Source: a virus (taxonomy: Duplodnaviria; Caudoviricetes). Taken from it: DNA of 64,000 nt. The translations under genes and the position numbers were made by a program. Position 1 is the stretch's first letter. Each line of letters opens with the position of its first letter. The notes under the pieces were generated by a model. That model made no database searches and was not told the origin of the DNA. It saw only the letters and a program-made list of their open reading frames with translations. Location of the stretch: IMG/VR virus record IMGVR_UViG_3300014326_000001, positions 9,088 through 73,087 of that record. One strand, given 5' to 3'. This document shows positions 1 through 64,000 of this stretch, piece after piece.

Positions 1-24
1 GCTGCTCATTCGCTAACGCGGGAC

Positions 25-378
25 GTGTTTATGACCGCGCTGGAGGCGTTTGAAGACGCTACCTGCGATGCGGGCAACCCTGACTACCATATTAGCAAGA
101 AACGCGCTTTAGCGGTCTATCTTGAGCAATTATTCTGCCATCCTGAGACCGACCACCTACAAAGAGAAGAGATAGCACGACTACGAGCAAGCGAGGATTT
201 TCAATACAAAGAAATCGCACAACTGCGGAAGGCGGCAAGCATCCTTATTACCAACGCGGAGTTGATTGACGATCCACGAAACGACGGCGCTACCGAGCGC
301 GATTGCTACGCGGTCGCACTGAACGACTTGGAGTCTCTTCGCGCTGCCCTTAATCCAATACAGGAGAGTGGAAAATGA
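25..378 (+). CDS. hypothetical phage early protein
   Basis: 117-aa ORF; stop overlaps next ATG (ATGA), part of a coupled + strand string. Confidence 0.75.
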   Translation: MFMTALEAFEDATCDAGNPDYHISKKRALAVYLEQLFCHPETDHLQREEIARLRASEDFQYKEIAQLRKAASILITNAELIDDPRNDGATERDCYAVALNDLESLRAALNPIQESGK

Positions 379-707
379 GCATTAAAACACTTCTTTGCGG
401 TTGCGTGGTAAGCGGTAATGACGTTGCTCCATGCGGTGAACATGTGGAGAGGTTTCAGGCTGCGAAGACCCTCGCCGCAACAGTTGAAAAATGGTATGCA
501 GGACTAGCTGTAGACGTACATTCAGTGCGTGTGTCGCCGCACGATTTATTTCTAACAGGAGAACTTTGCGCCACTGAAAAAGAAGCGATAGCGGCCAAAC
601 GTAAACTCCATATTACCAGAATGGAAGACGACCGAAGGATTGTCAACGCACTTGATGAACGATTCGACGCGATTGAGGATGAAGAGATGGCGAAGGGCAA
701 CGCATGA
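375..707 (+). CDS. hypothetical protein
   Basis: ATGA coupling at both ends; upstream GGAGAGTGG. Confidence 0.75.
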   Translation: MSIKTLLCGCVVSGNDVAPCGEHVERFQAAKTLAATVEKWYAGLAVDVHSVRVSPHDLFLTGELCATEKEAIAAKRKLHITRMEDDRRIVNALDERFDAIEDEEMAKGNA

Positions 708-898
708 ACAAAGAACCATCAATAGGGACGGTCATTGCTTGCGTTGACAGCAACGGTAAAGACTGCACGGCAACTTACATGGGCGACGGCAAGTGGGAAA
801 TTACCCGTGACGGGAAAGTATACGGGCAAGCCGAAATGAGTTGGACTGAGTGGGTAGCCGCAAGCTGGCAGACTGAGATGGCGAAAGGAAGGGAGTAG
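704..898 (+). CDS. hypothetical protein
   Basis: Coupled 64-aa ORF; ends EMAKGRE, echoing EMAKGNA of the previous gene. Confidence 0.7.
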   Translation: MNKEPSIGTVIACVDSNGKDCTATYMGDGKWEITRDGKVYGQAEMSWTEWVAASWQTEMAKGRE

Positions 899-900
899 AG

Positions 901-1269
901 ATGACGAAGAAGAACATTGAATTATTGAAACGATTGCGAACTCGGTTCCTCAGGATGCGTCATCTTGAACACTTTGACATGACTGAGATAGCAACACGCG
1001 GCGAGTGTGGGGCAGTGATGTGCATTGCAGGCCACGCGCTTGATCTTGCTGGCTACAAGAGGCGTTGGAGCCCCGACTTTGGCGAATATCGTTTCCTTTC
1101 GCCAGACGGAAGCAAGGTATACGACCCGCTGAACACCGCGCAACGAGAACTTGGCCTAGATCGAGACGAAGCTCAAGGCGCACATGGTCTATTTTTTAAT
1201 TGGAAACTCAAAACGCCAAAGGACGCCGCCGAAGCAATCGACAAAATCATTCAAGGTGCTGCCCAATGA
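901..1269 (+). CDS. hypothetical protein
   Basis: AAGGGAG RBS, 122 aa, CIAGHA motif typical of small phage proteins. Confidence 0.75.
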   Translation: MTKKNIELLKRLRTRFLRMRHLEHFDMTEIATRGECGAVMCIAGHALDLAGYKRRWSPDFGEYRFLSPDGSKVYDPLNTAQRELGLDRDEAQGAHGLFFNWKLKTPKDAAEAIDKIIQGAAQ

Positions 1270-1550
1270 TCAACCTCGAAACCCAACTAACTCACGCCAA
1301 GTTTGACCCTTCAATCAGCCGTACCCATATTCACATGAATACAGTAGATGAAGGCTATCATCGTTCAGTAAGAGCAGAGTTGTATTGCTTGATGCGGGGA
1401 GATTACCAAGCTGCCGGAATAATCAAATACCGAAGAACGCCCCCAAGGGAAGATGGGTGCATACCGTGTTGCCAGTGTGGTGAATTAACGAAATGGGACG
1501 TGACTTATCAAGACCTTTGTTTTCGGTGTATTCGCGCTGACAATGAATAA
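1266..1550 (+). CDS. hypothetical protein with C-terminal Zn-ribbon
   Basis: ATG at 1266 overlaps previous stop; CCQC...CFRC. Confidence 0.65.
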   Translation: MINLETQLTHAKFDPSISRTHIHMNTVDEGYHRSVRAELYCLMRGDYQAAGIIKYRRTPPREDGCIPCCQCGELTKWDVTYQDLCFRCIRADNE

Positions 1551-1648
1551 GACTCCCAAACAGAAAAGTTTTTAGCCCCAAAGGAGACCGAAGTAATGAA
1601 ACAGGAAATTCAAGGTGGTGAAGGCAAAGAACTTCGTTACGAAACTTA

Positions 1649-2152
1649 GTGAACTCTCCGAGCCGCGCAAGGCGTCGGACTAGAAACAGGGTAGCTTTTA
1701 TGACAGGCGCATCGAATCCAAACTTTAAGCACGGGCTTTGGAGCCATCCGCTATATCGAACGTGGCGAGGCATGATGGCTCGTTGCTACAACGTCGCTAG
1801 TCACGGCTACCCCTACTACGGAGCATGCGGCGTCACAGTTTGTAAGCGGTGGCACGACGTGAGGTTGTTCATCGCTGATATGCCCGCTCGGCCTTCCGCC
1901 AAGCACACACTTGATCGTTACCCAGACAGGACGGGAAACTACGAACCAACCAACGTCCGTTGGGCTACATGGAAAGAGCAAAACCTTAACCGCAAACCTC
2001 GGAAACGCCACTTGCGCGGGACTCGCTGTAGGCGCGGCCACCAATACACGGAAGAAAATACGGGCATCAAATCAACGGGCGCGAGATATTGCCGGACGTG
2101 TTACCGCGCCAATCAACGAACAAGATACAAACAGCAGACAATTCAAACTTGA
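1649..2152 (+). CDS. HNH homing endonuclease-like protein with C-terminal Zn finger
   Basis: HPLYRTWRGMMARC...YGACGVTVCKRW...TLDR...GNYEPTNVRWAT and CRRGH...YCRTC; real start may be ATG 1700. Confidence 0.85.
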   Translation: MNSPSRARRRTRNRVAFMTGASNPNFKHGLWSHPLYRTWRGMMARCYNVASHGYPYYGACGVTVCKRWHDVRLFIADMPARPSAKHTLDRYPDRTGNYEPTNVRWATWKEQNLNRKPRKRHLRGTRCRRGHQYTEENTGIKSTGARYCRTCYRANQRTRYKQQTIQT

Positions 2153-2165
2153 AAGGTGATGAATC

Positions 2166-2819
2166 ATGGCACTAGGAAACGGAAAACCAAATTACAAACG
2201 ACACGATGACGACGAATGGATTGATGAGATTCGCCTTGTCACCGTGCCGCGTTACAAAACGTCAGGGATGAGCGGCGACGAGTGGCGGTTCTCTGCCAAG
2301 GTTCAACTCTTGCGAAAAGGGCACATTCTCTTTGAGCGTTCTTTTAGCAAGCTACACTACGCCATAGATTTCCTTCCCGCAATTCAACACGAGTTTGCTG
2401 ATCAGGGACGAGCGGATCGAGACGTGGACGACCGCCCCGTTGACTTTGATCGCTATTGCTTTAATCCCGGATGTCGAGAAGACGGCGTGGTTGAATATCA
2501 GCTAATCGATCAGTTTTCCAGACCCTATGGCGACAAATTGCCAAAGAAGCCGTACCTCGGCGAGTACCGCCGACGATTCTGTGAAGCCCACGCAATGCGC
2601 GGCGACTGTGGCCTTGAGGATGCGGACTCCAACTACACGTTGATTTCCGCGCCGCCGGGATGGAAAGGAAACGCTGATTTAGGCGCAAAGGCGGCTGAGA
2701 GTCCGAGTGCGCAGATGAACGTTGCAATTAACAGCCTTGGCGATTTACCTGCCGCGATTGAGCGGGCACGAAAGGATCACGATGAAAACAAAGGAACGAC
2801 TGACGCAGGCGCTTGCTGA
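2166..2819 (+). CDS. hypothetical protein
   Basis: 217-aa ORF with AAGGTGA RBS. Confidence 0.8.
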   Translation: MALGNGKPNYKRHDDDEWIDEIRLVTVPRYKTSGMSGDEWRFSAKVQLLRKGHILFERSFSKLHYAIDFLPAIQHEFADQGRADRDVDDRPVDFDRYCFNPGCREDGVVEYQLIDQFSRPYGDKLPKKPYLGEYRRRFCEAHAMRGDCGLEDADSNYTLISAPPGWKGNADLGAKAAESPSAQMNVAINSLGDLPAAIERARKDHDENKGTTDAGAC

Positions 2820-3036
2820 ATCTAGCGCACCGGAATGGATGATTAAGAACGCCATCAACGGACAGTACGACGATTTCGAGTCACAACATCCGACGCCGAT
2901 AAGCCTGCTCGTGGCCGATTGCCGCGCCAATGGATTGGACGCCATTGCGGCACGGGCTATTGACGGAGACTTTGATGCAAGCAAAGAAGAGTCTGACGCG
3001 TGGTTTGAAAGCGAAGGCAAGGACCTACTTGCATAG
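2782..3036 (+). CDS. hypothetical protein
   Basis: GAAAGGA RBS before ATG 2782. Confidence 0.75.
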   Translation: MKTKERLTQALAESSAPEWMIKNAINGQYDDFESQHPTPISLLVADCRANGLDAIAARAIDGDFDASKEESDAWFESEGKDLLA

Positions 3037-3039
3037 CCT

Positions 3040-3110
3040 TCAACTTACCAACACGCGAGCCGCAGCGAGCGGTACAGCCGAGCAGGTTAAGTAGTGAGTT
3101 CTGTTCTGCA
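3040..3110. repeat. attC-like palindromic element, copy A (forward)
   Basis: Aligns end to end with copy C (TCAAC.TACCAACAC..GCGA...GGTACA.CC.AGC...AGTA.TGAG); starts just after TAG 3036. Confidence 0.7.
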
Positions 3111-3147
3111 CGTCCCCCAACTGATTTGTTTACCAAGGAGAACGAGT

Positions 3148-3480
3148 GTGAGTGAGCCTCAATTTGACTTTGAGTTTGCCATTACCCCTCGGGTCGCAAA
3201 AAGTGGCAGCGCATGTGGATTGGAAGCTGTTTTTGGATCGCTAACCTACGAGGCGTTGGAGTTCCACGGAAGCGATACTTCGCGCCGCTTTCGCCGACGT
3301 TGGACTGACCGGCAATTTCACGCTGCCATTCAGGACGTTTGGAATCACGGCTATCGCATCGTATCAGTGTTGAAAAACCGCGCACCGGAGCCGGGGACAA
3401 CGCCCGAGTTCCGCATAGAGAATTCCAACCTGTACGAAGGCCACGGGTCAGATATGAAAATCAAGGGGCAACTCCCATGA
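3148..3480 (+). CDS. hypothetical protein
   Basis: AAGGAG RBS, GTG start; 3' end contains a decayed repeat copy. Confidence 0.7.
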   Translation: MSEPQFDFEFAITPRVAKSGSACGLEAVFGSLTYEALEFHGSDTSRRFRRRWTDRQFHAAIQDVWNHGYRIVSVLKNRAPEPGTTPEFRIENSNLYEGHGSDMKIKGQLP

Positions 3481-3992
3481 CTGATCTATCCGTTAGTGAA
3501 GTAGAAGCGATGCTGGCGAAACTGACCGCACAGGGCGTATGGCATCCCTATGATCGAGGCATTGGGTGGGAAGCTCACCGCGAGGCTACCTGTGTCCCTG
3601 AGTGCCTAGAACTCAACATGCAGGACAAGGAAACGTTCAAGCAGGCTGATGCCGAGTTCATCGCCGCCGCCCCTCAGATAGCTAAACAGTACCTTGAGGT
3701 AGTCAAAGAGAACAGCGATCTGCGGCTGGGTGGGCCATGCACCTACAAAACAGTGATCGAGAGCATGGAGATGCTGGAAGCCGCCGGAATGGGTACAGAG
3801 GGCAAACCGAACACGCTTTGGGCTATGACACAGGAGGCTATTGAACAACTCGCCGCCCTCCGCAAAGAAAGAGATCGATTAGTGTCTACGCTGGAAGGTC
3901 GCGCTGAAGAAGAAATGAAAATGCTTGCTGAGGTCGCCGCTGAAAACGACGAATTGCGCGCAGAGCTAGAACGGCTGAAAGGGGAGAAATGA
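3477..3992 (+). CDS. hypothetical protein with C-terminal coiled coil
   Basis: ATGA overlap; ADAEFIAAAP motif common in phage early (Ead/Ea22-like) proteins. Confidence 0.75.
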   Translation: MTDLSVSEVEAMLAKLTAQGVWHPYDRGIGWEAHREATCVPECLELNMQDKETFKQADAEFIAAAPQIAKQYLEVVKENSDLRLGGPCTYKTVIESMEMLEAAGMGTEGKPNTLWAMTQEAIEQLAALRKERDRLVSTLEGRAEEEMKMLAEVAAENDELRAELERLKGEK

Positions 3993-4678
3993 AAACTAAG
4001 AATCCAGAACAGAAGGGTAAGGCTAAAACTGCACCGAGCCTCTCAACAGTTGTGGAGAGCGGCGAAGCGCACGCAGTAGCGGGCTTGGCGGTGTGCCCAT
4101 TCTGCGGAGTCAAAGCAGAGGAATCAGCGCGACCGCATTGGATTCACATCATGCATTTACATGACTGCTTTATCGCGCTTCTCGCCCAGCGGGACATGTA
4201 CATCCCGCGTGACGAATGGTTGGCAGCGTGGAACACCCGAGTAGTAAGTGGTCTTCCAGCGTGGCAACCGATTGGGGCGGGACTACCAAAGGCGGGAGTC
4301 CCTGTACTGGCGTTCTTCCGCTATGCCTCAACGGGCAAAGGTCGCGTGGTTCGCGCCATGTACGCGCCAAGCCTGACTCTCACAGAAGAAGATTGGGGAG
4401 ATTTTCAAAGCGGCGCGGATTACGACGAAGCAACTGACGCGACCTATTGGCCGGAAGGTTGGTACGAAAGGAATGAATACGAAGAAACGAACTGGAGGCT
4501 ATCGGAAGACGTGACGCACTGGATGCCGCTCCCTGCGCACCCGATCACACAAGCTGAGGGTGGGTCTCCATCTCAGGACGTACCCGAATCGCTCGCTCCT
4601 GAAACTGAGTCTGTTTCTTCTGCTGAATCTATGCGTACTGCAGAAGTAAGTCAGGGAGAGGAAACAGAAAATCTTTAG
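3989..4678 (+). CDS. Lar-like (restriction alleviation) Zn-ribbon plus DUF551 mosaic protein
   Basis: CPFCG...AAWNTR and W.PI...LP...VTHWMPLP motifs. Confidence 0.75.
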   Translation: MKTKNPEQKGKAKTAPSLSTVVESGEAHAVAGLAVCPFCGVKAEESARPHWIHIMHLHDCFIALLAQRDMYIPRDEWLAAWNTRVVSGLPAWQPIGAGLPKAGVPVLAFFRYASTGKGRVVRAMYAPSLTLTEEDWGDFQSGADYDEATDATYWPEGWYERNEYEETNWRLSEDVTHWMPLPAHPITQAEGGSPSQDVPESLAPETESVSSAESMRTAEVSQGEETENL

Positions 4679-4743
4679 GTTAATGGGAACCAACTGCACC
4701 ATGGCTTTTAACGGTTGTTATTCTGAAATCATTTTGGAGGTGA

Positions 4744-5121
4744 GTGGTTGTGAAGCTAAATCGCAAGAGCGTGTTCGCAAGGTTCTACCTGTTGGCTGGC
4801 GATGAGTGGAATTTGCCAGAGGACTTTTGCTCCTTCTTTTGGGGGTTAGTTGAACGCGCCCTAAAAGTAATCATCTTTGTTGCGGTATGCCTATTCATTA
4901 TCTGCTTCTTTGTTTACGGGGTTATTCACGTCGTCATGGCGGGATGGAGACACCCGACGATCTCCGCGACCGCCCTAGCGTCTGCATTCGTCATCGCCGG
5001 AGGGTTCTGGCTGGCTTACCGCCGAGGCGTAGCGAGCGCCGCGAGCGACTTACTGAAAATTGTAAACACGAAGATCGACTCAGTCAGAAATCGCTACTGC
5101 CTCCGAATAGAGTGGCACTAG
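4744..5121 (+). CDS. membrane protein (two TM helices)
   Basis: GGAGG RBS; two hydrophobic stretches; start may be GTG 4750. Confidence 0.75.
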   Translation: MVVKLNRKSVFARFYLLAGDEWNLPEDFCSFFWGLVERALKVIIFVAVCLFIICFFVYGVIHVVMAGWRHPTISATALASAFVIAGGFWLAYRRGVASAASDLLKIVNTKIDSVRNRYCLRIEWH

Positions 5122-5123
5122 CG

Positions 5124-5190
5124 TCAACGTACCAACACCGCGAAGCGGGTACAACCTAGCCCGATTCAGTAATGAGGGTTGTGCAGCATT
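5124..5190. repeat. attC-like palindromic element, copy C (forward)
   Basis: TCAAC...CCGCGAAGCGGG...CCTAGCCCGATT...TAATGAGGGTTGTGCAGCATT, just after TAG 5121. Confidence 0.8.
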
Positions 5191-5236
5191 GATCGACGTT
5201 TCAGTTCTTGGATTTATTCTTGAGAGGGAGAAAGAA

Positions 5237-5659
5237 ATGGATAACAAAACTACAGACTTAAAAGGTGATGAGGAACAAAACCCAGCTTCTCCATCTGCTG
5301 AATCACGAGCCACTGGTGCGTTGAGTGCTGCCCTTGACCGCCTTATGGCCGTGTTCAATGAAGCGTCTGACGAGCGATACGAGAACCTAAAAGAATGGGA
5401 GAATCTCGGTCGGCGTTGGCAGAGCGAAGGAGACGGGTACGGCTACAACTTTCATCAAGGAATGGCCGCTGGCGCAAACTGGTGCGATATTTATTACCGC
5501 CGCGTGGGGCGAGAAATAGAAGCGATCCGCAAGGAGTTCACTCAAGCTACAGCGTCACCCGCTTCGGGTGCGCCTCTCTCCAGAGAGGGAGGGCAAGGGC
5601 AATACTGTGAACACCATACTTACCGTTCACTGTGTCCAGCGTGCAGCGGGTTGAGCTAA
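5237..5659 (+). CDS. hypothetical protein flanked internally by repeat copies
   Basis: GAGGGAG RBS before ATG 5237 (frame open from TTG 5189). Confidence 0.75.
   Translation: MDNKTTDLKGDEEQNPASPSAESRATGALSAALDRLMAVFNEASDERYENLKEWENLGRRWQSEGDGYGYNFHQGMAAGANWCDIYYRRVGREIEAIRKEFTQATASPASGAPLSREGGQGQYCEHHTYRSLCPACSGLS
5539..5593. repeat. attC-like element, copy L (in frame inside CDS)
   Basis: CACTCAA...GCGTC-ACCCG CTT CGGGT-GCGCCTCTCTC aligns with copy I at 63278. Confidence 0.75.
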
Positions 5660-5667
5660 GAAACGTG

Positions 5668-5757
5668 ATGACTATTAAAGGCGAATCGTTTGGACGCGGT
5701 GACGTAATCTTCGTTGTGGTTATTTTGATTCTGATCGCGCTCGCCCAAAGATGCTAA
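5668..5757 (+). CDS. 29-aa membrane peptide
   Basis: MTIKGESFGRGDVIFVVVILILIALAQRC read by hand; below ORF-track cutoff. Confidence 0.5.
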   Translation: MTIKGESFGRGDVIFVVVILILIALAQRC

Positions 5758-5760
5758 AGC

Positions 5761-5826
5761 TTCCAACGCACCGGAAGCGGGAAGCGGAGACCTAGCCCGA
5801 TCAAATTGAGAGTATTGTGCAGCATG
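5761..5826. repeat. attC-like element, copy D (forward)
   Basis: CCAACGCACCGGAAGCGGG...CCTAGCCCGATC...TGAG...TTGTGCAGCATG; final ATG starts the next gene. Confidence 0.8.
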
Positions 5827-5961
5827 AATAAGAAACGCCTGATCCCCTTTGTCATCTTCTTACTATTGTTCTACTTCTATTACGTAATGGAACAACCAGT
5901 AGATATTTGTCCAGTAGAGTTAAAATCAGTTGAAGTTAAAGACGATCTGAGCAGGTATTGA
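5824..5961 (+). CDS. 45-aa membrane-anchored peptide
   Basis: MNKKRLIPFVIFLLLFYFYYVMEQPVDICPVELKSVEVKDDLSRY read by hand. Confidence 0.6.
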   Translation: MNKKRLIPFVIFLLLFYFYYVMEQPVDICPVELKSVEVKDDLSRY

Positions 5962-6035
5962 AATGCAGCAAAAAGCTCCTAGCTGCCCCCACCGTTTGAG
6001 AAAGCCCCGCTTCGCGGAGGCAGAAAGTTGAGAGG
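5962..6035. repeat. attC-like element, copy J (inverted)
   Basis: Reverse complement reads CTCTCAAC...CCGCGAAGCGGG...TGCTGCATT, matching copy C. Confidence 0.7.
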
Positions 6036-6037
6036 TT

Positions 6038-6301
6038 ATGAATCTTAGCGTTAAAACATGCGAGCTACTTACAGTGGAGAATGCGCTCACGCAGTCAGAG
6101 CGCGAGGCCATTTCAGGACGACCACAAACCTTAATCGCCGGAGATACAGGGAGCATTTTTATCGGTTGCAAGGGCGACTTGGTAAAGTTCCGCGAGCGCG
6201 TAGGAATAGCAATTTGCATGGTTCGTGCGGCGTGGTTTCTCGTGCTACACGGATTTACTAGCATTTCGTTCACGAAAAAGACAGACGGAAAACTCCAATG
6301 A
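6038..6301 (+). CDS. hypothetical protein
   Basis: GAGAGG RBS supplied by the end of repeat J. Confidence 0.65.
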   Translation: MNLSVKTCELLTVENALTQSEREAISGRPQTLIAGDTGSIFIGCKGDLVKFRERVGIAICMVRAAWFLVLHGFTSISFTKKTDGKLQ

Positions 6302-6549
6302 TTAAACTATCAGACAACGAAATCATTCATGAAAGCCCTACAGCACGAGAAATCGCGCGGGAGGCTGTACGGGTTAGCCGGAGCAGGAAAAAGGCTCTCA
6401 AGGGCATTTACGGCGCAGTACGAGCAGCCACAATCAGAGAATCAACCCGCCCCCGCTACCTTCCGCATGGTGCGTTCCAATTTTGGTGGGAGCAAGATGT
6501 TATCCGTCCTCGCGTTGGCGCTATCGAAGCAAGCCTTTACCCAAAATAA
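6298..6549 (+). CDS. hypothetical protein
   Basis: ATGA overlap, 83 aa. Confidence 0.7.
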   Translation: MIKLSDNEIIHESPTAREIAREAVRVSRSRKKALKGIYGAVRAATIRESTRPRYLPHGAFQFWWEQDVIRPRVGAIEASLYPK

Positions 6550-6554
6550 AGATA

Positions 6555-6583
6555 TTGACAAGCGGTGTTGACGTTGATAGGAT
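6555..6583 (+). promoter_or_regulatory. sigma70-type promoter (probably leaderless)
   Basis: TTGACA-N17-TAGGAT, 8 nt before ATG 6592. Confidence 0.65.
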
Positions 6584-6591
6584 ATAGCGTC

Positions 6592-6768
6592 ATGGAAGAG
6601 AAAACGTTATCACGGCAGAGGCGGTGGGCGATTAAGAACCAAGCCAAAGGCCGTTGTCCTATCTGTGGAAAGAAGTGCGCCCCTGCTTTCAGGTGTAAGA
6701 AACACGCTAAGGCGCAAAAGAAGATTAACCAAGAGTATCGTCAGAAGTTGAAGGAAGGTAAGGGATGA
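6592..6768 (+). CDS. small basic Zn-finger protein
   Basis: CPICG...C..H, K/R-rich. Confidence 0.7.
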   Translation: MEEKTLSRQRRWAIKNQAKGRCPICGKKCAPAFRCKKHAKAQKKINQEYRQKLKEGKG

Positions 6769-6989
6769 ACAACGCGCTATTTAGAATCTGTCTCTTCCTG
6801 AAGTGGGCGACTGCGATGGTCAGCGGCAGTTTGGTGGCGCTCATTGCGGTTCACTTTGGCCGTAACGCTTGCTTCTTGGCAGCTGGCGCGACTCTGAGCG
6901 GACTTCTTGGCGGGGCGTGCTGTGTCTTAAAAGCGGCAATTCACGTCTACGGCGACCCTGAATGGATAAAGAGTCTACGCGAGGAATGA
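6765..6989 (+). CDS. small membrane protein
   Basis: ATGA overlap; two hydrophobic segments. Confidence 0.65.
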   Translation: MNNALFRICLFLKWATAMVSGSLVALIAVHFGRNACFLAAGATLSGLLGGACCVLKAAIHVYGDPEWIKSLREE

Positions 6990-6992
6990 ATC

Positions 6993-7256
6993 GTGGGTGA
7001 ATCAAAATCCATAATCCTTGAAGCAGAAGTTCATTCCTTCCCTGCCGATCCGGTCGATGAGCCAATGTGGGGGTATCCTGATGACGAACAGCGCGAACCT
7101 GCTCCTTGTTGTGTAGAGTGTGATTATTCTGATCTACAAGAATGGGAGTGGGAAATGAAGCAAAGAACTCTCGTTGCGGATCAACTAGAACTCTCCGAGC
7201 CGCCGCTTCGCGGTCGGAGTAACTTGAGTGCCCCCGCGCCTTGGGAGCGTTCATGA
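6993..7256 (+). CDS. hypothetical acidic protein
   Basis: 87-aa ORF; last third is read through repeat copy K. Confidence 0.55.
   Translation: MGESKSIILEAEVHSFPADPVDEPMWGYPDDEQREPAPCCVECDYSDLQEWEWEMKQRTLVADQLELSEPPLRGRSNLSAPAPWERS
7150..7232. repeat. attC-like element, copy K (inverted)
   Basis: GGGAAATGAAGCAAAGAACTCTC is 21/23 identical to the reverse complement of 63334-63356; CCGC TTC GCGG hairpin; ends TTGAGTG. Confidence 0.75.
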
Positions 7257-7588
7257 GCGATTTAATAAATATCGAGAAAGAACTTGTGCGCCTCGGCGGT
7301 GCGCTTGATCTTCTGACCACGGATTTTGAGGGTCTGTGCCGCCGCGCCGCCGATGCTCGCTCCGACTACGATATTGCATGGGCAAAAGCGTTACTCAAAT
7401 CGAACGGTAGCGCAAAAGACATAAGAGAATCCGAAGCCGTGCAAGTTGTCGAAACCGAGATGCGCGAAGCTCGCATAGCCGAAGCAATTAGGGATGCTGC
7501 TAAAGAAAGAATTCGCGCTCTTGAGTCGCTGCTCACTGTTCATCAATCCCGCCTTAAATGGCTTGACGAAGGAAAACGATTTGCATGA
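7253..7588 (+). CDS. helical coiled-coil protein, possibly a recombination mediator
   Basis: All-helical 111 aa, directly upstream of the exonuclease; function inferred from context only. Confidence 0.6.
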   Translation: MSDLINIEKELVRLGGALDLLTTDFEGLCRRAADARSDYDIAWAKALLKSNGSAKDIRESEAVQVVETEMREARIAEAIRDAAKERIRALESLLTVHQSRLKWLDEGKRFA

Positions 7589-8367
7589 GCCTCCCTCGCG
7601 TTGAAGAAATCTTATTTGAACATTTGATCGCGGAACGCGAGACGCGAGAACGTGCGCCTTCTCTGTTGCCGGACACGCTTCACGCCAACGCTTCATCTGC
7701 CGGGGGCTGCGCTCGCGCTGTCGGACTGCGCATGGCAAAGCTGGAAGGCGAACCCGTCAGCGCCGACGCTCTGTTCAACTTCTACATCGGGGACGCAATT
7801 CACGACAAGATTCAAGCGGCCATGCTTGCTAAGATTCCCAAGGCAGAGAAAGAAGTTAACGGAGTTATCGAGGACTTCATCACCTGTCGCGCCGATCTAA
7901 AATATCCTGCTGAAGATTCAAAGAGCGTATGCTGCGAAATCAAGTCCACTTCGGACTTCGGATTCAAACTTGCCACTGGCGCAAAGTTGAAATCTAACGG
8001 TCAATGGAACAAGAAAGACCAAAAGGCAGAAGGGCCAAAACGAGAACATATCCTTCAAGTTGGTATCTCTGCCAAGTCTATTGACGCTGACTATCTAGCG
8101 ATTGTTTACGCTCGGAAAACAGCGGCCAAAGATGAACCAATTATACATGAGTGGCGATTCAAAGTGGAGGATTTTGAGGGCGCAATTCAGGATGAAATTG
8201 CGCGGCTAAAACACATTGTCGAACTAGTGCGCGGGGGGCGCATACCGGATCGAGAATATCAAGGGGGAGTAATTGACAACCCAAAAACAGTTCGCTTCCC
8301 GTGTGGTTATTGTCAGTACTTGAAACCATGTCTGACGTTAGGCGCAGGGGAAGTGGAAATCAAATAA
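7585..8367 (+). CDS. Cas4-like PD-(D/E)XK exonuclease
   Basis: N-terminal C-x-R, G-x-x-I-H, RADL...EIKS nuclease motifs and C-terminal CGYCQYLKPC Fe-S cysteines. Confidence 0.8.
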   Translation: MSLPRVEEILFEHLIAERETRERAPSLLPDTLHANASSAGGCARAVGLRMAKLEGEPVSADALFNFYIGDAIHDKIQAAMLAKIPKAEKEVNGVIEDFITCRADLKYPAEDSKSVCCEIKSTSDFGFKLATGAKLKSNGQWNKKDQKAEGPKREHILQVGISAKSIDADYLAIVYARKTAAKDEPIIHEWRFKVEDFEGAIQDEIARLKHIVELVRGGRIPDREYQGGVIDNPKTVRFPCGYCQYLKPCLTLGAGEVEIK

Positions 8368-8396
8368 CAATCTAACCCAAGTAAAGGAACAAACCA

Positions 8397-9224
8397 ATGA
8401 AAGGTTTCCAAGAAAAAACAACGGGTGACGGAACTTTCTTCGTCATCAAACACCACACAATTTGCCGCGAATCGAAAACCCCGCAAGAGGGCTTTCATTC
8501 AATCGAGACAGTTAACCCGCGCACTGGCGATAAGGTAACAAAATACATTCAGGAATTCAGTTCGCTTGAAGCGATGATCACGAAGATCGAATGGTATGAC
8601 ACCGATCAAAAGTACGAAACGCGCTATCGAGGGTTCAAGATTCACCTTGACGCAAGCGGGAAACATGGCGTTCTCGATCTTCCAATCAACGCTCGCGTCA
8701 CAAGTCGGTTTATGAAGTTGGCCGAGAATATCGACTTCACAAAGCCTGTGGAGTTTCGAGCATGGCACGATAACAAGTCAGACTCGACAGCTTTACTAGT
8801 CGCGCAGAACGAAGTCAGCGTGCCGCAGAAATACACGCGAGAGAATCCCGGCGACATGCCGCCTCCGGTACAGAGAGCGTCTACAGGCAAGTGGAGCTAC
8901 GACGATCAAATGGAATTCCTGCACAAGCGCATGATGGAAGTTGTTATCCCGAAAGTTGCAGCGACCGCGCCAGCCGCAACGCAGGAACCTACGCAGGGAA
9001 ACGCGCTGACCGAACAATCAGCTACAGCCGACGCCAAGTTAATCGGAAAAGTCAAAGAGGCTCTAACTGACCTTTCTGACCATGACGACTATAAGGAGCG
9101 AACACGGAGCCAGTTGCTAGATGAGTTCTTCGGGACAACGAAGTTTGCGGAAGTCGAAGCGATGCCGCCTGATGTCTTGAAAGCGGTACTCAAAAAGATT
9201 GACGAGATAATCGTTCCCTTCTGA
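8397..9224 (+). CDS. putative ssDNA-binding/annealing protein
   Basis: AAGGA RBS; beta-rich N-terminal part, flexible linker, acidic IIVPF tail; between nuclease and replication genes. Function is a guess. Confidence 0.5.
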   Translation: MKGFQEKTTGDGTFFVIKHHTICRESKTPQEGFHSIETVNPRTGDKVTKYIQEFSSLEAMITKIEWYDTDQKYETRYRGFKIHLDASGKHGVLDLPINARVTSRFMKLAENIDFTKPVEFRAWHDNKSDSTALLVAQNEVSVPQKYTRENPGDMPPPVQRASTGKWSYDDQMEFLHKRMMEVVIPKVAATAPAATQEPTQGNALTEQSATADAKLIGKVKEALTDLSDHDDYKERTRSQLLDEFFGTTKFAEVEAMPPDVLKAVLKKIDEIIVPF

Positions 9225-9284
9225 AAATAAGTATTGTGTCGAGGGGCGAGTTGTTCTAAAATTCGCCCGTTGACAATTTGAGAT

Positions 9285-9314
9285 TTGACGCGCTAATGGC
9301 ATGGTGCGTAGAAT
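9285..9314 (+). promoter_or_regulatory. promoter of the replication operon
   Basis: TTGACG-N18-TAGAAT. Confidence 0.6.
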
Positions 9315-9325
9315 CAACCGCAAGT

Positions 9326-9429
9326 GACGGCTTTTCTTGAGCCGCGTTTCGCTACCAAAGTCTTTTGACCAACTCTTGCGGGAAGGTTCTAAGATATGCC
9401 AAATGCGGCGCGGTTCAAGAAAGGCCGTT
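9326..9429 (+). promoter_or_regulatory. structured 5' leader occluding the initiator RBS
   Basis: 9326-9346 pairs fully with 9409-9429 (21 bp, 3 G-U); right arm contains AAGAAAGG 9 nt before ATG 9434. Confidence 0.75.
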
Positions 9430-9433
9430 TTCT

Positions 9434-10294
9434 ATGTCCAAGGGCTTGCCCCCACCCAATCACACCCAGACTCCGAATATCTTTTTCGATGAGTCGCTTG
9501 CGAAAATTAAATCTTTCGCAGAGTTGAAGGTTATTCTTGCCGTCATTCGCCAAACCTTTGGGTGGCACAAAGATTCCGACAAACTGAGCCACTCACAACT
9601 AGCCAAAACCACAGGTTTAACCCGGCGAGGAACGATCAACGGGATTGAGAGAGCCTTGGAAGAAGGCTACCTAGAGCGCGAACCAAGCGGCCAGAGCTTC
9701 ACGTATAGGCTCGCGCTAGTGAACATCGAAGCACCAGTGAACGAAGTATCTAGTGAACCAACTTCACCTGAGCTAGTGAACGTCGTTCACCAGCAACTAG
9801 TGAACCAAGTAGGCACACAAAAGAAAGGGAAAAAGAAAGTAAAGAAAGAAGAGGGGGCGCAAGCGCAGCCGGGGGGAACCGTCCTCTCTGGAATCGCTTT
9901 GCTCCGCGACGTGGCTCAGGCCTTCCCTCCCAAGGAATCATGGCCGCGCTATCTTGAAATTCTTGGCGAGAATGTTGACGAGGCGAAGTTGAGAAAATGT
10001 CGCGCCGAGTGGGTTGACCGAGGCTACAACAAAGTTTCGTGGAAGTGGTTTACCGAGTGGTACGTTGAGGGGATGCCGGAACGTAACGGGCGTACCGCAA
10101 CGGCCACGGCAGCGCGAACCTACGAATGGCAAGGTCGTTACTACGCTTACGGGGAGACTATCTCGGACGACGGCACACGGTTCACGGTAATGGGTTCGGA
10201 TGGAACGCCTACAAAACGCTGGCACACGCTGGAAGCATACGCAGAGGATCGAGGGCTAACTATGGAACAGGCAAGACACGGGATGAATGCGTGA
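9434..10294 (+). CDS. replication initiator, lambda O-like N-terminal wHTH
   Basis: HTQTPN.FFD...ELKVIL.VIRQTFGW.K.SD.LS.SQLAK.TGL motif; internal iterons. Confidence 0.85.
   Translation: MSKGLPPPNHTQTPNIFFDESLAKIKSFAELKVILAVIRQTFGWHKDSDKLSHSQLAKTTGLTRRGTINGIERALEEGYLEREPSGQSFTYRLALVNIEAPVNEVSSEPTSPELVNVVHQQLVNQVGTQKKGKKKVKKEEGAQAQPGGTVLSGIALLRDVAQAFPPKESWPRYLEILGENVDEAKLRKCRAEWVDRGYNKVSWKWFTEWYVEGMPERNGRTATATAARTYEWQGRYYAYGETISDDGTRFTVMGSDGTPTKRWHTLEAYAEDRGLTMEQARHGMNA
9716..9850. repeat. iteron-type replication origin inside the initiator gene
   Basis: Five C(T/C)AGTGAAC copies at 9716, 9734, 9750, 9773, 9797, then an A-rich purine tract. Confidence 0.75.
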
Positions 10295-12060
10295 TGGAAC
10301 TAAATCCATTACAGACACAACTGAAGCAAGAACGCGCCCCGCTTGTGGAAGCCCTTGGCGTTAGGCTCATAAACGGAAAGTCCTGCAAATGCCCGTTTCA
10401 CGATGACAAGCACGCCTCGGGCAGCGTATTTCAAGACCAAGACGGTGGATGGAAGTTTCATTGTCATACATGCGATTGGTCAGCCGACGTGTTTGACGTG
10501 AGAGCGAGAGTCGAGAATAGGCCACTTGGGGATATTCTTGGGGAATACAAACCAGAGAAGCCAAAGCACTACGAAAGCCTTGAAGCGATTATTAGAACTT
10601 ATCCAGATGTTGAAGAAACCTACAAATATACGAATCCGCGAACAGCACGAGTCGAGTTGGCAGTTATTCGCTATCGGATCAACGGAAGAAAAGCCTTTGC
10701 CCAATGCTCCCCCAACGGATCAGGATGGCTTAAAGCCCGACCTGAAGGAAAACTCCCGCTCTACAATCGAAAACGAGTCCAAGAATCCGAAACGGTGATT
10801 GTGGTGGAAGGGGAAAAAGCGGTTCACGCCTTGCATAAGGCCGATATGGTAGCCACTACAAGCCCAATGGGCGCGGGAAAGGCAAGGGAATCTGATTGGT
10901 CAATCCTCTCAGGTAAGAAAGTTTATTTGTGGCCGGATAACGATCCCGTCGATCCGAAAACGCTGAAACAAACGGGCATCGATCACATGAAAGATGTTCA
11001 GGCAATTCTTGAAACGATGAACTGCGAATTGTTCTGGATAGAGCCTTCAAGTCTCGATTTACCACCCAAGGGTGACGCAGTTGATTTCATGGCAAATAAT
11101 GAAGGCTCGCCAGAAGATAAGAAAATGGCTGTGTTGTTGGTCTTAGATGAGGCGCAACCACTAGGAGCGGCACAGGAACTAGGAAAACGTTTGCAGTCAA
11201 TTATTGCAGGGGAATGGGTGAGCTTGGAGTGGCCGTGGCGAATGCTGACTACGCACACACAATCGCTTTTGCCTGATACCGTTACGGCGGTTTGTGGTGA
11301 GCCGGGAGCAGCAAAGTCTTTCTTTTTACTGGAATCGTTTTGGAAGTGGCATTTAGCGGGGCATAAGGTAGCGATATTTGAACTTGAGGATGACCGAACA
11401 TTTCACCTTCACCGAGTCCTTGCGCAGTTGGAATCTAATTCGTCTTTGACCGACGCCGAGTGGGTAAGGACTCACGCAGAACAGGCCACGGCATCATGGA
11501 ACAATCAAAAAGACATTCTTGATTCGCTAGGAAAAGTGATGTGGGACGCGCCAAACTCTCAAATTACGCTTCCCGAACTGGCAGATTGGTTTGAGGCTCG
11601 CTGTCAAGAGGGATTTGAGTTGTGCGTTGTCGATCCGGTTACAGCTACGGTCGCATCTGACAAGCCTTGGATAGACGATCAGAAGTTCATATTCAGAGTG
11701 AAGACCACAGCCAAGAAGTATCACTCAAGGTTGATTTACGCGATTCACCCAAGGGTGGCAAACGGGAAAGTGGGAGCAAGTCTTTCGAGGATGGCGGGGG
11801 GCGCAGCCTACGCGAGATTCTCCCACTCCGTTTTGTGGATTACGAAGTTTGATAAAGAACGCTCAGAGACTATTTGGAGTCCTGATGGTGGCACGCGCCC
11901 AGCCTCATTTGAACGAACGGTAAAAATCAGCAAAGCACGAAACGGAAAAGGCGCGGGCGCTGAATTGGCCTACCACCTAAACACAGGAACGTTATGTTTT
12001 TCAGAATTTGGGGAAGTGTCAGAACATGAAAGCAATAGAAACTCGCTACGCGAGTCATAG
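10294..12060 (+). CDS. primase-helicase fusion (CHC2 Zn finger, TOPRIM, DnaB/RecA-like helicase)
   Basis: CPFHDD...FHCHTC; VIVVEGEK; LWPDND; GEPGAAKS Walker A; VVDPV Walker B; TGATG coupling. Confidence 0.9.
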   Translation: MELNPLQTQLKQERAPLVEALGVRLINGKSCKCPFHDDKHASGSVFQDQDGGWKFHCHTCDWSADVFDVRARVENRPLGDILGEYKPEKPKHYESLEAIIRTYPDVEETYKYTNPRTARVELAVIRYRINGRKAFAQCSPNGSGWLKARPEGKLPLYNRKRVQESETVIVVEGEKAVHALHKADMVATTSPMGAGKARESDWSILSGKKVYLWPDNDPVDPKTLKQTGIDHMKDVQAILETMNCELFWIEPSSLDLPPKGDAVDFMANNEGSPEDKKMAVLLVLDEAQPLGAAQELGKRLQSIIAGEWVSLEWPWRMLTTHTQSLLPDTVTAVCGEPGAAKSFFLLESFWKWHLAGHKVAIFELEDDRTFHLHRVLAQLESNSSLTDAEWVRTHAEQATASWNNQKDILDSLGKVMWDAPNSQITLPELADWFEARCQEGFELCVVDPVTATVASDKPWIDDQKFIFRVKTTAKKYHSRLIYAIHPRVANGKVGASLSRMAGGAAYARFSHSVLWITKFDKERSETIWSPDGGTRPASFERTVKISKARNGKGAGAELAYHLNTGTLCFSEFGEVSEHESNRNSLRES

Positions 12061-12562
12061 ATTTCGTTCACGATTGGAAGCCCGTTACGCAGTTTTCTTT
12101 GACGCGCTTAACGAACCTTGGGAGTACGAGAAAGAGGGATACGTTTTGGAGGACGGAACGCTTTATCTTCCCGATTTCTGGATGCCGAATCTACAGTGTC
12201 ATTTGGAAATCAAAGGCCAACTGCCGACACAAGAAGAATACGACAAGACTCAAGGGTTGGCGCACGGAACAAATAAGGCCGCAGCAATTATCCACGGATT
12301 GCCGGGAGAACAATGGGGCATTCTGTATTGCGTAGACGACACTGACTCGTCGGGAGGTTGGGGAACTTGGCAATTCCGTTTCGGAGTAAACGCAAGCAGC
12401 GAATTAGCGTTCTTGGTAGATCAGTTTGACCCGGAACGGAGGATTCTATATTCCGTCCCTTATGAAAAAATATTGCGCACGAGTTATCGCTGGATGGAAA
12501 CCAACGCGCTGCAACATGCGGCCACGCAAGCCAAAGAAGAACGATTTGAGAGGCGACGATGA
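12026..12562 (+). CDS. PD-(D/E)XK-type endonuclease
   Basis: FRSRLEARYAVFFD...WEYE.EG...YLPDF...LEIKG. Confidence 0.8.
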   Translation: MKAIETRYASHRFRSRLEARYAVFFDALNEPWEYEKEGYVLEDGTLYLPDFWMPNLQCHLEIKGQLPTQEEYDKTQGLAHGTNKAAAIIHGLPGEQWGILYCVDDTDSSGGWGTWQFRFGVNASSELAFLVDQFDPERRILYSVPYEKILRTSYRWMETNALQHAATQAKEERFERRR

Positions 12563-12723
12563 TTGTCTGGTGTTGGGACTGTGAAGAGTTTTGGGAATGC
12601 CCGGAGAACGGCCATGACGGAACAGACCTAATTTGTTACGAGTGCGTAGAGCTACTTAATGCAGGCTACATAATTTGGCGTGACCGCCAACAGGGAATTG
12701 AATGGGAGGGACTGATTGCATGA
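12559..12723 (+). CDS. 54-aa Cys-rich protein
   Basis: CWDC...CYEC; ATGA overlaps at both ends. Confidence 0.6.
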   Translation: MIVWCWDCEEFWECPENGHDGTDLICYECVELLNAGYIIWRDRQQGIEWEGLIA

Positions 12724-12869
12724 AACACCAAAGATACAGTCGCGCCAAAGAAGTCTGCCCCCGGTGCAATAATACAAATTCGGAAATCATAAAAGTTGGG
12801 CAGTATGAATATGCTCGCAAGTGTGATCACTCAACACGGCCAACACTTCCACTGGAGAAAAGTAAATGA
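12720..12869 (+). CDS. 49-aa Zn-ribbon protein
   Basis: CPRC...C.H; ATGA overlaps at both ends. Confidence 0.55.
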   Translation: MKHQRYSRAKEVCPRCNNTNSEIIKVGQYEYARKCDHSTRPTLPLEKSK

Positions 12870-13108
12870 TAATCAACACCGACCCCGACGCATATGTGCC
12901 GATTAGTAATGTAAGAATCTGCCCGTTCCACCTTAAGAACGCTGGCGTGCCTTATGCGGGGTGCACTTGTTCTGCCAGTTACGGACAGCGAAGGGCTACA
13001 GAATCCGAGTATCGAGAGCGACGACGTAAACGCTTGGTAGAAAAACGTGCTTGGCTCTTGGAAGCACTAGCAGAGATTGAAGCTGAACTTCAGGATGTAG
13101 GAAAATGA
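12866..13108 (+). CDS. hypothetical protein
   Basis: Coupled 80-aa ORF with CTC motif and C-terminal helix. Confidence 0.7.
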   Translation: MIINTDPDAYVPISNVRICPFHLKNAGVPYAGCTCSASYGQRRATESEYRERRRKRLVEKRAWLLEALAEIEAELQDVGK

Positions 13109-13608
13109 ATCTCGACGAACACGGTACTATAACAAACGATCAAGGGCGCACGTTTCGCGTGGTTAAGGTAGGCGACGAACTGCGCGTGAACGGGAGGCCG
13201 GATTGGCACGGTGGCGGCATGACGTGGGCGCAGACCACGGTTAAACGTCACCCCAAATACGTTTACGGAACAAAGATGGGAAAGCTGTTGCACGAGATCG
13301 AGAAAGTCAGATTGGTATGGTGGCAGCTTGGCGGTCACGGTAGCTATTTCTTTCGCGTTTCATCACCCCGCGTGTACTTTGAGACAAAATGTGGCTATTG
13401 CTTCTTTGGCTCCGACCCAACGAACACATTTAGGAGCAGTCGCAAGTCAAAGGCTACCGTTTGTGAGCTACCAAAACCGGACGCCGTTCTCTGCGGTCGC
13501 TGCCGTGGTGAAGGCGCGGTCTTTGGAAAACTCGGAAAAGTTGGACGCGGTGGCGTCACCTACAAAGAAGCCCGTGAGCGTATTGGCTGTACGGTGCAAG
13601 TCTCGTAA
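13105..13608 (+). CDS. hypothetical protein
   Basis: ATGA overlap; 167 aa with CxxC motifs. Confidence 0.75.
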   Translation: MNLDEHGTITNDQGRTFRVVKVGDELRVNGRPDWHGGGMTWAQTTVKRHPKYVYGTKMGKLLHEIEKVRLVWWQLGGHGSYFFRVSSPRVYFETKCGYCFFGSDPTNTFRSSRKSKATVCELPKPDAVLCGRCRGEGAVFGKLGKVGRGGVTYKEARERIGCTVQVS

Positions 13609-13677
13609 CCACTCAACGTACGTGAGCGGGACGCGGAGAGCGATCAAGATACGCCCCGCGAGGGTTGTGCAGCATGA
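13609..13677. repeat. attC-like element, copy E (forward)
   Basis: CCACTCAACGTAC...GCGAGGGTTGTGCAGCATGA immediately after TAA 13608. Confidence 0.8.
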
Positions 13678-13692
13678 TCCTGAATTCTTTGA

Positions 13693-13771
13693 AATGAAGA
13701 CAACCCCTCTCATTACAGATCGGGCTAGGAGTCTCCGACCCGCCGAAAACCGGACGGTGAAGGTTGGATGG
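13693..13771. repeat. attC-like element, copy F (inverted)
   Basis: Reverse complement: CCAACCT...CCTAGCCCGATCTGTAATGAGAGGGGTTGT. Confidence 0.8.
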
Positions 13772-13790
13772 CTTTCCAAGAAAATAATTG

Positions 13791-13820
13791 TTGACAGATG
13801 CTTGCACCCCAAGTTATGCT
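13791..13820 (+). promoter_or_regulatory. sigma70-type promoter
   Basis: TTGACA-N18-TATGCT, 9 nt before ATG 13830. Confidence 0.55.
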
Positions 13821-13829
13821 TGCCTTACT

Positions 13830-14030
13830 ATGAAGAACGTTGAAACAGAAGCGCGGCAGAACGTCGCCAAACTAAAAAAGATTAAAGGCATGGAGAAAAT
13901 CGCCGAGTCGCTTGAGCGGTTAATGGATGGCGCGGCTGCGGGGGGCGCGGCTAGAGCTAAGAAGTTAACCAAGAAACGGCGAGTTGAAATCGCTAAGAAG
14001 GCAGCTAACGCCAGATGGGGGAAGAGGTGA
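13830..14030 (+). CDS. small basic protein (GG-x-ARAKKLT...EIAKKAA.ARW family)
   Basis: Recognisable basic C-terminal motif, likely nucleic-acid binding. Confidence 0.75.
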   Translation: MKNVETEARQNVAKLKKIKGMEKIAESLERLMDGAAAGGAARAKKLTKKRRVEIAKKAANARWGKR

Positions 14031-14034
14031 AGAG

Positions 14035-14649
14035 ATGACAAGCGCGCAAAAGATTACATTCCCGCAGTTTAGCGGATTACGATGTTTGATGATGCCTTAC
14101 ATTCAGGGAGATGCAGCATCCGTGCCCGATGAATATCAATCTTATGCTGACATTCTCCGTTCAGTCTTTTTGAAGAAGGGCGACATTGGCTATCTCACGA
14201 TTGATGAATCTGTGGTCGTTGCTGGGACTCCGCACCGTGGCGCACGAGCTAAGGCCTCTCGCGCCCTGCATACAGAAGTCGGGCGACTACCCAATAAGAT
14301 TTACTGCTGGGGGAGTGGCGGCGGGTGGGGAAACAAGCACAACGTAACGCTCGATGGTAGCGTGGAGGTTCTGCTCGCCAACAACCTTGACGATTCATGC
14401 GCCTTGTGGAACGCAACGCACCACGATACGAGCGTTGATGGAGACATCGGACATGAAGCGGCACGGTATCCCTACCGAGATGCTGTGATGATGAAGGCTG
14501 GCGAAGTCCACAAAATCGGAATCCTAACGCCGCACGAGAGCCTTCCTGTAAAAGAAACAACGGCACGGCAGTTCTTGCGGATCATATCTTCGGGAGTCCA
14601 CGGGCGCGAGCCGTACTTCACGATCAACCCAATTTTGGCGGCAGCATGA
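14035..14649 (+). CDS. 2OG-Fe(II) oxygenase-like (DSBH) protein
   Basis: YLTIDE...HTE...SCALW...TPHES.P...RQFLR pattern fits HxE...H...R. Confidence 0.6.
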   Translation: MTSAQKITFPQFSGLRCLMMPYIQGDAASVPDEYQSYADILRSVFLKKGDIGYLTIDESVVVAGTPHRGARAKASRALHTEVGRLPNKIYCWGSGGGWGNKHNVTLDGSVEVLLANNLDDSCALWNATHHDTSVDGDIGHEAARYPYRDAVMMKAGEVHKIGILTPHESLPVKETTARQFLRIISSGVHGREPYFTINPILAAA

Positions 14650-14796
14650 TCGACTTCCGAATCATCGCACTATTACTACTCCCTAGAGTCTGTCCAGTCT
14701 GCGGAGAGCAGGAAAGTAAATGAGGACAAAACCTCGCGGTGCTAACGGGCTGGGCCTAAGAAAGACACGTACCTTGACCGTAACGAAAGGAAGAAA

Positions 14797-14967
14797 ATGA
14801 GTACATACGATCCACGGCAAATGGCAACGGACGCTCTAACGCTCTCCACGCCGCCTGCGCATTCAGGACTAAAGACTTTTGTGAGCGAAGAGGGTGTTTA
14901 CGCGCTTGCAAGGGCACTAGAAGACGCGCTTGATATTGTCGATTCAATCGAAGACGAGGACGAGTAA
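14797..14967 (+). CDS. 56-aa protein with acidic tail
   Basis: AAGGAAG RBS; ends IEDEDE; TAA directly followed by the dnaN ATG. Confidence 0.6.
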   Translation: MSTYDPRQMATDALTLSTPPAHSGLKTFVSEEGVYALARALEDALDIVDSIEDEDE

Positions 14968-16068
14968 ATGTTCACTATCAATCGACAAGTATTAGCGCGA
15001 GAATTCGCCCTACTTCAGACTGTCGCCGAGAAAAAGGGAACGATCCCAATCTTGTCGAGCATTAAGGTTGAATGCCAAGGCGATCTTACTGTTCTGACGG
15101 GAACCGATTTAGACGCCACAATCATCTCCAAGGTGGAATCCTCTGGCGAAGCGTGGGCGGGATGCGTTCCTTTGCGGCAACTGTTTTCCTTGGTCAAATT
15201 GCTTGACGGTGAAAATCTCGAATTTTCCGAGCGTCCGAATGGGCGGCTGGAAATCAAGAGTGGTCAGTCTAAACACCTAATTCCGTTTGAACCTATCGAG
15301 CGTTTTCCTGAAGTCGCGATTCCAAAAGAGCAGGGCGTTTCTCTTGACGGGGCAGTTCTCGGTGCGATGGTGAAAGCGACAGCCTTTTGGATTAGACCGT
15401 CAGAAGATGGACTAAAAGCGACCGAGTGGAAGCAGACGGGATTGAGCCTGCGCTCAGATGAAAAGTCGCTTGAGGTAATGTCTTTCCGACGTACCGCAGC
15501 GGCGATTGCTACGTTGTCCGCCAGTCTCCCGAAATTCAACGTTATCATCCCAAGACAAGCGGTGTCCGCGCTTAGTTATTTCAACGAAGATTTACAGATG
15601 ATCGTGACGGAAAATCAAGTTGCGTTTATCGGCGCAACGCGAACACTGTCTGCCCGTATCTTGGAAGGCGAGTTCCCCGCGTGGCGCACGTTCCTGCCGA
15701 CATATGAACACAGAGTGGAAGTCCCTGAAACTTTCACGGACACGATCAAGAGAGTTTCGGTAACGACAGAAGGGCAACGGGCGACGTTTGAAGTGCTGAA
15801 GCTGACAATTGCCAAGGACTCCTTGAAGCTGGAATCTCGCGGCGGCGATAACGGGCAGTCAGAAGAAATACTGCCCACTACCTCCACGCTGAACGGGAAG
15901 ACTGTGGCGATAGGCATCCACGGAAATCAGACGGTCGAAGCCTTGAGTCGCTCGGACTGCAATATAACGTGCGAGTTTGTGGACGGGACACAGCCAATGA
16001 TTTTTACTCCCGCAAACAAAGACTTTGAGCTTTGCTATCTCACGATGCCGTGCAGGCTGGAATGGTGA
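14968..16068 (+). CDS. dnaN: DNA polymerase III beta sliding clamp
   Basis: 366 aa; KKGTIPILSSIK...LTGTDLD...FP...RILEGEFP...YLTMP. Confidence 0.9.
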   Translation: MFTINRQVLAREFALLQTVAEKKGTIPILSSIKVECQGDLTVLTGTDLDATIISKVESSGEAWAGCVPLRQLFSLVKLLDGENLEFSERPNGRLEIKSGQSKHLIPFEPIERFPEVAIPKEQGVSLDGAVLGAMVKATAFWIRPSEDGLKATEWKQTGLSLRSDEKSLEVMSFRRTAAAIATLSASLPKFNVIIPRQAVSALSYFNEDLQMIVTENQVAFIGATRTLSARILEGEFPAWRTFLPTYEHRVEVPETFTDTIKRVSVTTEGQRATFEVLKLTIAKDSLKLESRGGDNGQSEEILPTTSTLNGKTVAIGIHGNQTVEALSRSDCNITCEFVDGTQPMIFTPANKDFELCYLTMPCRLEW

Positions 16069-16236
16069 AGAAACCTGAACCGCAAAAGATTCCAAGAGAA
16101 TGTGATCCAAGTAGGAATCTGCATATTTACTTTGGTAAATCAGAAATCTGTCAATGTAAGAAGGGGAAGAAAAGAGTTGTAAGTTAATACGCTACGATCA
16201 TTCCCAGTTCAGGGTTTCTAAAGACAGGATTGTTGA

Positions 16237-16692
16237 GTGCCTCTGAGTCGAAAACCACGAAAGCCAATGATTCGATCCGCCTTTGTGCGGCACTCGGAAT
16301 TTCGCCCTAAAACGCTTCCCAAGCGGAAAGTGGCTACCGATGGCTTACCGGACGAGAAAAACAGTTCTAGCGCGACTCTGACGCAAAGGAAGCCTATCAG
16401 AAAGGTCGGTCGCAAGGGTTATCAGTGGATAGCCGCCCGTAAGTGGCTCAAGAAGCAATTCAACTGGCTTGGGCTTACTCACTGCATGATGCGTTTTCAG
16501 GGATGCTGGTATGACGACGGGATCGGGTTTGCGCATCCGGCCAAAAGACGAAACTTGAGAGAAGGTGAATTATGGCTCGCGGTGCCCGTGTGCAACGCTT
16601 GCCACTCGCAGCTTGAGATTATGCCTCCCGAAAAGATGCGAGAGCTAGTTGAAACGGCTTGGGCAAAAGCGGGAATAAAGCTACCACAATGA
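16237..16692 (+). CDS. His-Me finger nuclease-like protein (NinG/DUF968-like)
   Basis: C...C...AH..KRR...PVCNACH. Confidence 0.6.
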   Translation: MPLSRKPRKPMIRSAFVRHSEFRPKTLPKRKVATDGLPDEKNSSSATLTQRKPIRKVGRKGYQWIAARKWLKKQFNWLGLTHCMMRFQGCWYDDGIGFAHPAKRRNLREGELWLAVPVCNACHSQLEIMPPEKMRELVETAWAKAGIKLPQ

Positions 16693-17051
16693 AGATTGAT
16701 TTTCAGATACCAGTTAAGACTATCTCCGAGGCCAATCAGCGCGAGCATTGGGCGGTTAAGCACAGACGCAAAAAAGCTCAACAGGTGGAAACCGGACTAG
16801 CTTTTCTGGTTAACGTGCGCCGGAATATTACCTTTCCTTGCACCGTAAGGCTCACCAGAATCGCGCCAAAGGCTTTGGACGCCGACAATCTCGCTGGCTC
16901 ATTCAAACACGTTCAGGACGCCCTTGCTCGCAAGCTAGGCGTAGATGACGGAGACGCAGAGAAGGTCACTTGGGTCTACCAGCAACTACCAATCGGCCAA
17001 CGGCACTACAGCGTGAAGGTGGAAATTGAAAGCCAACCCTCTAACCGATAA
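16689..17051 (+). CDS. rusA: RusA-like Holliday junction resolvase
   Basis: VRLTRIAP..LDADNL..SFKHVQDAL...GVDD. Confidence 0.75.
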   Translation: MKIDFQIPVKTISEANQREHWAVKHRRKKAQQVETGLAFLVNVRRNITFPCTVRLTRIAPKALDADNLAGSFKHVQDALARKLGVDDGDAEKVTWVYQQLPIGQRHYSVKVEIESQPSNR

Positions 17052-17060
17052 GGAGAGTCA

Positions 17061-17294
17061 ATGAGCCTGAGTTTTCAAGAGTTTTTGGCGGAATCAATGA
17101 AAGACCCTGAATTCGCGGCGGCGTACAAAGAGGTCAGCGAAGAGGAATCCAAGAAACTGTTAGTTGCCGCGCTCGTTGAAGTCGCTCGCATGAAACCCGT
17201 AGTAGAAGCTGCGGTGAAGTGGCGAGCGGGATACGGTGGCAGTGTGGAGTTGATTCGCGTTGTTGATGCTTACGAGAAAGGTGAATCTCAATGA
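17061..17294 (+). CDS. hypothetical protein with antitoxin-like N-terminus
   Basis: AAGGAG RBS; MSLSFQEFLAESMKDPEFAAAY. Confidence 0.75.
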   Translation: MSLSFQEFLAESMKDPEFAAAYKEVSEEESKKLLVAALVEVARMKPVVEAAVKWRAGYGGSVELIRVVDAYEKGESQ

Positions 17295-17433
17295 CCACCA
17301 AACAAACCATGCGCCACCGAGTTACAGGACAAGTTTTCGTGATTCAATACACCCTGATCGACGTACAGCCTACTTGGGATAGACCTAAACGTCGTATCCG
17401 ACCAGCATGGAGTTGTAATACAGGAAGAGGTAT

Positions 17434-17637
17434 GTGTTGTTGTCAGAAGGTAGGTTAAGGCTGAAAGAGAGCAGACTGCGACTTTGCTGCGTTCTTGGGT
17501 ATTACGCCGCTCTTGGTCTTGCTTCGGGTGAACTAGATGCTACTGAATTTATACTTGCTAACTTTGCTTTTTGTGGCGGGGAACTTAGTATCTTGGCTCG
17601 CCTTGAATCGAGTAGTAAAACAGATAATTTGGGCTAG
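17434..17637 (+). CDS. hypothetical protein
   Basis: GGAAGAGG RBS, 67 aa. Confidence 0.5.
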   Translation: MLLSEGRLRLKESRLRLCCVLGYYAALGLASGELDATEFILANFAFCGGELSILARLESSSKTDNLG

Positions 17638-18012
17638 GCAGAGTCGCCAACTGCATTTTCTAGCTCTTCGTTCCTTAGGCCGCTCGTTGGGTGCTGAATC
17701 CTTCCAAAAAGGTTACTACAAGTTGTACCAGCTACGTTTCTGGCTGCAAGTTCTCCGCAGCAAGTCAAGACTTTCCCGCGCCTGTGTCCCGAAGGAATCA
17801 GCGCAGTCGGATGCGGTTCGCACTCTAAGCTCTTATTCGCATTGCTTTGAAATCTTGAATGTCGCGTCATAAACATGTTTTCAAGGTTTACATGTTCGGA
17901 GAGAAACCCCGCTCGTTTGGAGCGATTTTCTAGTTCCGTAGTCGCTTTGAATTGTTGGAAATTTTCTTCGCAACAACTCGCGCAAGCAGTGATAAAATAA
18001 CAAATTAACGAC

Positions 18013-18378
18013 ATGCTTAGCAATAAGAAAATTCCACGTACTTCGCGGGGTAGCACACCTGAAACAATGGCTCGTGCAAGCGGGCGGGGCGTGGTACTTA
18101 AGCCCGAAGAACAATCCAGTCCCCGCAGTAATTCGGGCGCATTACTTACTGACACAGAACTAATCGCTCTTGGTTATGAAGCTCTCGTGATGATGATGGC
18201 GCGTGACCCTAAACGTTGGCGATTGGAACGTCGCGCCGCAAGAATGCTAAACCGCCTTCTAACTGAACGCGGCTTACATCAAATTATCCGCGAGAAAATT
18301 GTGGATATTGCTGTGGGGCATTGGCAGGAAGCAAAAGGATGGCGCGGAGAATGTAAGGCGCATCCAGCGCAACGGTAG
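18013..18378 (+). CDS. hypothetical protein
   Basis: 121 aa; TAAAAT box upstream. Confidence 0.55.
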   Translation: MLSNKKIPRTSRGSTPETMARASGRGVVLKPEEQSSPRSNSGALLTDTELIALGYEALVMMMARDPKRWRLERRAARMLNRLLTERGLHQIIREKIVDIAVGHWQEAKGWRGECKAHPAQR

Positions 18379-18486
18379 TCCCGCAAGCTTAAGAATCTGA
18401 GGCTCGCCAAAATAGCCATTGGACGCGGACTGATCCAACGTGGTCGGTAGCTTGAAGCGAGCCTCAGTGCAAGGGAAGAAAAGTTA

Positions 18487-18663
18487 ATGAAGTCAGGAAT
18501 CGTTATCAATCTCGACGATCTAAATACCTTGATCGGAGAATTCATTGCCGAGCAGTCACCCAGCGAACAAAGACTTTACCGCTGGCGATTTGGAGAATTC
18601 TTAGAATGGGCAAAAGTAAGAGAAGAAATACGCGAGGAAGAAGAACTTCGCGCTGAGGACTAG
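18487..18663 (+). CDS. 58-aa hypothetical protein (last + strand gene)
   Basis: MKSGIVINLDDLNTLIGEF... read by hand; its stop abuts the convergent stop (TAGCTA). Confidence 0.65.
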   Translation: MKSGIVINLDDLNTLIGEFIAEQSPSEQRLYRWRFGEFLEWAKVREEIREEEELRAED

Positions 18664-19065
18664 CTACTTATTCTTACCGATTCGGATCACTTCGTCCAAC
18701 TGCTTTTCAAGTAGTTCTTTCTCAACTTTCAACGCTTCGGCGCGCTCAAACTGAAAGTCTCGTTCCTTGCGGAGTGTTTCAATAGTGCCAGTCGAAGTTG
18801 CGATTTCCTTGATCAATCCGAGCATCACGTCTCCAGCATGGATCGTGGTATTAAGATCAATTTGGCGAGTCTCTGCTTTGGTCTTCTCTGTCTCTGCGTC
18901 TGACTGCTTTTTTCTAATTAGTGAAGGAAGGTAAGTTGCGCCGTATCCAAGTAATGCGGCAACAACCATCTGCGCCCAGCCCTGCCAAGTGTGAGGAATT
19001 GGGGGTGTTTCCTGCATCGCATAGTTATCCTGCCGCTGCCTGTCTTGCCTCTTTAAGCCTTGCAA
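18664..19065 (-). CDS. holin/spanin-like membrane protein with coiled coil
   Basis: One TM helix followed by a long coiled coil. Confidence 0.7.
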   Translation of the reverse strand: MQGLKRQDRQRQDNYAMQETPPIPHTWQGWAQMVVAALLGYGATYLPSLIRKKQSDAETEKTKAETRQIDLNTTIHAGDVMLGLIKEIATSTGTIETLRKERDFQFERAEALKVEKELLEKQLDEVIRIGKNK

Positions 19066-19426
19066 CCCCCTCTTGAAGTTGCTTGAGGTCTTTAACAGGC
19101 ACTGTTTCTAATGATTCACCGTGACGGTAGATGAAGGTCTGGGGTGACAAAGGGAATTGATCGTCGTTGTCGCCGTAGCTTACGGTCGCTTCGGGCAACG
19201 AACTATCCTCGTCACCAACAACTAGTGGCACTTCCATTTTGAAGTACCCGTGCCGACTTGATAGTTGGATAGCACGATCCTTCGTGAACGTGATCGCGCT
19301 ACCCTGAATCTCCGGCCCTCCGTTCCAGCCAACAAGCCAACTTACAAAACGGATAGGCCACTGTCGCCACAACGGTTCGTCTGACAGCAACTTGCGTTGC
19401 CCTATGAAGTAGCCGGAATTAACCAT
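19025..19426 (-). CDS. hypothetical protein
   Basis: 133-aa ORF in the late operon. Confidence 0.7.
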   Translation of the reverse strand: MVNSGYFIGQRKLLSDEPLWRQWPIRFVSWLVGWNGGPEIQGSAITFTKDRAIQLSSRHGYFKMEVPLVVGDEDSSLPEATVSYGDNDDQFPLSPQTFIYRHGESLETVPVKDLKQLQEGVARLKEARQAAAG

Positions 19427-19429
19427 TCT

Positions 19430-19636
19430 TCAACCATTTCCGAGGATAACGCCCGTATCGTCATGGTTCGGTAGGAGTACAATCCCGCCGCTGATGCTCG
19501 CCGCAACTGCAATAGTAGCCAACTTAGACTCAATTGCCGCCTCGAATTCTTTGGCAGATGTAGCGTGTTTGTTTGTGAACGTAACCGAGGCTTCTAGTAC
19601 CCCGATAGCTTCTTCTGTTTCAGGATCGTATGGCAT
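19430..19636 (-). CDS. hypothetical protein
   Basis: AAGGAG RBS. Confidence 0.7.
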   Translation of the reverse strand: MPYDPETEEAIGVLEASVTFTNKHATSAKEFEAAIESKLATIAVAASISGGIVLLPNHDDTGVILGNG

Positions 19637-19651
19637 GGGGGCGATTCTCCT

Positions 19652-19822
19652 TTATTTTACTACCGCACCAAATACTTGCAGCCCCAAAAGCAACAGCAGC
19701 ACAAACAAGAGCAGGTTGCCGCCGCCGAGTATGCGTGGGTTTGGATTCGCTACGATGAATGGGTATAACCCAAACACCGCCCAAAGAATCATTAGCATCC
19801 AGAAGATCATTGACAACGGCAT
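19652..19822 (-). CDS. 56-aa two-TM membrane protein (holin-like)
   Basis: AAAGGAGG RBS; MPLSMIFWMLMILWAVFGLYPF...LLLFVLLLLLGLQVFGAVVK. Confidence 0.75.
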   Translation of the reverse strand: MPLSMIFWMLMILWAVFGLYPFIVANPNPRILGGGNLLLFVLLLLLGLQVFGAVVK

Positions 19823-20028
19823 CGTGTGCCTCCTTTTGTTAACTCAGCGAAGCAGAAAAGTTAACCTTCCCAGTGTTTCCGCAGAGGTGGATCAGGATAC
19901 CCTCTCACTGGCTGTTTGGCTCTCTTTTCTGCTTCCTGATGCGTTCTAGCAAGCGATCCCCTCGTGGTTAGCCTCTATCCTCTTCGCCCAGACAATTAGA
20001 GACAAAAAGAAATCGCTTGCTAAAGTCG

Positions 20029-20349
20029 TTAGCCTTCGGGAACCGTTCCCGCCGCGTTCAGTGAATCACGAATCGCGTCAAAGGCTGCATCTGCATTCTG
20101 TAGCGCGGCTACCGCTGCGGCTACGTCTGGATTTGGTTGGTTGAGCAAGTCAAGCACGCGCTGGACTGCCGCTTGAAGTTCGCCTACATCTTCGCCAATC
20201 TTGGCGACAGCGATTGAGAGTTCCGACATTGTGTTTTTTACACTCCTTAGTTGAAGGTTTATGACTACCAAAAGCAGAATTATCAAGGCGAACAACAGAA
20301 AACTTAATGCCCAGATATACTTGTCTGCATTGCTCCAGTCGATGTCCAT
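20029..20349 (-). CDS. TM-anchored coiled-coil protein (i-spanin-like)
   Basis: N-terminal TM helix, heptad C-terminus. Confidence 0.65.
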   Translation of the reverse strand: MDIDWSNADKYIWALSFLLFALIILLLVVINLQLRSVKNTMSELSIAVAKIGEDVGELQAAVQRVLDLLNQPNPDVAAAVAALQNADAAFDAIRDSLNAAGTVPEG

Positions 20350-20358
20350 GAGAAGTAA

Positions 20359-20418
20359 TTAACGAGCAACTTCATTTCTCGGCGCGATTTTTCTTCTTTC
20401 ACCTTTTTTAGTTGCCAT
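20359..20418 (-). CDS. 19-aa basic peptide
   Basis: GAGGAG RBS; MATKKGGKKKIAPRNEVAR. Confidence 0.45.
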   Translation of the reverse strand: MATKKGERRKIAPRNEVAR

Positions 20419-20489
20419 TCTTAGTGCTCCTCAAGTTTCAAGCTGCCTTTGCACATCCAAGCCGACAGCCTGAAGCTGCTCGTTAAGCT

Positions 20490-20708
20490 TTACTGACAAG
20501 GATTTCTATTCGTCGGTATCGTTCTCCCCGACAACTCTCCACGCTCTTTTATACGCGCTTCAATAGCTTCTGCTGGCGTTCCTTCTTTCTTTGCAATTAC
20601 ACAGGGTTGAGTTACCTTCACCTGTGCGCGGTGGTGCTTTTTGCGCTTCTTTGCCTCTACTGAGGGGACGATTAACAAGCAGATCAGAAGTAAGAATTTA
20701 AGTTTCAT
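20490..20708 (-). CDS. signal-peptide protein (possibly frameshifted)
   Basis: MKLKFLLLICLLIVPSVEA; ATGA overlap with the upstream gene. Confidence 0.65.
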   Translation of the reverse strand: MKLKFLLLICLLIVPSVEAKKRKKHHRAQVKVTQPCVIAKKEGTPAEAIEARIKERGELSGRTIPTNRNPCQ

Positions 20709-20917
20709 GTCAACACAACTCGCGCACCATCTGGCAGTGGTACAAACTGAACTTCCTTGGGTGCCATCATTCGCGATAAGGCGCGGCAAGCGTCCCGAGT
20801 ATCGATCGCGTTAGTTACCCTGCGCAGCAAGTGTTTATTCACGATTGTCGGGCCGCGCTTGAGATGAAACCGCAGATCAGCAAGCCATTGGTCGGCATTC
20901 ATTTCAAACTGTTTCAT
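20705..20917 (-). CDS. hypothetical protein
   Basis: Coupled 70-aa ORF. Confidence 0.7.
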   Translation of the reverse strand: MKQFEMNADQWLADLRFHLKRGPTIVNKHLLRRVTNAIDTRDACRALSRMMAPKEVQFVPLPDGARVVLT

Positions 20918-20979
20918 CTCACATACTTCCTTCTACAATCACGATCCATTAGCCAGAGATAGAGCCACACCCACTTCAT
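20914..20979 (-). CDS. 21-aa Trp-rich peptide
   Basis: MKWVWLYLWLMDRDCRRKYVR; ATGA overlaps at both ends. Confidence 0.5.
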   Translation of the reverse strand: MKWVWLYLWLMDRDCRRKYVR

Positions 20980-21452
20980 TTTACTTCCATCACCGCCTTG
21001 AGTTCCTTGATTTGGTCGCTGATACTCTTCGTTGGAGTTGGCGTTCCTGCCGCTATCGAGAACTGCGGAGGTGCTCCGTAGTAAACTCTGGCGCTCTCAA
21101 TTATCCCGCGCAAAATCCTTTGAATGTTCTGCAACTTCTCATGCGATCCGAAATGTCCACGGGCGCTCACCGATTCAAACAGCCGTTCGTACGTATCAAC
21201 CGCATTCAGCTTGCACGGCTTATCTCCGCACGCATCAAGAGATACCTTCAAGTTGGCCGCACCTGAAGCTAGATCGGTAAAATCCACAACCAAACCGTTT
21301 TTGATTGTATCCGATAGCGGTAGTGACTGAATCAGGGGGCCAGAGGCCGCTAGGACGATTCGCAACTCTTGCGCGAACTTCGCGCCACACGCGGCCAGAA
21401 AGAGGCTAAGAACGAGCGTGAGAGCCAATGCGGGGTATCTTAGAAGTCTCAC
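20976..21452 (-). CDS. lipoprotein (possible o-spanin or exclusion protein)
   Basis: Signal II with lipobox LAAC. Confidence 0.75.
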   Translation of the reverse strand: MRLLRYPALALTLVLSLFLAACGAKFAQELRIVLAASGPLIQSLPLSDTIKNGLVVDFTDLASGAANLKVSLDACGDKPCKLNAVDTYERLFESVSARGHFGSHEKLQNIQRILRGIIESARVYYGAPPQFSIAAGTPTPTKSISDQIKELKAVMEVK

Positions 21453-21685
21453 TGAGCAACCTTTCTTGGCGAGAACTCAGCCATGCCCATAGTTGGCGTT
21501 TTCCGAATCCAGAACGGCGGAATGCTTATGCGTGACGTGGTTTCGAGCTTGCCGGGCGCGTGTTCACATTGCGTGCGCGTCTTTACCTCAAGCTCGCCAC
21601 GAAAAAGAACGCGGAGCCTGTCCGTCCAACTCAAGGTGCATCCCGTAATAATGTGAATCTCGTCTTCGTAACCTTCTTTGATCAT
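21449..21685 (-). CDS. hypothetical protein
   Basis: Coupled 78-aa ORF. Confidence 0.65.
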   Translation of the reverse strand: MIKEGYEDEIHIITGCTLSWTDRLRVLFRGELEVKTRTQCEHAPGKLETTSRISIPPFWIRKTPTMGMAEFSPRKVAQ

Positions 21686-21861
21686 AGGCTCTCAACTTTC
21701 AAGTGGGTTTCATCAACAACGGTGGAGTAGCACGGTGCTCTCTCAGCCTTAAACAGTGCGAAGGGAAATTGAAGACTGCCTACCAGTTCCCCAACTCGTA
21801 ACCGTCCCGACTTCCCTCCCACCTTGAGTCTCAGTTTATCAAACTTTCTACGGTCTGACAC
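21682..21861 (-). CDS. 59-aa hypothetical protein
   Basis: GTG-started frame fills the gap; its TGA overlaps ATG 21685. Confidence 0.5.
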   Translation of the reverse strand: MSDRRKFDKLRLKVGGKSGRLRVGELVGSLQFPFALFKAERAPCYSTVVDETHLKVESL

Positions 21862-21867
21862 TAACTT

Positions 21868-22314
21868 TTACGTCTGTCGGAACGACTCCACCAAATCGCC
21901 CCCGATCTCAAATCGCACATGGATCAAGGTCAGAATATCCAGTGCGTACTTAACTCGACTGGGATTTGCATCTGTTTCCACTACGTCCTTCAGCATTAAC
22001 TTCAGCTTGGTCAGGTCTTTTTCATTCTGAATCTCGTCCCGTTGGAACTTCTCAAGTAATACATCCAGTTCTTTTGTGTGTGGAGAATGCAAAGCCTGAG
22101 CAGCCGATACGCTCATCCCCTTAAAGTAGATTTCAGCCTTGGTTTCAATTACAGTTAGTCGATTCAGCGCGGTCTCCACCTTGCTCGTTAGCTCTTTGAA
22201 CTTCTCTTTCCAGTCACCTTGGGCGTCCCTGCGGCGTTGATAAACCGCATTGGCAATGGAGACGACTAACGCAAGTAGGCCAACGTAGGGGATTAGCTCT
22301 TTCACTCGATACAC
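21868..22314 (-). CDS. holin-like protein (TM plus coiled coil)
   Basis: N-terminal TM helix, HSPHT..LD.LL motif; GGAGA RBS. Confidence 0.7.
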   Translation of the reverse strand: MYRVKELIPYVGLLALVVSIANAVYQRRRDAQGDWKEKFKELTSKVETALNRLTVIETKAEIYFKGMSVSAAQALHSPHTKELDVLLEKFQRDEIQNEKDLTKLKLMLKDVVETDANPSRVKYALDILTLIHVRFEIGGDLVESFRQT

Positions 22315-22772
22315 GTCTCTCCGGCAGCTTTCGGTTCTTCCTCATGTACCCGCCTGACTGTAGCCTCAATTTGTGTTTGATCTGTGCCAGTATGATAGAG
22401 CAGGTTGACTACTACAGGGAACTCGGTGCCGTCTTTATGTCGCGCTTTCAATGTTCCGCCTGCGCCCATCGGACGATTGACAGGATGGCGAACGTAACCA
22501 GCCCGATGAGCTTGGTGCCTGTGACGTAGGGCGTCAGGGAGCAGCATGTCAATACATTGACCGATTAGTTCAGATGGATGATAACCAAACGTGGCGCAAA
22601 CTTCCTCGTTGACAGCAATGATACGCTCACCATCAGAGATTATCTTCGCGTCGGACGACCGCGCCCACGCTTTAAACAGAAATGAATAGCTAAGGAACGG
22701 ACGAGCGGCAGTTTCCAGCAGCGCGTCAGTCGTTGCACTTTCATCCATTGCGCTATTTTGTTCGTCTGTCAT
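22302..22772 (-). CDS. stand-alone PAS-domain protein
   Basis: IIAVNEEVCATFGYHPSELIGQCIDMLLP...RPMGAG..L.ARHKDGTEFPV.V.L. Confidence 0.9.
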   Translation of the reverse strand: MTDEQNSAMDESATTDALLETAARPFLSYSFLFKAWARSSDAKIISDGERIIAVNEEVCATFGYHPSELIGQCIDMLLPDALRHRHQAHRAGYVRHPVNRPMGAGGTLKARHKDGTEFPVVVNLLYHTGTDQTQIEATVRRVHEEEPKAAGETCIE

Positions 22773-22781
22773 CGTGGATAA

Positions 22782-22853
22782 CCACTCAACCTACCGTGTC
22801 CGTTTCGGCGCTTTCCTAGCCCGACTGGGAACGAAGTTCTTTTCCTCATTTCC
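22782..22853. repeat. attC-like element, copy G
   Basis: CCACTCAACCT...GTTTCGGCG...CCTAGCCCGA; on the - strand ends GTTGAGTGG 9 nt before the PAS ATG. Confidence 0.75.
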
Positions 22854-22912
22854 CTGATTTGCTATCATCTTCTTGCTCTACTCATCAACCTTTAGGATGG
22901 TTTTCGCCCCAA

Positions 22913-23341
22913 ATGTTCAAACGTATTGCAGTCACGTTAGTTCTAGGAATCTGTTTAGGTCTCCCATTTGGAAACTTCCATGTACGTGCTACTGAAACTG
23001 AACCGCTTCGCTACGTTGCAACTCTAACCCAATCAGGCACAGACGCTCCCGTTGCCCATGTGATTCACAACACCATTGGAGAAATCGTATGGCAGCGAAA
23101 CAACGTCGGTCGATACCAAGCTGTGTTGACAGACGGATTCCCCGTTGGCCATGTTACCGCCAAAGGTTGCACGTTCATTGAGCGAGTTAACGAGCATTTG
23201 ATCGTTGCTGAGTTTGATATTAACGCTTCGGACAGTGACACCCTCCAATTCAGCGTACAGTCACGAGATTCAGGGTACGCTCAAGGCGTTGAAGACGTGT
23301 TACTTGATACGCCGATTGAGATTACCGTGTACTCTCACTAA
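22913..23341 (+). CDS. exported protein with tail-fibre-like C-terminal domain
   Basis: Signal peptide MFKRIAVTLVLGICLG...; YVATLTQSGTDAPVA...NTIG.IVW.R..VG.Y. Confidence 0.75.
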   Translation: MFKRIAVTLVLGICLGLPFGNFHVRATETEPLRYVATLTQSGTDAPVAHVIHNTIGEIVWQRNNVGRYQAVLTDGFPVGHVTAKGCTFIERVNEHLIVAEFDINASDSDTLQFSVQSRDSGYAQGVEDVLLDTPIEITVYSH

Positions 23342-24402
23342 GGCGTGGCGTCACTAATTACGGGAGCAGGACTGTCTCCATCCTGTACTTCCCAAGTGTT
23401 AGGATGAAGCCACGGGTAGGCATCCTCAACGGACGATGAATTGAGATAGAACCACGTTCCGTCACTTCCGTAAACGCTCCACACGCCCCCTTCAAACGCT
23501 TTGATTACGCTATTATTTGTGCTGTCAGGCTGGCCGACAAGGTTGTAATAAGGTCGTGTTTCAAAAAGCCCTCTTACTGTATAGCTTCCATTTGCTGCTG
23601 CTGTACCTGCTCCTGAAACTAAAGCTGTAGGTACTGGAACTGGTACATAGGTGATAACAATCACTCCGTTGCCGCCGAGAATGTCTCCTGTGGGGTTTCC
23701 GCCACCGCCACCGCCGTAATTCCCGCCCGCGCCTAATCCGCCGCCACCACCACCGGGGCCAGCGGTGCCGCCAAGTGTTGCCGTCCAAGTAGTGCCTGCC
23801 GCGCCGGGATTGTTGACCGCGCCCCCTGTGCCGCCATTTGGCCCCCCTGCATTGCCACCTGTCGCGTCAACTGCCGCTTGGCCGTCTCCAGACGGCCCCG
23901 CAGCCCCGCCGCCAGCCCCGCCAATACCTCCAACCGCTTCTCCCCCGTTACCACCTGAGTGAGCGCCTAAAGTTGGTACGCAATCAGCGGCAGCGCCACC
24001 TAGGCCTCCTGTGGGGTTAGGGGGAGAGGGCGTCCCGCCTTCTTGTCCGAACTGTCCGCCAGCAGCGATCAGTTCTCCACCGTTCCCAAAGTATGACCAC
24101 AATAAATCCGCAGGAAAAATGGGGGCTACAGCACTGACCCCTACTTGATAAGCAATCTCGGTATCAACGCCGGGATCGTAATTTTCCAGCTTGGCGTAGG
24201 CACCCCCGCCACCACCGGCACCGTTCCAAATTTCAGACCCAGAACGCCCTGCGCTGCCTGCCCCAATCGCTTCAATCGTATTGTTTGCAGGATTGAAATC
24301 TACGGGTACTGTCCACGTTCCACTCTCGGTAAGAATGATTACCGTAGAATCAGAAGAAGCCGAGGCCGTTGTTTGAATGAAGATTACAGAAATAGCTACA
24401 CC
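23338..24402 (-). CDS. glycine-rich fibre-like domain protein (frame open back to the TAG at 24403)
   Basis: ILTESGTWTVP...IEAIGAG...GGGGGAYAK precedes the ORF-track start at 24102 in the same frame. Confidence 0.75.
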   Translation of the reverse strand, partial: GVAISVIFIQTTASASSDSTVIILTESGTWTVPVDFNPANNTIEAIGAGSAGRSGSEIWNGAGGGGGAYAKLENYDPGVDTEIAYQVGVSAVAPIFPADLLWSYFGNGGELIAAGGQFGQEGGTPSPPNPTGGLGGAAADCVPTLGAHSGGNGGEAVGGIGGAGGGAAGPSGDGQAAVDATGGNAGGPNGGTGGAVNNPGAAGTTWTATLGGTAGPGGGGGGLGAGGNYGGGGGGNPTGDILGGNGVIVITYVPVPVPTALVSGAGTAAANGSYTVRGLFETRPYYNLVGQPDSTNNSVIKAFEGGVWSVYGSDGTWFYLNSSSVEDAYPWLHPNTWEVQDGDSPAPVISDATP

Positions 24403-24648
24403 CTATCTCGCCCTTGCGCACTCAGGACACTCCACCTCTATTTCCACAGGGATATTTAGGTGCGTGCCTACGATGATTTGTAGTTCTCGGATCGCGTCAT
24501 CTCGTTGTTGACTAGTTGGATTGCTGGGGAGAAAGTGAATAACTTCTTCCTCCGATTGCCCTTCGGTAATTTTTGCCATCGGCCCCATAGCGAGATAGCT
24601 GATCGCAATCAAGGCCAGCGTAAATATTCGTATGGCTTTCATCTTCAC
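24403..24648 (-). CDS. signal-peptide protein, in frame with the Gly-rich ORF
   Basis: AAGGAAG RBS; MKAIRIFTLALIAISYLAM; ends at TAG 24403-24405. Confidence 0.7.
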   Translation of the reverse strand: MKMKAIRIFTLALIAISYLAMGPMAKITEGQSEEEVIHFLPSNPTSQQRDDAIRELQIIVGTHLNIPVEIEVECPECARAR

Positions 24649-24689
24649 AGAACTTCCTTTCTTGAGTTTTAACTAAGTACTTGCCGTTG

Positions 24690-24698
24690 TGGTAAAAT
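24690..24698 (+). promoter_or_regulatory. extended -10 promoter of the HNH gene
   Basis: TGgTAAAAT followed by an AGCCCG/CGGGCT leader hairpin. Confidence 0.6.
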
Positions 24699-24764
24699 AA
24701 ACAGCCCGAACGAAAGCGCAAACTCTCGCACGGGCTTAATCAGATTAGCTAACAAGGAGCCAAT

Positions 24765-25433
24765 GTGACTTACGATAAATCTACCATTGTTTTTGAGCCC
24801 CATCCAACGAGAAAAACGTTCTGCGATTTGACCGGACAACGCTTTGCGCGGCTGACCGTCTTGGGCTATGCCGGAACCACCCCAAGCCGCACATCTCTTT
24901 GGTATGCTGAGTGCCAATGTGGAACCGTTGTCCGTGTTCAGCCAAATGCGATGAAAATCGGAAGGATCAAGAGTTGCGGGTGTCTCAACAAAGAACTTCA
25001 GCGCACGCGCATGACTAAGCACGGTGCGTTTCAAACCCCCACATATAAAGCTTGGCAAGCAATGCGGAAGCGAGTAAGCACCGCATGTGCTTATCGGAAA
25101 AACTACGCTGATAGAGGGATAATAGTGTGCGATCGATGGAATAGCTTCTCCAACTTTCTGGCTGATATGGGAGAGAAGCCCGAAGGGCTGACGCTGGATC
25201 GAATTGACAATAATGGGAACTACGAGCCAAGTAATTGCCGCTGGGCTACCATGACCGAACAACTGAACAACAAGCGAGACAACCATCGTATTACTTATCG
25301 AGGCCGCACTCAGACTCTCTCGATGTGGGCACGCGAACTTCATAAAGGTTTCGACCTACTCAACCAGCGACTCATTCACGGCTGGAGCATTGAAAAAGCA
25401 TTTACCAGTCCTCTACAAAAGGGTTCCAGTTAG
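24765..25433 (+). CDS. HNH homing endonuclease (antisense insertion)
   Basis: DLTGQRFARLTV...CQCG...SCGC...RGIIVCDRW..F.NFLADMG...TLDRIDNNGNYEPSNCRWAT. Confidence 0.9.
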   Translation: MTYDKSTIVFEPHPTRKTFCDLTGQRFARLTVLGYAGTTPSRTSLWYAECQCGTVVRVQPNAMKIGRIKSCGCLNKELQRTRMTKHGAFQTPTYKAWQAMRKRVSTACAYRKNYADRGIIVCDRWNSFSNFLADMGEKPEGLTLDRIDNNGNYEPSNCRWATMTEQLNNKRDNHRITYRGRTQTLSMWARELHKGFDLLNQRLIHGWSIEKAFTSPLQKGSS

Positions 25434-25910
25434 ACTGAATCCAATATCTGCAAGTGTGGCATCGGGCGATGCGGGAGCGGTAATTAAAATAATGTCCCCT
25501 GCCGCGATAGTTGCTGCCGTGCCACCTACGACCGTAATGGTCGTTCCCGCTGCTGCGAATCGAAGAGTCGCCTTAGTCGTCGCGTTAACACTTACGATAA
25601 AATCTGCCTGAGCAGTCGCGGCCACCCCTGCCGTTCCTCGTTGTCCACTTGCTGAAAGCGTAAACGCTCTGACAGCTACAAATCTCAGCACTACCGCACT
25701 TGCATCAGGGACACCTACAACAGCACAAGCAAGATCGTAAGGCACTCCCGCGCCCGTGTAGCTGAGAGTGATCGCGGGGGTGGTCGTAGCAGTCGCCACC
25801 GACCCGCTGAACCCGTTCGCGGTAACTACGCTAACGCTTGTGACCGTACCTCCTGAATCGTTATCAGGCGGTTGTGGGCCGGGGTAGCCGGGGGCTGCTT
25901 GTCCGGGCAT
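25413..25910 (-). CDS. virion/fibre accessory protein
   Basis: GTVTSVSVVTANGFSG repeat typical of fibres; AAGGAG RBS. Confidence 0.75.
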   Translation of the reverse strand: MPGQAAPGYPGPQPPDNDSGGTVTSVSVVTANGFSGSVATATTTPAITLSYTGAGVPYDLACAVVGVPDASAVVLRFVAVRAFTLSASGQRGTAGVAATAQADFIVSVNATTKATLRFAAAGTTITVVGGTAATIAAGDIILITAPASPDATLADIGFSLTGTLL

Positions 25911-25922
25911 AATTCTTTCTCC

Positions 25923-26258
25923 TTATCCGACGAACCGTAAGTAAATGGTCGCGGTTGCGGTAGTGCCCGCATATAGGTATATCTGGCCGATCGGGATCGT
26001 GTTACCACCTGCACCCGTGGCTGAGTCCGTAAAATACGTTCCCGCTGTTAGAGTCGCTCCGTGGGTCGCGTCTACCTGTGAAGCAAACCCTACCTTCAAG
26101 TCTTGAGTAGCCACGAAGTTTAATGAGACACATTGGCCGGGAAGATTTTTAGATAAGGGAAAATCAAGTGCCGTATCCGTTACAAGATCGTAAATTGAAC
26201 GCGCAGTTGCTGCTCCGGTAATGGATACTGTCCCAAAGAATATCTGTTGTTCAGCCAT
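25923..26258 (-). CDS. virion protein
   Basis: AGGAG RBS; beta-rich. Confidence 0.75.
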   Translation of the reverse strand: MAEQQIFFGTVSITGAATARSIYDLVTDTALDFPLSKNLPGQCVSLNFVATQDLKVGFASQVDATHGATLTAGTYFTDSATGAGGNTIPIGQIYLYAGTTATATIYLRFVG

Positions 26259-26268
26259 AAGTGCTCCT

Positions 26269-29200
26269 CTACGCTAAATCGGTAGTTCGGAATTGCTCAA
26301 CCCAGATGGAGCCTGTCGATCTGAACGCAATGGAACTAGATCGACCCGCCTGAGTGGTTTGGGTTCCTGACGAATGAAACGTCGAAGCGAACGTTACCAC
26401 GACTGAGCCGCCCGCGCCGTTCAAGGTGTTAATAAAAATCCAGTCTCCCGCGCTTCCTGCCCCCGTAGGGGTAATTGTTGCCGTTGCGGAAGTAGCAAAT
26501 ACCGCCGTGATGTCGTGACTAGAGATTGAGACATCAAGGCTAACGCCAGCCGCCCACGCATCTGCCGTGGTTGGCGTTGTTCGTAGTTTCCCTGTGTTTC
26601 CAATGGTTAACGCAGTGGCAGAAGCGGCGCCAAGTGCGGGCGTAACCAATACCGGAGAAGTGGCAAATACTAGCGGCCCGCTACCTGTTTCCCCTGTTAC
26701 CGCTGCGGCGAGATTTGCGCTGGAAGGTGTCCCAAGAAAAGTGGCTACTCCGGTTCCAAGTCCTGAGACTCCCGTGCCGATAGCGATTTGACCACCACCC
26801 GCAGCGTTTGAATGATCATGCGTGGCGTTTGTAAAACTAGCAATCGTTGGTGTAACTATCGTGGGACTGCTTGCAAGAACGAGGTTCCCTGTTCCAGTTC
26901 GATTTGTAGTGGTTAATGCAGTCCCACCATTGATAACTAAAGAAGTGTTTGCGGTAAGCGTGGTGAACGTTCCAGCGGCAGGGGTTCCTGCGCCAATAGC
27001 TCCGGGGTCAGCAAAGTCTTGTCCGTCAAGTTTATCTGAATTGAGATTCGTAACCTTAGTTGTAGATGCGATAATTAACGGCGCGGTTCCCGTTGCAATC
27101 GTAGACTGAAACTGACTCGCGGAAAGGACTCCACTATCGGGCGTGAGAACGATGTCCCCTGCCGCGTTGGTAGTTATGACGTTTAAATCGCCAGCAGCAT
27201 TCCTAAACCCCAACGCACCCGTGCAAATTACTATCTGAGGATTTGCATAAGCCGTAGAAGTTCGGCTTCCCCAATTTGGTAGCGTATTAAACTCTCCCGG
27301 TGAGATACCAAATACCATCGACGCGGCTTCACTGTTAGAGAAATTGTAAGCGTCAGGGCCGATCTTGTTGATCATTTCAACGGAGCCCCGCGCTTGATTG
27401 TCCAGCAAGAACCCGTAAACCTGTCCTCCGGTTTGATTGTTCACGTATACAACCCCAAACTTAGGGCCGCTTCCGTTCACATCCAGTGGAGACGTATAGC
27501 AAAACACCTTACGGGCAGCAGACTCATCGTAAGAATCTTCTATTCGCGCCGTTGCAAAGTTCGTTGAAAAATCGTCGAGATATTCGTTGGTGAAATAGTA
27601 TTTATAGTGGCTGCTTCCCGCCTGCTCAACTCCGTCCCAACTGTTATTTTGGGTTGCGATTCTCACGCTGCCGCTGTTGGCTACGCTACCTGAATTGGCA
27701 ATCGTACATTGGACGTGCTCAAATTGCTGCCACACGTTTTGATTGCCGGAGAAGTCAACCCCCCAAGTGTCGGCAAAGATGGTCACGCGACTATAATTGC
27801 CGTCAGAAGAATTATGTGACCCTGAACTACATCCGTTGGTCTTCGCGAGCAGTCCTATTGAGCCAACCTCGTTAGCTCGAATCGTTACATTATCAAGCGC
27901 ATTGTTGTAACCTAAACTTGAATCAAAACCAGAGAGAGCCATTCCATACTTCACGCGACTGTTCGGATCGCCAAACTCGATGTTACTGATCACTAACCCC
28001 GACGCGGTATTTACAACTCCCGTAGCTCCGGTCTTAGAACCCGTGTAGTTAACTTTTGTCAGCCCAAACGGTGTCCCGCTTTGATCGTTTGACCCGTAGC
28101 CAAGAATCTGTATTCCCGACTTGAACGTACCGCTCGACCTTCCCCCAAATATCAACGGAACATTCGTGGTTTCAACTGCCGCAGGAAGAACGACTAGCCC
28201 GCCCCCCGCAGCTAGTGCCGCTGTATACGCTTGCTGTAAAGCTGAAATGGTAGATGTCGGTGTCGAGGTGGTGTGCGCTGTGCCGTTCGCATCGAAGGTG
28301 TGAATCGGATGACGTACCCACCAAATCGGGTTCTCTGCCTGAAACTTCATTGCTCCCGTAGTCGCGGCGGTGCCAGCGTAGATTCTAATTGCGCAAGCTC
28401 CCGGTGGAGGAGTCTCTGTCACGTACAACGGCATCCACGAGCCTACGGTTGCGCTGGGAGGCGTTACACCCGTCGAGATAGGGGAAAGGTCAGTCTCGCC
28501 GTTCTCCGTGACGTAGGAGTACGAAAAGAACAATGTGCCCATAGTCGAGAGTAGGCTTGTTATCTTCGTCAGCGTAGGCGCGACGTTGGGAGTCTCACCT
28601 AACGGAGTTGACCCATCCGGCATAGTCGCGGTTGATCCGCCCGGAGGTGCTGCTCCCGCTGCGTTGTAAGCCACAGCGAATCCGCCAAAGGAATTATCTT
28701 CACCGAATCCTGTGTTGTTATTCTCAACCGCCCCAGAAACATCCGTAGCCCGCTTGAACGTATTTGCTCCGTCCAAGTCTTTGATGTAGACGTTGGCTGA
28801 AGCCGCCAGAGTTGAATTCGGCGCGTTGGCTTTTACTGCTAAACCTTGACCTTCAACAGCGGTAAAGCTGGGGGACGCCGTGCCGATAGTTGATTCACCT
28901 GTTCGTCCATTGTAGGTAATTGCTACTTGATACCTGTGGGCGTCGGTAAATGATCCATTCCCCGGCTGTACCCCAAACGTTCCAAGAGTCACAGTCGGAG
29001 TCGAAACGGTCGGCGCAGACGCAGGAGCAGGAACAGTCTGAACAGCAGCGGTATATAATCCGGCGTTGAACTGAGCAACACGCGGATCGTTATTCCCTAC
29101 GGCAATGGGATTCGTAGCACTAAGAGGCACTACGCTTAACTTGGAAATTCCTTTGATTAAGGCCGAAGCATTTGATGCGGGACTAAGAGTATTAAAATAT

Positions 29201-29619
29201 GAAATCGTTGCCGAGCGAGTTAGGTAGTCAGTTGGCGGATTCGCCAGAGTATTTGCGCCCTCGTTGTAGATCGTTAACTGCGGAAAGGTAATAACACCGC
29301 CCGGATACTCTGCTTCGGAAGGAACGACCCACTGATTAAAAAGAAAAGTCTTACCTGAATTACCAACAAAGAATTGCGCGGTACACCAAATTGATTGCGG
29401 ATAAGGAACGTTCGCGTCAATGGTCGTGAAAACATCTTCAGCGTCGATGGTTACAATGTCCCCTGAGATGGAACACTGAAACTCGATGTAGTTGCTTTGG
29501 CCGCCTAAAACATTTTCATCGTTGACATCGAGATACGATTGGTTATACCACCATCGAAGCGTCAATGGCTCTCGGAACCCCGGCGCAAACTGAACCTCAA
29601 ATTGATCAAGGGTTAACAT
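26269..29619 (-). CDS. tailspike / tail fibre (receptor-binding protein)
   Basis: 1116 aa, T/S/G/A-rich; central beta-helix-like region; C-terminal fibre repeats with HDH motif. Confidence 0.85.
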   Translation of the reverse strand: MLTLDQFEVQFAPGFREPLTLRWWYNQSYLDVNDENVLGGQSNYIEFQCSISGDIVTIDAEDVFTTIDANVPYPQSIWCTAQFFVGNSGKTFLFNQWVVPSEAEYPGGVITFPQLTIYNEGANTLANPPTDYLTRSATISYFNTLSPASNASALIKGISKLSVVPLSATNPIAVGNNDPRVAQFNAGLYTAAVQTVPAPASAPTVSTPTVTLGTFGVQPGNGSFTDAHRYQVAITYNGRTGESTIGTASPSFTAVEGQGLAVKANAPNSTLAASANVYIKDLDGANTFKRATDVSGAVENNNTGFGEDNSFGGFAVAYNAAGAAPPGGSTATMPDGSTPLGETPNVAPTLTKITSLLSTMGTLFFSYSYVTENGETDLSPISTGVTPPSATVGSWMPLYVTETPPPGACAIRIYAGTAATTGAMKFQAENPIWWVRHPIHTFDANGTAHTTSTPTSTISALQQAYTAALAAGGGLVVLPAAVETTNVPLIFGGRSSGTFKSGIQILGYGSNDQSGTPFGLTKVNYTGSKTGATGVVNTASGLVISNIEFGDPNSRVKYGMALSGFDSSLGYNNALDNVTIRANEVGSIGLLAKTNGCSSGSHNSSDGNYSRVTIFADTWGVDFSGNQNVWQQFEHVQCTIANSGSVANSGSVRIATQNNSWDGVEQAGSSHYKYYFTNEYLDDFSTNFATARIEDSYDESAARKVFCYTSPLDVNGSGPKFGVVYVNNQTGGQVYGFLLDNQARGSVEMINKIGPDAYNFSNSEAASMVFGISPGEFNTLPNWGSRTSTAYANPQIVICTGALGFRNAAGDLNVITTNAAGDIVLTPDSGVLSASQFQSTIATGTAPLIIASTTKVTNLNSDKLDGQDFADPGAIGAGTPAAGTFTTLTANTSLVINGGTALTTTNRTGTGNLVLASSPTIVTPTIASFTNATHDHSNAAGGGQIAIGTGVSGLGTGVATFLGTPSSANLAAAVTGETGSGPLVFATSPVLVTPALGAASATALTIGNTGKLRTTPTTADAWAAGVSLDVSISSHDITAVFATSATATITPTGAGSAGDWIFINTLNGAGGSVVVTFASTFHSSGTQTTQAGRSSSIAFRSTGSIWVEQFRTTDLA

Positions 29620-30153
29620 CTATCGTTCTCGTACCGCTTCTCCGTTTTGAACTCGTTCACGTATTGCTGGAGCGTAAATATCAAAACTGGTTCGGTATCG
29701 CTCCCGCGAGGCTTCGCCGTAAACAGTCGCCCACGGTGCTACGTCTTTCGTTATAATCGCTCCTGCGCCAATGAAGGCATGTTCTCCAATTTTTACCCCC
29801 GGCAAGATCGTGGCGTTTGCCCCAATAACCGCGTGGTCGCCTATCACTGGAGGCTGCGCAATGTATTCAGTGTTGCCACAGATCGGCCTCTTGTCGTCGC
29901 AGAACATCGCGTGGGGAGAAATAAAAACATTGCTGCCAACCTTAGAGTTGGGCGGCAAGAAAGCAAAGGCCGAGATGCGTGTGTTATCTCCAACGATCGT
30001 TCCGCGTCCTATCTCACAGTGCGAGCCTAAACTGCAATCCTTGCCTACAACCACATCGGCCAAGACAACGGCGAAGTGCCAGATAGTCGTACCATCACCT
30101 ATCACGGCTGACTTGTCGATGAAGTTGAATGCGCCATTAGAGAATTGATTCAT
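29620..30153 (-). CDS. left-handed beta-helix (hexapeptide) acyltransferase
   Basis: IDKSAVIGDGTTIWHFAVV...VFISPHAMFCDD..P...PPVIGDHAVIGANATILPGVKIGEHAFIGAGAIITKDV. Confidence 0.9.
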   Translation of the reverse strand: MNQFSNGAFNFIDKSAVIGDGTTIWHFAVVLADVVVGKDCSLGSHCEIGRGTIVGDNTRISAFAFLPPNSKVGSNVFISPHAMFCDDKRPICGNTEYIAQPPVIGDHAVIGANATILPGVKIGEHAFIGAGAIITKDVAPWATVYGEASRERYRTSFDIYAPAIRERVQNGEAVRER

Positions 30154-31198
30154 AAACCTCCCGCATTGCGAGTGCCATAGATTCGTCGCTTGGAATCGGA
30201 TCGGGAACACGAGGCTCCCGTTGACCCTTCAAAATCTCAATAAGCTCTACCGCCATATCTAATTGCGATCCCTCGCGCACCCAAAAATGGCTGTAAGGGT
30301 TTCCCCAATAGGAAATCACCTTTGCGCCACAAAGATTGGCTTCCATGCCCATGCGGTTCATGTCCCCGTATCTGACACCATTCCAGTAGAAATCCACGCT
30401 GTTGAGAACGTGCCTCAGCTCGTCATGCGCCCACGTTAAAGGTGAAACATGCGCTCCGTAACTTGTGCCGTTCCGATCAATGATCGGGAACCAGATGCGA
30501 TGTTGATCCTGTGGGACATAGTTTGCGTGAAGACATGCATCAGGGATTTCTTTGTATATCCATGGCCAACAGATGAAAATATCGTAAACCCATTTCATGA
30601 AGTGACTGTTCTCACTCGTCATTACACTTGGGTTGCCCGAAAACTTTCCTCTGCTTCTCCCTGCTCTCCAGAAGTCTAACTCTAGCCCTAAAGGAAGAAG
30701 GCGCACCTTAGTGGCCTTGTCACACATGGACTGAAGTATGGCCTGATGGCGCGGCCAGAACGTACAAACCGCGTCAGCGGTTCTCATCCAATGCATCCAA
30801 AGCTGAAGGGAGTCGGAGTGCCCGTATCCCTTCTTGCTGTCCTCCATGCTCTGATGTACCACGTATTCAGGGGTTCCGTGGCTGATCCAAGCCATCTTGA
30901 GAGGACGCGTAAGCCGTTTCAACATCTCGTTGGGAAAATGCGTGTGGGGCACATGCACGTCCGCATCGGCGTACTGATCCCACTGCTCACTCGGAACCTC
31001 TTGAACGTTTATCAAATAACTATCTAAGCCAAGCTTCTTCTCTGCGTTACAGAGAGTCTTTGCTACTTGGTTCATCCCTGAATTGTTAAACGCTGTCCAG
31101 TGGCAAATCTTAAGTCCCGCATGCGAAGCCGACGCCGCGACGATACGAGGCTGAGACTTGGTGCCAACGTTTTTCTTCGCGGTCTTCTTAGCCGCCAT
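30137..31198 (-). CDS. GT-B fold glycosyltransferase (GT4-like)
   Basis: SGM..VA..L...E..LG; HGTPE; LPLG.EL; D.Y......G...MEA..CG..V. Confidence 0.7.
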   Translation of the reverse strand: MAAKKTAKKNVGTKSQPRIVAASASHAGLKICHWTAFNNSGMNQVAKTLCNAEKKLGLDSYLINVQEVPSEQWDQYADADVHVPHTHFPNEMLKRLTRPLKMAWISHGTPEYVVHQSMEDSKKGYGHSDSLQLWMHWMRTADAVCTFWPRHQAILQSMCDKATKVRLLPLGLELDFWRAGRSRGKFSGNPSVMTSENSHFMKWVYDIFICWPWIYKEIPDACLHANYVPQDQHRIWFPIIDRNGTSYGAHVSPLTWAHDELRHVLNSVDFYWNGVRYGDMNRMGMEANLCGAKVISYWGNPYSHFWVREGSQLDMAVELIEILKGQREPRVPDPIPSDESMALAMREVYESIL

Positions 31199-31834
31199 TT
31201 AAGACGCTGCCGTAGACTGAGCGGTTGAAACGTTCGCGCTCTGTGAAAGGTTCTGTGAACCAGCTACCGATGCAGTCGCGCTGACACCGCTTAACGTCGC
31301 GCTACCCGCCACCGAGCCAACAGTTGAGATCGTCGTACTTTGCGAAACGTTCTGACTGGTCGCGTTGGATGCCGTCTGTGAAATGATTAGTGAGTTGCTT
31401 GTAGCCGCGCTGGTCGCACTCGATGCGTTCAACCCTGCCGAGACGCTTGCAGATGAGGCCGTAGAAGCCCTCAGGCCTGCTGAATCAGCTTTAGACGACG
31501 CGGTAGCTGCTTGAGTGGTTGAAAACTGCGCAGCGATGATCCACAGGCCAGTGGAAGTGGTCTCAAGTTCTACCGCTTCACTGGTGGCGTCGAGGGAAGT
31601 CGAGAATGTGGCACCTGCGTTGACTATCGTGACCGTGTTCCCTGACGAATCAGCGGAACTGATACTGACTACTACGCGGTGATATGCTCCACTTTGAAGA
31701 TCGTCGTAGAGTGTAATCGTGAATCCGCCGCCCGTGGCATCCGCGACAATTTGCTCGATCTCAGGATTCGTCAAACTGTAAGTTGTGCTTACGTTGACGG
31801 TCTGAATCTGCCTTCCGATCTGAGTGATTGGCAT
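31199..31834 (-). CDS. Ser/Thr/Ala-rich virion protein
   Basis: Beta-rich N-terminus; C-terminal half is low-complexity S/T/A. Confidence 0.8.
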   Translation of the reverse strand: MPITQIGRQIQTVNVSTTYSLTNPEIEQIVADATGGGFTITLYDDLQSGAYHRVVVSISSADSSGNTVTIVNAGATFSTSLDATSEAVELETTSTGLWIIAAQFSTTQAATASSKADSAGLRASTASSASVSAGLNASSATSAATSNSLIISQTASNATSQNVSQSTTISTVGSVAGSATLSGVSATASVAGSQNLSQSANVSTAQSTAAS

Positions 31835-31846
31835 CTTTATTTCTCC

Positions 31847-32506
31847 TTAATGGCTGAACTGGTATTTCGCTTGAAAGGCAGCTAAAGACGCCTCTCTGTC
31901 GATTGAGTCGTTAATCTCCTCAAGGCACTGACTACATACCTCGACTTCGTTTACTTCTGGTTCGTAAGGAATTCTTAGTTCCTCAATAGCGTTGAAAATA
32001 TCTTGCTCGCTCCAGTTGTAGAGCGGCGCATCCATCATCGTTGCGCCAACTTCTACTCTCTGCGGGAATGTTGCTTTCATTAGCGGGTGCGAGTCCTCTG
32101 CGCGGTATCCCCACAGAGTCAGATCGCTATTCCAGTTAAACAGTGGCGTCCTCACTGTTGAGAGCTTTTCGAGTTCACACTTCTCACTTGGCTTCAAGTC
32201 TGAAATCAACGGCACTCTCGTTTGCCCGAATGAGTATTCATCAATCAGTGAGTACCCGTCTCCATTCGGAACTAGATACCTGTCTGCTGGGGCGTAAGAG
32301 TAAACTTGTAGATCGTTCTCGATGATGATTGACTCCGCGAACTTTGATAACTTGTCGCCAAAGTAAAAGATCGGGATATTCGGTAAAACTTGTCGAGCAA
32401 GCGTTAAGAGAACTAAACTATCTTTGCCAAAGCTAACAAGTATCGACGGGTTCTTAGCTTGCGCTAGAGACTTGCGAATATACTCAACGGCTTCGTGGAT
32501 CATCAC
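31847..32506 (-). CDS. PAPS-reductase-family (adenine nucleotide alpha hydrolase) protein
   Basis: VSFGKDSLVLL PP-loop; G.RAED; PLYNWSEQDI; no C-terminal ECGLH. Confidence 0.8.
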   Translation of the reverse strand: MMIHEAVEYIRKSLAQAKNPSILVSFGKDSLVLLTLARQVLPNIPIFYFGDKLSKFAESIIIENDLQVYSYAPADRYLVPNGDGYSLIDEYSFGQTRVPLISDLKPSEKCELEKLSTVRTPLFNWNSDLTLWGYRAEDSHPLMKATFPQRVEVGATMMDAPLYNWSEQDIFNAIEELRIPYEPEVNEVEVCSQCLEEINDSIDREASLAAFQAKYQFSH

Positions 32507-32973
32507 ATCATCGCCATTCCAGCCGCACCTTGCCCGACTTCCATAATATCGCCGAACAGATTGTTCCCCTGTACTGTTTTACTTGTGCCGCTACTAGTTC
32601 CAGACGAGCCTTGTTGAACGATTCTGGGAGCCATTAGCGCAGCCAACGCGCCCTTTTGGCCGCCAATCTGCTGATTCTGATCGTACTGCCCAAGACGAAA
32701 CGCCTGAGAGGCATTCTGATCTATCTCTCGGTTCCCTGCGCGTTTCAGGGCGTCTTGCATAGTTGCCGAGTACTTACCTGAAAGCGGATTTATAAAAGAC
32801 GAATTAAAACGATTTTTGGAATCTGCCGCCCCGTAAGCAATCGATGGATCAATCTGCGGCTTGTAGTTTGCGTAGTCGTCAATATACTTGTTGGACTCCG
32901 GCTGAATCTGCCCATATGTCGCGGTGTTGGCGTAGTTCTGGGTGGTTGCTACGTCGGTCTTTTTCTTTGCCAT
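32503..32973 (-). CDS. small DNA ejection (pilot-like) protein
   Basis: Q/N/S/G-rich, ends with a GAAGMAMM hydrophobic tail. Confidence 0.65.
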   Translation of the reverse strand: MAKKKTDVATTQNYANTATYGQIQPESNKYIDDYANYKPQIDPSIAYGAADSKNRFNSSFINPLSGKYSATMQDALKRAGNREIDQNASQAFRLGQYDQNQQIGGQKGALAALMAPRIVQQGSSGTSSGTSKTVQGNNLFGDIMEVGQGAAGMAMM

Positions 32974-32985
32974 GATACTAATCTG

Positions 32986-32994
32986 TGCTATACT
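32986..32994 (+). promoter_or_regulatory. extended -10, leaderless promoter of the HNH gene
   Basis: TGcTATACT 6 nt before ATG 33001. Confidence 0.65.
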
Positions 32995-33000
32995 GCGCTT

Positions 33001-33531
33001 ATGCCTTTAGCTAACCCGTCGCCGCTAGTCTTATCTGAACAAGATATTAAACGTTTTTGGGGTCGCGTTAATGTCGGCGATCCCGATGAATGCTGGGAAT
33101 GGAAGAATCTGAATACGTTCAGATATGGCCTGTTTTACTTTCATCAAAACGGTGTTAGGCGAGATGTAGTGGCGCATCGAGTGGCCTACTTTCTGCGTCA
33201 TGGTGTCAATCCCGCCGAATTGTGCGTACTTCATAAGTGCGATAACAAACGATGCTGCAACCCGAATCATCTTGAAATAGGCGATTTTCAGAAAAACATG
33301 AAAGACGCCGTACGAAGGGGGCTTATTGAAACAGGGCCACGCAAGGTTTATCGACTTGTCGGACGCGGCGAGCGCCAGCACCTTGCGAAACTGACCAAAG
33401 AGAAAGTTCTTGAAATTCGCAGACTCCACGCAGAAGAAGGAATTGGGTGTCGAAGGTTGGCGCGAATGTTCTCCGTTACAAGCAACAATATTCTTTACGT
33501 ATTGCGGCGAGCAACTTGGAAGCATGTCTAG
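33001..33531 (+). CDS. HNH endonuclease with C-terminal HTH (antisense insertion)
   Basis: RFWGRV...ECWEW...YG...AHRVAY...VLHKCDNKRCCNPNHL; AKLT.E.V.EIR. Confidence 0.9.
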   Translation: MPLANPSPLVLSEQDIKRFWGRVNVGDPDECWEWKNLNTFRYGLFYFHQNGVRRDVVAHRVAYFLRHGVNPAELCVLHKCDNKRCCNPNHLEIGDFQKNMKDAVRRGLIETGPRKVYRLVGRGERQHLAKLTKEKVLEIRRLHAEEGIGCRRLARMFSVTSNNILYVLRRATWKHV

Positions 33532-33548
33532 AGTTTTCTTCTTCGCCA

Positions 33549-34064
33549 TTACGCCGCCATCTCCATCTGTTGAGCTTCAGGTCTTATCGAATACTTCATC
33601 CAGCGGATTACTTTCCCCTTGTAAGTCCCTCGATACATACATACGCCTTCAAACCGAAACCCAATATTATCACAAAGTTGTCGCACTGCTAGATTCTTTT
33701 CCGCGATGAACGCAAACCCTTCTTTCATACCCATTCCCAAGAAGTCGCGAACCACCTGATTGATGCCTTGAGTCAACGCTTTCACATCTGAACCACGCTT
33801 AGCCCAAAGGTGAGAGTTGAAAGTATCTTTCCCCGCCGCTGCGACCACTAGCAAGCCGATTAATTCTGCATCGAATATGCCAACTATGATGTCATTCGCT
33901 TCGGCCAGCATCGCTAAAAACCCATCTACGTCATCAGGGCCGAACACTTGATCCATCTGCAAATACCACGATGGCTTACCTTGATCCCAATAGAACGCCT
34001 CCCGCAGAAGCAATTCATCGGTTTCAGGGTAGAGTCTTCGGAGGTTCATCCTAGTGCCGTACAA
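33549..34064 (-). CDS. GNAT-fold acetyltransferase-like virion-module protein
   Basis: FIAEKNLAVRQLCDNIGFRFEG motif. Confidence 0.7.
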   Translation of the reverse strand: MYGTRMNLRRLYPETDELLLREAFYWDQGKPSWYLQMDQVFGPDDVDGFLAMLAEANDIIVGIFDAELIGLLVVAAAGKDTFNSHLWAKRGSDVKALTQGINQVVRDFLGMGMKEGFAFIAEKNLAVRQLCDNIGFRFEGVCMYRGTYKGKVIRWMKYSIRPEAQQMEMAA

Positions 34065-34402
34065 ATTGCCGCGTGCAATGCTAGGTTATCCGAGTCCATC
34101 GGCGTGCCGTTAATGGACTCGATGATGATTACCCCTGCGGCCAAACTGGACACCAAGTCGTAGTCGCCATTGTTGCAAACCTGATAGTTTCCGCCTCGGT
34201 CTTTATGCTCCGCTCGCACTAACGTATAACCATCAGCATTTGTGAACAATTCGATATTTCCAAAATCCGACTTGGGGTAACATGCCCGTAAAATGGCTTG
34301 AGGTTTGGGATCGGGTTCATTCAGTGCAAAGTATGGCGCATAATCGTTGTACTCAAATAATAGTCTATCGCTCTCTGATGTCACCACCACGAAGTTTGCC
34401 AT
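34046..34402 (-). CDS. hypothetical protein
   Basis: TAATG coupling with the upstream gene. Confidence 0.7.
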   Translation of the reverse strand: MANFVVVTSESDRLLFEYNDYAPYFALNEPDPKPQAILRACYPKSDFGNIELFTNADGYTLVRAEHKDRGGNYQVCNNGDYDLVSSLAAGVIIIESINGTPMDSDNLALHAAICTALG

Positions 34403-35424
34403 TACACCCACTCCACGTTCATGTAAGCTGCAACGTTAATAGCTGAACTTCCCAATGCAGGGGTTCCAACCAAAGCAATCACGTCAGTCGCGCCAAGTTG
34501 GGAAAGTAGGTTCTCCACCGACTTATAGTTCTGCATGTTCAAACTCGCATAGGTACAATCTATTTCTCTTCCACCCGTAACGAGATTCAGCAGCGTCCCC
34601 ACGACGGATTGGAAGGGCGTGCTTGCTACATCTACGAACGTCGCTACACCTGCAATCGTCGGGTTCAACACAAGGCTGAGTTTCAGGAAATCGTTCGTCT
34701 TGATCGTTCCTTCATAGCCTTTGATTCTAACGAAGTTCCCGACTGCTGTTTTCTTCCTTACCGCTGCGAGTAAATATCCGATCCCCGCCGTGGTTAGGCT
34801 GATACCGCCCACCGCCGACTGGACAGGTACGCAGGAATTAGGAGCCATTGTCGGCCAACCTGAAAGTCGATTGATAATCGTTGTGAGACTCGTTAATTCC
34901 GTAACTTGATTGGCGGCTGAAGCTGCCCCTGTAGGCAACGGAAGTGACGCAGCGGATACGGGTTGGGTCGCAGGTAAATTAGAAACCGCAACCGTTCCGG
35001 TGACGGCTTGACTCGCCGGAAGGTTAGAGACGGATACCGAGCCGGAAACGGGCTGCGTTACACCCGATCCGTCCACCTTAAATCTATGGTTAGTCTGGTC
35101 GTAGATGTCGCGCAGCATTTTATTCGTGCCGCGCAGTCGTGACGAAAGAGTTCCTCCGTCTGTATCTGACATTAACGAAGCGTCGTCTATTGTTCCAAGA
35201 ACCGCAGTTAAGGCATCCCCTTGATTTGGCGTAATAGGAGGAGGTGCGGGAGGTGAAACATCAAGAGTTCCGCGTCGCTCAATCTTGTATGAATAGTTCC
35301 CATCAAGAGAAAGCTTGTACGCCGCTAACGCTGTGGTTGCGCTGAACGTGGTATATTCAGCCGTCCAGTCAGACTGGCCGACAACGCTCTCACCGTCCAT
35401 TGCGATAAACCGAAATTCTCTCAT
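34402..35424 (-). CDS. fibre-like virion protein
   Basis: VDGSGVTQPVSG.V.VSNLPA...LPLPTGAA repeats. Confidence 0.8.
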   Translation of the reverse strand: MREFRFIAMDGESVVGQSDWTAEYTTFSATTALAAYKLSLDGNYSYKIERRGTLDVSPPAPPPITPNQGDALTAVLGTIDDASLMSDTDGGTLSSRLRGTNKMLRDIYDQTNHRFKVDGSGVTQPVSGSVSVSNLPASQAVTGTVAVSNLPATQPVSAASLPLPTGAASAANQVTELTSLTTIINRLSGWPTMAPNSCVPVQSAVGGISLTTAGIGYLLAAVRKKTAVGNFVRIKGYEGTIKTNDFLKLSLVLNPTIAGVATFVDVASTPFQSVVGTLLNLVTGGREIDCTYASLNMQNYKSVENLLSQLGATDVIALVGTPALGSSAINVAAYMNVEWV

Positions 35425-35432
35425 TTAGAAAA

Positions 35433-35879
35433 TCAAGGGAAGATTTGCGACCACACTGCCGCTCCCGTCGTCGCGTCTTGGCAGACATAGGTTATTGGCC
35501 CTGTCGTGTCTGTCCATAATGAGTTAATCGAGTAGCCGTTAGCGTCATCATCGTCCACTGTTGGAGCTACGTTTGTGGCAGTCTGCTTGGCGATTCCAAT
35601 GTTTGTTAGAATACCCGCAACTGTAGTTGCTCCCGTACCGCCCGATGCAATCGCCAGCGTTCCGGTAAGAGTGATTGTTGTGCCACCGGGGGTAAAAGCT
35701 AATCCTGTCGTCCCCCCGGAGAACGTAATGGTTGGCCCCGACACCGAATTAATCGTGGTGATAGCAATGGAGCCGGGAATGGCTGGAATATTTATAGTTT
35801 CGGCAGTCCCGCCGCTATAACTGTTATAGGTAACAGTTGGATCGGTTACTGGGTCAAAATCGCCACCTATTCTTGCCAT
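35433..35879 (-). CDS. fibre-like virion protein
   Basis: GTLAIASGGTGATT repeat; APT.DDD...GY.I.S.W motif. Confidence 0.8.
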   Translation of the reverse strand: MARIGGDFDPVTDPTVTYNSYSGGTAETINIPAIPGSIAITTINSVSGPTITFSGGTTGLAFTPGGTTITLTGTLAIASGGTGATTVAGILTNIGIAKQTATNVAPTVDDDDANGYSINSLWTDTTGPITYVCQDATTGAAVWSQIFP

Positions 35880-35882
35880 TTA

Positions 35883-35891
35883 TGCTATACT
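35883..35891 (+). promoter_or_regulatory. extended -10 promoter of the HNH gene
   Basis: TGcTATACT followed by a GAGCCG/CGGCTC leader hairpin. Confidence 0.6.
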
Positions 35892-35962
35892 CCAAACAAG
35901 TTTGAGCCGCCGAGACTGACATCCCGAACGGCTCCGATCAACGCAGAAAGGTAACTTCCGCA

Positions 35963-36691
35963 ATGACCGTTGAATATCTTACCGTAAATTATCTCTCGAC
36001 TGAAGACCTGATTAGATTTTTCTCCAAAGTTAGTATTATTCCGTCTGTTACATGGAATGGAACGGCTTGTTGGAACTGGAAAGCAAGTCGAGGGCGTAAG
36101 GGCTACGGGGTGTTTTGGCACGGTAAACACCAAAAAGCTCATCGCTTCACGTTCGCGTGGACTATCCACCCGCTGCCCGTAGGTCAGGCGTTGGGCGAAA
36201 TCGATCACTTGTGCGCAAATAAATCTTGCTGCAACCCTGTACATTTGGAATTCGTAGATGGCCCTGAGAATGCCCGCAGAGCAGCAGAAGCAAGAGCGGG
36301 CTGCAAGCATGGACACTTGTGGACACCTGAAAATACTGGTTACAGAAACGGAAAACGCTATTGCCTTACGTGCGCCAATCGTCCGCGATATAAAAAGCTG
36401 ACTAAAGAGCAGCGAGAAAGAGCGAACGCACTTCAAAACGCAAGACGCGATGCCAGCAAGGACGCCTACAACGCGCAGGCCCGTGCGTATAACGCTACGC
36501 GCCGTGACATTATTAACCAGCGTACAAGAGAATCTCGTGCCGCCAATCGATCTGCCTATAACGCGAAGGCTGCTAAATGGCGACAAGCAAACCGAGAAAA
36601 GATTAACGCTCGCCAGAGAGCAGCCCGCGCTGCTAACCCTGAGGGCTATAAGGCTACCAATAAGAAGCACAATGATCGTAGGCATAAATAA
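35963..36691 (+). CDS. HNH endonuclease (antisense insertion)
   Basis: RFFSKV...CWNW...GYG...AHR...IDHLCANKSCCNPVHLE; CKHGH...CLTC; basic helical tail. Confidence 0.9.
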   Translation: MTVEYLTVNYLSTEDLIRFFSKVSIIPSVTWNGTACWNWKASRGRKGYGVFWHGKHQKAHRFTFAWTIHPLPVGQALGEIDHLCANKSCCNPVHLEFVDGPENARRAAEARAGCKHGHLWTPENTGYRNGKRYCLTCANRPRYKKLTKEQRERANALQNARRDASKDAYNAQARAYNATRRDIINQRTRESRAANRSAYNAKAAKWRQANREKINARQRAARAANPEGYKATNKKHNDRRHK

Positions 36692-38833
36692 TTAGCGACG
36701 ACAGCCAATCTCAGCGGCCTCGATAGCTATCTCATCCACACGGTCAAGTTCTCCTGAACCTGAAAATTGACCTTCTATCTGAATCGTGCTTACATTTAGG
36801 TTGCTGCAATTAACTTGAAATTGCGCCCCGTAAGCAACTCCCGCCGTATTAGGCAACGCGATTGCTCCCGTCAGACTCGATGCGTTTCCTGCTTCCAACG
36901 CAACAACATCCACGACTTGCGTAGGTTGCGCTCCAAACACTCCAAACGTTCCTACCGTTGTATCTCCGGTAATCCGAACTCGCTTGACGCAATGTGAACG
37001 AAGCTCTACACCATTGTCAGAAAATGGAGCAGCCATAGCCCAATCTACCTGCGTTCCCGCAACTTGATCGAATCGTAGCGTTTGAATCTCCACTGTGTTA
37101 TTAGCTAATCGCCCCCCACAAAGAAACTCCAAATATCCACCAACCGTAGCCACCCCTGAAACAATTTGGTCGCGAGTGGATGAAGACAAGACCACTTCCC
37201 CTAGCCACTCATTTTGCCGAAGTCCAAACACGAGAATCTTTGTCGTCCAAAAACCGTCATCATTTAATTTGTCGGCTGAATGGAAATAACAGATTGCGTC
37301 GTTAGTCGGATCGTGCCCTATTAACACGTTGCCAAGATTCCATTCGTCGGTAATAGCCTGAACAGGGGCAGCAAATCCTCTATCGGGGGAAACGTCAGCA
37401 TTGCTCTGCGAAATGAATTGCGCTTCAACTCTCGCTGGCCCACCAACACTAAACAGGTAAATAGACTCATTAGCGATAACAACCTGATGCGGGGTAGCGA
37501 ATCCAGCCCGCAGGAATGGCTGAATAATTATCGGCACTACATCGCTCGGCGTTCCCTGCGCAATCTGGAGATGATTCGGGGTAAGCAAGTACAATCTTCC
37601 AGATGCGGAGACTGCCCCAAGAATCACTTCTGGAGGCGAAGATGAAAACGCTACATTGGTCGGCGCGGCCTCAATGTTCCCCGGCTTGGCTGGGAAAATA
37701 AATGGCCCCGGCGAAGTCGAAAGTACGGAGGACGAATATCCCGGCCCTTCACAGCTAATCCACACGGGCACGTTATTTAGCAGCAACACAAAAACAGCGT
37801 CGGGGGGCGGATCGTCGGGAACGGCAAAGTTGACTATCGGGTTTCTTTCCACTTCTGCATCAAGCCACTCAATGTCAAAGTCTCCCCCAGCGGGACTTAC
37901 CTGAGTGCTATCGACAGTTATGTAGTTGAACCACGGGCCTTCTAAGTAGTTAAGATCGGCACCCAAAGAAGCAGAGAAGGTTGTAACAGACACAAGCCAA
38001 CCATCCTGTAAATGCGCTGTATCCATTGCGGGAAAAGTGATTCGCACCATGTCATCGTCGGCAATGGTTACATCTGCGCGAAGCGAAGGAAGATTGAATC
38101 CTTGCGTTTGAGTCTTGGAGGGCTGAATGACTATTGAATAATTACCCGCCTGCATTCCTTTGGTTCCGCCGCTGACTGCCGCAAGTGACGGAGCGGGAGG
38201 CGTATCCATCCCCAACGGGGAACTAGCATAAATACCCGTATTTGGATCGAAGATGGAAATCTGAGGCTCACGAGTGGGAGTCAAACTAAGAGTGATTAAC
38301 TGCCCGTTCAGATAGAACGCTCCGCTTCCAACTGAAAGCAGTGTTCCCTTGTCGAATCGGAGCACGTTGCCCCAAAGCAGTGAGCCTCTTTGCGTGTCCA
38401 CAGGGAAAAGAATTGGCAGTCTCCATCCCTGCTCACCTGAAACTGTTCCAGTAAATGTTGGTGCTTGCCATGCGATAAACGACGTGTCAGAAACAATCCG
38501 TTGAACCACTAAGAGAAAGGCGCGATTGTCCCCGTCATCTACGACCAAGACTGATTGACCCAGATTGAGTTCAGTAATGAAGGACGTTCCCGCTCCGGTT
38601 ACAGTGGTTGAGCCTGAAGTGAGAGACACTGTTCCGGTTAGAGCGATAGAAGGAATGTTCTCTGAAAGATTTAGTGAACCTGCGTAACACTCTCCGTAAT
38701 TGTACGGAGCTTCGCCACGAATCAAGAAATTCTTAGCGCGGAAAAGTGCGTCATTGGACGTTGATCCTGATCTCGGTTGAGTTGGCTGAAATCGCGTAGG
38801 ACGGATGGTTCTAGTTGGAAGATTGGTTCCCAC
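36692..38833 (-). CDS. tail nozzle / stabilisation protein (P22 gp10 or T7 gp12-like)
   Basis: 713 aa, beta-rich, follows the adaptor genes. Confidence 0.7.
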   Translation of the reverse strand: MGTNLPTRTIRPTRFQPTQPRSGSTSNDALFRAKNFLIRGEAPYNYGECYAGSLNLSENIPSIALTGTVSLTSGSTTVTGAGTSFITELNLGQSVLVVDDGDNRAFLLVVQRIVSDTSFIAWQAPTFTGTVSGEQGWRLPILFPVDTQRGSLLWGNVLRFDKGTLLSVGSGAFYLNGQLITLSLTPTREPQISIFDPNTGIYASSPLGMDTPPAPSLAAVSGGTKGMQAGNYSIVIQPSKTQTQGFNLPSLRADVTIADDDMVRITFPAMDTAHLQDGWLVSVTTFSASLGADLNYLEGPWFNYITVDSTQVSPAGGDFDIEWLDAEVERNPIVNFAVPDDPPPDAVFVLLLNNVPVWISCEGPGYSSSVLSTSPGPFIFPAKPGNIEAAPTNVAFSSSPPEVILGAVSASGRLYLLTPNHLQIAQGTPSDVVPIIIQPFLRAGFATPHQVVIANESIYLFSVGGPARVEAQFISQSNADVSPDRGFAAPVQAITDEWNLGNVLIGHDPTNDAICYFHSADKLNDDGFWTTKILVFGLRQNEWLGEVVLSSSTRDQIVSGVATVGGYLEFLCGGRLANNTVEIQTLRFDQVAGTQVDWAMAAPFSDNGVELRSHCVKRVRITGDTTVGTFGVFGAQPTQVVDVVALEAGNASSLTGAIALPNTAGVAYGAQFQVNCSNLNVSTIQIEGQFSGSGELDRVDEIAIEAAEIGCRR

Positions 38834-38836
38834 AAT

Positions 38837-39439
38837 TTACGCTGCCGCCTGAGTCGCTCGACTAGTTATTGCCCCGCGTAACGCTTCGGCCAAAGCCTCC
38901 ACGATGTCTGAGGTTACTTCTGATGAAACATCTAGCGCGTCGCTTGCCGACGCTGGAATTTCTGGAACGCTTGGAACCGTCAATTCAATCGTCCCTGAAA
39001 ACCCACTGCTAGGATCGTATTCTTCGTTAGCTGGGAGATAGTGAAAATCCAAGTCTCCCTTAACGCAGTAAATATTCAACTGAATTTGCCAAGCGTCTCT
39101 AGGTTGAACGTAATCAAACCACTCTCCGCAGAACGACTGTGCTTGAGCTACAGTTACATCGTCAGGGTCGTCAATCGAGCTATTCACCATGCAAGAGGTC
39201 AGAACCGTTTCTGGTAATACGGCGACTCCGTTTGTTACCGTTAGAGAGTGCGTGCGCCTTAGAAGCGACTGTTTGCGACGTTCGCCCGTTCCCGCGTAAC
39301 CTTCTGCGACGGCTTGGAAGACAGACGGAACCAACGCTTCCATGATCGTTGTAGCGTCGTCTAAATTAGGCGCAACATTAGCATCCAAGCCCCGCAAGGC
39401 TTGGAAGTAGCTCACACTCAACATCTCTTCGTAGGTCAT
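38837..39439 (-). CDS. head-tail adaptor-like protein
   Basis: Position and P.IP...DAL motif shared with neighbours. Confidence 0.6.
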   Translation of the reverse strand: MTYEEMLSVSYFQALRGLDANVAPNLDDATTIMEALVPSVFQAVAEGYAGTGERRKQSLLRRTHSLTVTNGVAVLPETVLTSCMVNSSIDDPDDVTVAQAQSFCGEWFDYVQPRDAWQIQLNIYCVKGDLDFHYLPANEEYDPSSGFSGTIELTVPSVPEIPASASDALDVSSEVTSDIVEALAEALRGAITSRATQAAA

Positions 39440-40140
39440 GCCGCTGCCGCCATTACGGGTTGAAATTTAGCTAGCCACTGGTCGGAAATCGCGCCGAACG
39501 AGTTTGCCTGCTGAATAAATTCGTCGTCGCGGAAGGCTTGCCGTAAGCCTTCATCGACTAATGCCGCCTCCAAGTCGTCAGCTAACAGCATGGTATCGTT
39601 GGCTATAATTGCTGCTCGCTGCGCTGACTCGTCATACTTACAAACCTCAATGATTACATTCGTGCGCGTGTGATAGACCGTAGCCCCGTTGATGTTGTAC
39701 CAGTATGCCGCCGACTTGAAAAAGCTCCCCGCGTTTGCTGACCTGATAGTCACTTCTCTTAGCGGTCTCTTGACGCACGGAGTTCCATCTGATGAGTCGT
39801 AAACACTGCCGGGGATACCTACTACCGGAACGCCTGTAGATGTATTCGTTGGTAACGCTGTTCGGTTAGCTATCGCGCTCGTTAACCCGCGAAGGTATGA
39901 GCGATAAGGGTGCGCAGAATTCGCAATGGCATTTACAAATCTGCCTTCTGCCAGTAACACTAAATCGACAATGGACGTAAACGGGAAGATCGGGGAATTC
40001 ACTTCTGAGTCGGTTAGCGGAGTTACGGTGTAGGCGGTCTCTAGCTGTGCCGCAGTAGTTCCAAGTACCGCGTTAATTCTAAGGGCTATCTGGCGCAAGA
40101 TGGCGTCGTATTCGACTGACATCACGACCATCCTCCCCAC
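39436..40140 (-). CDS. head-tail adaptor-like protein
   Basis: Position; LEAALVDEGL helix near the C-terminus. Confidence 0.6.
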   Translation of the reverse strand: MGRMVVMSVEYDAILRQIALRINAVLGTTAAQLETAYTVTPLTDSEVNSPIFPFTSIVDLVLLAEGRFVNAIANSAHPYRSYLRGLTSAIANRTALPTNTSTGVPVVGIPGSVYDSSDGTPCVKRPLREVTIRSANAGSFFKSAAYWYNINGATVYHTRTNVIIEVCKYDESAQRAAIIANDTMLLADDLEAALVDEGLRQAFRDDEFIQQANSFGAISDQWLAKFQPVMAAAA

Positions 40141-40892
40141 GCGCCGTTACCACCATCTAAGGAACCAACGCGAATGCCCATGTGATCCTCGACCGTGTTT
40201 CTTATGTACCTCAGCCATCCGTCGCTAATTCTCGCCTCGTCGTTTTTAAGAGCTTCGGCAATTTCTCGACGGTGCGCCATGTTGTACTTTTGGTCGCTGC
40301 TGTCCCATTGGCACGACGGAAGGATTGACAACGCCCCCCACGTTTCCACAAGAGAATGAAACTGGCTCAACACGGGCGAGTCTTGAATCGCTGCGGTACT
40401 CGACCAATCAGAACTGGCAAAAGTTACTAAATAACTAGCCCCCAAATTCGGCATCGGCAACACCCGCACCCAACGCGAACCATCATCACGAAAGTAAAAA
40501 GCCATTCGCATTGCCGTGTTTGGGCTACCATCAGTGAACATATAGTTCGCCACGTTTACGGGATAACCCCAATCAAAATTCATGTCGGCTATTTCGACAA
40601 ATTCAATCGACCTTTGAGGAATCGAGAGATTTTGGGGATAGTACGTTAGAACTTGAATTGGCTTTCCGTAACTAGAGTCCACCGCGAGTAGAAAATCCTG
40701 CGTGGTAGGCGTTACTTGGAGAAGGTAATCCGGCTTGAGACTCCACGGCTGTCCGGTGGATTCTAGCTGGGTATAAAACGATTGGAGGGCTTCAAATGCG
40801 GCCTGAGTTACCCGACGACCGCTGGGCTTGTTAGGCAGCGGTTCGTCGGTTAACAGTCGAATATTGCTACAAATCTGCTGCACACTTGGCAA
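40122..40892 (-). CDS. head-tail adaptor-like protein
   Basis: G.P...YY...RVLP.PN...Y...P...H.LV..GA pattern. Confidence 0.65.
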   Translation of the reverse strand: MPSVQQICSNIRLLTDEPLPNKPSGRRVTQAAFEALQSFYTQLESTGQPWSLKPDYLLQVTPTTQDFLLAVDSSYGKPIQVLTYYPQNLSIPQRSIEFVEIADMNFDWGYPVNVANYMFTDGSPNTAMRMAFYFRDDGSRWVRVLPMPNLGASYLVTFASSDWSSTAAIQDSPVLSQFHSLVETWGALSILPSCQWDSSDQKYNMAHRREIAEALKNDEARISDGWLRYIRNTVEDHMGIRVGSLDGGNGAWGGWS

Positions 40893-40903
40893 CTATCATT
40901 CTC

Positions 40904-41989
40904 CTACTCACTCGGAGTTTCAGGGTTCATGGCTTCACATGCTCGTTCGTGAGCTTTCTTTCCCGCCAACGTGGGAGATGTTCGCCCACATCCGTCACAA
41001 CTGAAAACTTCCGCTTCTGACTGCGCCTCGGACTGCGCGGCCAATACCTGAGCTTCCAGTTCAGCAATGCGTTCTGCGTCAGCCTTCCGCGCCGCTGCAA
41101 GTCGGTCGTCCATGCGTCTCTCAATCATCTCCATGTCCGCCGCGCTCATTCCTTGTGAAACTTGCGGGATCGCATTCTGGGCGGTAAACATCTTTGCCAA
41201 TTCCTGCATCGGCTGATCCTGCCGGGGGATTTCCAGTTGCTCGATGAGCATTTCACACACAGGAGAATACGAATAGCTCCATCCACCTTGCCATTCTCCG
41301 ACGTGCCCTGTCTTTAACAAGCCGTGCTCGACGCCAACTTGTCGCATTGCCCAAACACGAAATTCATTGCACATTCTCAAGGCGTCAGCCCTGTATTTCC
41401 CGAAGTCAATCCGTGAATCGGTGACTACCGCTGACTTGATTTGATCTTCCAAACCTCGCAAAGTTTTCTCAACCCCGTCGCCAAACATGGCGGTTTCGAT
41501 CACGTCAAGAATTCCGTTGTTGTCGGGCGTATGACACTCTTCCCACGACTTGCCTTGAAGTACAGAAATCTCGTCCATGCCCTTACGGATCGGGTTCATG
41601 GAATAACGTCGCAGGATTCTCAACCCATCACCGGGATACACAGGAACAAAACCAAACTTGTTCTTTACCGCTTCAGGGTTCAAGGGGATTCCCTGCCACG
41701 CTACAGCCTGAAGATCGCCCAAGTGCTGCATTGGAATCGGCTCGCCGCCCATTTCCAGAATCGTTGCGCGACCACGGGGAACAAACCCTCTTCCGTATCT
41801 TTGCAAACAAGGATTCGGAGTCTCTTCGCCGCCTACCTGAAGCCACGAGATTTCAGACTTTCGTTCAGGCACAATCAAGTCGCCGGGGAAGAACACCCAA
41901 CGAGTAACATTCGCTCCAACTACACGAGTATCAAAGAATCCAACTGAATCAAAAATCTCTGGCTTTGTCTGTTCGAGTACTTGCGACAT
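40904..41989 (-). CDS. hypothetical protein with C-terminal C2HC Zn finger
   Basis: AGAAAGG RBS before ATG 41989; CDGCG...HERAC. Confidence 0.75.
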   Translation of the reverse strand: MSQVLEQTKPEIFDSVGFFDTRVVGANVTRWVFFPGDLIVPERKSEISWLQVGGEETPNPCLQRYGRGFVPRGRATILEMGGEPIPMQHLGDLQAVAWQGIPLNPEAVKNKFGFVPVYPGDGLRILRRYSMNPIRKGMDEISVLQGKSWEECHTPDNNGILDVIETAMFGDGVEKTLRGLEDQIKSAVVTDSRIDFGKYRADALRMCNEFRVWAMRQVGVEHGLLKTGHVGEWQGGWSYSYSPVCEMLIEQLEIPRQDQPMQELAKMFTAQNAIPQVSQGMSAADMEMIERRMDDRLAAARKADAERIAELEAQVLAAQSEAQSEAEVFSCDGCGRTSPTLAGKKAHERACEAMNPETPSE

Positions 41990-41999
41990 AAGAACCTTT

Positions 42000-42188
42000 C
42001 TATTCAAACGTTTGTTTACCTTCCGGCCATACATAAGCTGGATAGGATGGAATTGGCGGCTCAACTATATCGAACGTGCCATAAAGATAATCTGCGATCA
42101 GCGTTCCAATTACTACACGAGCAGAAACACCAAATCGCGCTTCACTGCGACCTAAAAGCTCAATCTCATTGACTAATCGCTCAAGCAT
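42000..42188 (-). CDS. 62-aa hypothetical protein
   Basis: Start overlaps the upstream stop; fills the gap. Confidence 0.5.
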   Translation of the reverse strand: MLERLVNEIELLGRSEARFGVSARVVIGTLIADYLYGTFDIVEPPIPSYPAYVWPEGKQTFE

Positions 42189-43029
42189 AAATTTGGACTA
42201 GATTCGGACGGTGCGCTTTCTTGATTTCCGCCAATTCGCCTCGTTTCTGAACTTCTCTGTCTCGAATCATCTGAAGTCCCCATGTTTTTGCTTGCTCTAA
42301 CTGAACGGGGTCAAGATCAGGTCGAACGTTAGGATTCGTTGCCGCATCCTTTTCTCGACGCGCTACTGTTCGTCTTAGGCGGTTAAGTTCCCGATCACCG
42401 GGAGTCGCGTAAGTTCCGTAGCAAATCTCGCCTAAGTCTCTTGCTTCTTTACAGCACGTCAACGTATGGTCGGCAATGATTCCGATGTAAGGGAGTAGGT
42501 TGTACCAACCCTCTCGCGGTACTTCTCCGCAAACATCTTGATTAACAGTCGCCGACTCTGTGATCTCAGAACAGAAACGACAAACAAGCATATGTCCCTC
42601 AGACTGGTCAACGCTGATCCATTTGAACGATTTGCAATAACGACAAATCGTGGGAGGTGTTTCCGTAACCACCTTCCGATAGCGTGTTAACTCCCAGCTT
42701 TGAGCAATCGCTTCTGGCTCAAATCTCTCTTCCAGAACCCACCTTGGAGGAGAGATGTCTACATAGTCGTCATCCCCAATATCAATGGAGACCGCACGGT
42801 AGATTTGCCGCCATTCTCCCGCCGTGGCATTGCCCGCAAAATCCCACGCGGTATTCTCATATCTTCGACAATCCCACGCCCACTTTAAGCGAACGATAGG
42901 ATGCCCCGAAGGGCTGACGCCAAGAATTTTGTTAAGTTTCCGCTGAAAAGAAGGAACATCAAACGACGGAGACTTATAAACACCAGCGTCAGCCCATTTC
43001 GAGGGGTTGTTGTACGCGTCGTGATCCAT
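42181..43029 (-). CDS. hypothetical protein with Zn-ribbon insert
   Basis: 282 aa; CRYC...CRFC. Confidence 0.8.
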   Translation of the reverse strand: MDHDAYNNPSKWADAGVYKSPSFDVPSFQRKLNKILGVSPSGHPIVRLKWAWDCRRYENTAWDFAGNATAGEWRQIYRAVSIDIGDDDYVDISPPRWVLEERFEPEAIAQSWELTRYRKVVTETPPTICRYCKSFKWISVDQSEGHMLVCRFCSEITESATVNQDVCGEVPREGWYNLLPYIGIIADHTLTCCKEARDLGEICYGTYATPGDRELNRLRRTVARREKDAATNPNVRPDLDPVQLEQAKTWGLQMIRDREVQKRGELAEIKKAHRPNLVQIYA

Positions 43030-43032
43030 TGA

Positions 43033-43371
43033 CTACGAAGCGGTCTTCCCTCCGATGACCATCCACGTATTGCTGGACGGAGCGCCGTAGCGAATGCACA
43101 GTGCGGTACACCCGCCATCGACTATCTGATAGTCCTGCGTGCCGATTACGACGGTACACGATGTCCGTTGCGTGGTTCCATCGATGGAAGTCACAATCAC
43201 CGGAGAGTTGCTTGTTGCCGTCAGCGTGATTGCCAATGAATTAGCCCCGCAGATCACGATGTCATCGGTCGCAAGCACCGAATAACTCGTAGACGGATTT
43301 TGTACTACTGCGTTAGGGCCAAAACAATTCGCGCTGACAATAAAGGGGTCGGTTGTGTTGTGTGTTGCCAT
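43033..43371 (-). CDS. capsid decoration-like protein
   Basis: Directly after the major capsid gene; AAGGAG RBS; beta-rich. Confidence 0.6.
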   Translation of the reverse strand: MATHNTTDPFIVSANCFGPNAVVQNPSTSYSVLATDDIVICGANSLAITLTATSNSPVIVTSIDGTTQRTSCTVVIGTQDYQIVDGGCTALCIRYGAPSSNTWMVIGGKTAS

Positions 43372-43382
43372 CTATCTTCTCC

Positions 43383-44660
43383 TTATAGGCCAGCGGAAAC
43401 CTGTGTGGCAAAAGGAAGCTGACTTCTCTTAATGAAGGCAGACCCTCTTCCAGATAAAGTGGCGGGATTCCCCTTCCACCCCAAGGCTTTTTGGTAATTA
43501 TCCGAACCAGTTTGGTTTGCGCCCAGCAGCATACGCATCTCTAGTCCGTCCCGATTGTACGGGCCGAACGGTTTCATCTCGTAGATTTTGTAGTCGCTGG
43601 TCTTGGCGAAGTAAACGCGATCTTCGTCCATGTCGGCGTCACAGATAAAGCGAGTGTCGCCATCCGTATAATCACCCTGAACGCCCTTCATCGTGTCCGA
43701 TCCGGCGTCTTCGCGGAGGTAATAGCCAAGGTTGTAGCCTTGCTTGCGAATCGTTGAGTACTGACCGGGGGTGATGAAAGCGGTCAAGTTGTTCTTGGCT
43801 TCCAGTTGGTTGTTGCGAGTCTGAAGCAACGCCTTCGCGTTCTCAATGGCCGCAGGGGTCAAGAGAGCGCCCGCAAGGTCTACCACAGGGGCGTTCAAGT
43901 CGGTATAAACCGACGTGTCGAGTCCCTGAAGCACGCGGTTCTGGTCACTAATAAGCCAGCCAAGCCCACGCATTGCCAACTGGTAAGAACCTTGAATCAC
44001 AATCGGGTCGCCGCTGGAAATAGTTCCAGAGAGAACGTTGATCGTGCAGGAGCTTGTTCCGGCAGTTGTGACAACGAACGTTCCACGTACCGCGCCCGTC
44101 GAGGCGTTGATACCCTGATACGTTTCGCCTTCCCACAGCCACATCGTTCCCTTGGTCTGGCCGGGAGTAGTCGCGGCGGTAGTGGTTCCGGTAAGCGATT
44201 GTGAACCAAGAACGGTCGTCGTGGTTGCCGAGTAAGCCACGGCAGCGTTGCCAGTTCCGTAGAAATACTGGTTCATTCTCTTACGGAAGGTCTCGGTATA
44301 CTGCACCATGATCTGATCGTAAGAGTTAACGTTGTCTTCGGTGTCATTCTCCATCGACTCGATGGAAGAGTTAGCCCAAATCATCGGCCATGCGCTCATG
44401 GTCGGATAAACCCACATTGAAACAGTCTGTGGGCCATTGGCTTGATTGAAGTCTGAGTTGTCCGGCGTGAACCATGTCATGCCAGTGGGACGACGGGCGT
44501 AGTCAGGAAGGCGATAACCCTTGGATGTAAGTTTCGGCTTGTCCACCGCTTTTCCAAAAGCTCTCATGCCCGGATCATTGTTCTCGTAAAACATCCGAAC
44601 ATCCTTCTCAACCGCCTGCCGTTTTAGGTCGGTAATCTGGTCAAATTGTACGGCTCCCAT
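43383..44660 (-). CDS. major capsid protein
   Basis: 425 aa after the scaffold; GLGWLI and D..LT...I motifs of the HK97 fold; GAGGAG RBS. Confidence 0.85.
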   Translation of the reverse strand: MGAVQFDQITDLKRQAVEKDVRMFYENNDPGMRAFGKAVDKPKLTSKGYRLPDYARRPTGMTWFTPDNSDFNQANGPQTVSMWVYPTMSAWPMIWANSSIESMENDTEDNVNSYDQIMVQYTETFRKRMNQYFYGTGNAAVAYSATTTTVLGSQSLTGTTTAATTPGQTKGTMWLWEGETYQGINASTGAVRGTFVVTTAGTSSCTINVLSGTISSGDPIVIQGSYQLAMRGLGWLISDQNRVLQGLDTSVYTDLNAPVVDLAGALLTPAAIENAKALLQTRNNQLEAKNNLTAFITPGQYSTIRKQGYNLGYYLREDAGSDTMKGVQGDYTDGDTRFICDADMDEDRVYFAKTSDYKIYEMKPFGPYNRDGLEMRMLLGANQTGSDNYQKALGWKGNPATLSGRGSAFIKRSQLPFATQVSAGL

Positions 44661-44672
44661 TAAATTCTCCTC

Positions 44673-46115
44673 TTAACCGCCATACGCAGAAGCGTTTGTC
44701 AAGCTGTACTCTTTATCAACCTTACGATTGAACGCGTAGTACTCCTGTGAGCCTATCGGGTGAGGATTCTGCGAGTAGGGGTTTTGAAGCCCTTGCTGCG
44801 CTTGTCCCGTTCCGGAAGGCACAAACCGCGCCTGCGCCGCCGCCAACTGACTTCCTTGCTGCGCCGCTGCCGTAGCCGCCCTCTCACCGCTCGCCTTTGC
44901 TAGTCTCAGAGCGTAGTCGTTCACTTTGGCGAGAATCTGTTGCTTGGCTGCGGTGGACTCTGATAAAGCCCGCGCTGCCTGCATCTTGTCTCCCATAGCT
45001 TCAAACTGCTTGTAAGCTGCCCTGCGATCACTCCAGCGATTTGCCAATTCATCAAACCCGTTCGGTTCTACACCCACTGCTTTGAGGGCTTTTACCGCCA
45101 TCTCCCGATAAACAGGGAAGGGACTTTGTAGGTTTCCAATCAGGGAAAGAATCTTGGTGTGTTCAAGTTCGTTTACGGTCGGGTCACTTGAGAAAGTAAA
45201 TTGCGACGAAAGATGTTGGTGAATGGAGTCGCGTATGCTCGCAGTCTCGGAAACTTGATCCTGTTCGATTGTCTGCGCCAAGTCGGACTGAAACTTGGTT
45301 TCGGCGGCTTCTTGTGCCGCTTTCTGCCGTTCCGTCTGCTCTTGCTCAAACTTTTCGGTGGCTAAAGCACGTTGAGCGTTCCGAAGCACCTCATCTGCAA
45401 CAAGTGGCTTTTGCGCCAGCATGTCGAGCAGGTCTTCTCGCGCATCTTGAGACATTGACTTGAATGCCTCATGGTACTTTTCAGGAACTTTTCCGAGGTC
45501 TTCTGCTGTTACGACCCCCGAAGCACGTAACTTGTCGATGTTGCGATAGTCGTCTATTCGATCTGGATCAAGCCCATGTGATCGGTACAATTCCCTTACT
45601 ACCGTACTTGGATTTCCATTTGCGTCAGGGACTGTAATTACTAGGGCATCAGCAAATATCTGATCCAAAGTCCCCGGCGATTCGGCCTCTAACCTTTCAA
45701 GAAACGGCCTAGATGTGAATCCACTTGGATTCTCGGCAGAAGGAGTGTGAATAGACGAAACAAGCTCATAAGAAGACTTTGCAATGGTCGGATCGCCGAT
45801 TGACTCGGCAACTTCCTTCCACGGCTCTAACGGCTTGTAGCTATCTAATCTTGAGTTACGTTCGCGCAACTCCGACCGCATTTGAATGATGGCTTGTACT
45901 TGAGGATCGTTCTCCTTGCCCTTGAGATCGTCGTCGTTCTCAGGAACTTGGAAGGCAGCCTCAGCCTGCCCAGCCTTATCATCCGTGGTTGGAGCTTGCT
46001 CCGCAGTCTGCGGGGCTTCTTCACCTAAATTGGCAACCGGAGCATTGCCCGCTTCTGGAGAAGCGTCGATAGCAGGAGAAGAGCTATCAATTACATCCGT
46101 GGTTATTTCATCCAT
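44673..46115 (-). CDS. capsid scaffolding protein
   Basis: Acidic disordered N-terminus, helical body; between portal and capsid. Confidence 0.75.
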   Translation of the reverse strand: MDEITTDVIDSSSPAIDASPEAGNAPVANLGEEAPQTAEQAPTTDDKAGQAEAAFQVPENDDDLKGKENDPQVQAIIQMRSELRERNSRLDSYKPLEPWKEVAESIGDPTIAKSSYELVSSIHTPSAENPSGFTSRPFLERLEAESPGTLDQIFADALVITVPDANGNPSTVVRELYRSHGLDPDRIDDYRNIDKLRASGVVTAEDLGKVPEKYHEAFKSMSQDAREDLLDMLAQKPLVADEVLRNAQRALATEKFEQEQTERQKAAQEAAETKFQSDLAQTIEQDQVSETASIRDSIHQHLSSQFTFSSDPTVNELEHTKILSLIGNLQSPFPVYREMAVKALKAVGVEPNGFDELANRWSDRRAAYKQFEAMGDKMQAARALSESTAAKQQILAKVNDYALRLAKASGERAATAAAQQGSQLAAAQARFVPSGTGQAQQGLQNPYSQNPHPIGSQEYYAFNRKVDKEYSLTNASAYGG

Positions 46116-46125
46116 ACTTGGGGGC

Positions 46126-46203
46126 AATAAAAATGCCTGATTACAACCCCAGAGGCTTTCGCTATCTGGAACTCTAATCAGGCAGGTCAACTACTTGGTT
46201 GAC
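46126..46203 (-). promoter_or_regulatory. structured leader/terminator before the scaffold gene
   Basis: TGCCTGATTA/TAATCAGGCA stem, inner CCAGA/TCTGG and GC-GAAA-GC, then a U tract. Confidence 0.65.
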
Positions 46204-46218
46204 TATGCTATTCGGTTG

Positions 46219-46452
46219 TCAGTCTTCTATCGTTAAACTTAAAACTTCAGCGCGTACATCCCGCGCCATTTTCATCAGTCTCCCTGCTTGAGCCTCTAAA
46301 TGATCTAGCGTTTTCAAGAGAGCGTCACGTCGATTAGGGATTATAGGGATTTGCGGGGAAAACGCAACAGTTTTAACTGTAGGCGCTTGTCGCACGTCGT
46401 GTAAAACCTGAATTCCGGCCTCTCGACTGATTCGGTCGCTTAGTTGACTCAT
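46219..46452 (-). CDS. hypothetical protein
   Basis: ATGA overlap with the portal stop. Confidence 0.65.
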   Translation of the reverse strand: MSQLSDRISREAGIQVLHDVRQAPTVKTVAFSPQIPIIPNRRDALLKTLDHLEAQAGRLMKMARDVRAEVLSLTIED

Positions 46453-49109
46453 TTCTTGGTTGCCGCCTTTGTCGTCGGTTTCTTGGGCTTACTTTTCTCG
46501 ATACGGATTTTATGATCGGCTTCAACCTTGGCCGTTTCCTTGTCTTTCTTCTCCTCGCGGCCAATCATTTCCTTTTCATGTTCGCGGTCAAGGGCATTTT
46601 GTTCCGCTTCATGCTGCTGGGTAGATTGCTCTTGGGCGTACTGAAGCTGCGCACTGGGGTCTGGCTCTGTCGCTTCCGGCTGCTGCGCAGCTTCTTGTTC
46701 TAACTGATGCTGTCCTAATGCCATTGGCGCGGCAGCGGCAGCTTGAACCAATCCAGTTCCACCCGCAATAACCGCTTCCTGCTGAACCGCCCCTTGTATC
46801 ATTCCTTGGGCGAGCATCTCAGCGGCAGCGCGCAACGGCATTGGAGCGGCTTGACCGGAATCTTCGGAGAGCCATTGGGCAAACCAATTAGCCTTCTCCT
46901 TCAACTGCAATTCTACCGCACTTATTGGCGGCTGAATCGCTTGAATTATCAATTCCGGCTGTGTAACACCGACTTTTACCGCTTCCTGCATCTGCTTCAT
47001 TCGCTTCAAGCAAAGCTCGTTTACAGCGTCGAAATCATCAGTTTCGGTGTCTACGTCAAAATCTTGTTCGATCTGGTTCGCTAACTTCGGATCGGCGGTT
47101 CGCAACGCCAAATATCCTTCCGCACCCCCAACCACGTTAAAGAACTGCATTCTGTTCTTCTGCTTGGTGAACGGGCCTTTTGGCATCTCACTGCCCTTAA
47201 CCACACTGAAAAGCAGGTCGGCCTTCACATCTGCGCCGGAAAGCTCAATTCCTTGCTGCTTGCCATACTTTCCGCCGAGTTCAAAATAGCGCCTTTGTGG
47301 TTGGTGGTCTCGAAATAGATTGATGGTTATTTCCGCGCCCCGCTTCCGACAATCACCCTTAATTTGGAAGATAGGTTGATTGATCGAATCCGCGTTCCCC
47401 TGATCGATTTCTGCCGCTGTCGCTGTAGTATTACTCGCAGTGATTCCCGGTTCTCCGTTGGCAAAGTCAGAAACCATCGAAGTCTTCTGTGCCATCACGT
47501 TCATAAAGTTCTGGGAGTAGTTAAAGAACTGCGCAGGCATCGCTGTTGGCTGCATTTGGTGGATCGCGTCCGCTAACTTTCGGCCTTCGGGGAGCTTTGT
47601 CAGGTCAACCGGAATATTAGTTTTCGGCGTCCCGATGTACTTCATCTTGTTTCCGGTCAGGATTTGGTTGTCGTACATCACCGCTGGAGTGTAGGTAGAA
47701 CTCATGTAAGACGCGGCTTGATTGTTCAAAGTGTTGAATTGTTTCTGAATTTCAACTGTGTCTGCCAAGCCTCTTCCTGCCCCTGTTTGGGCCTGCATAA
47801 ACCACGTCCCGCTAACAATGTGGTCTTTGTGCTTTTCAGGGTACAGGGCAAGGACTACGGCCATGCCGTTCAACCCTACCGCGCACAACCCGTCAGGGAA
47901 TACGTCAGTTAGTTTACCCTTGGGAATCGTATCCCCATCCACAGTCTCTTCATCGCCCATGAGGTTGATGTCAGCATAACAATCAGGACTCACCCAAAAC
48001 TCGTCGAACGTATAGTGGTCGCGGTCTTGATCTTCATCGTCCCCGTTGCGCCGATTCCCGTAGGCCGAGAAGCCTCCGAGAGCAGAGCCTTGCTTGCCTA
48101 ATGCCTCCAAGACTTCCAATCCGTAATCATGGTCAACATTCCCTTGAGGGACTAAAACATTGCCCAAAACTCTCGTTATTGCGCCTTTTGGAATCCTCTG
48201 GCGGTAGATAAAATAGTTGGAATCTTCTGGTCTTTTAGCCAAATCCCACCGACAGGCAGGCATCGGAAGTAACTCACAAACAAGATCGCCTATTTGCTTG
48301 CTTTCCTGCCGTGCCATCGAGTGAATGGAATCTTTGGCTGGGCCTTCCACCATAACTGCCGTAGATTGGCACTGAGGGCACGCTTGCCCCGCTGCCAATG
48401 GCCCTTCCCCTCCCAAGGCGCCCATTTCTGCTTGGTTTGGGGGCATTTCAAACTCACTTGCTTTCCCGCCATACTGACAATCCCCGCAAAAACCGAACCC
48501 ATCCCCAAAAGTTACTTCTTTTTGCTCGAAAATGTCTTGAATTACGGACATTGAGACTTTTGAATCATCGAATCGGTAACGGTCGATATACGTCCCAAAC
48601 GTCATCCCCATTAAGCCTTCTTGTTGGGTGAAATAGTGATTATAGAACTGTCTTTCGTAGTAGTTGTTGATCGTGTCGGCAGCTTTGGCGGCGGAAGCGC
48701 AAGAGTCGAGATTTCTTCCCGGTCGGATTAAGATGTCAGGGCTGGAATTCTCCCATTTTCCCAGCAAGTTCGTCTTAATATTGTTCATAATGTTCAACGC
48801 ACGGCGGTCTGCGTTGACATTATTTCCACCTATCGGAAGGACTCCCCAAGACCCGTCCACAGGGTTTCTTGCGGGAAACTGCTTCCCGTTCAAGAAAAGG
48901 TTGATCAGTTGCCCAACGTTGATTATTTCTCGAAATATGAGTTTGTCTTTTCGGTGGAAGTGCTGGAATCTTTCCTTGAGGCTGTCCGCAATGCGTGAAC
49001 TAGGCTTCTTGCCGCCTTTTTTGAGATCGAGCAGCGGGCGCAATGGCGCAAAATTGGAGGTTGAGGCTATCTGAGACTGAGGCTCAGGAACTTGAATGGC
49101 TGCTGACAT
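46449..49109 (-). CDS. portal protein (P22-like, long C-terminal tail)
   Basis: 886 aa upstream of scaffold/capsid; helical Q/E-rich C-terminus. Confidence 0.85.
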   Translation of the reverse strand: MSAAIQVPEPQSQIASTSNFAPLRPLLDLKKGGKKPSSRIADSLKERFQHFHRKDKLIFREIINVGQLINLFLNGKQFPARNPVDGSWGVLPIGGNNVNADRRALNIMNNIKTNLLGKWENSSPDILIRPGRNLDSCASAAKAADTINNYYERQFYNHYFTQQEGLMGMTFGTYIDRYRFDDSKVSMSVIQDIFEQKEVTFGDGFGFCGDCQYGGKASEFEMPPNQAEMGALGGEGPLAAGQACPQCQSTAVMVEGPAKDSIHSMARQESKQIGDLVCELLPMPACRWDLAKRPEDSNYFIYRQRIPKGAITRVLGNVLVPQGNVDHDYGLEVLEALGKQGSALGGFSAYGNRRNGDDEDQDRDHYTFDEFWVSPDCYADINLMGDEETVDGDTIPKGKLTDVFPDGLCAVGLNGMAVVLALYPEKHKDHIVSGTWFMQAQTGAGRGLADTVEIQKQFNTLNNQAASYMSSTYTPAVMYDNQILTGNKMKYIGTPKTNIPVDLTKLPEGRKLADAIHQMQPTAMPAQFFNYSQNFMNVMAQKTSMVSDFANGEPGITASNTTATAAEIDQGNADSINQPIFQIKGDCRKRGAEITINLFRDHQPQRRYFELGGKYGKQQGIELSGADVKADLLFSVVKGSEMPKGPFTKQKNRMQFFNVVGGAEGYLALRTADPKLANQIEQDFDVDTETDDFDAVNELCLKRMKQMQEAVKVGVTQPELIIQAIQPPISAVELQLKEKANWFAQWLSEDSGQAAPMPLRAAAEMLAQGMIQGAVQQEAVIAGGTGLVQAAAAAPMALGQHQLEQEAAQQPEATEPDPSAQLQYAQEQSTQQHEAEQNALDREHEKEMIGREEKKDKETAKVEADHKIRIEKSKPKKPTTKAATKK

Positions 49110-49118
49110 TAGGGGGTA

Positions 49119-49550
49119 CTAACCAATCAATTCTTCTTGATCTTGCTCGTAATCGTATGTGACAGACTCACCGCGCATCTCTTTTTCCCAAAGTTCGGTC
49201 GCTAGTCGATCTGCTTCACCTTCAGGCTTTCCTGCTTGGAGATAACAAGTCTTGTAGTACTGAAGCCTCGCGGCGTCTACTTCTTCCGGCTCACGAACGA
49301 ACCCTTTTGGATGCGGGGAAACTTCAACTTTTACAGGGGTCTCGTTCAGACCATACCCACCATGCTTCGTAATCACCCGTGAAGCCATTTGTAGCGTCAT
49401 CCAGTCCTTAGACTGTCTCTCTGACGCTACTATATCGTCCAGCCGCTTTCTTTCTTCAGCTAGTCGATCTTCGGCGGTTGTCGCACGTTGGAGAGCCGCC
49501 GCAAGCGCGGCCTCCATGCGAGCATATTCTGCGGCACTAACCCAAGGCAT
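49119..49550 (-). CDS. coiled-coil hypothetical protein
   Basis: TAATG coupling. Confidence 0.7.
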   Translation of the reverse strand: MPWVSAAEYARMEAALAAALQRATTAEDRLAEERKRLDDIVASERQSKDWMTLQMASRVITKHGGYGLNETPVKVEVSPHPKGFVREPEEVDAARLQYYKTCYLQAGKPEGEADRLATELWEKEMRGESVTYDYEQDQEELIG

Positions 49551-49903
49551 TATTCCGGTGGCTGGCTTCCGCCTCCGATAGTGGCCGAGTTCGCGTAGGT
49601 TAAATCGATCAAACCCGTGGTCGTGGTCAACGACGCGAGCCTAGCGTCCGTCAACTCACCGCTGTACAACCCAAGCAAAATGCCCAGATTGATACGAGGT
49701 GCAGCAAATCGCTCGTCCACATGGCGAACACTCGCAGCGGTCAACACCGCCTCTCGGAGCGCGACATTGGTATTTGATGCCGCCACGTTTGTGTTCGTAA
49801 GGAACGGGTAATAGCCGTAGGCCGCAATTCCTTGTTTGCAAGCGGCTCCGATTTGCGACTTGGAAAGTTGTTGCGCATCAAAATGAAGACCAGCTAAAGG
49901 CAT
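49550..49903 (-). CDS. hypothetical protein
   Basis: AAGGAG RBS. Confidence 0.75.
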   Translation of the reverse strand: MPLAGLHFDAQQLSKSQIGAACKQGIAAYGYYPFLTNTNVAASNTNVALREAVLTAASVRHVDERFAAPRINLGILLGLYSGELTDARLASLTTTTGLIDLTYANSATIGGGSQPPE

Positions 49904-49934
49904 TTGTGTTCTCCTTGCTTACAGGTGCTTATTT

Positions 49935-50408
49935 TTACGCAGCCTCTGCGGCTGTTTTTACTTTTTCTTCGTCCTGTTTTCGCTTAATCTGGACGACTTC
50001 TCTTTCAAAACGGGCGAATAAAGTATCTCCGACGCTAGGTTGAGCGCCCCTATAGATCGTTTCGGCGCTATTGATTAACTCACGACGGAACTGCACATCT
50101 GCGTCGGCAAAGGCAACGTCGCCGCCCTTAATGTTACGAACTTTGTTGTAGGCTTCCACTGCTGCTACCGCACATCCCTCAATCGGGCTGTGGGCGATAC
50201 TGACCTCAACTGTTCTAGCGGGAACATCTACAGACATTACTGCGTGGCCTTCTTTTTCTTCTACCTTAACCGGAGGGGCTTCTTTGGCCTTGGGTTTCGC
50301 AGGTGGCTTGGTAGAGTGAACCGCAGGCGGTGTATGGGCGTGCGGCGGCTCTGGCTTCTCAGGCGCTTTTGCTTTTGGGTCTGGCTTTTCGTTAGGGTTA
50401 TTCGGCAT
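49935..50408 (-). CDS. hypothetical protein with Pro/Lys-rich N-terminus
   Basis: AAGGAG RBS. Confidence 0.75.
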   Translation of the reverse strand: MPNNPNEKPDPKAKAPEKPEPPHAHTPPAVHSTKPPAKPKAKEAPPVKVEEKEGHAVMSVDVPARTVEVSIAHSPIEGCAVAAVEAYNKVRNIKGGDVAFADADVQFRRELINSAETIYRGAQPSVGDTLFARFEREVVQIKRKQDEEKVKTAAEAA

Positions 50409-50610
50409 TTAACTCTCCTTTGGCGGTCTTGATTGCAAATCTTGGCACGGGGGCAGTAATTCGCATCGTGTAAATGTTCGGATCGTTTGTCGGTATCAAT
50501 TCTTGCGTTATAACCTCTTCGTCAGATTGCAAGCGCACGACTTTTGACGGATCAAGGAAATAAATGCGATCCATTTCGCCTATGGCGTCGTCGTTAATGA
50601 TTGTATTCAT
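50398..50610 (-). CDS. hypothetical protein
   Basis: Coupled ORF. Confidence 0.65.
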   Translation of the reverse strand: MNTIINDDAIGEMDRIYFLDPSKVVRLQSDEEVITQELIPTNDPNIYTMRITAPVPRFAIKTAKGELNAE

Positions 50611-50837
50611 GGCTTTCGATCAGGTCGCGGATACGCTACACGATGGCGGCGCGGGAAATAATCGTTTAATCTCTCTTGAATTCGGTATGGGACTTCCCCT
50701 GTTTCTTCTTTCAGGTCTGAAACTGTTTCTTTTACATCTGTAAAAATCCGGCGCGGGAGACTTGTTACACGTCTCCATCTTTCAGGGCTGTAATCAGGAT
50801 CGTCCTCTTCCTCGCGCTTTTTCTCTTCAGGTTTCAT
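50607..50837 (-). CDS. hypothetical protein
   Basis: Coupled ORF. Confidence 0.65.
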   Translation of the reverse strand: MKPEEKKREEEDDPDYSPERWRRVTSLPRRIFTDVKETVSDLKEETGEVPYRIQERLNDYFPRRHRVAYPRPDRKP

Positions 50838-51109
50838 TTGGGTCGAGTTGGCTTCGGGAAAGAGACTTTGTGGCGTTTTACCTTGTTCGGCAAGCCTTTA
50901 GGCGACTGACCGCGAGTGAATTCAGCGGCTTCAGATGTAGAAAGTCCCGACTTTTTGATTGCGCCACTTTGAACGCCCTTCATAAATCGAAATTGAGCCT
51001 TTGAGGTCGCGGGCATACCTTGCTCCATCTGCGCCGACATCGGACGTGGAAAACCTTGCGCGGGTTGTCGTTTCATGTCAGTTACATTGCTTATCTCTAC
51101 AATCGCCAT
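50834..51109 (-). CDS. small basic protein
   Basis: MPATSKAQFRFM...GLP.KV motif typical of small phage late proteins. Confidence 0.65.
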   Translation of the reverse strand: MAIVEISNVTDMKRQPAQGFPRPMSAQMEQGMPATSKAQFRFMKGVQSGAIKKSGLSTSEAAEFTRGQSPKGLPNKVKRHKVSFPKPTRPK

Positions 51110-51146
51110 AAGTTATACACGGTTTTCTTAGCTTGCTCAATGAAAT

Positions 51147-51392
51147 TTAATTCAAGACCGCTGCTTGATTCTGATCGAAGCCTCGTTTCAATGCCCTTAG
51201 ATCGTCAACGAGGGCTATTGTCGCGTTGTGTCGAATGCACCAAACTTGAATCTTGCCATCTTCAGTGACTCCCGCTTGAACCCAAGAATACTCTTCTGGC
51301 GACATTTCATCAGGCAGTTCGTCTTGACAGAACCCGCAGTTCATATAGCCAACGATGCTGTTTGGAATTGAGGCCGTAAATTGATTAGGCAT
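51147..51392 (-). CDS. hypothetical Zn-binding protein
   Basis: CGFC...WC..H; TAATG coupling. Confidence 0.7.
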   Translation of the reverse strand: MPNQFTASIPNSIVGYMNCGFCQDELPDEMSPEEYSWVQAGVTEDGKIQVWCIRHNATIALVDDLRALKRGFDQNQAAVLN

Positions 51393-51958
51393 TACTTGAT
51401 AAACTTCCTGCGTTTACCTGACCGAATCTCGGAAATCGTGGACGCGCTAACGTTATACCTCTCGCTCAAAACGCGTCCCGATCCGGGAGTTCGTGGCGTT
51501 GTGCGAATAACTTTAACCGCCTCAACGTCTACCTTGTGGGAAGCAAGATTGCTATATAAATGCGAATGAATCATGTTGTCTCTTCTGGTAGTCCATTCCA
51601 AGTTAGCGGCTCGGCAGTCGTGACGTACAGCGTTTTTATGTCCCACTTCAGGATGGTTTTCAGGATTAGCGATAAAGGCTTTGGCGACTAGGCGATGAAC
51701 CCGCAGGTGAAATGCTTTCCCGTTGCGCCGAAGCTCCACCTTAGAATATCCATTGGTCGCCACGCCGCCTGTAATCTGCTTGATTACGGGCGTAGTACCC
51801 AACATCCAATTCCGCCCCATTCCTGAATTCTTAGGGTGAGTCCAATAGGTGCGTACACGGCCAAGGCTACTAATATCGTAACCTGAAAAGCCCTCTATCG
51901 GCTTCCATGTTTCTACTTCGGTTTTCTGGAATTCTGAGAGTAAAATCAGTGCAGTCAT
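51392..51958 (-). CDS. NUMOD4-HNH homing endonuclease
   Basis: ETWKPIEGFSGYDISSLGRVR; VHRLVAKAFI.NPENHPEVGHKN...NLEWTT. Confidence 0.9.
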   Translation of the reverse strand: MTALILLSEFQKTEVETWKPIEGFSGYDISSLGRVRTYWTHPKNSGMGRNWMLGTTPVIKQITGGVATNGYSKVELRRNGKAFHLRVHRLVAKAFIANPENHPEVGHKNAVRHDCRAANLEWTTRRDNMIHSHLYSNLASHKVDVEAVKVIRTTPRTPGSGRVLSERYNVSASTISEIRSGKRRKFIK

Positions 51959-51967
51959 ACCTTTATT

Positions 51968-53788
51968 TTACCACATACCTGCGTATTCCTGATCGCCTTG
52001 ATCTTGCCCTATCGGATTTCCCGACTCATCAAAAGTAACCATCATGTTTACTTGAATCTTGGCCTTGGCTTGGGCTTGCTGATAGTTAAAACTCATCTCA
52101 GCCGCCGCGCTTTTGAATCCACCCGTAGCGGTCATAAGATTCTCAAGACGGTACTTCTCTGGAATTGCTCGCTCGATTTGCTCTTTCTCCGTCAGTTCTT
52201 TTGCCAACGGGAAATAATCTGCCGCACCCGCTCTTACGGTGTCGATTGCATCGTTGAAAAGGGCGTAGGGGACAAGCGTGGCGGGGGCTTCACCGGATTT
52301 CGGCATCGCCCAATGGTACGCTGGAATTTCTGCTCTATGTCTCGCTAATCCCGCGTCCGTGGTAGGTACTACCAGCTCATCATCGTCAACCACGAGATAG
52401 AGCCTTGGAGAGCCTTTTAGGTGCGGTCTAAACGGGTGCTGCTTGTCCTTGCTGATAATCTCCAATGCGTTTCTAAGCTGCGCGATCCCCCTTGTTTTCC
52501 CTGTCGCCCATGCGTCAAACGGAATGCCGTGCTCTCTGCGGTATGCCAGTCTCTCGGAACTCGCTTCGTGGCTCATTCGCCATCGACTAACACGCTCTTT
52601 TTCTCGTCGCGGCAACATAACTCGATTGATTTCTTCTGCTATCTGCCGAGGTGTCCAGTCCGTCACAGTCAGCCCTCGATACAGAAACACTGAGCCGCTT
52701 AATGGGGCGTTTTTTGGCGCGGTCGCAAACCAACTAGTCACGCAAGGGTGCTCGTTCGTTGTTCCTGCATCCTGATACACACTCAGCAACCAATGCGTGG
52801 GAATTCTCGGCTCACCAAATACTTTCTGGAACTCAGACCATGAAATAACGTGGTACTTCTCATCCCACATCGAGAGAATGTCGCCACGTTCTGAGATTAA
52901 CCAGTCGCCACGTAGAAGCTGTTCGCGGGTTATCGGATCAAGTTCATTCAGGAACTCTTCGTACTGCTCGCGGTCAAGGTGGGGGTTGTCTTGGAGTTTT
53001 GCGGGAATGAAAGCTCGTTTGAATGCGCGGCCTGAATCGTCTTCACCCTCTTTCCACCAAACCTTCGCTTCTGTTGCGTCGTTAGGCGTGAACTTTTCAG
53101 GAATGAATCGCTTGTAAACCCATCTTGCGCCAACGCCTCCGGGGTTCGACGCTGATCGCATTCGTAGCGGTACATCACTGGTCGCTAAACGTCGCAGACG
53201 AGAGAAGAGATAAAGGTATTGGCTTTCGGTGAATTGTGAGAGTTCATCAAATCCGATGAATTGAAATTCTGCGCCCTGAAACTGGTATTTATCGTTCTCG
53301 GTGTCGAGATAGCCAAACGTCAGACAGGCTCCACTCGGAAACTGCCATTGCTTCTTCTGTTCGTTCCACTTGGCGGCAGTTCCGCGCAACCACCCAGCCG
53401 CCCTATCCATCAATGCTCCCGGCTTGGAAAGGTCAGCATACGTGCGACGAAGCAAGAGAGCGGAATATCCCGGCGTGTTAGCGTGCTCCAACGCGGCCAT
53501 GAGCAAGCATGACGACTTACCGCCGCCTGCCGCGCCGCCATAAAACGCTTCCCGAATATCGTTAAGCCCAAGAAATAGAGCTTGGCGTTCAGTAGGTTCT
53601 TGTGGGCTCCATTTTTGCTTTGCCCCTAGTTCCTTGGCAAGAAGTTGACGAACCGCCTTGCGCTCGGCCTTCTTCCCCGCAAAGAGTAGTTTATGCAGAT
53701 TCTCCTGCATGAACTTCTTGCCATCTTCTGGACTCATTAGAGCCGCTTGAGATGCAAGCTGTTCTGATAGAGTTTCTACAAGTCCCAT
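51968..53788 (-). CDS. terL: terminase large subunit
   Basis: FYGGAAGGGKS Walker A, FIGFDE Walker B, SASNPGG, C-terminal nuclease with DAIDT. Confidence 0.92.
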   Translation of the reverse strand: MGLVETLSEQLASQAALMSPEDGKKFMQENLHKLLFAGKKAERKAVRQLLAKELGAKQKWSPQEPTERQALFLGLNDIREAFYGGAAGGGKSSCLLMAALEHANTPGYSALLLRRTYADLSKPGALMDRAAGWLRGTAAKWNEQKKQWQFPSGACLTFGYLDTENDKYQFQGAEFQFIGFDELSQFTESQYLYLFSRLRRLATSDVPLRMRSASNPGGVGARWVYKRFIPEKFTPNDATEAKVWWKEGEDDSGRAFKRAFIPAKLQDNPHLDREQYEEFLNELDPITREQLLRGDWLISERGDILSMWDEKYHVISWSEFQKVFGEPRIPTHWLLSVYQDAGTTNEHPCVTSWFATAPKNAPLSGSVFLYRGLTVTDWTPRQIAEEINRVMLPRREKERVSRWRMSHEASSERLAYRREHGIPFDAWATGKTRGIAQLRNALEIISKDKQHPFRPHLKGSPRLYLVVDDDELVVPTTDAGLARHRAEIPAYHWAMPKSGEAPATLVPYALFNDAIDTVRAGAADYFPLAKELTEKEQIERAIPEKYRLENLMTATGGFKSAAAEMSFNYQQAQAKAKIQVNMMVTFDESGNPIGQDQGDQEYAGMW

Positions 53789-54022
53789 TTAACCCTTTCC
53801 TTCAACTCCTCCAGATAATGCGCCTTTTATTGCATCACCTTGCGCTCCAAATCGCTTCCGGCCTAGCAAGAGTGCGCCGATACCGCCTAACTGTCCCCCA
53901 GTGTCAGGTTCTTCCATTTGCGGAACTGCCATTTGCATTGGAGTAGGTGGGCTGAAGTTAGCCTGAAGAGGTTCAGGTGGTGCGAGTGAGATGTTTGCGT
54001 ATGCTGGTTTTCTGTTTATCAT
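53789..54022 (-). CDS. small Gly/Pro-rich protein (ejection-like)
   Basis: Composition; stop directly followed by the terL ATG. Confidence 0.6.
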   Translation of the reverse strand: MINRKPAYANISLAPPEPLQANFSPPTPMQMAVPQMEEPDTGGQLGGIGALLLGRKRFGAQGDAIKGALSGGVEGKG

Positions 54023-54179
54023 TTTGTTTCTCTAATTCCGCCTCGATCTTGGTTTCTAGTTGAAGCATTGTAAGCGGCAGCGGATTGCCGTTGTCGAATT
54101 CTTTTTGACAAAGCATCCAACGCTGAATCCAATCAGGATTTTCTTCCGCAAATACTTCTAATGCATTTCTCTCGCTCAT
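53973..54179 (-). CDS. hypothetical protein
   Basis: ATGA overlap upstream; 50-nt overlap downstream. Confidence 0.55.
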   Translation of the reverse strand: MSERNALEVFAEENPDWIQRWMLCQKEFDNGNPLPLTMLQLETKIEAELEKQNDKQKTSIRKHLTRTT

Positions 54180-57100
54180 TGGAACACGTACCCCGTTTTC
54201 TCGCGGGACTTCCTTTCTGTTCGTTGCTGTCTCTCTTGTCGTTCAACTCTTGGAAGTGTCCCGCGCTGCATTCCTAACGCCTCAAATCTCTTCCTTACTT
54301 CGTCCTGTTGATCAGGAGGCATGGTATCTATCAGCGCGGATTTCTTCTGAAGCATATCTTTTAATTCTGCTTTCTGTTCAGGGGTAGCCACAGAATAAAC
54401 TATCACTGCTTCTCTTGCTCCGAGTCGGTTGAAATCCTCCTGAAGTCGAGTCTTATTTCTCGCTGCCAGAATTCCTTTAGCTTGACGTTCAGTTATCTTT
54501 GCTCCCATTGCGGCTATGTCTGCTGATACATCTTCACCTTTACGTGAACGGGCGCGTAGCTGAGATTTCTGCCTGTCTGTTTCAATTTGTTCTTCCTCTC
54601 GGCCTTGCCGGGGAGGCATTGATTCTCGGACAAACTTGCGCGACATTTTTTCGGCCAACGTAGTTGGTTTTTCTGCTGCTTCGGGATAACTCCCCGTGCC
54701 AATCCCTACGAACGTTGGAAGAGACTTTAATCCACCTACGATTCCGCCCTGCTTTAATCCTTCATACACGTCCTTAGCAGGTAGCGGGGTAATCAAGTCC
54801 TTGGCTTCCCGTGCGTAACTAAATTTCCTCCCCGCAAAATCTTCTCCCGCAATTCGATCAACAACTGGAGCTACGGCAGGGTTCAGTTTCGAGCGTGCAA
54901 ACTTCTTGGTCATATCAGACAGGCTTTCCCCTGCGTAATAATCCCCCGCCTGCAATCGCTGACTGTTTACCGGACTTAGCCCGCGTGACATGTTGATTAT
55001 GTAGCGTAAGGGTTGTTGAAGTCCCGTGAGTTGATCGTAAACCGTATCCCCGAATCGGATTTTCAGAAACTCGCTGTCGTCAGGGTCGAGACTTACCTTC
55101 CCACCCGCCGCTTTCACTGCTGTAAGTATCGCCGCCGTTGCCCCCAAAAACTTTACGTTGTCTTTAATCATTCTCGCCCGTGCGCCCGCTGGCATTCTCG
55201 CAATCGTCACAGGGTTGATCATGTTGTTGAGCAGTTGGACGCGGCTTGCTAACAATCGCGGAGAGAACATAGCGATATTTAATGCGGGAGCAATCGCATT
55301 CCCTCGACGCCCTAAACTTCCGCGCCCTGTACCCGTGTTAATCAATCGCGCTATCGCTTGTAATTCAGCGGGATTCCTTCGTTGGGCCTCAGTTAGCCCT
55401 TCCAACATTTGCTTGCCCATTGAAAGTCTTTGAGCATCAAGAAACGAGACAAAGGTACGTTCTGAAAATCCAGCAATCTGTTTCGCCACTGGAACGTAGT
55501 CAAGATATTCCTTGCCTAGATAGCCTTCTTCATGGTGACTTAGATGCGGGTCTTGTTTATCAACTCCGGTGAATTCAACTCCTGCCTTTTTCAACGTCTC
55601 GAAATCTTTGTCAGCCTTAATTTTCGCCTCTACGTTGCGCCATCCTAAATCGCTGAACGACTTCACCATTTCCTTGAAAGGTTTTGCTCCTCCTTCAATC
55701 GGATGCGTGATCGCGTAGAATCCACCTTGACGAAAAACCGCTGATATGTCTCCGATAGATTTTAAGGTTTTAGGAATCGATGCCGCCTTTGCCAACTCAT
55801 CGGAAATCATTCCACCACGCCCACGAGTAGCGCGATACTTCATCTTGGCGTATTCAGCCTTAATCTTTTCAACTTCCTTCTGCGCGTTCAAAGTCTCTCG
55901 TGTGTATCTTGGTGCTTCTCGTTTTGCCTTCTCACTGAAATCGCCTTCAACCATTCGGCGTTCAAGTTCTGCTTTCTCTTTTTGGAGCGTCTTTAGTCTG
56001 TTTTGGTTCTTGGTGAATTCTGCCTTCGGGCCTTCTTGTCGTGTTGTTCGTCGCCCCGCCTGAACGTCCTCTTCTTTCAAGAGCCGATTGATTTCAGCAT
56101 TGACTTCAGTGACGCGCTTTTGAGCCTCAGAGCGTTGTTTTGCTGTTCCACCGTACCCAACTAAGGCTTCTGCTACCTGACGCCGTGTAACGCCTAAATC
56201 CTTCACTAGATCATGCGCTTCATCCAGTAACGCTTCAGCTTTTAGTCCGATATTTGCTTTCGCTCGGTTGTGAACGTACTTGATTAACTCTTTCGTCAAT
56301 CGGCCTTCAGGGTCGATTCCCGCAAGACCGCTCGCATGAATGTTTCCAGATTTAATTCGGGCAAGTTCCGCAACGATATTCTGTTTGATGAGTACCGCTT
56401 CTTGGTCAAGACTCGCCTTTGTCTCGGTTCGTTTTCGCTGTCTTCCGACCTTATTCAACGTCGCTTCAAACTCGGCCTTAATTGCACGTTCTTCCGCTGC
56501 GTCTCGTGCCTTCTCGGCCTTTCCAAGTCTCGCGTGAAGGTCTTTCACTTCCGCTAATTGTTGTTCGGTTAACGGAGCGCGTTTGTCTTTCTTTAGCCCT
56601 GCAACCATCTTCACAAGGGAGAAATCTTCCGCTAAAGCTCGTTTTCTTGCCGTGCCCGCTCTTGACCACTCTGCTCCCGCTAAATCATCGGCCTCGGAGA
56701 TTTTGTCGTACTCAGACAGTCTCGCATCGAGTTCTGCTGACTTCTCAGCAATCACTTGTGGGTCTTTCGCTTCGTACAGTTCTCGGTTCAGCCGATCAAT
56801 CTCATTCTTTACTTCCACAGCGCGGAGATTCACTTGCATAGTCTCCACGTTGTTGAAGTTCTTTCCACCTTTCAATGCCTGCTCAATCAGTACATCGGGA
56901 GCACGTGGGTCGGCAGCGTTCTTCTGTTTCGCTTCGGCAAGCACCTCCTCAGATTTAACACGAGGAACTTGTTCCAACTTGGGCAGTCCAAGAGCTTCAC
57001 GATCTGCTTGCATTGAAGCGTCTTTTGGAGAAGTGGTAGAAGGGGCGGCGTCCCCAGCGGAAACCGCCTCCTTGAACGTTTTTGGGTTGACTTTGGGTTC

Positions 57101-60004
57101 TTGCGCCACGGGTTCTAGCGGTAGAGCAGTGGCATTGATACCCTCCTCTCTTACTTCAGTTTTAGGAGCGAGAGTTTCTACTTGAGGGGAAGGTCGAGAT
57201 GATTGCTCGTATTCAATGTCCCAATTCGTTTGAGTGCGCGGATCGGTAACACGAGTATCTGCGCCGCCCATGAAGTTTGGGGTTCCCTCTCGATACCAAA
57301 AACCGTTCTTGCGGTAGCGGTCACCCATCTTTACATCTGGAACATCACCGCCGCCAAGTCCACGCCCTGCAAATTGTTCAATCAGCGATTCAGGTGCGGT
57401 TGGGTTATCTCGCCGCGCCTCTATCTTGACCCACTCAGGCGCGGATGGTTTAGGACTTACAGAAGATTCCGGTTTATTACCGAGTGCGTTTTCAACGTTC
57501 AGGGTTTGGGGCGAAGCGACCTTGCTGCTTGAAAGCTGCGCCGTCTTATTTGCAATCCATTCATACGCGGGAACGGTGTCCATCCCCAAAAGTTGAGCTG
57601 CGCGAATACGGTGATTCCCTTCAATGCCCCCCGCGCCGATTGCGATAGGCTGGACATATCCTGAATCGCTAATGGCCTCTGCCAATTTCCTTGACTCAGA
57701 TTCAAAACCTCTCTTTGAAGCCACACTTGGCTCAAGCGTTAACTCGGCAAGTGGAACGTCACGCAAACGCCAGCGCCCAGCATCGCTATTGACAATGTAT
57801 TTGCCTTTAGAGTCTTGCAGTGAATCGAGGGCGTCACGTTGAACCCTAGCGGGAAGTTCGTCCGTGCTGAGAGTGTCAGACGGTTCGCGCTTAACTTTCG
57901 TTTGCTCAATAAGGTCAATCAGTCTTTGGGCGTCGTCAGGTTCAACGTTTTGTCTTTCAGAACCCTGAACTGGAGACTGCGAGGTCTGTGCTTCATTCCT
58001 TGCACGCTCCAACGCTCTTTCTGTATCAATAATTCCTGCTGCTCTTGCATTAGGATCGTCAGTTGGAAACTCACCGGATTTCATGTCAGCAAGTTTTGCT
58101 TCTAGGATAGCTACTGACTGTTCGGCAGGACTTTGTTTTGGTTCAAGGTATTCATCTAGTGGATTTTCTGTGGGAGCTTCAGGCTTCAGAGGAATCATCC
58201 GCTCGTTTCCCCTGCCGCGTAAGTCGGATTTTTTCACATAATGAATCGCCTCTGGGTTATTTACTTCTGCGACTTTGATTCGGCCTCGACGTGCTCCGCT
58301 TTGGTCGGGCACGACTTCAATTTCTCCGAATTGGAGATGTTGAAATCGTTGCGGTTGAGCGGACGGTTCGCTTGCAATGCTTCCTTGTTCACTCGTAGAT
58401 TCAGGTGGTCGCACTCCACTAGCGTCACGCTCTGGGGGTTGATTCCGCAACTCTGTAGAAACTCTGTCCAATCTTGCGTTTCGTCTCCCTTCAAGTGCTT
58501 GTTTTCCGGCAGGGATTCCGCGCATGAGAGCATTCGTTACGCCCCCTGATAGCGCATCTTGTGGCGTTGCCCCCGCCGCTAAATCCAGTGCCGCCGTTCC
58601 AAGTCCCGTCGCTCCTGCTTCCGTTGCTGCCTTTGTTAGCCCTTGTCCAATGCCGGGGATTTCAAACGCCAGTCCCGTCAACGCGCCGTGTGTAGTTGCT
58701 GGAGCTACAGGTCGTCTTGCTCCATACGCCTCAGTTCCCGCCCCCGCGCCAAATGCTACCGGAGCAGGTACACCTGCACTCATTAACGCCAACTCAGGAG
58801 CAGTTGCAATGAATCCCGATGCTACGTTCTGAACAAACTTACTTGCTTGGTTTCTATCTGCACCTTCGGCCTCAGCGGCTTGTCTTAATGCCTCTGCATG
58901 GAGTCTAAAGGCGTCTGCAGCGGCTTCTGTACCGGGAGCACCTGTCGCCCTTCCTAGTCCCGCAAGTTTATTCACAAGCGGAGCTATGCCCTTGGCCAGA
59001 GTTTCTGAAGTCCACTTGGATTGCCCTGACTCTGGCAACGCTCCGGTACTTTTGAGTGCGCGGCGATACTCTTTTTTCAACCGATCAATTTCAGGTTTGT
59101 CTCTCGCGTATTGCTCTGCCTGTTTCGCGGCTTCCTCTTCTTGTCCACGTTCAACTGCTGCCCGTGAGGTTATCGCCGCCTCGCGTTCCTCTTGGCTCAT
59201 GTTTCCCATGTTGTAAGCAGGGAGACCGGGGAGTCCTGTCCTGTTCGCAGCGGCTTGCTCACGGGTCATTTGCGAGGCAATGCGTCCCCTGCGATCAGTC
59301 TCTTTCACGCCAGATTGAGCGGCTTGTCGTAACGCTTCTTCGATGCCCGCGCTTCGTTGCGTAGGTTGCGGTGCCCCATTCCCGGCAACCCCGCCCGTTA
59401 CTCCCGCAAACGGAGATAGACCTTTGATAGACGTTCGCGCCATACCTCGACCTTGAGGCTTGATTGCTGCCGTTCTCGCGGTTGTATCTGCTGTGATTTT
59501 ATTCAGAGCGTCCAAGATGGAAGGCTGTGCGCCTACACTTGGTTGGCGTTCTACTCTTGGAATGAGAGATTTATTTGTAACGGGCTTAGTTACAGTTGGC
59601 GGATCAAGGTAGTCGTCTAGTTCGCCTTTGGGCTGGATGGGCTTTTGGGTGTCATCGCCCGCGTACTCCAAATGGACGTGTGGCCCTCCCCAGACTTTCT
59701 GCAACGATCCGTCTTTCCGGCGCGGTCGCGTGCGCTCATCGCGCAATAACAATCCACGTTCTGCCGCTTTCTGGCTGAGAGTCTTTACCGTGTTGTCATC
59801 GAACGCACCCGAACCTTTAATGTCTACCGCGTTCCCTGAGTAGTGAAGCGAACCAACGTTGTGCCGACCACCCGTGGTCGAACCCATTGTCAATTTATTT
59901 TCTTTTGCAAACTGAGAGAGTACGTCCAAGTGAGAAGCCGTGGGCTTAACTCGCGCTCGCGGTTTTGGTGCAGGGTCTAAATAAGCGTCCAACTCATCAG
60001 GCAT
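54176..60004 (-). CDS. large polyvalent internal virion (ejection) protein with M15-like peptidase and ParB-like domains
   Basis: 1942 aa; HYSGNAVD...HVHLE; QPI.I...GIEGNHRIRAAQLLGM; helical C-terminal region. Confidence 0.8.
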   Translation of the reverse strand: MPDELDAYLDPAPKPRARVKPTASHLDVLSQFAKENKLTMGSTTGGRHNVGSLHYSGNAVDIKGSGAFDDNTVKTLSQKAAERGLLLRDERTRPRRKDGSLQKVWGGPHVHLEYAGDDTQKPIQPKGELDDYLDPPTVTKPVTNKSLIPRVERQPSVGAQPSILDALNKITADTTARTAAIKPQGRGMARTSIKGLSPFAGVTGGVAGNGAPQPTQRSAGIEEALRQAAQSGVKETDRRGRIASQMTREQAAANRTGLPGLPAYNMGNMSQEEREAAITSRAAVERGQEEEAAKQAEQYARDKPEIDRLKKEYRRALKSTGALPESGQSKWTSETLAKGIAPLVNKLAGLGRATGAPGTEAAADAFRLHAEALRQAAEAEGADRNQASKFVQNVASGFIATAPELALMSAGVPAPVAFGAGAGTEAYGARRPVAPATTHGALTGLAFEIPGIGQGLTKAATEAGATGLGTAALDLAAGATPQDALSGGVTNALMRGIPAGKQALEGRRNARLDRVSTELRNQPPERDASGVRPPESTSEQGSIASEPSAQPQRFQHLQFGEIEVVPDQSGARRGRIKVAEVNNPEAIHYVKKSDLRGRGNERMIPLKPEAPTENPLDEYLEPKQSPAEQSVAILEAKLADMKSGEFPTDDPNARAAGIIDTERALERARNEAQTSQSPVQGSERQNVEPDDAQRLIDLIEQTKVKREPSDTLSTDELPARVQRDALDSLQDSKGKYIVNSDAGRWRLRDVPLAELTLEPSVASKRGFESESRKLAEAISDSGYVQPIAIGAGGIEGNHRIRAAQLLGMDTVPAYEWIANKTAQLSSSKVASPQTLNVENALGNKPESSVSPKPSAPEWVKIEARRDNPTAPESLIEQFAGRGLGGGDVPDVKMGDRYRKNGFWYREGTPNFMGGADTRVTDPRTQTNWDIEYEQSSRPSPQVETLAPKTEVREEGINATALPLEPVAQEPKVNPKTFKEAVSAGDAAPSTTSPKDASMQADREALGLPKLEQVPRVKSEEVLAEAKQKNAADPRAPDVLIEQALKGGKNFNNVETMQVNLRAVEVKNEIDRLNRELYEAKDPQVIAEKSAELDARLSEYDKISEADDLAGAEWSRAGTARKRALAEDFSLVKMVAGLKKDKRAPLTEQQLAEVKDLHARLGKAEKARDAAEERAIKAEFEATLNKVGRQRKRTETKASLDQEAVLIKQNIVAELARIKSGNIHASGLAGIDPEGRLTKELIKYVHNRAKANIGLKAEALLDEAHDLVKDLGVTRRQVAEALVGYGGTAKQRSEAQKRVTEVNAEINRLLKEEDVQAGRRTTRQEGPKAEFTKNQNRLKTLQKEKAELERRMVEGDFSEKAKREAPRYTRETLNAQKEVEKIKAEYAKMKYRATRGRGGMISDELAKAASIPKTLKSIGDISAVFRQGGFYAITHPIEGGAKPFKEMVKSFSDLGWRNVEAKIKADKDFETLKKAGVEFTGVDKQDPHLSHHEEGYLGKEYLDYVPVAKQIAGFSERTFVSFLDAQRLSMGKQMLEGLTEAQRRNPAELQAIARLINTGTGRGSLGRRGNAIAPALNIAMFSPRLLASRVQLLNNMINPVTIARMPAGARARMIKDNVKFLGATAAILTAVKAAGGKVSLDPDDSEFLKIRFGDTVYDQLTGLQQPLRYIINMSRGLSPVNSQRLQAGDYYAGESLSDMTKKFARSKLNPAVAPVVDRIAGEDFAGRKFSYAREAKDLITPLPAKDVYEGLKQGGIVGGLKSLPTFVGIGTGSYPEAAEKPTTLAEKMSRKFVRESMPPRQGREEEQIETDRQKSQLRARSRKGEDVSADIAAMGAKITERQAKGILAARNKTRLQEDFNRLGAREAVIVYSVATPEQKAELKDMLQKKSALIDTMPPDQQDEVRKRFEALGMQRGTLPRVERQERQQRTERKSREKTGYVFQ

Positions 60005-60028
60005 TTATTTCACTACGCCAGTCATTTC

Positions 60029-60259
60029 TCACCAAGTTATTTCACTCGGCCATATCCACTCAGTCTCACTTGGAGCTTCGGAACCCTCTCGGAGAACGTT
60101 CCCACGCTTGGCGCATTGCTGTTCTTCTGCTGTTCCTAAAACCGTAGAGCCAATCCGCGCAGCCAATTCGTGAGCCTCTTCCCAACTTCTCGCGCAGAGT
60201 TCTTCGCTGTAGCGAGAACCGTCAATAATGCGTTCTGTAAGGTAGATACGGACACTCAT
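60029..60259 (-). CDS. hypothetical protein
   Basis: ATGA overlap. Confidence 0.65.
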   Translation of the reverse strand: MSVRIYLTERIIDGSRYSEELCARSWEEAHELAARIGSTVLGTAEEQQCAKRGNVLREGSEAPSETEWIWPSEITW

Positions 60260-60420
60260 TGCAACTTGGTTCTTTCCCGAATTTCTCTTTCGACGTACCG
60301 ATCAAGCTCAGTCTCCACCCCTTCCACCATCAAATCGAGACTCAAGTTTAATTCCTGCACTTCTTCTGAGAGCGGAAGATTTTTCTTGTACCATCGTTGC
60401 GCTGTGTCAGATTCTGTCAT
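60256..60420 (-). CDS. 54-aa acidic protein
   Basis: MTESDTAQRWYKKNLPLSEEV... read by hand; coupled. Confidence 0.55.
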   Translation of the reverse strand: MTESDTAQRWYKKNLPLSEEVQELNLSLDLMVEGVETELDRYVEREIRERTKLQ

Positions 60421-60421
60421 T

Positions 60422-60697
60422 TCAAATAGACCAGTCGTGAATTGAGCCTAAGTCGTCTTCGGGCGTTGCCACTCGCGGATTGTTGAAATACTCGGCAATG
60501 TTCATTGAACGTCCATACAAAGGATCGTTGACTAAATCGATAGAACGACCTTTCTGAACTCGACTGACCGCGTTAGCAAAACACACCATGCGACCAGCGA
60601 GTACTCCCGCCTTCTTGTCATCCCCTGCCGCGATAACCGCAGGAAGCATCGTGCCTAATTCCAACATTTTCTCTTCCGCCCATTGAGTGTCGCTCAT
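60422..60697 (-). CDS. hypothetical protein
   Basis: ATG 60697 overlaps the upstream TGA. Confidence 0.65.
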   Translation of the reverse strand: MSDTQWAEEKMLELGTMLPAVIAAGDDKKAGVLAGRMVCFANAVSRVQKGRSIDLVNDPLYGRSMNIAEYFNNPRVATPEDDLGSIHDWSI

Positions 60698-61902
60698 TGA
60701 ACTTTCACCCCTTCCGATTCTACTTTCTTGCGAGCTTCTTCCTCGGTCAGTCCTTTGTCTTTTGCATAGCGAGCGAGATTTGCCGCGCTCATTGTTCTGC
60801 CTGTGTAAGTGGTTTGCATTGTTGGCGCGGGCTTCGCTTTCGTTCTCCAAGTGCGGATATGATCGTCCAATTCCTGTCGCCGCTTTGTTCCTTCTTTTGC
60901 TCGACTCAGCAAGTCAGCGTGTGCGGGATTTGGATAACCCTGCGCGTCCACAGCGGGAGTATTTTTCAACTGTTCTTCAATCTGCGCGAGTCCTTCATCT
61001 ATCTTCGCTTGTTCATCCTGCGCGTCTTGAATATTCTGCTCGATACCCTCGACTGCGCCACTGTTGGCCGTGCCGCGCATTCCTGCAACTTTCAACTGGT
61101 TCTCACGGTTCTTCGCTGCAATGTCCTCACGCGACTTTCGATCCAACTCCCTCTGTTGCCTATCAGCTTCTTTCTGGGTAATCAAACCCAACGCCTTCTG
61201 TCGCTCGATTTCCAATTTCGCGTTTTCAATCTCTCTCTTCGCGTCGAGTTCCGCAGCCTTGATTGCGGGCTCCATCTCTCTCTGTGCTGTGAGAGCTTTC
61301 ATTCCTCCCAACTGCGCTTGTTCCTGCTCAAGTTTCAACCCTCTGGCAATGTCGTTATCCAAAGCATCCAAATCAAATCTTCTCTTCAACTTTGCTTCGC
61401 CACGGTTCGTTGCCGCGCCGAGTGCGCCACCCCCGATTGCGCTTCCCAAGATGTTATTTGGATTATCAGGATCGCCCTTCGCCAAACCGATCAGCAATCC
61501 CTCACCGATAGATTTCAGTTTTCCTTTGAATCCCTTTCTCGACTGCGGAGGGGCGACTTCTACAAAATCAGGCTGGACGTTCAATTTAGATTCCGGATCG
61601 GCGTCATTCATTATCTGACGGCGCTTCATTAAAGCATCAACGCCTGTGAGCCCACCCATTCCATAGCCAATTCTCACAGGGGGACGTGGTGCGTTCCCTA
61701 CCGTGCCAGCTTCCACGGGTGCGCTCATTCCTACAGGGCTTGCTTCAGGAAGCGGCATGTTGATCTTCGGTGGAGTGTTCCCAGATAATGCGGGCGCGAC
61801 TGTCTCAGTGTCTTGTGCGGACTGTGGCCTCTGGAGGGACGCGCTCATTAACTCCAACATTCGGCGACGGCGGGGGTCTTCAACGAGGTCTTGTTGTGCC
61901 AT
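60694..61902 (-). CDS. DNA ejection / internal virion protein
   Basis: 402 aa; Gly-rich hydrophobic patch and long coiled coil. Confidence 0.7.
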   Translation of the reverse strand: MAQQDLVEDPRRRRMLELMSASLQRPQSAQDTETVAPALSGNTPPKINMPLPEASPVGMSAPVEAGTVGNAPRPPVRIGYGMGGLTGVDALMKRRQIMNDADPESKLNVQPDFVEVAPPQSRKGFKGKLKSIGEGLLIGLAKGDPDNPNNILGSAIGGGALGAATNRGEAKLKRRFDLDALDNDIARGLKLEQEQAQLGGMKALTAQREMEPAIKAAELDAKREIENAKLEIERQKALGLITQKEADRQQRELDRKSREDIAAKNRENQLKVAGMRGTANSGAVEGIEQNIQDAQDEQAKIDEGLAQIEEQLKNTPAVDAQGYPNPAHADLLSRAKEGTKRRQELDDHIRTWRTKAKPAPTMQTTYTGRTMSAANLARYAKDKGLTEEEARKKVESEGVKVQ

Positions 61903-61908
61903 GCTCGC

Positions 61909-61936
61909 AGTTTAGCATTGCAGGGATTTGATTGAA
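61909..61936 (-). promoter_or_regulatory. leaderless promoter of the late block
   Basis: TTCAAT-N16-TAAACT with extended TG, 6 nt before ATG 61902. Confidence 0.6.
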
Positions 61937-61947
61937 ACAGGTTTGTT

Positions 61948-61985
61948 AAAAACAACTCGACCCCGCGATTGCTCACGAGGTCAAG
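61948..61985 (-). terminator. Rho-independent terminator
   Basis: 13-bp stem CTTGACCTCGTGA-GCAA-TCGCGGGGTCGAG (3 G-U), then TTGTTTTT. Confidence 0.85.
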
Positions 61986-62088
61986 AAGTGTTCACTGAGA
62001 ACTTTTCGGCGCGTCCAAGTTGGCAACACCCTACCACAAAATAGTTGTTGCCTTCAATGTAAATCGGTCGTATTCTTGTCACGTTCAC
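61981..62088 (-). CDS. 35-aa peptide
   Basis: AGGTGA RBS; MNVTRIRPIYIEGNNYFVVGCCQLG...; stop lies in the terminator stem. Confidence 0.45.
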   Translation of the reverse strand: MNVTRIRPIYIEGNNYFVVGCCQLGRAEKFSVNTS

Positions 62089-62527
62089 TGGGTCTCACCT
62101 GTTTACTGCTTACCCTGCGGTCTCTTGATTCCCAGCAAAATCGACGATAGTTACCGAAATACAAAGATCGTCCGTGCGCGGTGGCGCTTGTTGGAATATG
62201 AAGCTAACCGAACCCCTTACTGATAAACCTGCGTCAAGCCAGTCTGTAAGTAAGAGTCTGCGGAGAAACAACCGTTCGGGATTGCTGTTAGCCCTGCGTC
62301 CAGAGAAAGCACGTTAATAACATCGGAAGGTCTGAACACCCGTTAGACCGATGCGGCCAACTCAGATATGGTAAACGGCTCCTCGTTGGCAGAGGATGAC
62401 TGGCTGAGTAACCCGTCTGGAGAACCCAACGCAAGTACTGTGAGAACTCATTGGCGTTCCACAAAAGCTGCTAACCTGCTCCCAAATCGTGGTGGGTTAG
62501 CTGCGCCTGCTCGAATCTATTACCGTA

Positions 62528-62665
62528 CCACTCAACCAGATGTTGAATCCTGATGCGAGGCTGAAAAGCCGAGTCCTTATTGACGTTCTTTGGTGGGATA
62601 GAGGCTACGTTCCAGCGCGTTAAGCGGGGATTCAGGCGGCTAAGTTGAGAGGGGTTTGCAGCATT
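62528..62665. repeat. attC-like element, copy H (long form)
   Basis: CCACTCAAC...GAGAGGGGTTTGCAGCATT ends with a multi-stem interior. Confidence 0.6.
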
Positions 62666-62724
62666 TTACTAAGGATTTCTCACTATCCTATGGTAAAATT
62701 CCCGTCTAGTTCTTTGAACGGCCA

Positions 62725-62928
62725 TCAGCCGACAATCTCTACCGTGATAATTGCTGCTGGGCATATCCACTTTCGGCCATCTTCTACCGCGAATCCTTCA
62801 CGCGACAGCCTGCGGGCAAACTGCTCAAGGGAGTCGTCGCTAGTGAAATTGTAATCCATGTAGCCATCAGCCTGAGTAAAGAATCCCAGCGCCCCGACCT
62901 CGTAAACCCGTACTTTGTACTTGCTCAT
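62725..62928 (-). CDS. hypothetical protein
   Basis: GGAGGGAG RBS. Confidence 0.75.
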   Translation of the reverse strand: MSKYKVRVYEVGALGFFTQADGYMDYNFTSDDSLEQFARRLSREGFAVEDGRKWICPAAIITVEIVG

Positions 62929-62955
62929 TTCTCCCTCCGTATCCTCTTTGGCCGA

Positions 62956-63261
62956 TCACTTTTTGAAAATTGGAATATAGCGTTCACGGTCTGCCGTGAT
63001 AAGTTTCTGCCGCTTGCGAGCGAGTCGCCTGCTGTCTACGCCCTCAATCGCCAGTGCCCCCAAAGCTACCGCCCCGACACTCAATCCGACCACAAGCAGC
63101 CCGACTATCACGATCACAGCCGGAATCCACAGCGGCGATAACACCCACCACCACGACCAATCAATCTTGCCCAACAGCTTGAGCGTGATAAACACGATGG
63201 TCAGCAAGCCACAAAAACCGATGCCGCCGCTAGATGAACTTGACGATGCTTTATCGCTCAT
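62956..63261 (-). CDS. conserved phage membrane protein
   Basis: GIGFCGLLTIVFITLKLLGKIDWSWWWVLSPLWI. Confidence 0.85.
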   Translation of the reverse strand: MSDKASSSSSSGGIGFCGLLTIVFITLKLLGKIDWSWWWVLSPLWIPAVIVIVGLLVVGLSVGAVALGALAIEGVDSRRLARKRQKLITADRERYIPIFKK

Positions 63262-63276
63262 ATTTCCCCTTCAGAG

Positions 63277-63356
63277 CCACTCAACCCTCCGCGTCGAGCG
63301 TTTCGCTCGCGCCTCTCTCAGTAGTCACAGAATGAGGGTTCTGTGCTTCATTTCCC
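63277..63356. repeat. attC-like element, copy I
   Basis: CCACTCAACCCTC...GAGCG TTT CGCTC...AATGAGGGTTCTGTGC; AACCCTC/GAGGGTT inverted repeat. Confidence 0.8.
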
Positions 63357-63505
63357 TCGATTTTCCGCCCAATTAAAGCAACATTCTCTCCCTTTGGTAA
63401 CTCTGTGTGCTCCCCGTAGTCGATGTCCTGTCTCTCCATAATTCGGGCGAGCACATCTGACTCCCGTAATTCGTCAATTCGTTGCTGCTTTTTACTCTTT
63501 TTCAT
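63281..63505 (-). CDS. hypothetical protein
   Basis: 74 aa; C-terminus is read through repeat I. Confidence 0.6.
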   Translation of the reverse strand: MKKSKKQQRIDELRESDVLARIMERQDIDYGEHTELPKGENVALIGRKIEGNEAQNPHSVTTERGASETLDAEG

Positions 63506-63526
63506 CGTCTTTTATGCTAAAATTGG

Positions 63527-64000
63527 TCAGCTGTTTGACATTCGTCTTTCTTCGTAACGCTTGTCAGCGAGAACTTGTCCCTGCCGCGCAATGGACTGAA
63601 AGTCGCTCCAATTAACTCGCGGGTCAAACGGGCGATCATGCAGGAATCTCAACTCAGAGCATTCTTTATCTTCAACCCACATGGCGATTGTCCATTTAAA
63701 TTCTCCGTTTTCTGACCACAAATTGATATGCAGCCGATCATCAAGCTCCAACGGGTACATTCGCGGCGATTCCAGCGGTTTGTAAAACTCGCGGTTCTTT
63801 GGGGCGGGACGCAGCAGGTAGTTCATTTCTTGCTCTGCGGCCATAAATGCTTGGCGCTCAATCTCGCCCGCATAAGTCCACGAGAGTTTCAGCCATGCTT
63901 GTTGGCGGATCGCGTGCGCAATCGCGGCGTCAACATAACGCTTGATCGCGGCGTCAACATAACGCTTGATCGCGGCGTCAACATAACGCTTGATCGCGGC
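63527..64000 (-). CDS. hypothetical protein, 5' end outside the window, with KRYVDAAI repeats
   Basis: Frame of 63527-63844 stays open to 64000. Confidence 0.65.
   Translation of the reverse strand, partial: AAIKRYVDAAIKRYVDAAIKRYVDAAIAHAIRQQAWLKLSWTYAGEIERQAFMAAEQEMNYLLRPAPKNREFYKPLESPRMYPLELDDRLHINLWSENGEFKWTIAMWVEDKECSELRFLHDRPFDPRVNWSDFQSIARQGQVLADKRYEERRMSNS
63921..64000. repeat. 24-bp tandem repeat (at least 3.3 units)
   Basis: ATCGCGGCGTCAACATAACGCTTG at 63921, 63945, 63969, partial at 63993. Confidence 0.95.

Follow-up and report, generated by a model that had tools for sequence, protein, structure and literature searches.

Dispersed 70–100 bp repeats with a conserved bulged hairpin at gene boundaries of three phages

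A dispersed repeat of 70–100 bp was found in the 73-kb soil phage G0 and in the two IMG/VR phages G1 and G2, with 9–17 copies in each. The analysis covers a 64,000-nt stretch of G0, referred to as the window, and its comparison with the other genomes. It confirms that the repeat family is genuine and common to the three phages, and covariation shows that the base pairing of its hairpin, not the hairpin sequence, is under selection. We tentatively regard the elements as a lineage-specific family of modular, non-coding repeats that border small early or accessory genes. Equally tentatively, they are best explained as a REP/BOX/RPE-like dispersed repeat, whose hairpin would be read single-stranded and which would be tolerated because it carries stop, Shine-Dalgarno (SD) and start signals.

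The original prediction had listed 11 related elements in both orientations. The sequences were found at the positions it gave and its motif counts were reproduced, with four occurrences of CCTAGCCCGA in the window (5155, 5791 and 22815 on the plus strand, 13729 on the minus strand) and three of CCGCGAAGCGG (5138 on the plus strand, 6017 and 7213 on the minus strand). Furthermore, the 73-kb genome contains 13 occurrences of CACTCAAC, versus about two expected from genome length. Nine of the 11 copies proved robust (3040, 5124, 5761, 5962, 7150, 13609, 13693, 22782 and 63277), whereas two are just partial: 5539 retains only the 5' half and the hairpin, and 62528 has both ends around an expanded interior. 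Beyond this list the window holds three further copies on the minus strand (1606–1681, 5264–5331 and the weak 14716–14784), and three minus-strand copies lie in the 9 kb left of the window (genome positions 5715–5792, 6181–6278 and 6701–6790), which gives 17 copies for G0 with robust, partial and weak ones included.

A first profile of 10 copies, all from G0, recovered independent copies in two other phages (L035:908–976, E 5e-6; L036:3209, E 2e-3). A 20-sequence profile yielded six more non-seed copies (E 4e-7 to 5e-4) and no match at E ≤ 1 in five shuffles. At E < 0.01 the final profile matched 14 copies in G0, 11 in G1 and 9 in G2, and none in G3–G5 or in 10 shuffled sets; profile searches of TerL relatives also gave no copies. 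The covariance model (CM) R2 produced 27 matches at E ≤ 0.1 in the 428 kb searched, every one in G0–G2. Both the comparison with shuffled controls and the covariance model had been proposed as tests in the original prediction, and both bear out a real family. The copies in the window are as follows, the strand of a copy being the one that reads TCAAC, hairpin and CAT in this order.

1606–1681, minus strand: K-type copy (nhmmer E 2e-5) with the hairpin CCG-A-CGC-CTT-GCG-CGG, overlying the 5' end of the gene for an HNH endonuclease (ORF 1649–2152; PHROG 374, E 9e-33).
3037–3112, plus strand: copy A (nhmmer E 3e-8; CM E 6e-11), intergenic, its first base directly after the stop TAG at 3034–3036.
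5121–5190, plus strand: copy B (CM E 7e-15) with the hairpin AC-A-CCGC-GAA-GCGG-GT, starting at the stop TAG 5119–5121 and ending in GAGGGTTGTGCAGCATTG, an SD plus TTG in frame with ORF 5237–5659; 94% identical to G2:61212–61247 over 36 nt.
5264–5331, minus strand: copy N, hairpin-less (nhmmer E 6.5e-9; CM E 7e-5), within the N-terminal coding part of ORF 5237–5659.
5539–5620, plus strand: copy D, partial, with 5' box, hairpin GCG-T-CACCCG-CTT-CGGGTG-CGC and a diverged 3' block, within the C-terminal coding part of ORF 5237–5659; it shares 74% identity with copy I across 42 nt (repeat family D6).
5757–5826, plus strand: copy C (nhmmer E 4.5e-5; CM E 3e-7), spanning the gap from the stop TAA 5755–5757 to the ATG at 5824.
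5960–6038, minus strand: copy J (CM E 7e-14) with the hairpin GCC-T-CCGC-GAA-GCGG-GGC, spanning the gap from TGA 5959–5961 to the ATG at 6038; in the direction of the genes it forms an ORF of 22 codons (ATG 5964 to TGA 6032).
7148–7236, minus strand: copy K (nhmmer E 1e-12; also matched by the CM), within the C-terminal coding part of ORF 6993–7256; 84% identical to G1:54835–54878 over 44 nt.
13607–13678, plus strand: copy E (nhmmer E 2e-6; CM E 0.025), starting at the stop TAA 13606–13608.
13690–13776, minus strand: copy F (nhmmer E 1.7e-9; also matched by the CM), forming a head-to-head pair with copy E at a distance of 12 nt and lying directly upstream of a sigma70-like promoter (13791–13820).
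14716–14784, minus strand: weak candidate copy, hairpin-less (CM E 0.0068; nhmmer E 0.054).
22779–22856, plus strand: copy G (nhmmer E 3.7e-9; CM E 1.4e-12), lying 6 nt ahead of a minus-strand PAS-domain gene (ATG 22772); in the direction of this gene it forms an ORF of 26 codons, the TGA of which overlaps that ATG.
62525–62666, plus strand: copy H, a long variant with the end boxes CCACTCAAC and GTTGAGAGGGGTTTGCAGCAT and an expanded interior, missed by the CM search; its 3' part alone scores (nhmmer E 0.012).
63274–63358, plus strand: copy I (nhmmer E 2.4e-10; CM E 7e-10) with the hairpin GCG-T-CGAGCG-TTT-CGCTCG-CGC, between minus-strand genes; the upstream 75-codon ORF (63507 to 63281) runs through it and stops at the TGA in GTTGAGTGG.

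A full copy consists, in this order, of the 5' box (TAG)CCACTCAAC, exactly 5 nt, a GC-rich bulged hairpin, the middle box CCTAGCNNGAT and the 3' box GGTTCTNTGCTTCAT(TWCC..GAATTC), and hairpin-less, half and expanded copies occur as degenerate forms. The hairpin is built from two to three outer pairs, one bulged A or T, three to six inner pairs and a 3-nt loop. This local helix of 7–9 bp in the 5' half is the only one that covaries: 89% of its cells are paired, CG, GC and AU pairs replace one another, and the inner stem is free of unpaired cells. Its covariation score of 0.323 compares with 0.116 in shuffles, none of 500 reaching the observed value, and pairing drops to about 40% once the partners are slid. 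A bulged hairpin follows TCAA(C/G) at a distance of 5 nt in 18–22 of 33 copies versus about 2% of all TCAA[CG] sites. Members of the same subfamily in different phages carry compensatory hairpin changes, e.g. CCGC/GCGG versus CTGC/GCAG, indicating a long-term constraint on each copy that is as compatible with a function for the phage as with mobility. The elements had been described as hairpin-rich and palindromic, which does not hold, since a single short hairpin is conserved and the minimum free energy of the whole element is close to that of dinucleotide shuffles (mean z −0.38 forward, −0.45 reverse).

The elements had further been taken for attC-like cassette sites. What stands of this comparison is the conserved single-strand hairpin, the location at boundaries of small accessory genes and the different, non-homologous neighbours across phages; the core sites, the pairing of the two halves, the mixed orientation and the link to a recombinase do not fit. 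A folded attC site is closed at its base by pairing of its core sites R'' (RYYYAAC) and R' (GTTRRRY), and forms over its whole length one imperfect hairpin (R''-L'' with L'-R') that contains extrahelical bases and an unpaired spacer in its centre; integrons carry arrays of such sites in the same orientation beside intI, attI and Pc. The present elements resemble them in size (65–100 bp), in a 5' box ACTCAAC that fits RYYYAAC in most copies, in a GTT near the other end, in the one extrahelical base of the conserved hairpin and in the small genes which they flank. However, the 3' box reads GTTCTGT or GTTGTGC instead of GTTRRRY, and R'/R'' complementarity and covariation are missing. The AAC...GTT pairing is not compensated: alignment A12 shows G in place of the C of AAC in 6 of 26 copies, opposite an unchanged G, and this helix is 73% paired only if 13 T-G cells at one position are counted. 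In addition, the one conserved hairpin is confined to the 5' half, and pairing between the two halves, which would give a whole-site hairpin with L boxes, is absent (z about −0.4). Copies lie in both orientations, once as a head-to-head pair and partly inside ORFs, and no array beside intI/attI was found. The tyrosine recombinase family PF00589 has no match in G0 or G1, the Pfam matches of G0 ORFs include no recombinase, and G2 carries one ordinary-looking integrase ORF. Identity with attC is disfavoured, as core-site fit, whole-element hairpin, uniform orientation and linked integrase are all lacking; it is exceedingly improbable that the elements are folded single-stranded sites at which an IntI-like tyrosine recombinase cuts G|TT to move promoterless cassettes.

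The three phages have just 4–8% of their sequence in common (tblastx), essentially the replication module, and a close relative was not present in the collections. Outside this module the only blastn matches between G0, G1 and G2 are element pieces of 30–46 nt (82–97% identity), which are non-syntenic and lie beside non-homologous genes; the elements are better conserved than the surrounding genes. Such boundary patches could act as passive linkers, by which general recombination swaps, deletes or inserts accessory genes with no dedicated enzyme. This role and distribution are known for the promoter-early stem-loop (PeSL) cassettes of T4-type phages, conserved boundary patches for the exchange of accessory genes, which hold a consensus sigma70 promoter and a terminator, all face one way and resemble one another closely enough for homologous exchange; their mini-circles have been demonstrated experimentally (PMC2839356, PMC4122927). 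Like PeSLs, the elements are repeated composite motifs of about 100 bp between the stop of a small ORFan and the next start, restricted to hyperplastic non-structural regions, with a conserved GC stem-loop and different neighbour genes. The sharing of elements among phages with unrelated flanking genes, and the RusA-like, endonuclease VII-like and other resolvase-like nucleases encoded by G0, would suit exchange of this kind. Nevertheless, we consider passive linkers unlikely. Exact matches of 10–12 nt within a genome and 30–46 nt between genomes are short for homologous exchange, mixed orientation would invert rather than swap genes, and selection for hairpin pairing is left unexplained. Furthermore, an element lies near just one of the four edges of the sole alignable block, the G1/G2 replication module. 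In contrast to PeSLs, the copies are far more diverged, partly lie inside coding ends and lack promoter and terminator. Three strong promoter-like sites on the plus strand within 1–20000 (6555, 9285 and 13791) are all outside elements, no U-tract follows the hairpin and orientation is mixed, so membership in the PeSL class was rejected.

With regard to placement, the copies occur among small early or accessory genes only, and none was found in any structural module, the 40-kb structural arm being empty. They occupy intergenic gaps or the N- or C-terminal coding ends of genes in different frames, at least 7 of the 17 G0 copies lying in ORF ends. The adjacency to stops and starts noted in the original prediction was confirmed: the stops at 3036, 5121, 5757 and 13608 abut the 5' end of an element, and the starts at 5824, 6038 and 22772 lie 0–6 nt from an element end. 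Of 33 copies, 21 have the frame NE(N/A)(Q/K)NPS... open and 15 use it; other frames, open in 13–20 of 33, are used as well. By our own count about 28 copies face one way relative to local gene direction and 13 the other, and orientations in the window alternate (B+, N−, D+, C+, J−, K−). This bias with respect to transcription, like the SD-ATG at the ends, may point to a function in expression, which counts against a mobile repeat.

A cis-acting expression element of early genes, i.e. a module of the mRNA that binds a phage or host protein, governs RNase processing or stability, or initiates translation, is a possible if doubtful explanation. T7 RNase III sites offer a comparison for hairpin elements acting on mRNA. 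Confinement to early, non-structural regions, one orientation in about two thirds of the copies (our count) and the covariation of the hairpin agree with such a role. In the majority orientation the element starts with AAGG(T)GA-ATG, and the 15 copies translated in one frame often lie within the first 5–35 codons of real ORFs; the opposite-orientation subtype ends in GAGGGTTGTGCAGC-ATG/TTG and supplies SD and start for the next ORF (copies B and C), and copies J and G are short ORFs that bridge neighbouring genes, touching or overlapping the adjacent stop and start. Conservation beside different genes is also known for SAS/ESAS of Cluster K mycobacteriophages, SAS being 13 bp long, located 3–7 bp before starts and nearly uniform in orientation (PMC3203893). 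The elements share with them the restriction to a phage lineage and to the non-structural genome half, an SD-like core by the ATG, an inverted repeat and neighbours independent of gene family. Unlike SAS they measure 70–100 bp, occur in both orientations, contain one covarying bulged hairpin and often lie within an ORF. An SAS/ESAS-like assignment was rejected on the basis of about one third of copies in the opposite orientation (our count) and of a variable place, copies being found after stops, across starts and in C-terminal ends. The same variability relative to the start codon argues against an expression element in general. Moreover, the third of well-formed copies that is antisense to local genes would give RNA in which the boxes are complementary and the bulge sits in the opposite arm of the stem. 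Finally, the elements contain no sigma70 hexamers, the hairpin is not followed by a U-tract and an Rfam search gave no matching family (Rfam holds no attC model).

Mini-hairpins of the GCGAAGC type are found at phage ssDNA origins. Selection of the hairpin as a single strand, and the fact that the replication module is the one large set of genes shared by all three phages with elements, would be consistent with replication-linked ssDNA signals (ssi-like priming or loading) for the common primase-helicase. We judge this highly unlikely. The distribution is patchy among contigs of the same primase lineage, L092, L093 and L100 (57–65% identity) having no copy in a flank of about 10 kb, and copies cluster in accessory regions away from the 40-kb structural arm. 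Since the relatives were found via the primase, its co-occurrence with the element is partly an artefact of the search route.

We therefore return to the dispersed repeat. REP/REPIN, pneumococcal BOX and Rickettsia palindromic elements (RPE) are likewise short, non-autonomous and modular, occur in both orientations with a conserved stem-loop, and form clusters, inverted doublets (as the E/F pair) and, for RPE, in-frame copies inside ORFs (review PMC10969869). REPs have a short hairpin behind a conserved 5' motif, to which the fixed TCAAC-N5 may correspond; RPEs encode a conserved peptide in frame in unrelated ORFs, and the present copies in ORF ends use more than one frame. In contrast, those families are chromosomal with tens to hundreds of copies, and the present one resides in lytic-looking phage genomes. 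REPs come with a cognate RAYT transposase, whereas no Y1/HUH transposase and no match to PF01797 (Y1 transposase, RAYT) was found in G0–G2; no enzyme able to move such elements was detected. Copies within one genome are mutually only about 50–57% identical and thus give no sign of a recent burst, which also counts against a mobile repeat, and neither an empty site nor an insertion polymorphism was seen. A classical MITE was rejected: direct repeats flanking the copies (target-site duplication) are not visible and terminal inverted repeats are absent, the 5' end TAGCCACTCAAC being unrelated to the reverse complement of the 3' end (GGGAAATGAAGC).

Selection on pairing suggests that a structure-specific protein would read the hairpin in single-stranded form, most likely as ssDNA, because one third of the copies have the opposite orientation with respect to transcription. 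New gene boundaries would have been reached by copy-and-insert or illegitimate recombination rather than through inherited positions. The copies probably persist as they are harmless at gene boundaries, with a stop codon at one end, an SD and start codon at the other and most frames open, and they may possibly serve as short homology patches for accessory-gene exchange.

A more active role is quite unlikely. Here, the elements would be sites of a hairpin-dependent DNA transaction, in which a structure-specific phage nuclease nicks ssDNA at the TCAAC-N5-bulged hairpin and moves or exchanges small accessory genes. Candidates for the nicking step would be the endonuclease VII-like or RusA-like proteins, or else the HNH endonuclease; in G0 and G1, copies lie in or next to the gene of the latter. 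If true, this would represent a previously undescribed, integron-like gene shuffling between co-infecting virulent phages that proceeds without an integron integrase.

The listed sequences of the original prediction, which had reported ~11 attC-like palindromic elements at gene boundaries, were present at their positions and the motif counts agreed. Nine of the 11 copies proved robust, the remaining two being a 5' half (5539) and an expanded variant (62528). Further copies were found in the window at 1606-1681, 5264-5331 and 14716-14784 (weak), and three more in the 9 kb to its left. Ten copies from this phage (G0) served to build a profile, which detected copies in two other IMG/VR phages, IMGVR_UViG_3300028831_000121 (G1, 62 kb) and IMGVR_UViG_3300018429_000002 (G2, 72 kb), both originally fetched via their primase genes. 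After three rounds the profile detected 14, 11 and 9 copies at E<0.01 in G0, G1 and G2, respectively; three TerL relatives and ten shuffled sets yielded no copy. The covariance model gave 27 matches at E<=0.1, all within G0-G2, in a search of 428 kb. The observation holds, is statistically sound and extends further than originally reported. Pattern scans of IMG/VR brought up nothing beyond G1, G2 and chance matches. Among relatives of the DnaN-like clamp, which are too divergent for an empty-site analysis, L074 holds no copy and L076/L077 one partial copy.

In the forward sense (reading TCAAC, hairpin, CAT) the element consists of the following parts:

5' box, forward sense: (TAG/TAA)CC(A/T)CTCAA(C/G)
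Spacer between 5' box and hairpin: exactly five bases, often NTACC
Hairpin: GC-rich, with 2-3 outer pairs, one bulged A/T, 3-6 inner pairs and a loop of 3 nt
Middle box, forward sense: CCTAGC(C/A)(C/A)GAT
3' box: G(A/G)GTTCT(G/T)TGC(T/A)(T/G)CAT, often extended by T(A/T)C(C/T)T..GAATTC

The bulged A/T is always followed by C, and the loops read GAA, TTT, CTT, GTA or GCA. This hairpin is the sole part of the element with structural support. In an alignment fitted to the model, which favors structure and lends the covariation figures that bias, 89% of the hairpin cells are paired, the pairs swap freely between CG, GC and AU, no unpaired cell occurs in the inner stem, none of 500 shuffles reaches the covariation score and sliding the partners lowers the pairing to ~40%. 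The same hairpins were seen in independent single-sequence folds and in a rule-based scan. The free covariation of the stem indicates that intrastrand pairing is under selection; a protein site on double-stranded DNA would instead conserve its half-site sequence. The subfamilies (K-, B-, J- and A-type) cross phage boundaries, their members differing by compensatory hairpin changes.

The proposed kinship with attC sites did not survive: four defining features were tested and none was found. The supposed AAC...GTT closing helix is made up of conserved letters, and a C-to-G change in six copies is uncompensated. Folding of the whole element, described as palindromic and hairpin-rich, gave mean z values of -0.38 and -0.45, hardly better than shuffles. 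Consequently, the element is a set of sequence boxes with one hairpin and not an imperfect palindrome; a long palindrome or closing helix was rejected on the uncompensated changes and the near-shuffle folding. The element also differs from a classical MITE, having neither terminal inverted repeats nor a target-site duplication, and no Rfam family reached its gathering score, nor did anything relevant turn up at E<=5.

All copies in G0-G2 sit among small non-structural genes. The predicted stop adjacency was confirmed for the forward copies A, B, C and E of G0, which begin either on the upstream gene's stop codon or right behind it. A subtype ending in GAGGGTTGTGCAGC-ATG/TTG supplies Shine-Dalgarno (SD) and start for the downstream sequence. 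Read on the mRNA, opposite-facing copies open with AAGG(T)GA-ATG, and some of them form short bridging ORFs. J, for example, starts 2 nt past the upstream stop and ends 5 nt short of the following start, and the ORF of G has a TGA that overlaps the ATG of a PAS gene. Other copies fall within real ORFs, in the first 5-35 codons, or in C-terminal ends (K, I, D). Fifteen copies use the frame NE(N/A)(Q/K)NPS..., which is open in 21 of 33; the element is also read in other frames, and arginine is always AGA. The constraint thus lies on nucleotides, not on a peptide, and a single conserved peptide was rejected since the reading frame differs among copies. With respect to local transcription, ~28 copies have one orientation and ~13 the opposite one, a count based on crude gene calls. 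One third of the intact copies are antisense to local genes, which makes a sequence-specific role confined to the mRNA hard to defend. A regulatory element is less likely than the reading favored below but a serious rival.

What the three phages share is limited to a few small genes and a replication module, which comprises an O-like initiator and a primase-helicase (primase 62-79% amino-acid identity; ~75% nucleotide identity). Their mosaicism is extreme, the structural modules being unrelated, and by tblastx just 4-8% of each genome is conserved among them. Outside the replication module the sole nucleotide matches are element pieces of 30-46 nt with 82-97% identity, which are non-syntenic, occur in either orientation and adjoin non-homologous genes. 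The element, 80 nt long and non-coding, is conserved above the level of almost every gene in these mosaic soil phages. The conserved G1/G2 block has four edges, only one of which falls within 200 nt of an element, and no empty sites or exact breakpoints could be seen among the relatives, which are too distant. G2 contains an integrase ORF (63895-64332); G0 and G1 have none. Three metagenome contigs of the same primase lineage hold no copies in ~10 kb of flank, which weakens the link between element and primase; in the primase tree the branching order of these groups is not resolved.

The G0 record, from a rhizosphere metagenome, is complete (73,087 bp) with direct terminal repeats, the window covering its bases 9088-73087, and megablast against deposited phages (INPHARED) gave no match. 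Among sequencing runs, no RNA run was listed as containing it; one DNA run, probably of the source sample and kept as contigs, showed a single contig and no joints. Genes were recognised for a large terminase, a lambda-O-like initiator, a primase-helicase, a DnaN-like clamp, several HNH endonucleases, a RusA-like nuclease (16659-17051) and an endonuclease VII-like nuclease (genome 7467-7853); none was recognisable for an RNA polymerase, a DNA polymerase, a recombinase or a transposase. Small early/accessory genes run rightward (genome 3.9-27 kb), structural and lysis genes leftward. A 24-nt unit, ATCGCGGCGTCAACATAACGCTTG, is repeated head-to-tail at least three times at 63921-64000, where window and genome record end; it may be part of the terminal repeat/packaging region or an internal repeat of the last minus-strand ORF.

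Three near-consensus, rightward sigma70-type promoters lie in the early region at 6555-6583, 9285-9314 and 13791-13820 (TTGACA/TTGACG, spacer 17-18 nt, TAGGAT/TAGAAT/TATGCT), the last directly after the E/F repeat pair. They suggest that G0 uses the host RNA polymerase. An ORF of 1942 aa (54176-60004, minus strand) adjoins the terminase genes, its only family match being a weak ParB_N-like stretch (residues 764-813, under the Pfam cut-off). An N4-type hairpin promoter was rejected, as no virion RNA polymerase is recognisable, this 1942-aa protein included, and the early regions have ordinary sigma70-like promoters outside the elements. As for a possible host origin of the repeat, an exact 21-mer common to G0 and G2 was absent from 596 Gb of prokaryote genomes, a negative that covers exact copies only, thousands of chance matches being expected for looser patterns. 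Primase relatives (40% identity) on element-free Phycisphaerae MAG contigs of 61% GC give a weak hint of a possible host.

The following HNH and HTH_17 genes were noted:

1649-2152, plus strand, G0: free-standing HNH gene (HNH_3/NUMOD4-type)
~24765-25433, plus strand, G0: same type
33001-33531, plus strand, G0: same type
54921-55520, minus strand, G1: HNH gene bracketed by inverted copies at 54824-54903 (plus) and 55686-55772 (minus)
L044:8613-8792 (genome, left of the window): HTH_17-like gene
L057:19122-19319: HTH_17-like gene
L060:10961-11155, minus strand: HTH_17-like gene

Some HNH genes lie on the strand opposite to their neighbours. One of G0 has an element copy over its 5' end, and in G2 copies lie near one such gene; at a local density of ~1 element/kb and with other G0 HNH genes devoid of copies, an HNH association is unsupported. 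The HTH_17 (excisionase/MerR-like) protein of 59-66 aa passes the Pfam cut-off in G1; hardly any other small protein is conserved across the three phages. The HTH_17 protein is a candidate DNA-binding partner; no link to the repeats was found.

Tentatively, we favor a dispersed structured repeat, whose hairpin and TCAAC box would be recognised on single-stranded nucleic acid and which would have spread among gene boundaries, its copies tolerated and partly co-opted because they supply stop, SD and start signals. Such a repeat resembles the dispersed, non-autonomous REP, BOX and RPE in orientation independence, non-syntenic positions, patchy distribution, degenerate or half copies, an inverted doublet and copies in ORF ends; these features together with the hairpin selection and the antisense copies speak for it. 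Against it count that neither a mobilising enzyme nor recent copies were seen and that individual subfamily members show long-term compensatory evolution, which fits a phage function equally well. A PeSL-like linker is a further serious rival, improbable to a greater degree than the regulatory element; PeSLs have promoter and terminator inside, whereas the element contains neither. The three explanations are not mutually exclusive, and the element belongs with the known phage and bacterial gene-boundary repeats, as a variant new to that class.

Accessory regions of phages carry the bulk of the anti-defence and host-takeover genes, and their turnover is very rapid. The question of what marks and moves such genes is old, dating to the 'linker' idea of modular evolution. 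The element is a non-coding module placed right at accessory gene ends, with a hairpin under clear structural selection. Should it prove mobile or recombinogenic, it would make gene shuffling in uncultured phages accessible to concrete tests; should it prove regulatory, phages would have a novel expression signal. In both cases the covariance model can serve to recognise members of this phage group in metagenome data.

Follow-up and report, generated by a model that had tools for sequence, protein, structure and literature searches.

Phage genomes are mosaics, and to our knowledge the sequences at which their modules are exchanged have been described for a few groups only, e.g., the PeSLs of T4 and the boundary sequences of lambdoid phages. 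Several other kinds of short repeats with a folded form are established in prokaryotes. REP sequences, 35–40 bp in length, are marked by a GTAG head and require a RAYT transposase, and they and the BIMEs have been proposed to act in mRNA stability and recombination. The attC sites of integrons follow the consensus RYYYAAC in R'' and GTTRRRY in R'. In T4-type phages, the relevant units are the promoter-early stem-loop (PeSL) cassettes (Arbiol et al. 2010, PMC2839356; Comeau et al. 2014, PMC4122927). The SAS/ESAS of Cluster K mycobacteriophages comprise a 13-bp asymmetric site located 3–7 bp upstream of start codons in essentially one orientation, whose function is unknown (Pope et al. 2011, PMC3203893). 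Finally, the Rickettsia palindromic elements (RPEs) and other intragenic MITEs (reviewed in PMC10969869) are palindromic units of about 100 bp that lie in frame within ORFs.

The DNA analyzed here, hereafter the window, is a stretch of 64,000 nucleotides corresponding to bases 9088–73087 of an IMG/VR virus contig of 73,087 bp; the whole dataset consists of metagenomic contigs. The plus-strand arm of this genome carries small early genes and replication genes (coding for a primase/helicase, a replication protein O-like protein and a clamp-like protein), and its long minus-strand arm carries the large terminase and the structural genes. The ORF at 5237–5659, from which the analysis started, sits in the early arm. 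The DNA is about 55% GC, a composition at which short GC hairpins are commonplace. An INPHARED query with positions 3000–8000 gave no DNA match to the 50,697 deposited phages. The phage is not lambdoid; hence, the repeats described below have no bearing on lambdoid mosaicism, which the initial annotation had offered them to explain.

These repeats constitute a real family of at least 13 copies, each a hairpin-containing element of 65–85 bp (~70 bp) situated at the borders of small accessory genes. Each element begins with an outer end, (TAA)CCACTCAAC, which is followed after ~5–10 nt by a short GC hairpin, often by CCTAGCCCGA, and then by the conserved inner end GAGGGTT(C)TGTGC(A/T)(G/T)CAT. 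The motif CACTCAAC occurs 13 times in the genome, against about two occurrences expected by our own estimate. The copies were aligned with MAFFT, and a sequence-only covariance model (CM) was built from nine of them; these nine seed copies score 36–48 bits, with E-values that reach 1e-9 to 1e-14, and extra partial copies were also found, with matches outside the seed set that stand well clear of the decoy. With the profile enlarged by the copies from relatives, we recovered 13 copies in the genome at E<=0.002, 12 of them inside the window; the best match in the reversed-genome decoy of the profile searches attained an E-value of only 0.5–0.7. Copies occur in either orientation and almost exclusively amid small accessory genes: this is the setting of all 13 profile-supported copies, and none is found in the ~40-kb structural module. 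Their sites fall amid the small early-arm ORFs, close to the PAS and lysis genes, or in an ORFan stretch at 62.5–63.4 kb. Within the genome the identity between copies is 0.55–0.69 (55–70%), and the maximum pairwise identity anywhere is 0.73. The majority of the copies are non-coding, at least one stop-free frame runs through every copy, and both ends, read outward, present an SD-like TGAG(G/T)G at a short distance from an ATG.

Neighboring ORFs have their start or their end inside these elements, or pass right through them. The first copy in the window (3038–3112, plus strand; CM 35.8 bits) is intergenic, between the ORFs at 2722–3036 and 3148–3480. A second intergenic copy (5124–5190, plus strand; CM 48.5 bits, E 6e-14) fills the space between the stop of ORF 4750–5121 and the start of ORF 5237, and lies tail-to-tail with an inverted copy at 5264–5329. 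The same arrangement recurs in two further pairs, 5761/5961 and 13609/13692. In the former, the terminal CATG of the intergenic plus-strand copy at 5761–5826 (CM 46.6 bits) provides the ATG of a 45-aa membrane ORF (5824–5961), directly 3' of which follows an inverted copy (5961–6035, minus strand; CM 42.1 bits) that has a bulged-T hairpin and whose outer end, GTTGAGAGG, is an SD-like sequence 4 nt upstream of the ATG at 6038. In the latter, a plus-strand copy (13609–13676; CM 37.3 bits) directly follows the TAA of ORF 13105–13608 and is separated by 15 nt from its inverted partner (13692–13771, minus strand; CM 40.3 bits), after which comes a sigma70-like promoter (TTGACA...TATGCT) as read from the sequence. 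An inverted copy at 7153–7230 (minus strand; CM 44.5 bits) constitutes codons ~54–80 of ORF 6993–7256. The intergenic copy at 14715–14784 (minus strand) was detected by nhmmer (E 1.8e-7) only once the relatives had joined the profile, with a partial CM match at E 0.008. Farther along, a plus-strand copy (22782–22851; CM 45.3 bits) lies upstream of, and antiparallel to, the minus-strand PAS-domain ORF at 22302–22772, and another (62597–62669, plus strand; nhmmer E 1e-6, CM E 2e-4) occupies an ORF-poor stretch. CCACTCAAC is also present at 62528, perhaps as part of a longer variant. The last copy, hereafter copy I (63277–63353, plus strand; CM 36.6 bits), overlaps the 3' end of ORF 63281–63505.

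The plus-strand ORF at 5237–5659, as given by the ORF list and the sequence, codes for 140 aa, with a strong SD sequence (GGGAG) before the ATG at 5237 and no better internal start. In the protein, a leader coded by an element at the N-terminus precedes a conserved core, and the C-terminal tail that comes next has a forward half-copy as its first part. It has no family in Pfam or PHROG, and the Protein Atlas yielded no functional lead for the core. Its seven homologues, all from other phage contigs, have in common only residues ~29–100 (5321–5536), which make up this core of about 70 residues; the invariant columns of the alignment after the start Met all fall within L33–R92, and on either side of the core, toward the N- and C-termini, the homologues show no relationship to one another. 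The copy at 5264–5329 runs antiparallel to the ORF (minus strand) and is read in frame as residues 10–31, its outer end, GTTGAGTG, abutting the core. Although this copy scores only 7.9 bits in CM R1, it gives a full-length nhmmer alignment to profiles from which it had been excluded (E 0.011 and 0.013; 0.0017 with the relatives), which bears out the inverted element noted earlier near the ORF start. Moreover, positions 5308–5331 match genome positions 5766–5789, in the N-terminal region of another early ORF, over 24 nt at 92%.

On the other side of the core, the sequence in frame from residue 101 (5539–5580, plus strand) corresponds to the 5' half of a forward copy, with the outer end CACTCAAG and a bulged-T hairpin at 5552–5573. 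The forward copy reported at 5539 thus stands as a half-copy, with 31 of 42 positions identical to 63278–63319 and an identical hairpin shape, but its membership in the family is statistically weak: its CM score is 8.1 bits (E 0.26), blastn to copy 63277 gives E 0.086, and its profile HMM score (4.8 bits) is not significant. The exact pattern GCGTC-N13-GCGCCTCTC is found in the window only at 5552 and 63291. Since there is no stop between the core and 5657, the C-terminal copy would be translated if ORF 5237 is expressed. The bracketing of the core by elements holds, the conserved residues ~29–100 being what lies between these copies. Another inverted half-copy, at ~5590–5655, which might complete a palindromic unit with GGGTTGAGC as its end ahead of the stop, was considered and discarded as it has no support from the models.

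A comparable organization is seen in the minus-strand ORF at 63281–63505 (74 aa), in which a conserved domain at residues 2–48 is followed by an element-coded tail: read on the minus strand, copy 63277–63353 codes for residues ~51–74 and for the TGA stop, which lies inside GGTTGAGTGG. In the 37 homologues of this ORF, the stretch of highest score extends as far as query residues 43–63, mostly 43–52, and in many cases takes in the C-terminus of the homologue itself. Thus far, two ORFs have homologues, and in each of them homology stops at the element borders (residues ~29–100 in ORF 5237 and 2–48 in ORF 63281). The elements noted at the ends of ORFs 6993 and 63281 were likewise recovered, with copies 7153–7230 and 63277–63353 overlapping the respective 3' ends; the copy within ORF 6993–7256 is, by eye, read in a different frame (EMKQRTL...). 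Yet another inverted copy (E 0.009) forms the N-terminus of the ORF at genome positions 5707–6132, outside the window, and it is to this ORF that the 24-nt match of 5308–5331 leads. Homologue searches with this ORF and with ORF 6993–7256 found only the queries themselves.

Altogether, elements are read in frame in ORF 5237 (at both ends), ORF 6993, ORF 63281, the genome ORF 5707–6132, and the proteins P0048 and P0049 of two related contigs, L057 and L058. All three frames are used for the GCAAAGAAC stretch, depending on the copy (the 7153 copy, the genome 5707 ORF and the L057 leader). Hence, the peptides GDEEQNP (residues 10–16 of ORF 5237) and GNEAQNP (residues 51–57 of ORF 63281–63505), which the initial annotation had compared as similar linkers, are both present, but their likeness reflects DNA similarity and not a protein module, because different copies are read in three frames. 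The weaker copies placed around the Lar/DUF551 core (3986–4090 and 4547–4570) and the element placed at the end of ORF 3148 were not recovered, as none of them has a profile or CM match even at permissive thresholds. Resemblance there is confined to motifs: near Lar/DUF551, a bulged-T hairpin (minus strand, 4059–4087) was taken by eye for part of a degenerate copy, and TCACNCAAGCT was noted at ~4545 on reading the sequence.

Folding of the central 36-nt segments gave a summed MFE of -125.6, as compared with -62 for random genomic 36-mers (z -5.9) and -89 for shuffles (z -4.3). When whole elements were folded, most copies were no better than their shuffles, the sole clear exception being copy 63277 (z -3.5 and -4.2). 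RNAalifold returned no consensus structure on the MAFFT alignment because the hairpins are out of register, and they were therefore parsed by hand. Seven copies have a common hairpin shape, in which a stem of 3 bp, a bulge of one base and a stem of 3 bp or more lead to a loop of 3–5 nt; the bulged base is T in six of the seven and A in copy 5124. Pairing is found in 41 of the 42 cells of this set, and five of the six positions co-vary with several pair types, counts that are to be read with the caveat that parsing by hand and eye favors structure. The observed pairing or covariation was reached by none of 5000 shuffles. A search restricted to Watson-Crick pairs, for CAA[CG] followed by a bulged hairpin, returned 12 sites against 2.4 expected, among them four accepted copies (63282, 13740, 6004 and -2333) and the disputed 5543 site. 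A looser, GU-tolerant form of the bulged-hairpin pattern was rejected as too permissive (50 matches against ~30 in shuffles). Loop sequences are not conserved, and the bulged T keeps to the strand of the element and not to that of the transcript.

The starting point for the covariation had been two copies, L (the 5539 half-copy) and I, in which the stems ACCCG/CGGGT and GAGCG/CGCTC stand between identical flanks. This description is accurate, three of the stem pairs being doubly compensated, and stem compensation also holds across the larger set of seven copies with the bulged-T hairpin. Together with the homology borders of ORFs 5237 and 63281, this means that neither outcome named in the initial annotation as a refutation came about. 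The L/I compensation is one case of a general pattern, and such a co-varying hairpin implies selection on the folded strand.

The family is also present in at least four other metagenomic phage contigs (Ga0397208_000002, L058/L059, L056 and L005). Relatives identified by TerL at 42–66% identity (G001–G005) have no copies at E<=1; therefore, the family is narrower than the TerL clade. Among the homologues of the ORF 63281 product, the one that reaches furthest into the tail is P0013 (60% identical), encoded on a 75.7-kb JGI contig (L055/L057) that has the family in at least 10 places and shares few genes, flanking ones included, with the window phage. Even so, several copies have their nearest relative in the other of these two genomes (0.66–0.73 identity, against 0.55–0.69 within the window genome). 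In L055 an element is found at the same gene end as copy 63277; the ORF stops there at the TAG of a CCTAG motif, as against the TGA of GGTTGAGTGG here, and thus the gene end has drifted inside a positionally conserved element. Scans of IMG/VR with the pattern CACTCAAC...CCTAGCCCGA and with a second pattern gave scattered matches only, those of the second pattern being judged by eye. The pattern CACTCAAC...CCTAGCCCGA detected no element copies in 185,579 representative bacterial and archaeal genomes of GTDB, and rescoring of 24 pattern loci with the element model produced nothing.

L058 and L059 were retrieved with a 19-mer common to three copies, and L058 is 94–99% identical to L057 in the blocks that they share. 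Between these two contigs, the element at 15194–15251 of L057 is an isolated island of 83% identity, both flanks of which are unrelated. The element at ~14719–14790 of L057 lies at an ORF start, where the two contigs have a 23-residue N-terminal leader in common (20/23 identical), to which the unrelated protein bodies of P0048 and P0049 are joined; the breakpoint falls inside the element hairpin. The leader protein of L058 ends in the next, forward element, yielding the order "inverted copy, body, forward copy" that is also displayed by ORF 5237–5659. Several other breakpoints between L057 and L058 are away from any element. This single pair of relatives, which constitutes the evidence on mosaic junctions, is suggestive of an association between such junctions and the elements, one that is not yet statistical.

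We favor, with about half of our confidence, the interpretation that the elements are lineage-specific boundary or recombination cassettes of uncultured soil phages, PeSL-like and tolerant of translation. As such, they would act as conserved patches between otherwise unrelated, fast-changing accessory genes, at which co-infecting relatives could exchange gene bodies, and they would probably also supply intercistronic expression signals in the form of a ribosome-binding site and an RNA hairpin. We infer both recombination as the cause of the junctions and a role at the RNA level; the elements are probable crossover points for the exchange of gene bodies between co-infecting relatives. The earlier proposal of a mechanism for shuffling protein domains survives in part. 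Elements do bracket a protein core, coding bodies do differ at elements, and L057 and L058 offer the same leader on unrelated bodies as well as the 83% island; however, one breakpoint lies mid-element and others lie off the elements, the units exchanged are whole small gene bodies and not domains inside multi-domain proteins, and the element-coded parts are short low-complexity tails and not inter-domain linkers. Two further considerations speak against exchange: an identity of 55–70% within the genome provides little homology for homologous recombination, and conserved islands could be functional signals that survive while their flanks turn over.

A second interpretation, possible though on the unlikely side, holds that the elements are purely regulatory intercistronic RNA, i.e., processing or stability hairpins combined with ribosome-binding sites, or operators for a phage RNA-binding protein, and the mosaic junctions reflect only the faster turnover of all else. 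It would account for elements lying exactly between stop and start codons, for the SD-like TGAG(G/T)G that we read 4–11 nt before the next ATG in most copies, for a co-varying hairpin with a conserved bulged base, and for the retention of an element at one gene end across phages whose proteins are 60% identical; it also has an analogy in the SAS/ESAS of Cluster K mycobacteriophages (PMC3203893). It fits poorly with the occurrence of both orientations relative to transcription, by which mRNAs would carry two different sequences, and with the bulged T following the element strand instead of the transcript. Nor would it lead one to expect loops that lack conservation and elements that match nothing in Rfam, or that the closest copies between genomes stand in different gene contexts.

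We consider it rather improbable that the elements are selfish, MITE-, REP- or PATE-like units, moved in trans by a single-strand transposase of the host or of an IS and inserting at gene ends, sometimes in frame. The elements share with REPs and BIMEs the form of imperfect intergenic palindromes in both orientations and in inverted pairs, and have in addition a subterminal bulged-T hairpin and a conserved end; the tail-to-tail pairs 5124/5264, 5761/5961 and 13609/13692 resemble BIMEs, related subfamilies occupy non-orthologous places in two genomes, and the in-frame copies in ORFs recall the in-frame insertions of RPEs (PMC10969869). An IS605-type TnpB gene is present in one relative, showing that transposons of this type do reach the lineage, but the flanks of that gene bear no resemblance to the elements. 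Further, there are no near-identical copies (identity <=0.73), no target-site duplication was seen by eye in the flanks, the complementarity of the ends is only partial, there is no GTAG head, and a conserved reading frame is absent, unlike in RPEs. Neither a Y1 transposase (PF01797) nor a RAYT was found in the 73-kb genome, with control genomes positive, although the enzyme could be encoded by the host; the pattern used detected no host copies among the 185,579 representative genomes. IS608-like cleavage motifs (TTAC/TCAA) were considered and left as speculation.

It is improbable that the elements are structured single-strand recombination sites, with the AAC end, the co-varying hairpin and the extrahelical T as their landmarks, at which some phage or host enzyme would cut out gene bodies and rejoin them in frame. 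If true, this would amount to integron-like swapping of coding cassettes in a phage lineage, including fusions to an element-encoded leader. The specific version in which folded, attC-like sites serve a dedicated site-specific recombinase that excises and inserts gene bodies is very doubtful. The elements do resemble attC sites in their size range (65–85 bp), variable center, extrahelical T, AAC/GTT near the ends and position at cassette borders: by our count on the alignment, the outer end ACTCAAC fits the R'' consensus in five of ten copies, GTT is conserved near the other end, and in copies 63277 and 3040 the outer CAAC+4 pairs with 4+GTT. However, by the same count R' GTTRRRY is found in none of the ten (GTTGTGC or GTTCTKY stands there instead), the phage has no tyrosine recombinase/integrase (PF00589), orientations are mixed and form no one-directional array, and the sole base-resolved breakpoint lies inside the hairpin and not at GTT. 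That the similarity is due to chance, or that paralogous protein leaders of an ordinary kind are involved and no element exists at the DNA level, is scarcely credible: the 5539/63277 match is by itself not significant genome-wide (blastn E 0.086; binomial estimate ~0.2 over all pairs) and short GC hairpins are common in DNA of 55% GC, but most copies are non-coding, coding copies use all three frames, profile E-values of 1e-9 to 1e-14 stand against a best decoy of 0.5 and the family recurs in independent contigs, such that this reading is effectively refuted for the family as a whole and applies at most to the 5539 half-copy.

Returning to the boundary-cassette interpretation, the elements are a compact, recognizable boundary element in an unrelated, uncultured lineage, conserved across phages whose proteins have diverged to 35–70% identity. 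That the same element-coded peptide heads unrelated proteins is documented here. If exchange does happen at the elements, they would represent a defined system for the capture of accessory genes with immediate translation signals, and would help explain ORFan termini of odd composition. Even if the most cautious interpretation is adopted, annotation of such genomes should allow for start and stop codons that drift inside repeats.

Viewed against the systems described above, the elements are like the SAS/ESAS in being lineage-specific, confined to the non-structural part of the genome and near start codons, with an SD-like core and inverted repeats. They are not instances of the 13-bp asymmetric consensus in one orientation; ESAS arms lack compensatory changes, whereas the elements here measure 65–85 bp, lie in either orientation, show covariation in their hairpin and extend into coding sequence. 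As in the case of RPEs, which add peptide segments in frame to ORFs without destroying the protein, there are in-frame copies here too; but RPEs, which reside in bacterial metabolic genes of unrelated kinds, contribute a conserved peptide from a single frame, and here the frames vary and the copies lie at ORF termini in a phage genome. Like PeSLs, the elements are short repeated stem-loop cassettes among small non-essential ORFans, located at the insertion, deletion and replacement junctions of close relatives (here the one pair L057/L058), and both are clustered in hyperplastic regions of small genes, here with none in the structural module. In contrast to PeSLs, for which mini-circles are described, they occur in both orientations, are unrelated in sequence and are read in frame as protein termini. 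No sigma70-like promoter lies in the elements, a consensus scan of 2800–7400 giving promoter-like sites only at 6555 and 5087 (minus strand) for a phage that may use other promoter types; the GC hairpin is not followed by a T-run, and no terminator-like site coincides with an element. With no promoter or terminator detectable in the elements, the PeSL analogy is incomplete. Their sequence sets the elements apart from known systems, as do the lack of a detected promoter or terminator, a bulged hairpin that co-varies and an overlap with coding regions that is frequent; by analogy, they appear functionally closest to the PeSLs (PMC2839356), with features of the SAS/ESAS and of in-frame MITEs.

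The family of hairpin-containing boundary repeats is larger than the 13 copies scored in the genome, because a more divergent subfamily escapes the element profiles, which detected none of its members. These lie at genome (whole-contig) positions 7905-7965 (window ~-1180 to -1120) and window 16150-16239 (-), as well as at L057:5410-5470 in the 75.7-kb relative contig and L059:230-310 in another phage contig. The subfamily is typified by the motifs CTGTCTTTWGWAACCCTGAAC and CCTAGACGCT-TTTTGCTTCAT, and it is shared between genomes over a stretch of 49 nt at 88%.

A 47%-identical homologue (P0006) of the ORF 5237-5659 protein is encoded on phage contig L005. There (L005:6290-6440), CCACTCAGAAC follows the conserved core and is read as T-Q, as in ORF 5237-5659, and the ORF terminates just past GCGTTGAAAGC, likely the inverted outer end of an element. 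Element profiles gave no support for this tail; the shared CCACTCAGAAC and the terminal GCGTTGAAAGC suggest from sequence that the element-derived tail may be older than the divergence of the two phages. The 74-aa protein of ORF 63281-63505 (-), which also has an element-coded tail, contains a conserved 47-residue domain with an invariant G-H-L-P-G-V pattern; this domain is widespread, forming the C-terminus of larger proteins, and occurs 5 times within one 1338-aa protein.

When read in the direction of the transcript, several antiparallel copies (window 22772-22851 (-) and 5961-6038 (+); L055:10175-10240 and 10675-10735, on the same contig as L057) start with an SD-like GGAAATG and carry within them a mini-ORF of 18-26 codons, whose stop lies within GTTGAG or overlaps the ATG of the next gene (ATGA at the PAS gene). 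These mini-ORFs may encode leader peptides or may simply be open by chance. Two good sigma70-like promoters, TTGACA-17-TAGGAT (window 6555-6583) and TTGACAGAT...TATGCT (window ~13800-13830), are located outside the elements, and the recurrence of TTGACAGAT at several places suggests early and middle promoters for the host polymerase that are distinct from the repeat family.

The 80-bp "direct terminal repeat" of the contig (window 63921-64000 and genome 1-80) consists wholly of a 24-nt tandem repeat, lying within a minus-strand ORF and translated as repeated AAIKRYVD; thus, the end overlap reflects circular assembly through this array and does not mark real physical ends of the molecule. The number of repeat units is uncertain.

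Elsewhere in the genome, a 136-aa RNase H/RVT_3-like protein is encoded at genome 3251-3661 (-) (L054), where the two transcription arms diverge. By eye, the N-terminus of the 1942-aa protein at window 54176-60004 (-) resembles cell-wall hydrolases of the peptidase M15 type, and its middle contains a ParB-like stretch; the protein is probably a virion component, either ejected or internal. The 75.7-kb relative carries a 370-aa IS605-type TnpB (L057:11721-12833 (-)) with OrfB_IS605 and Cas12f1-like TNB domains; its gene is inserted antisense between early genes and has hardly any spacer on its flanks.
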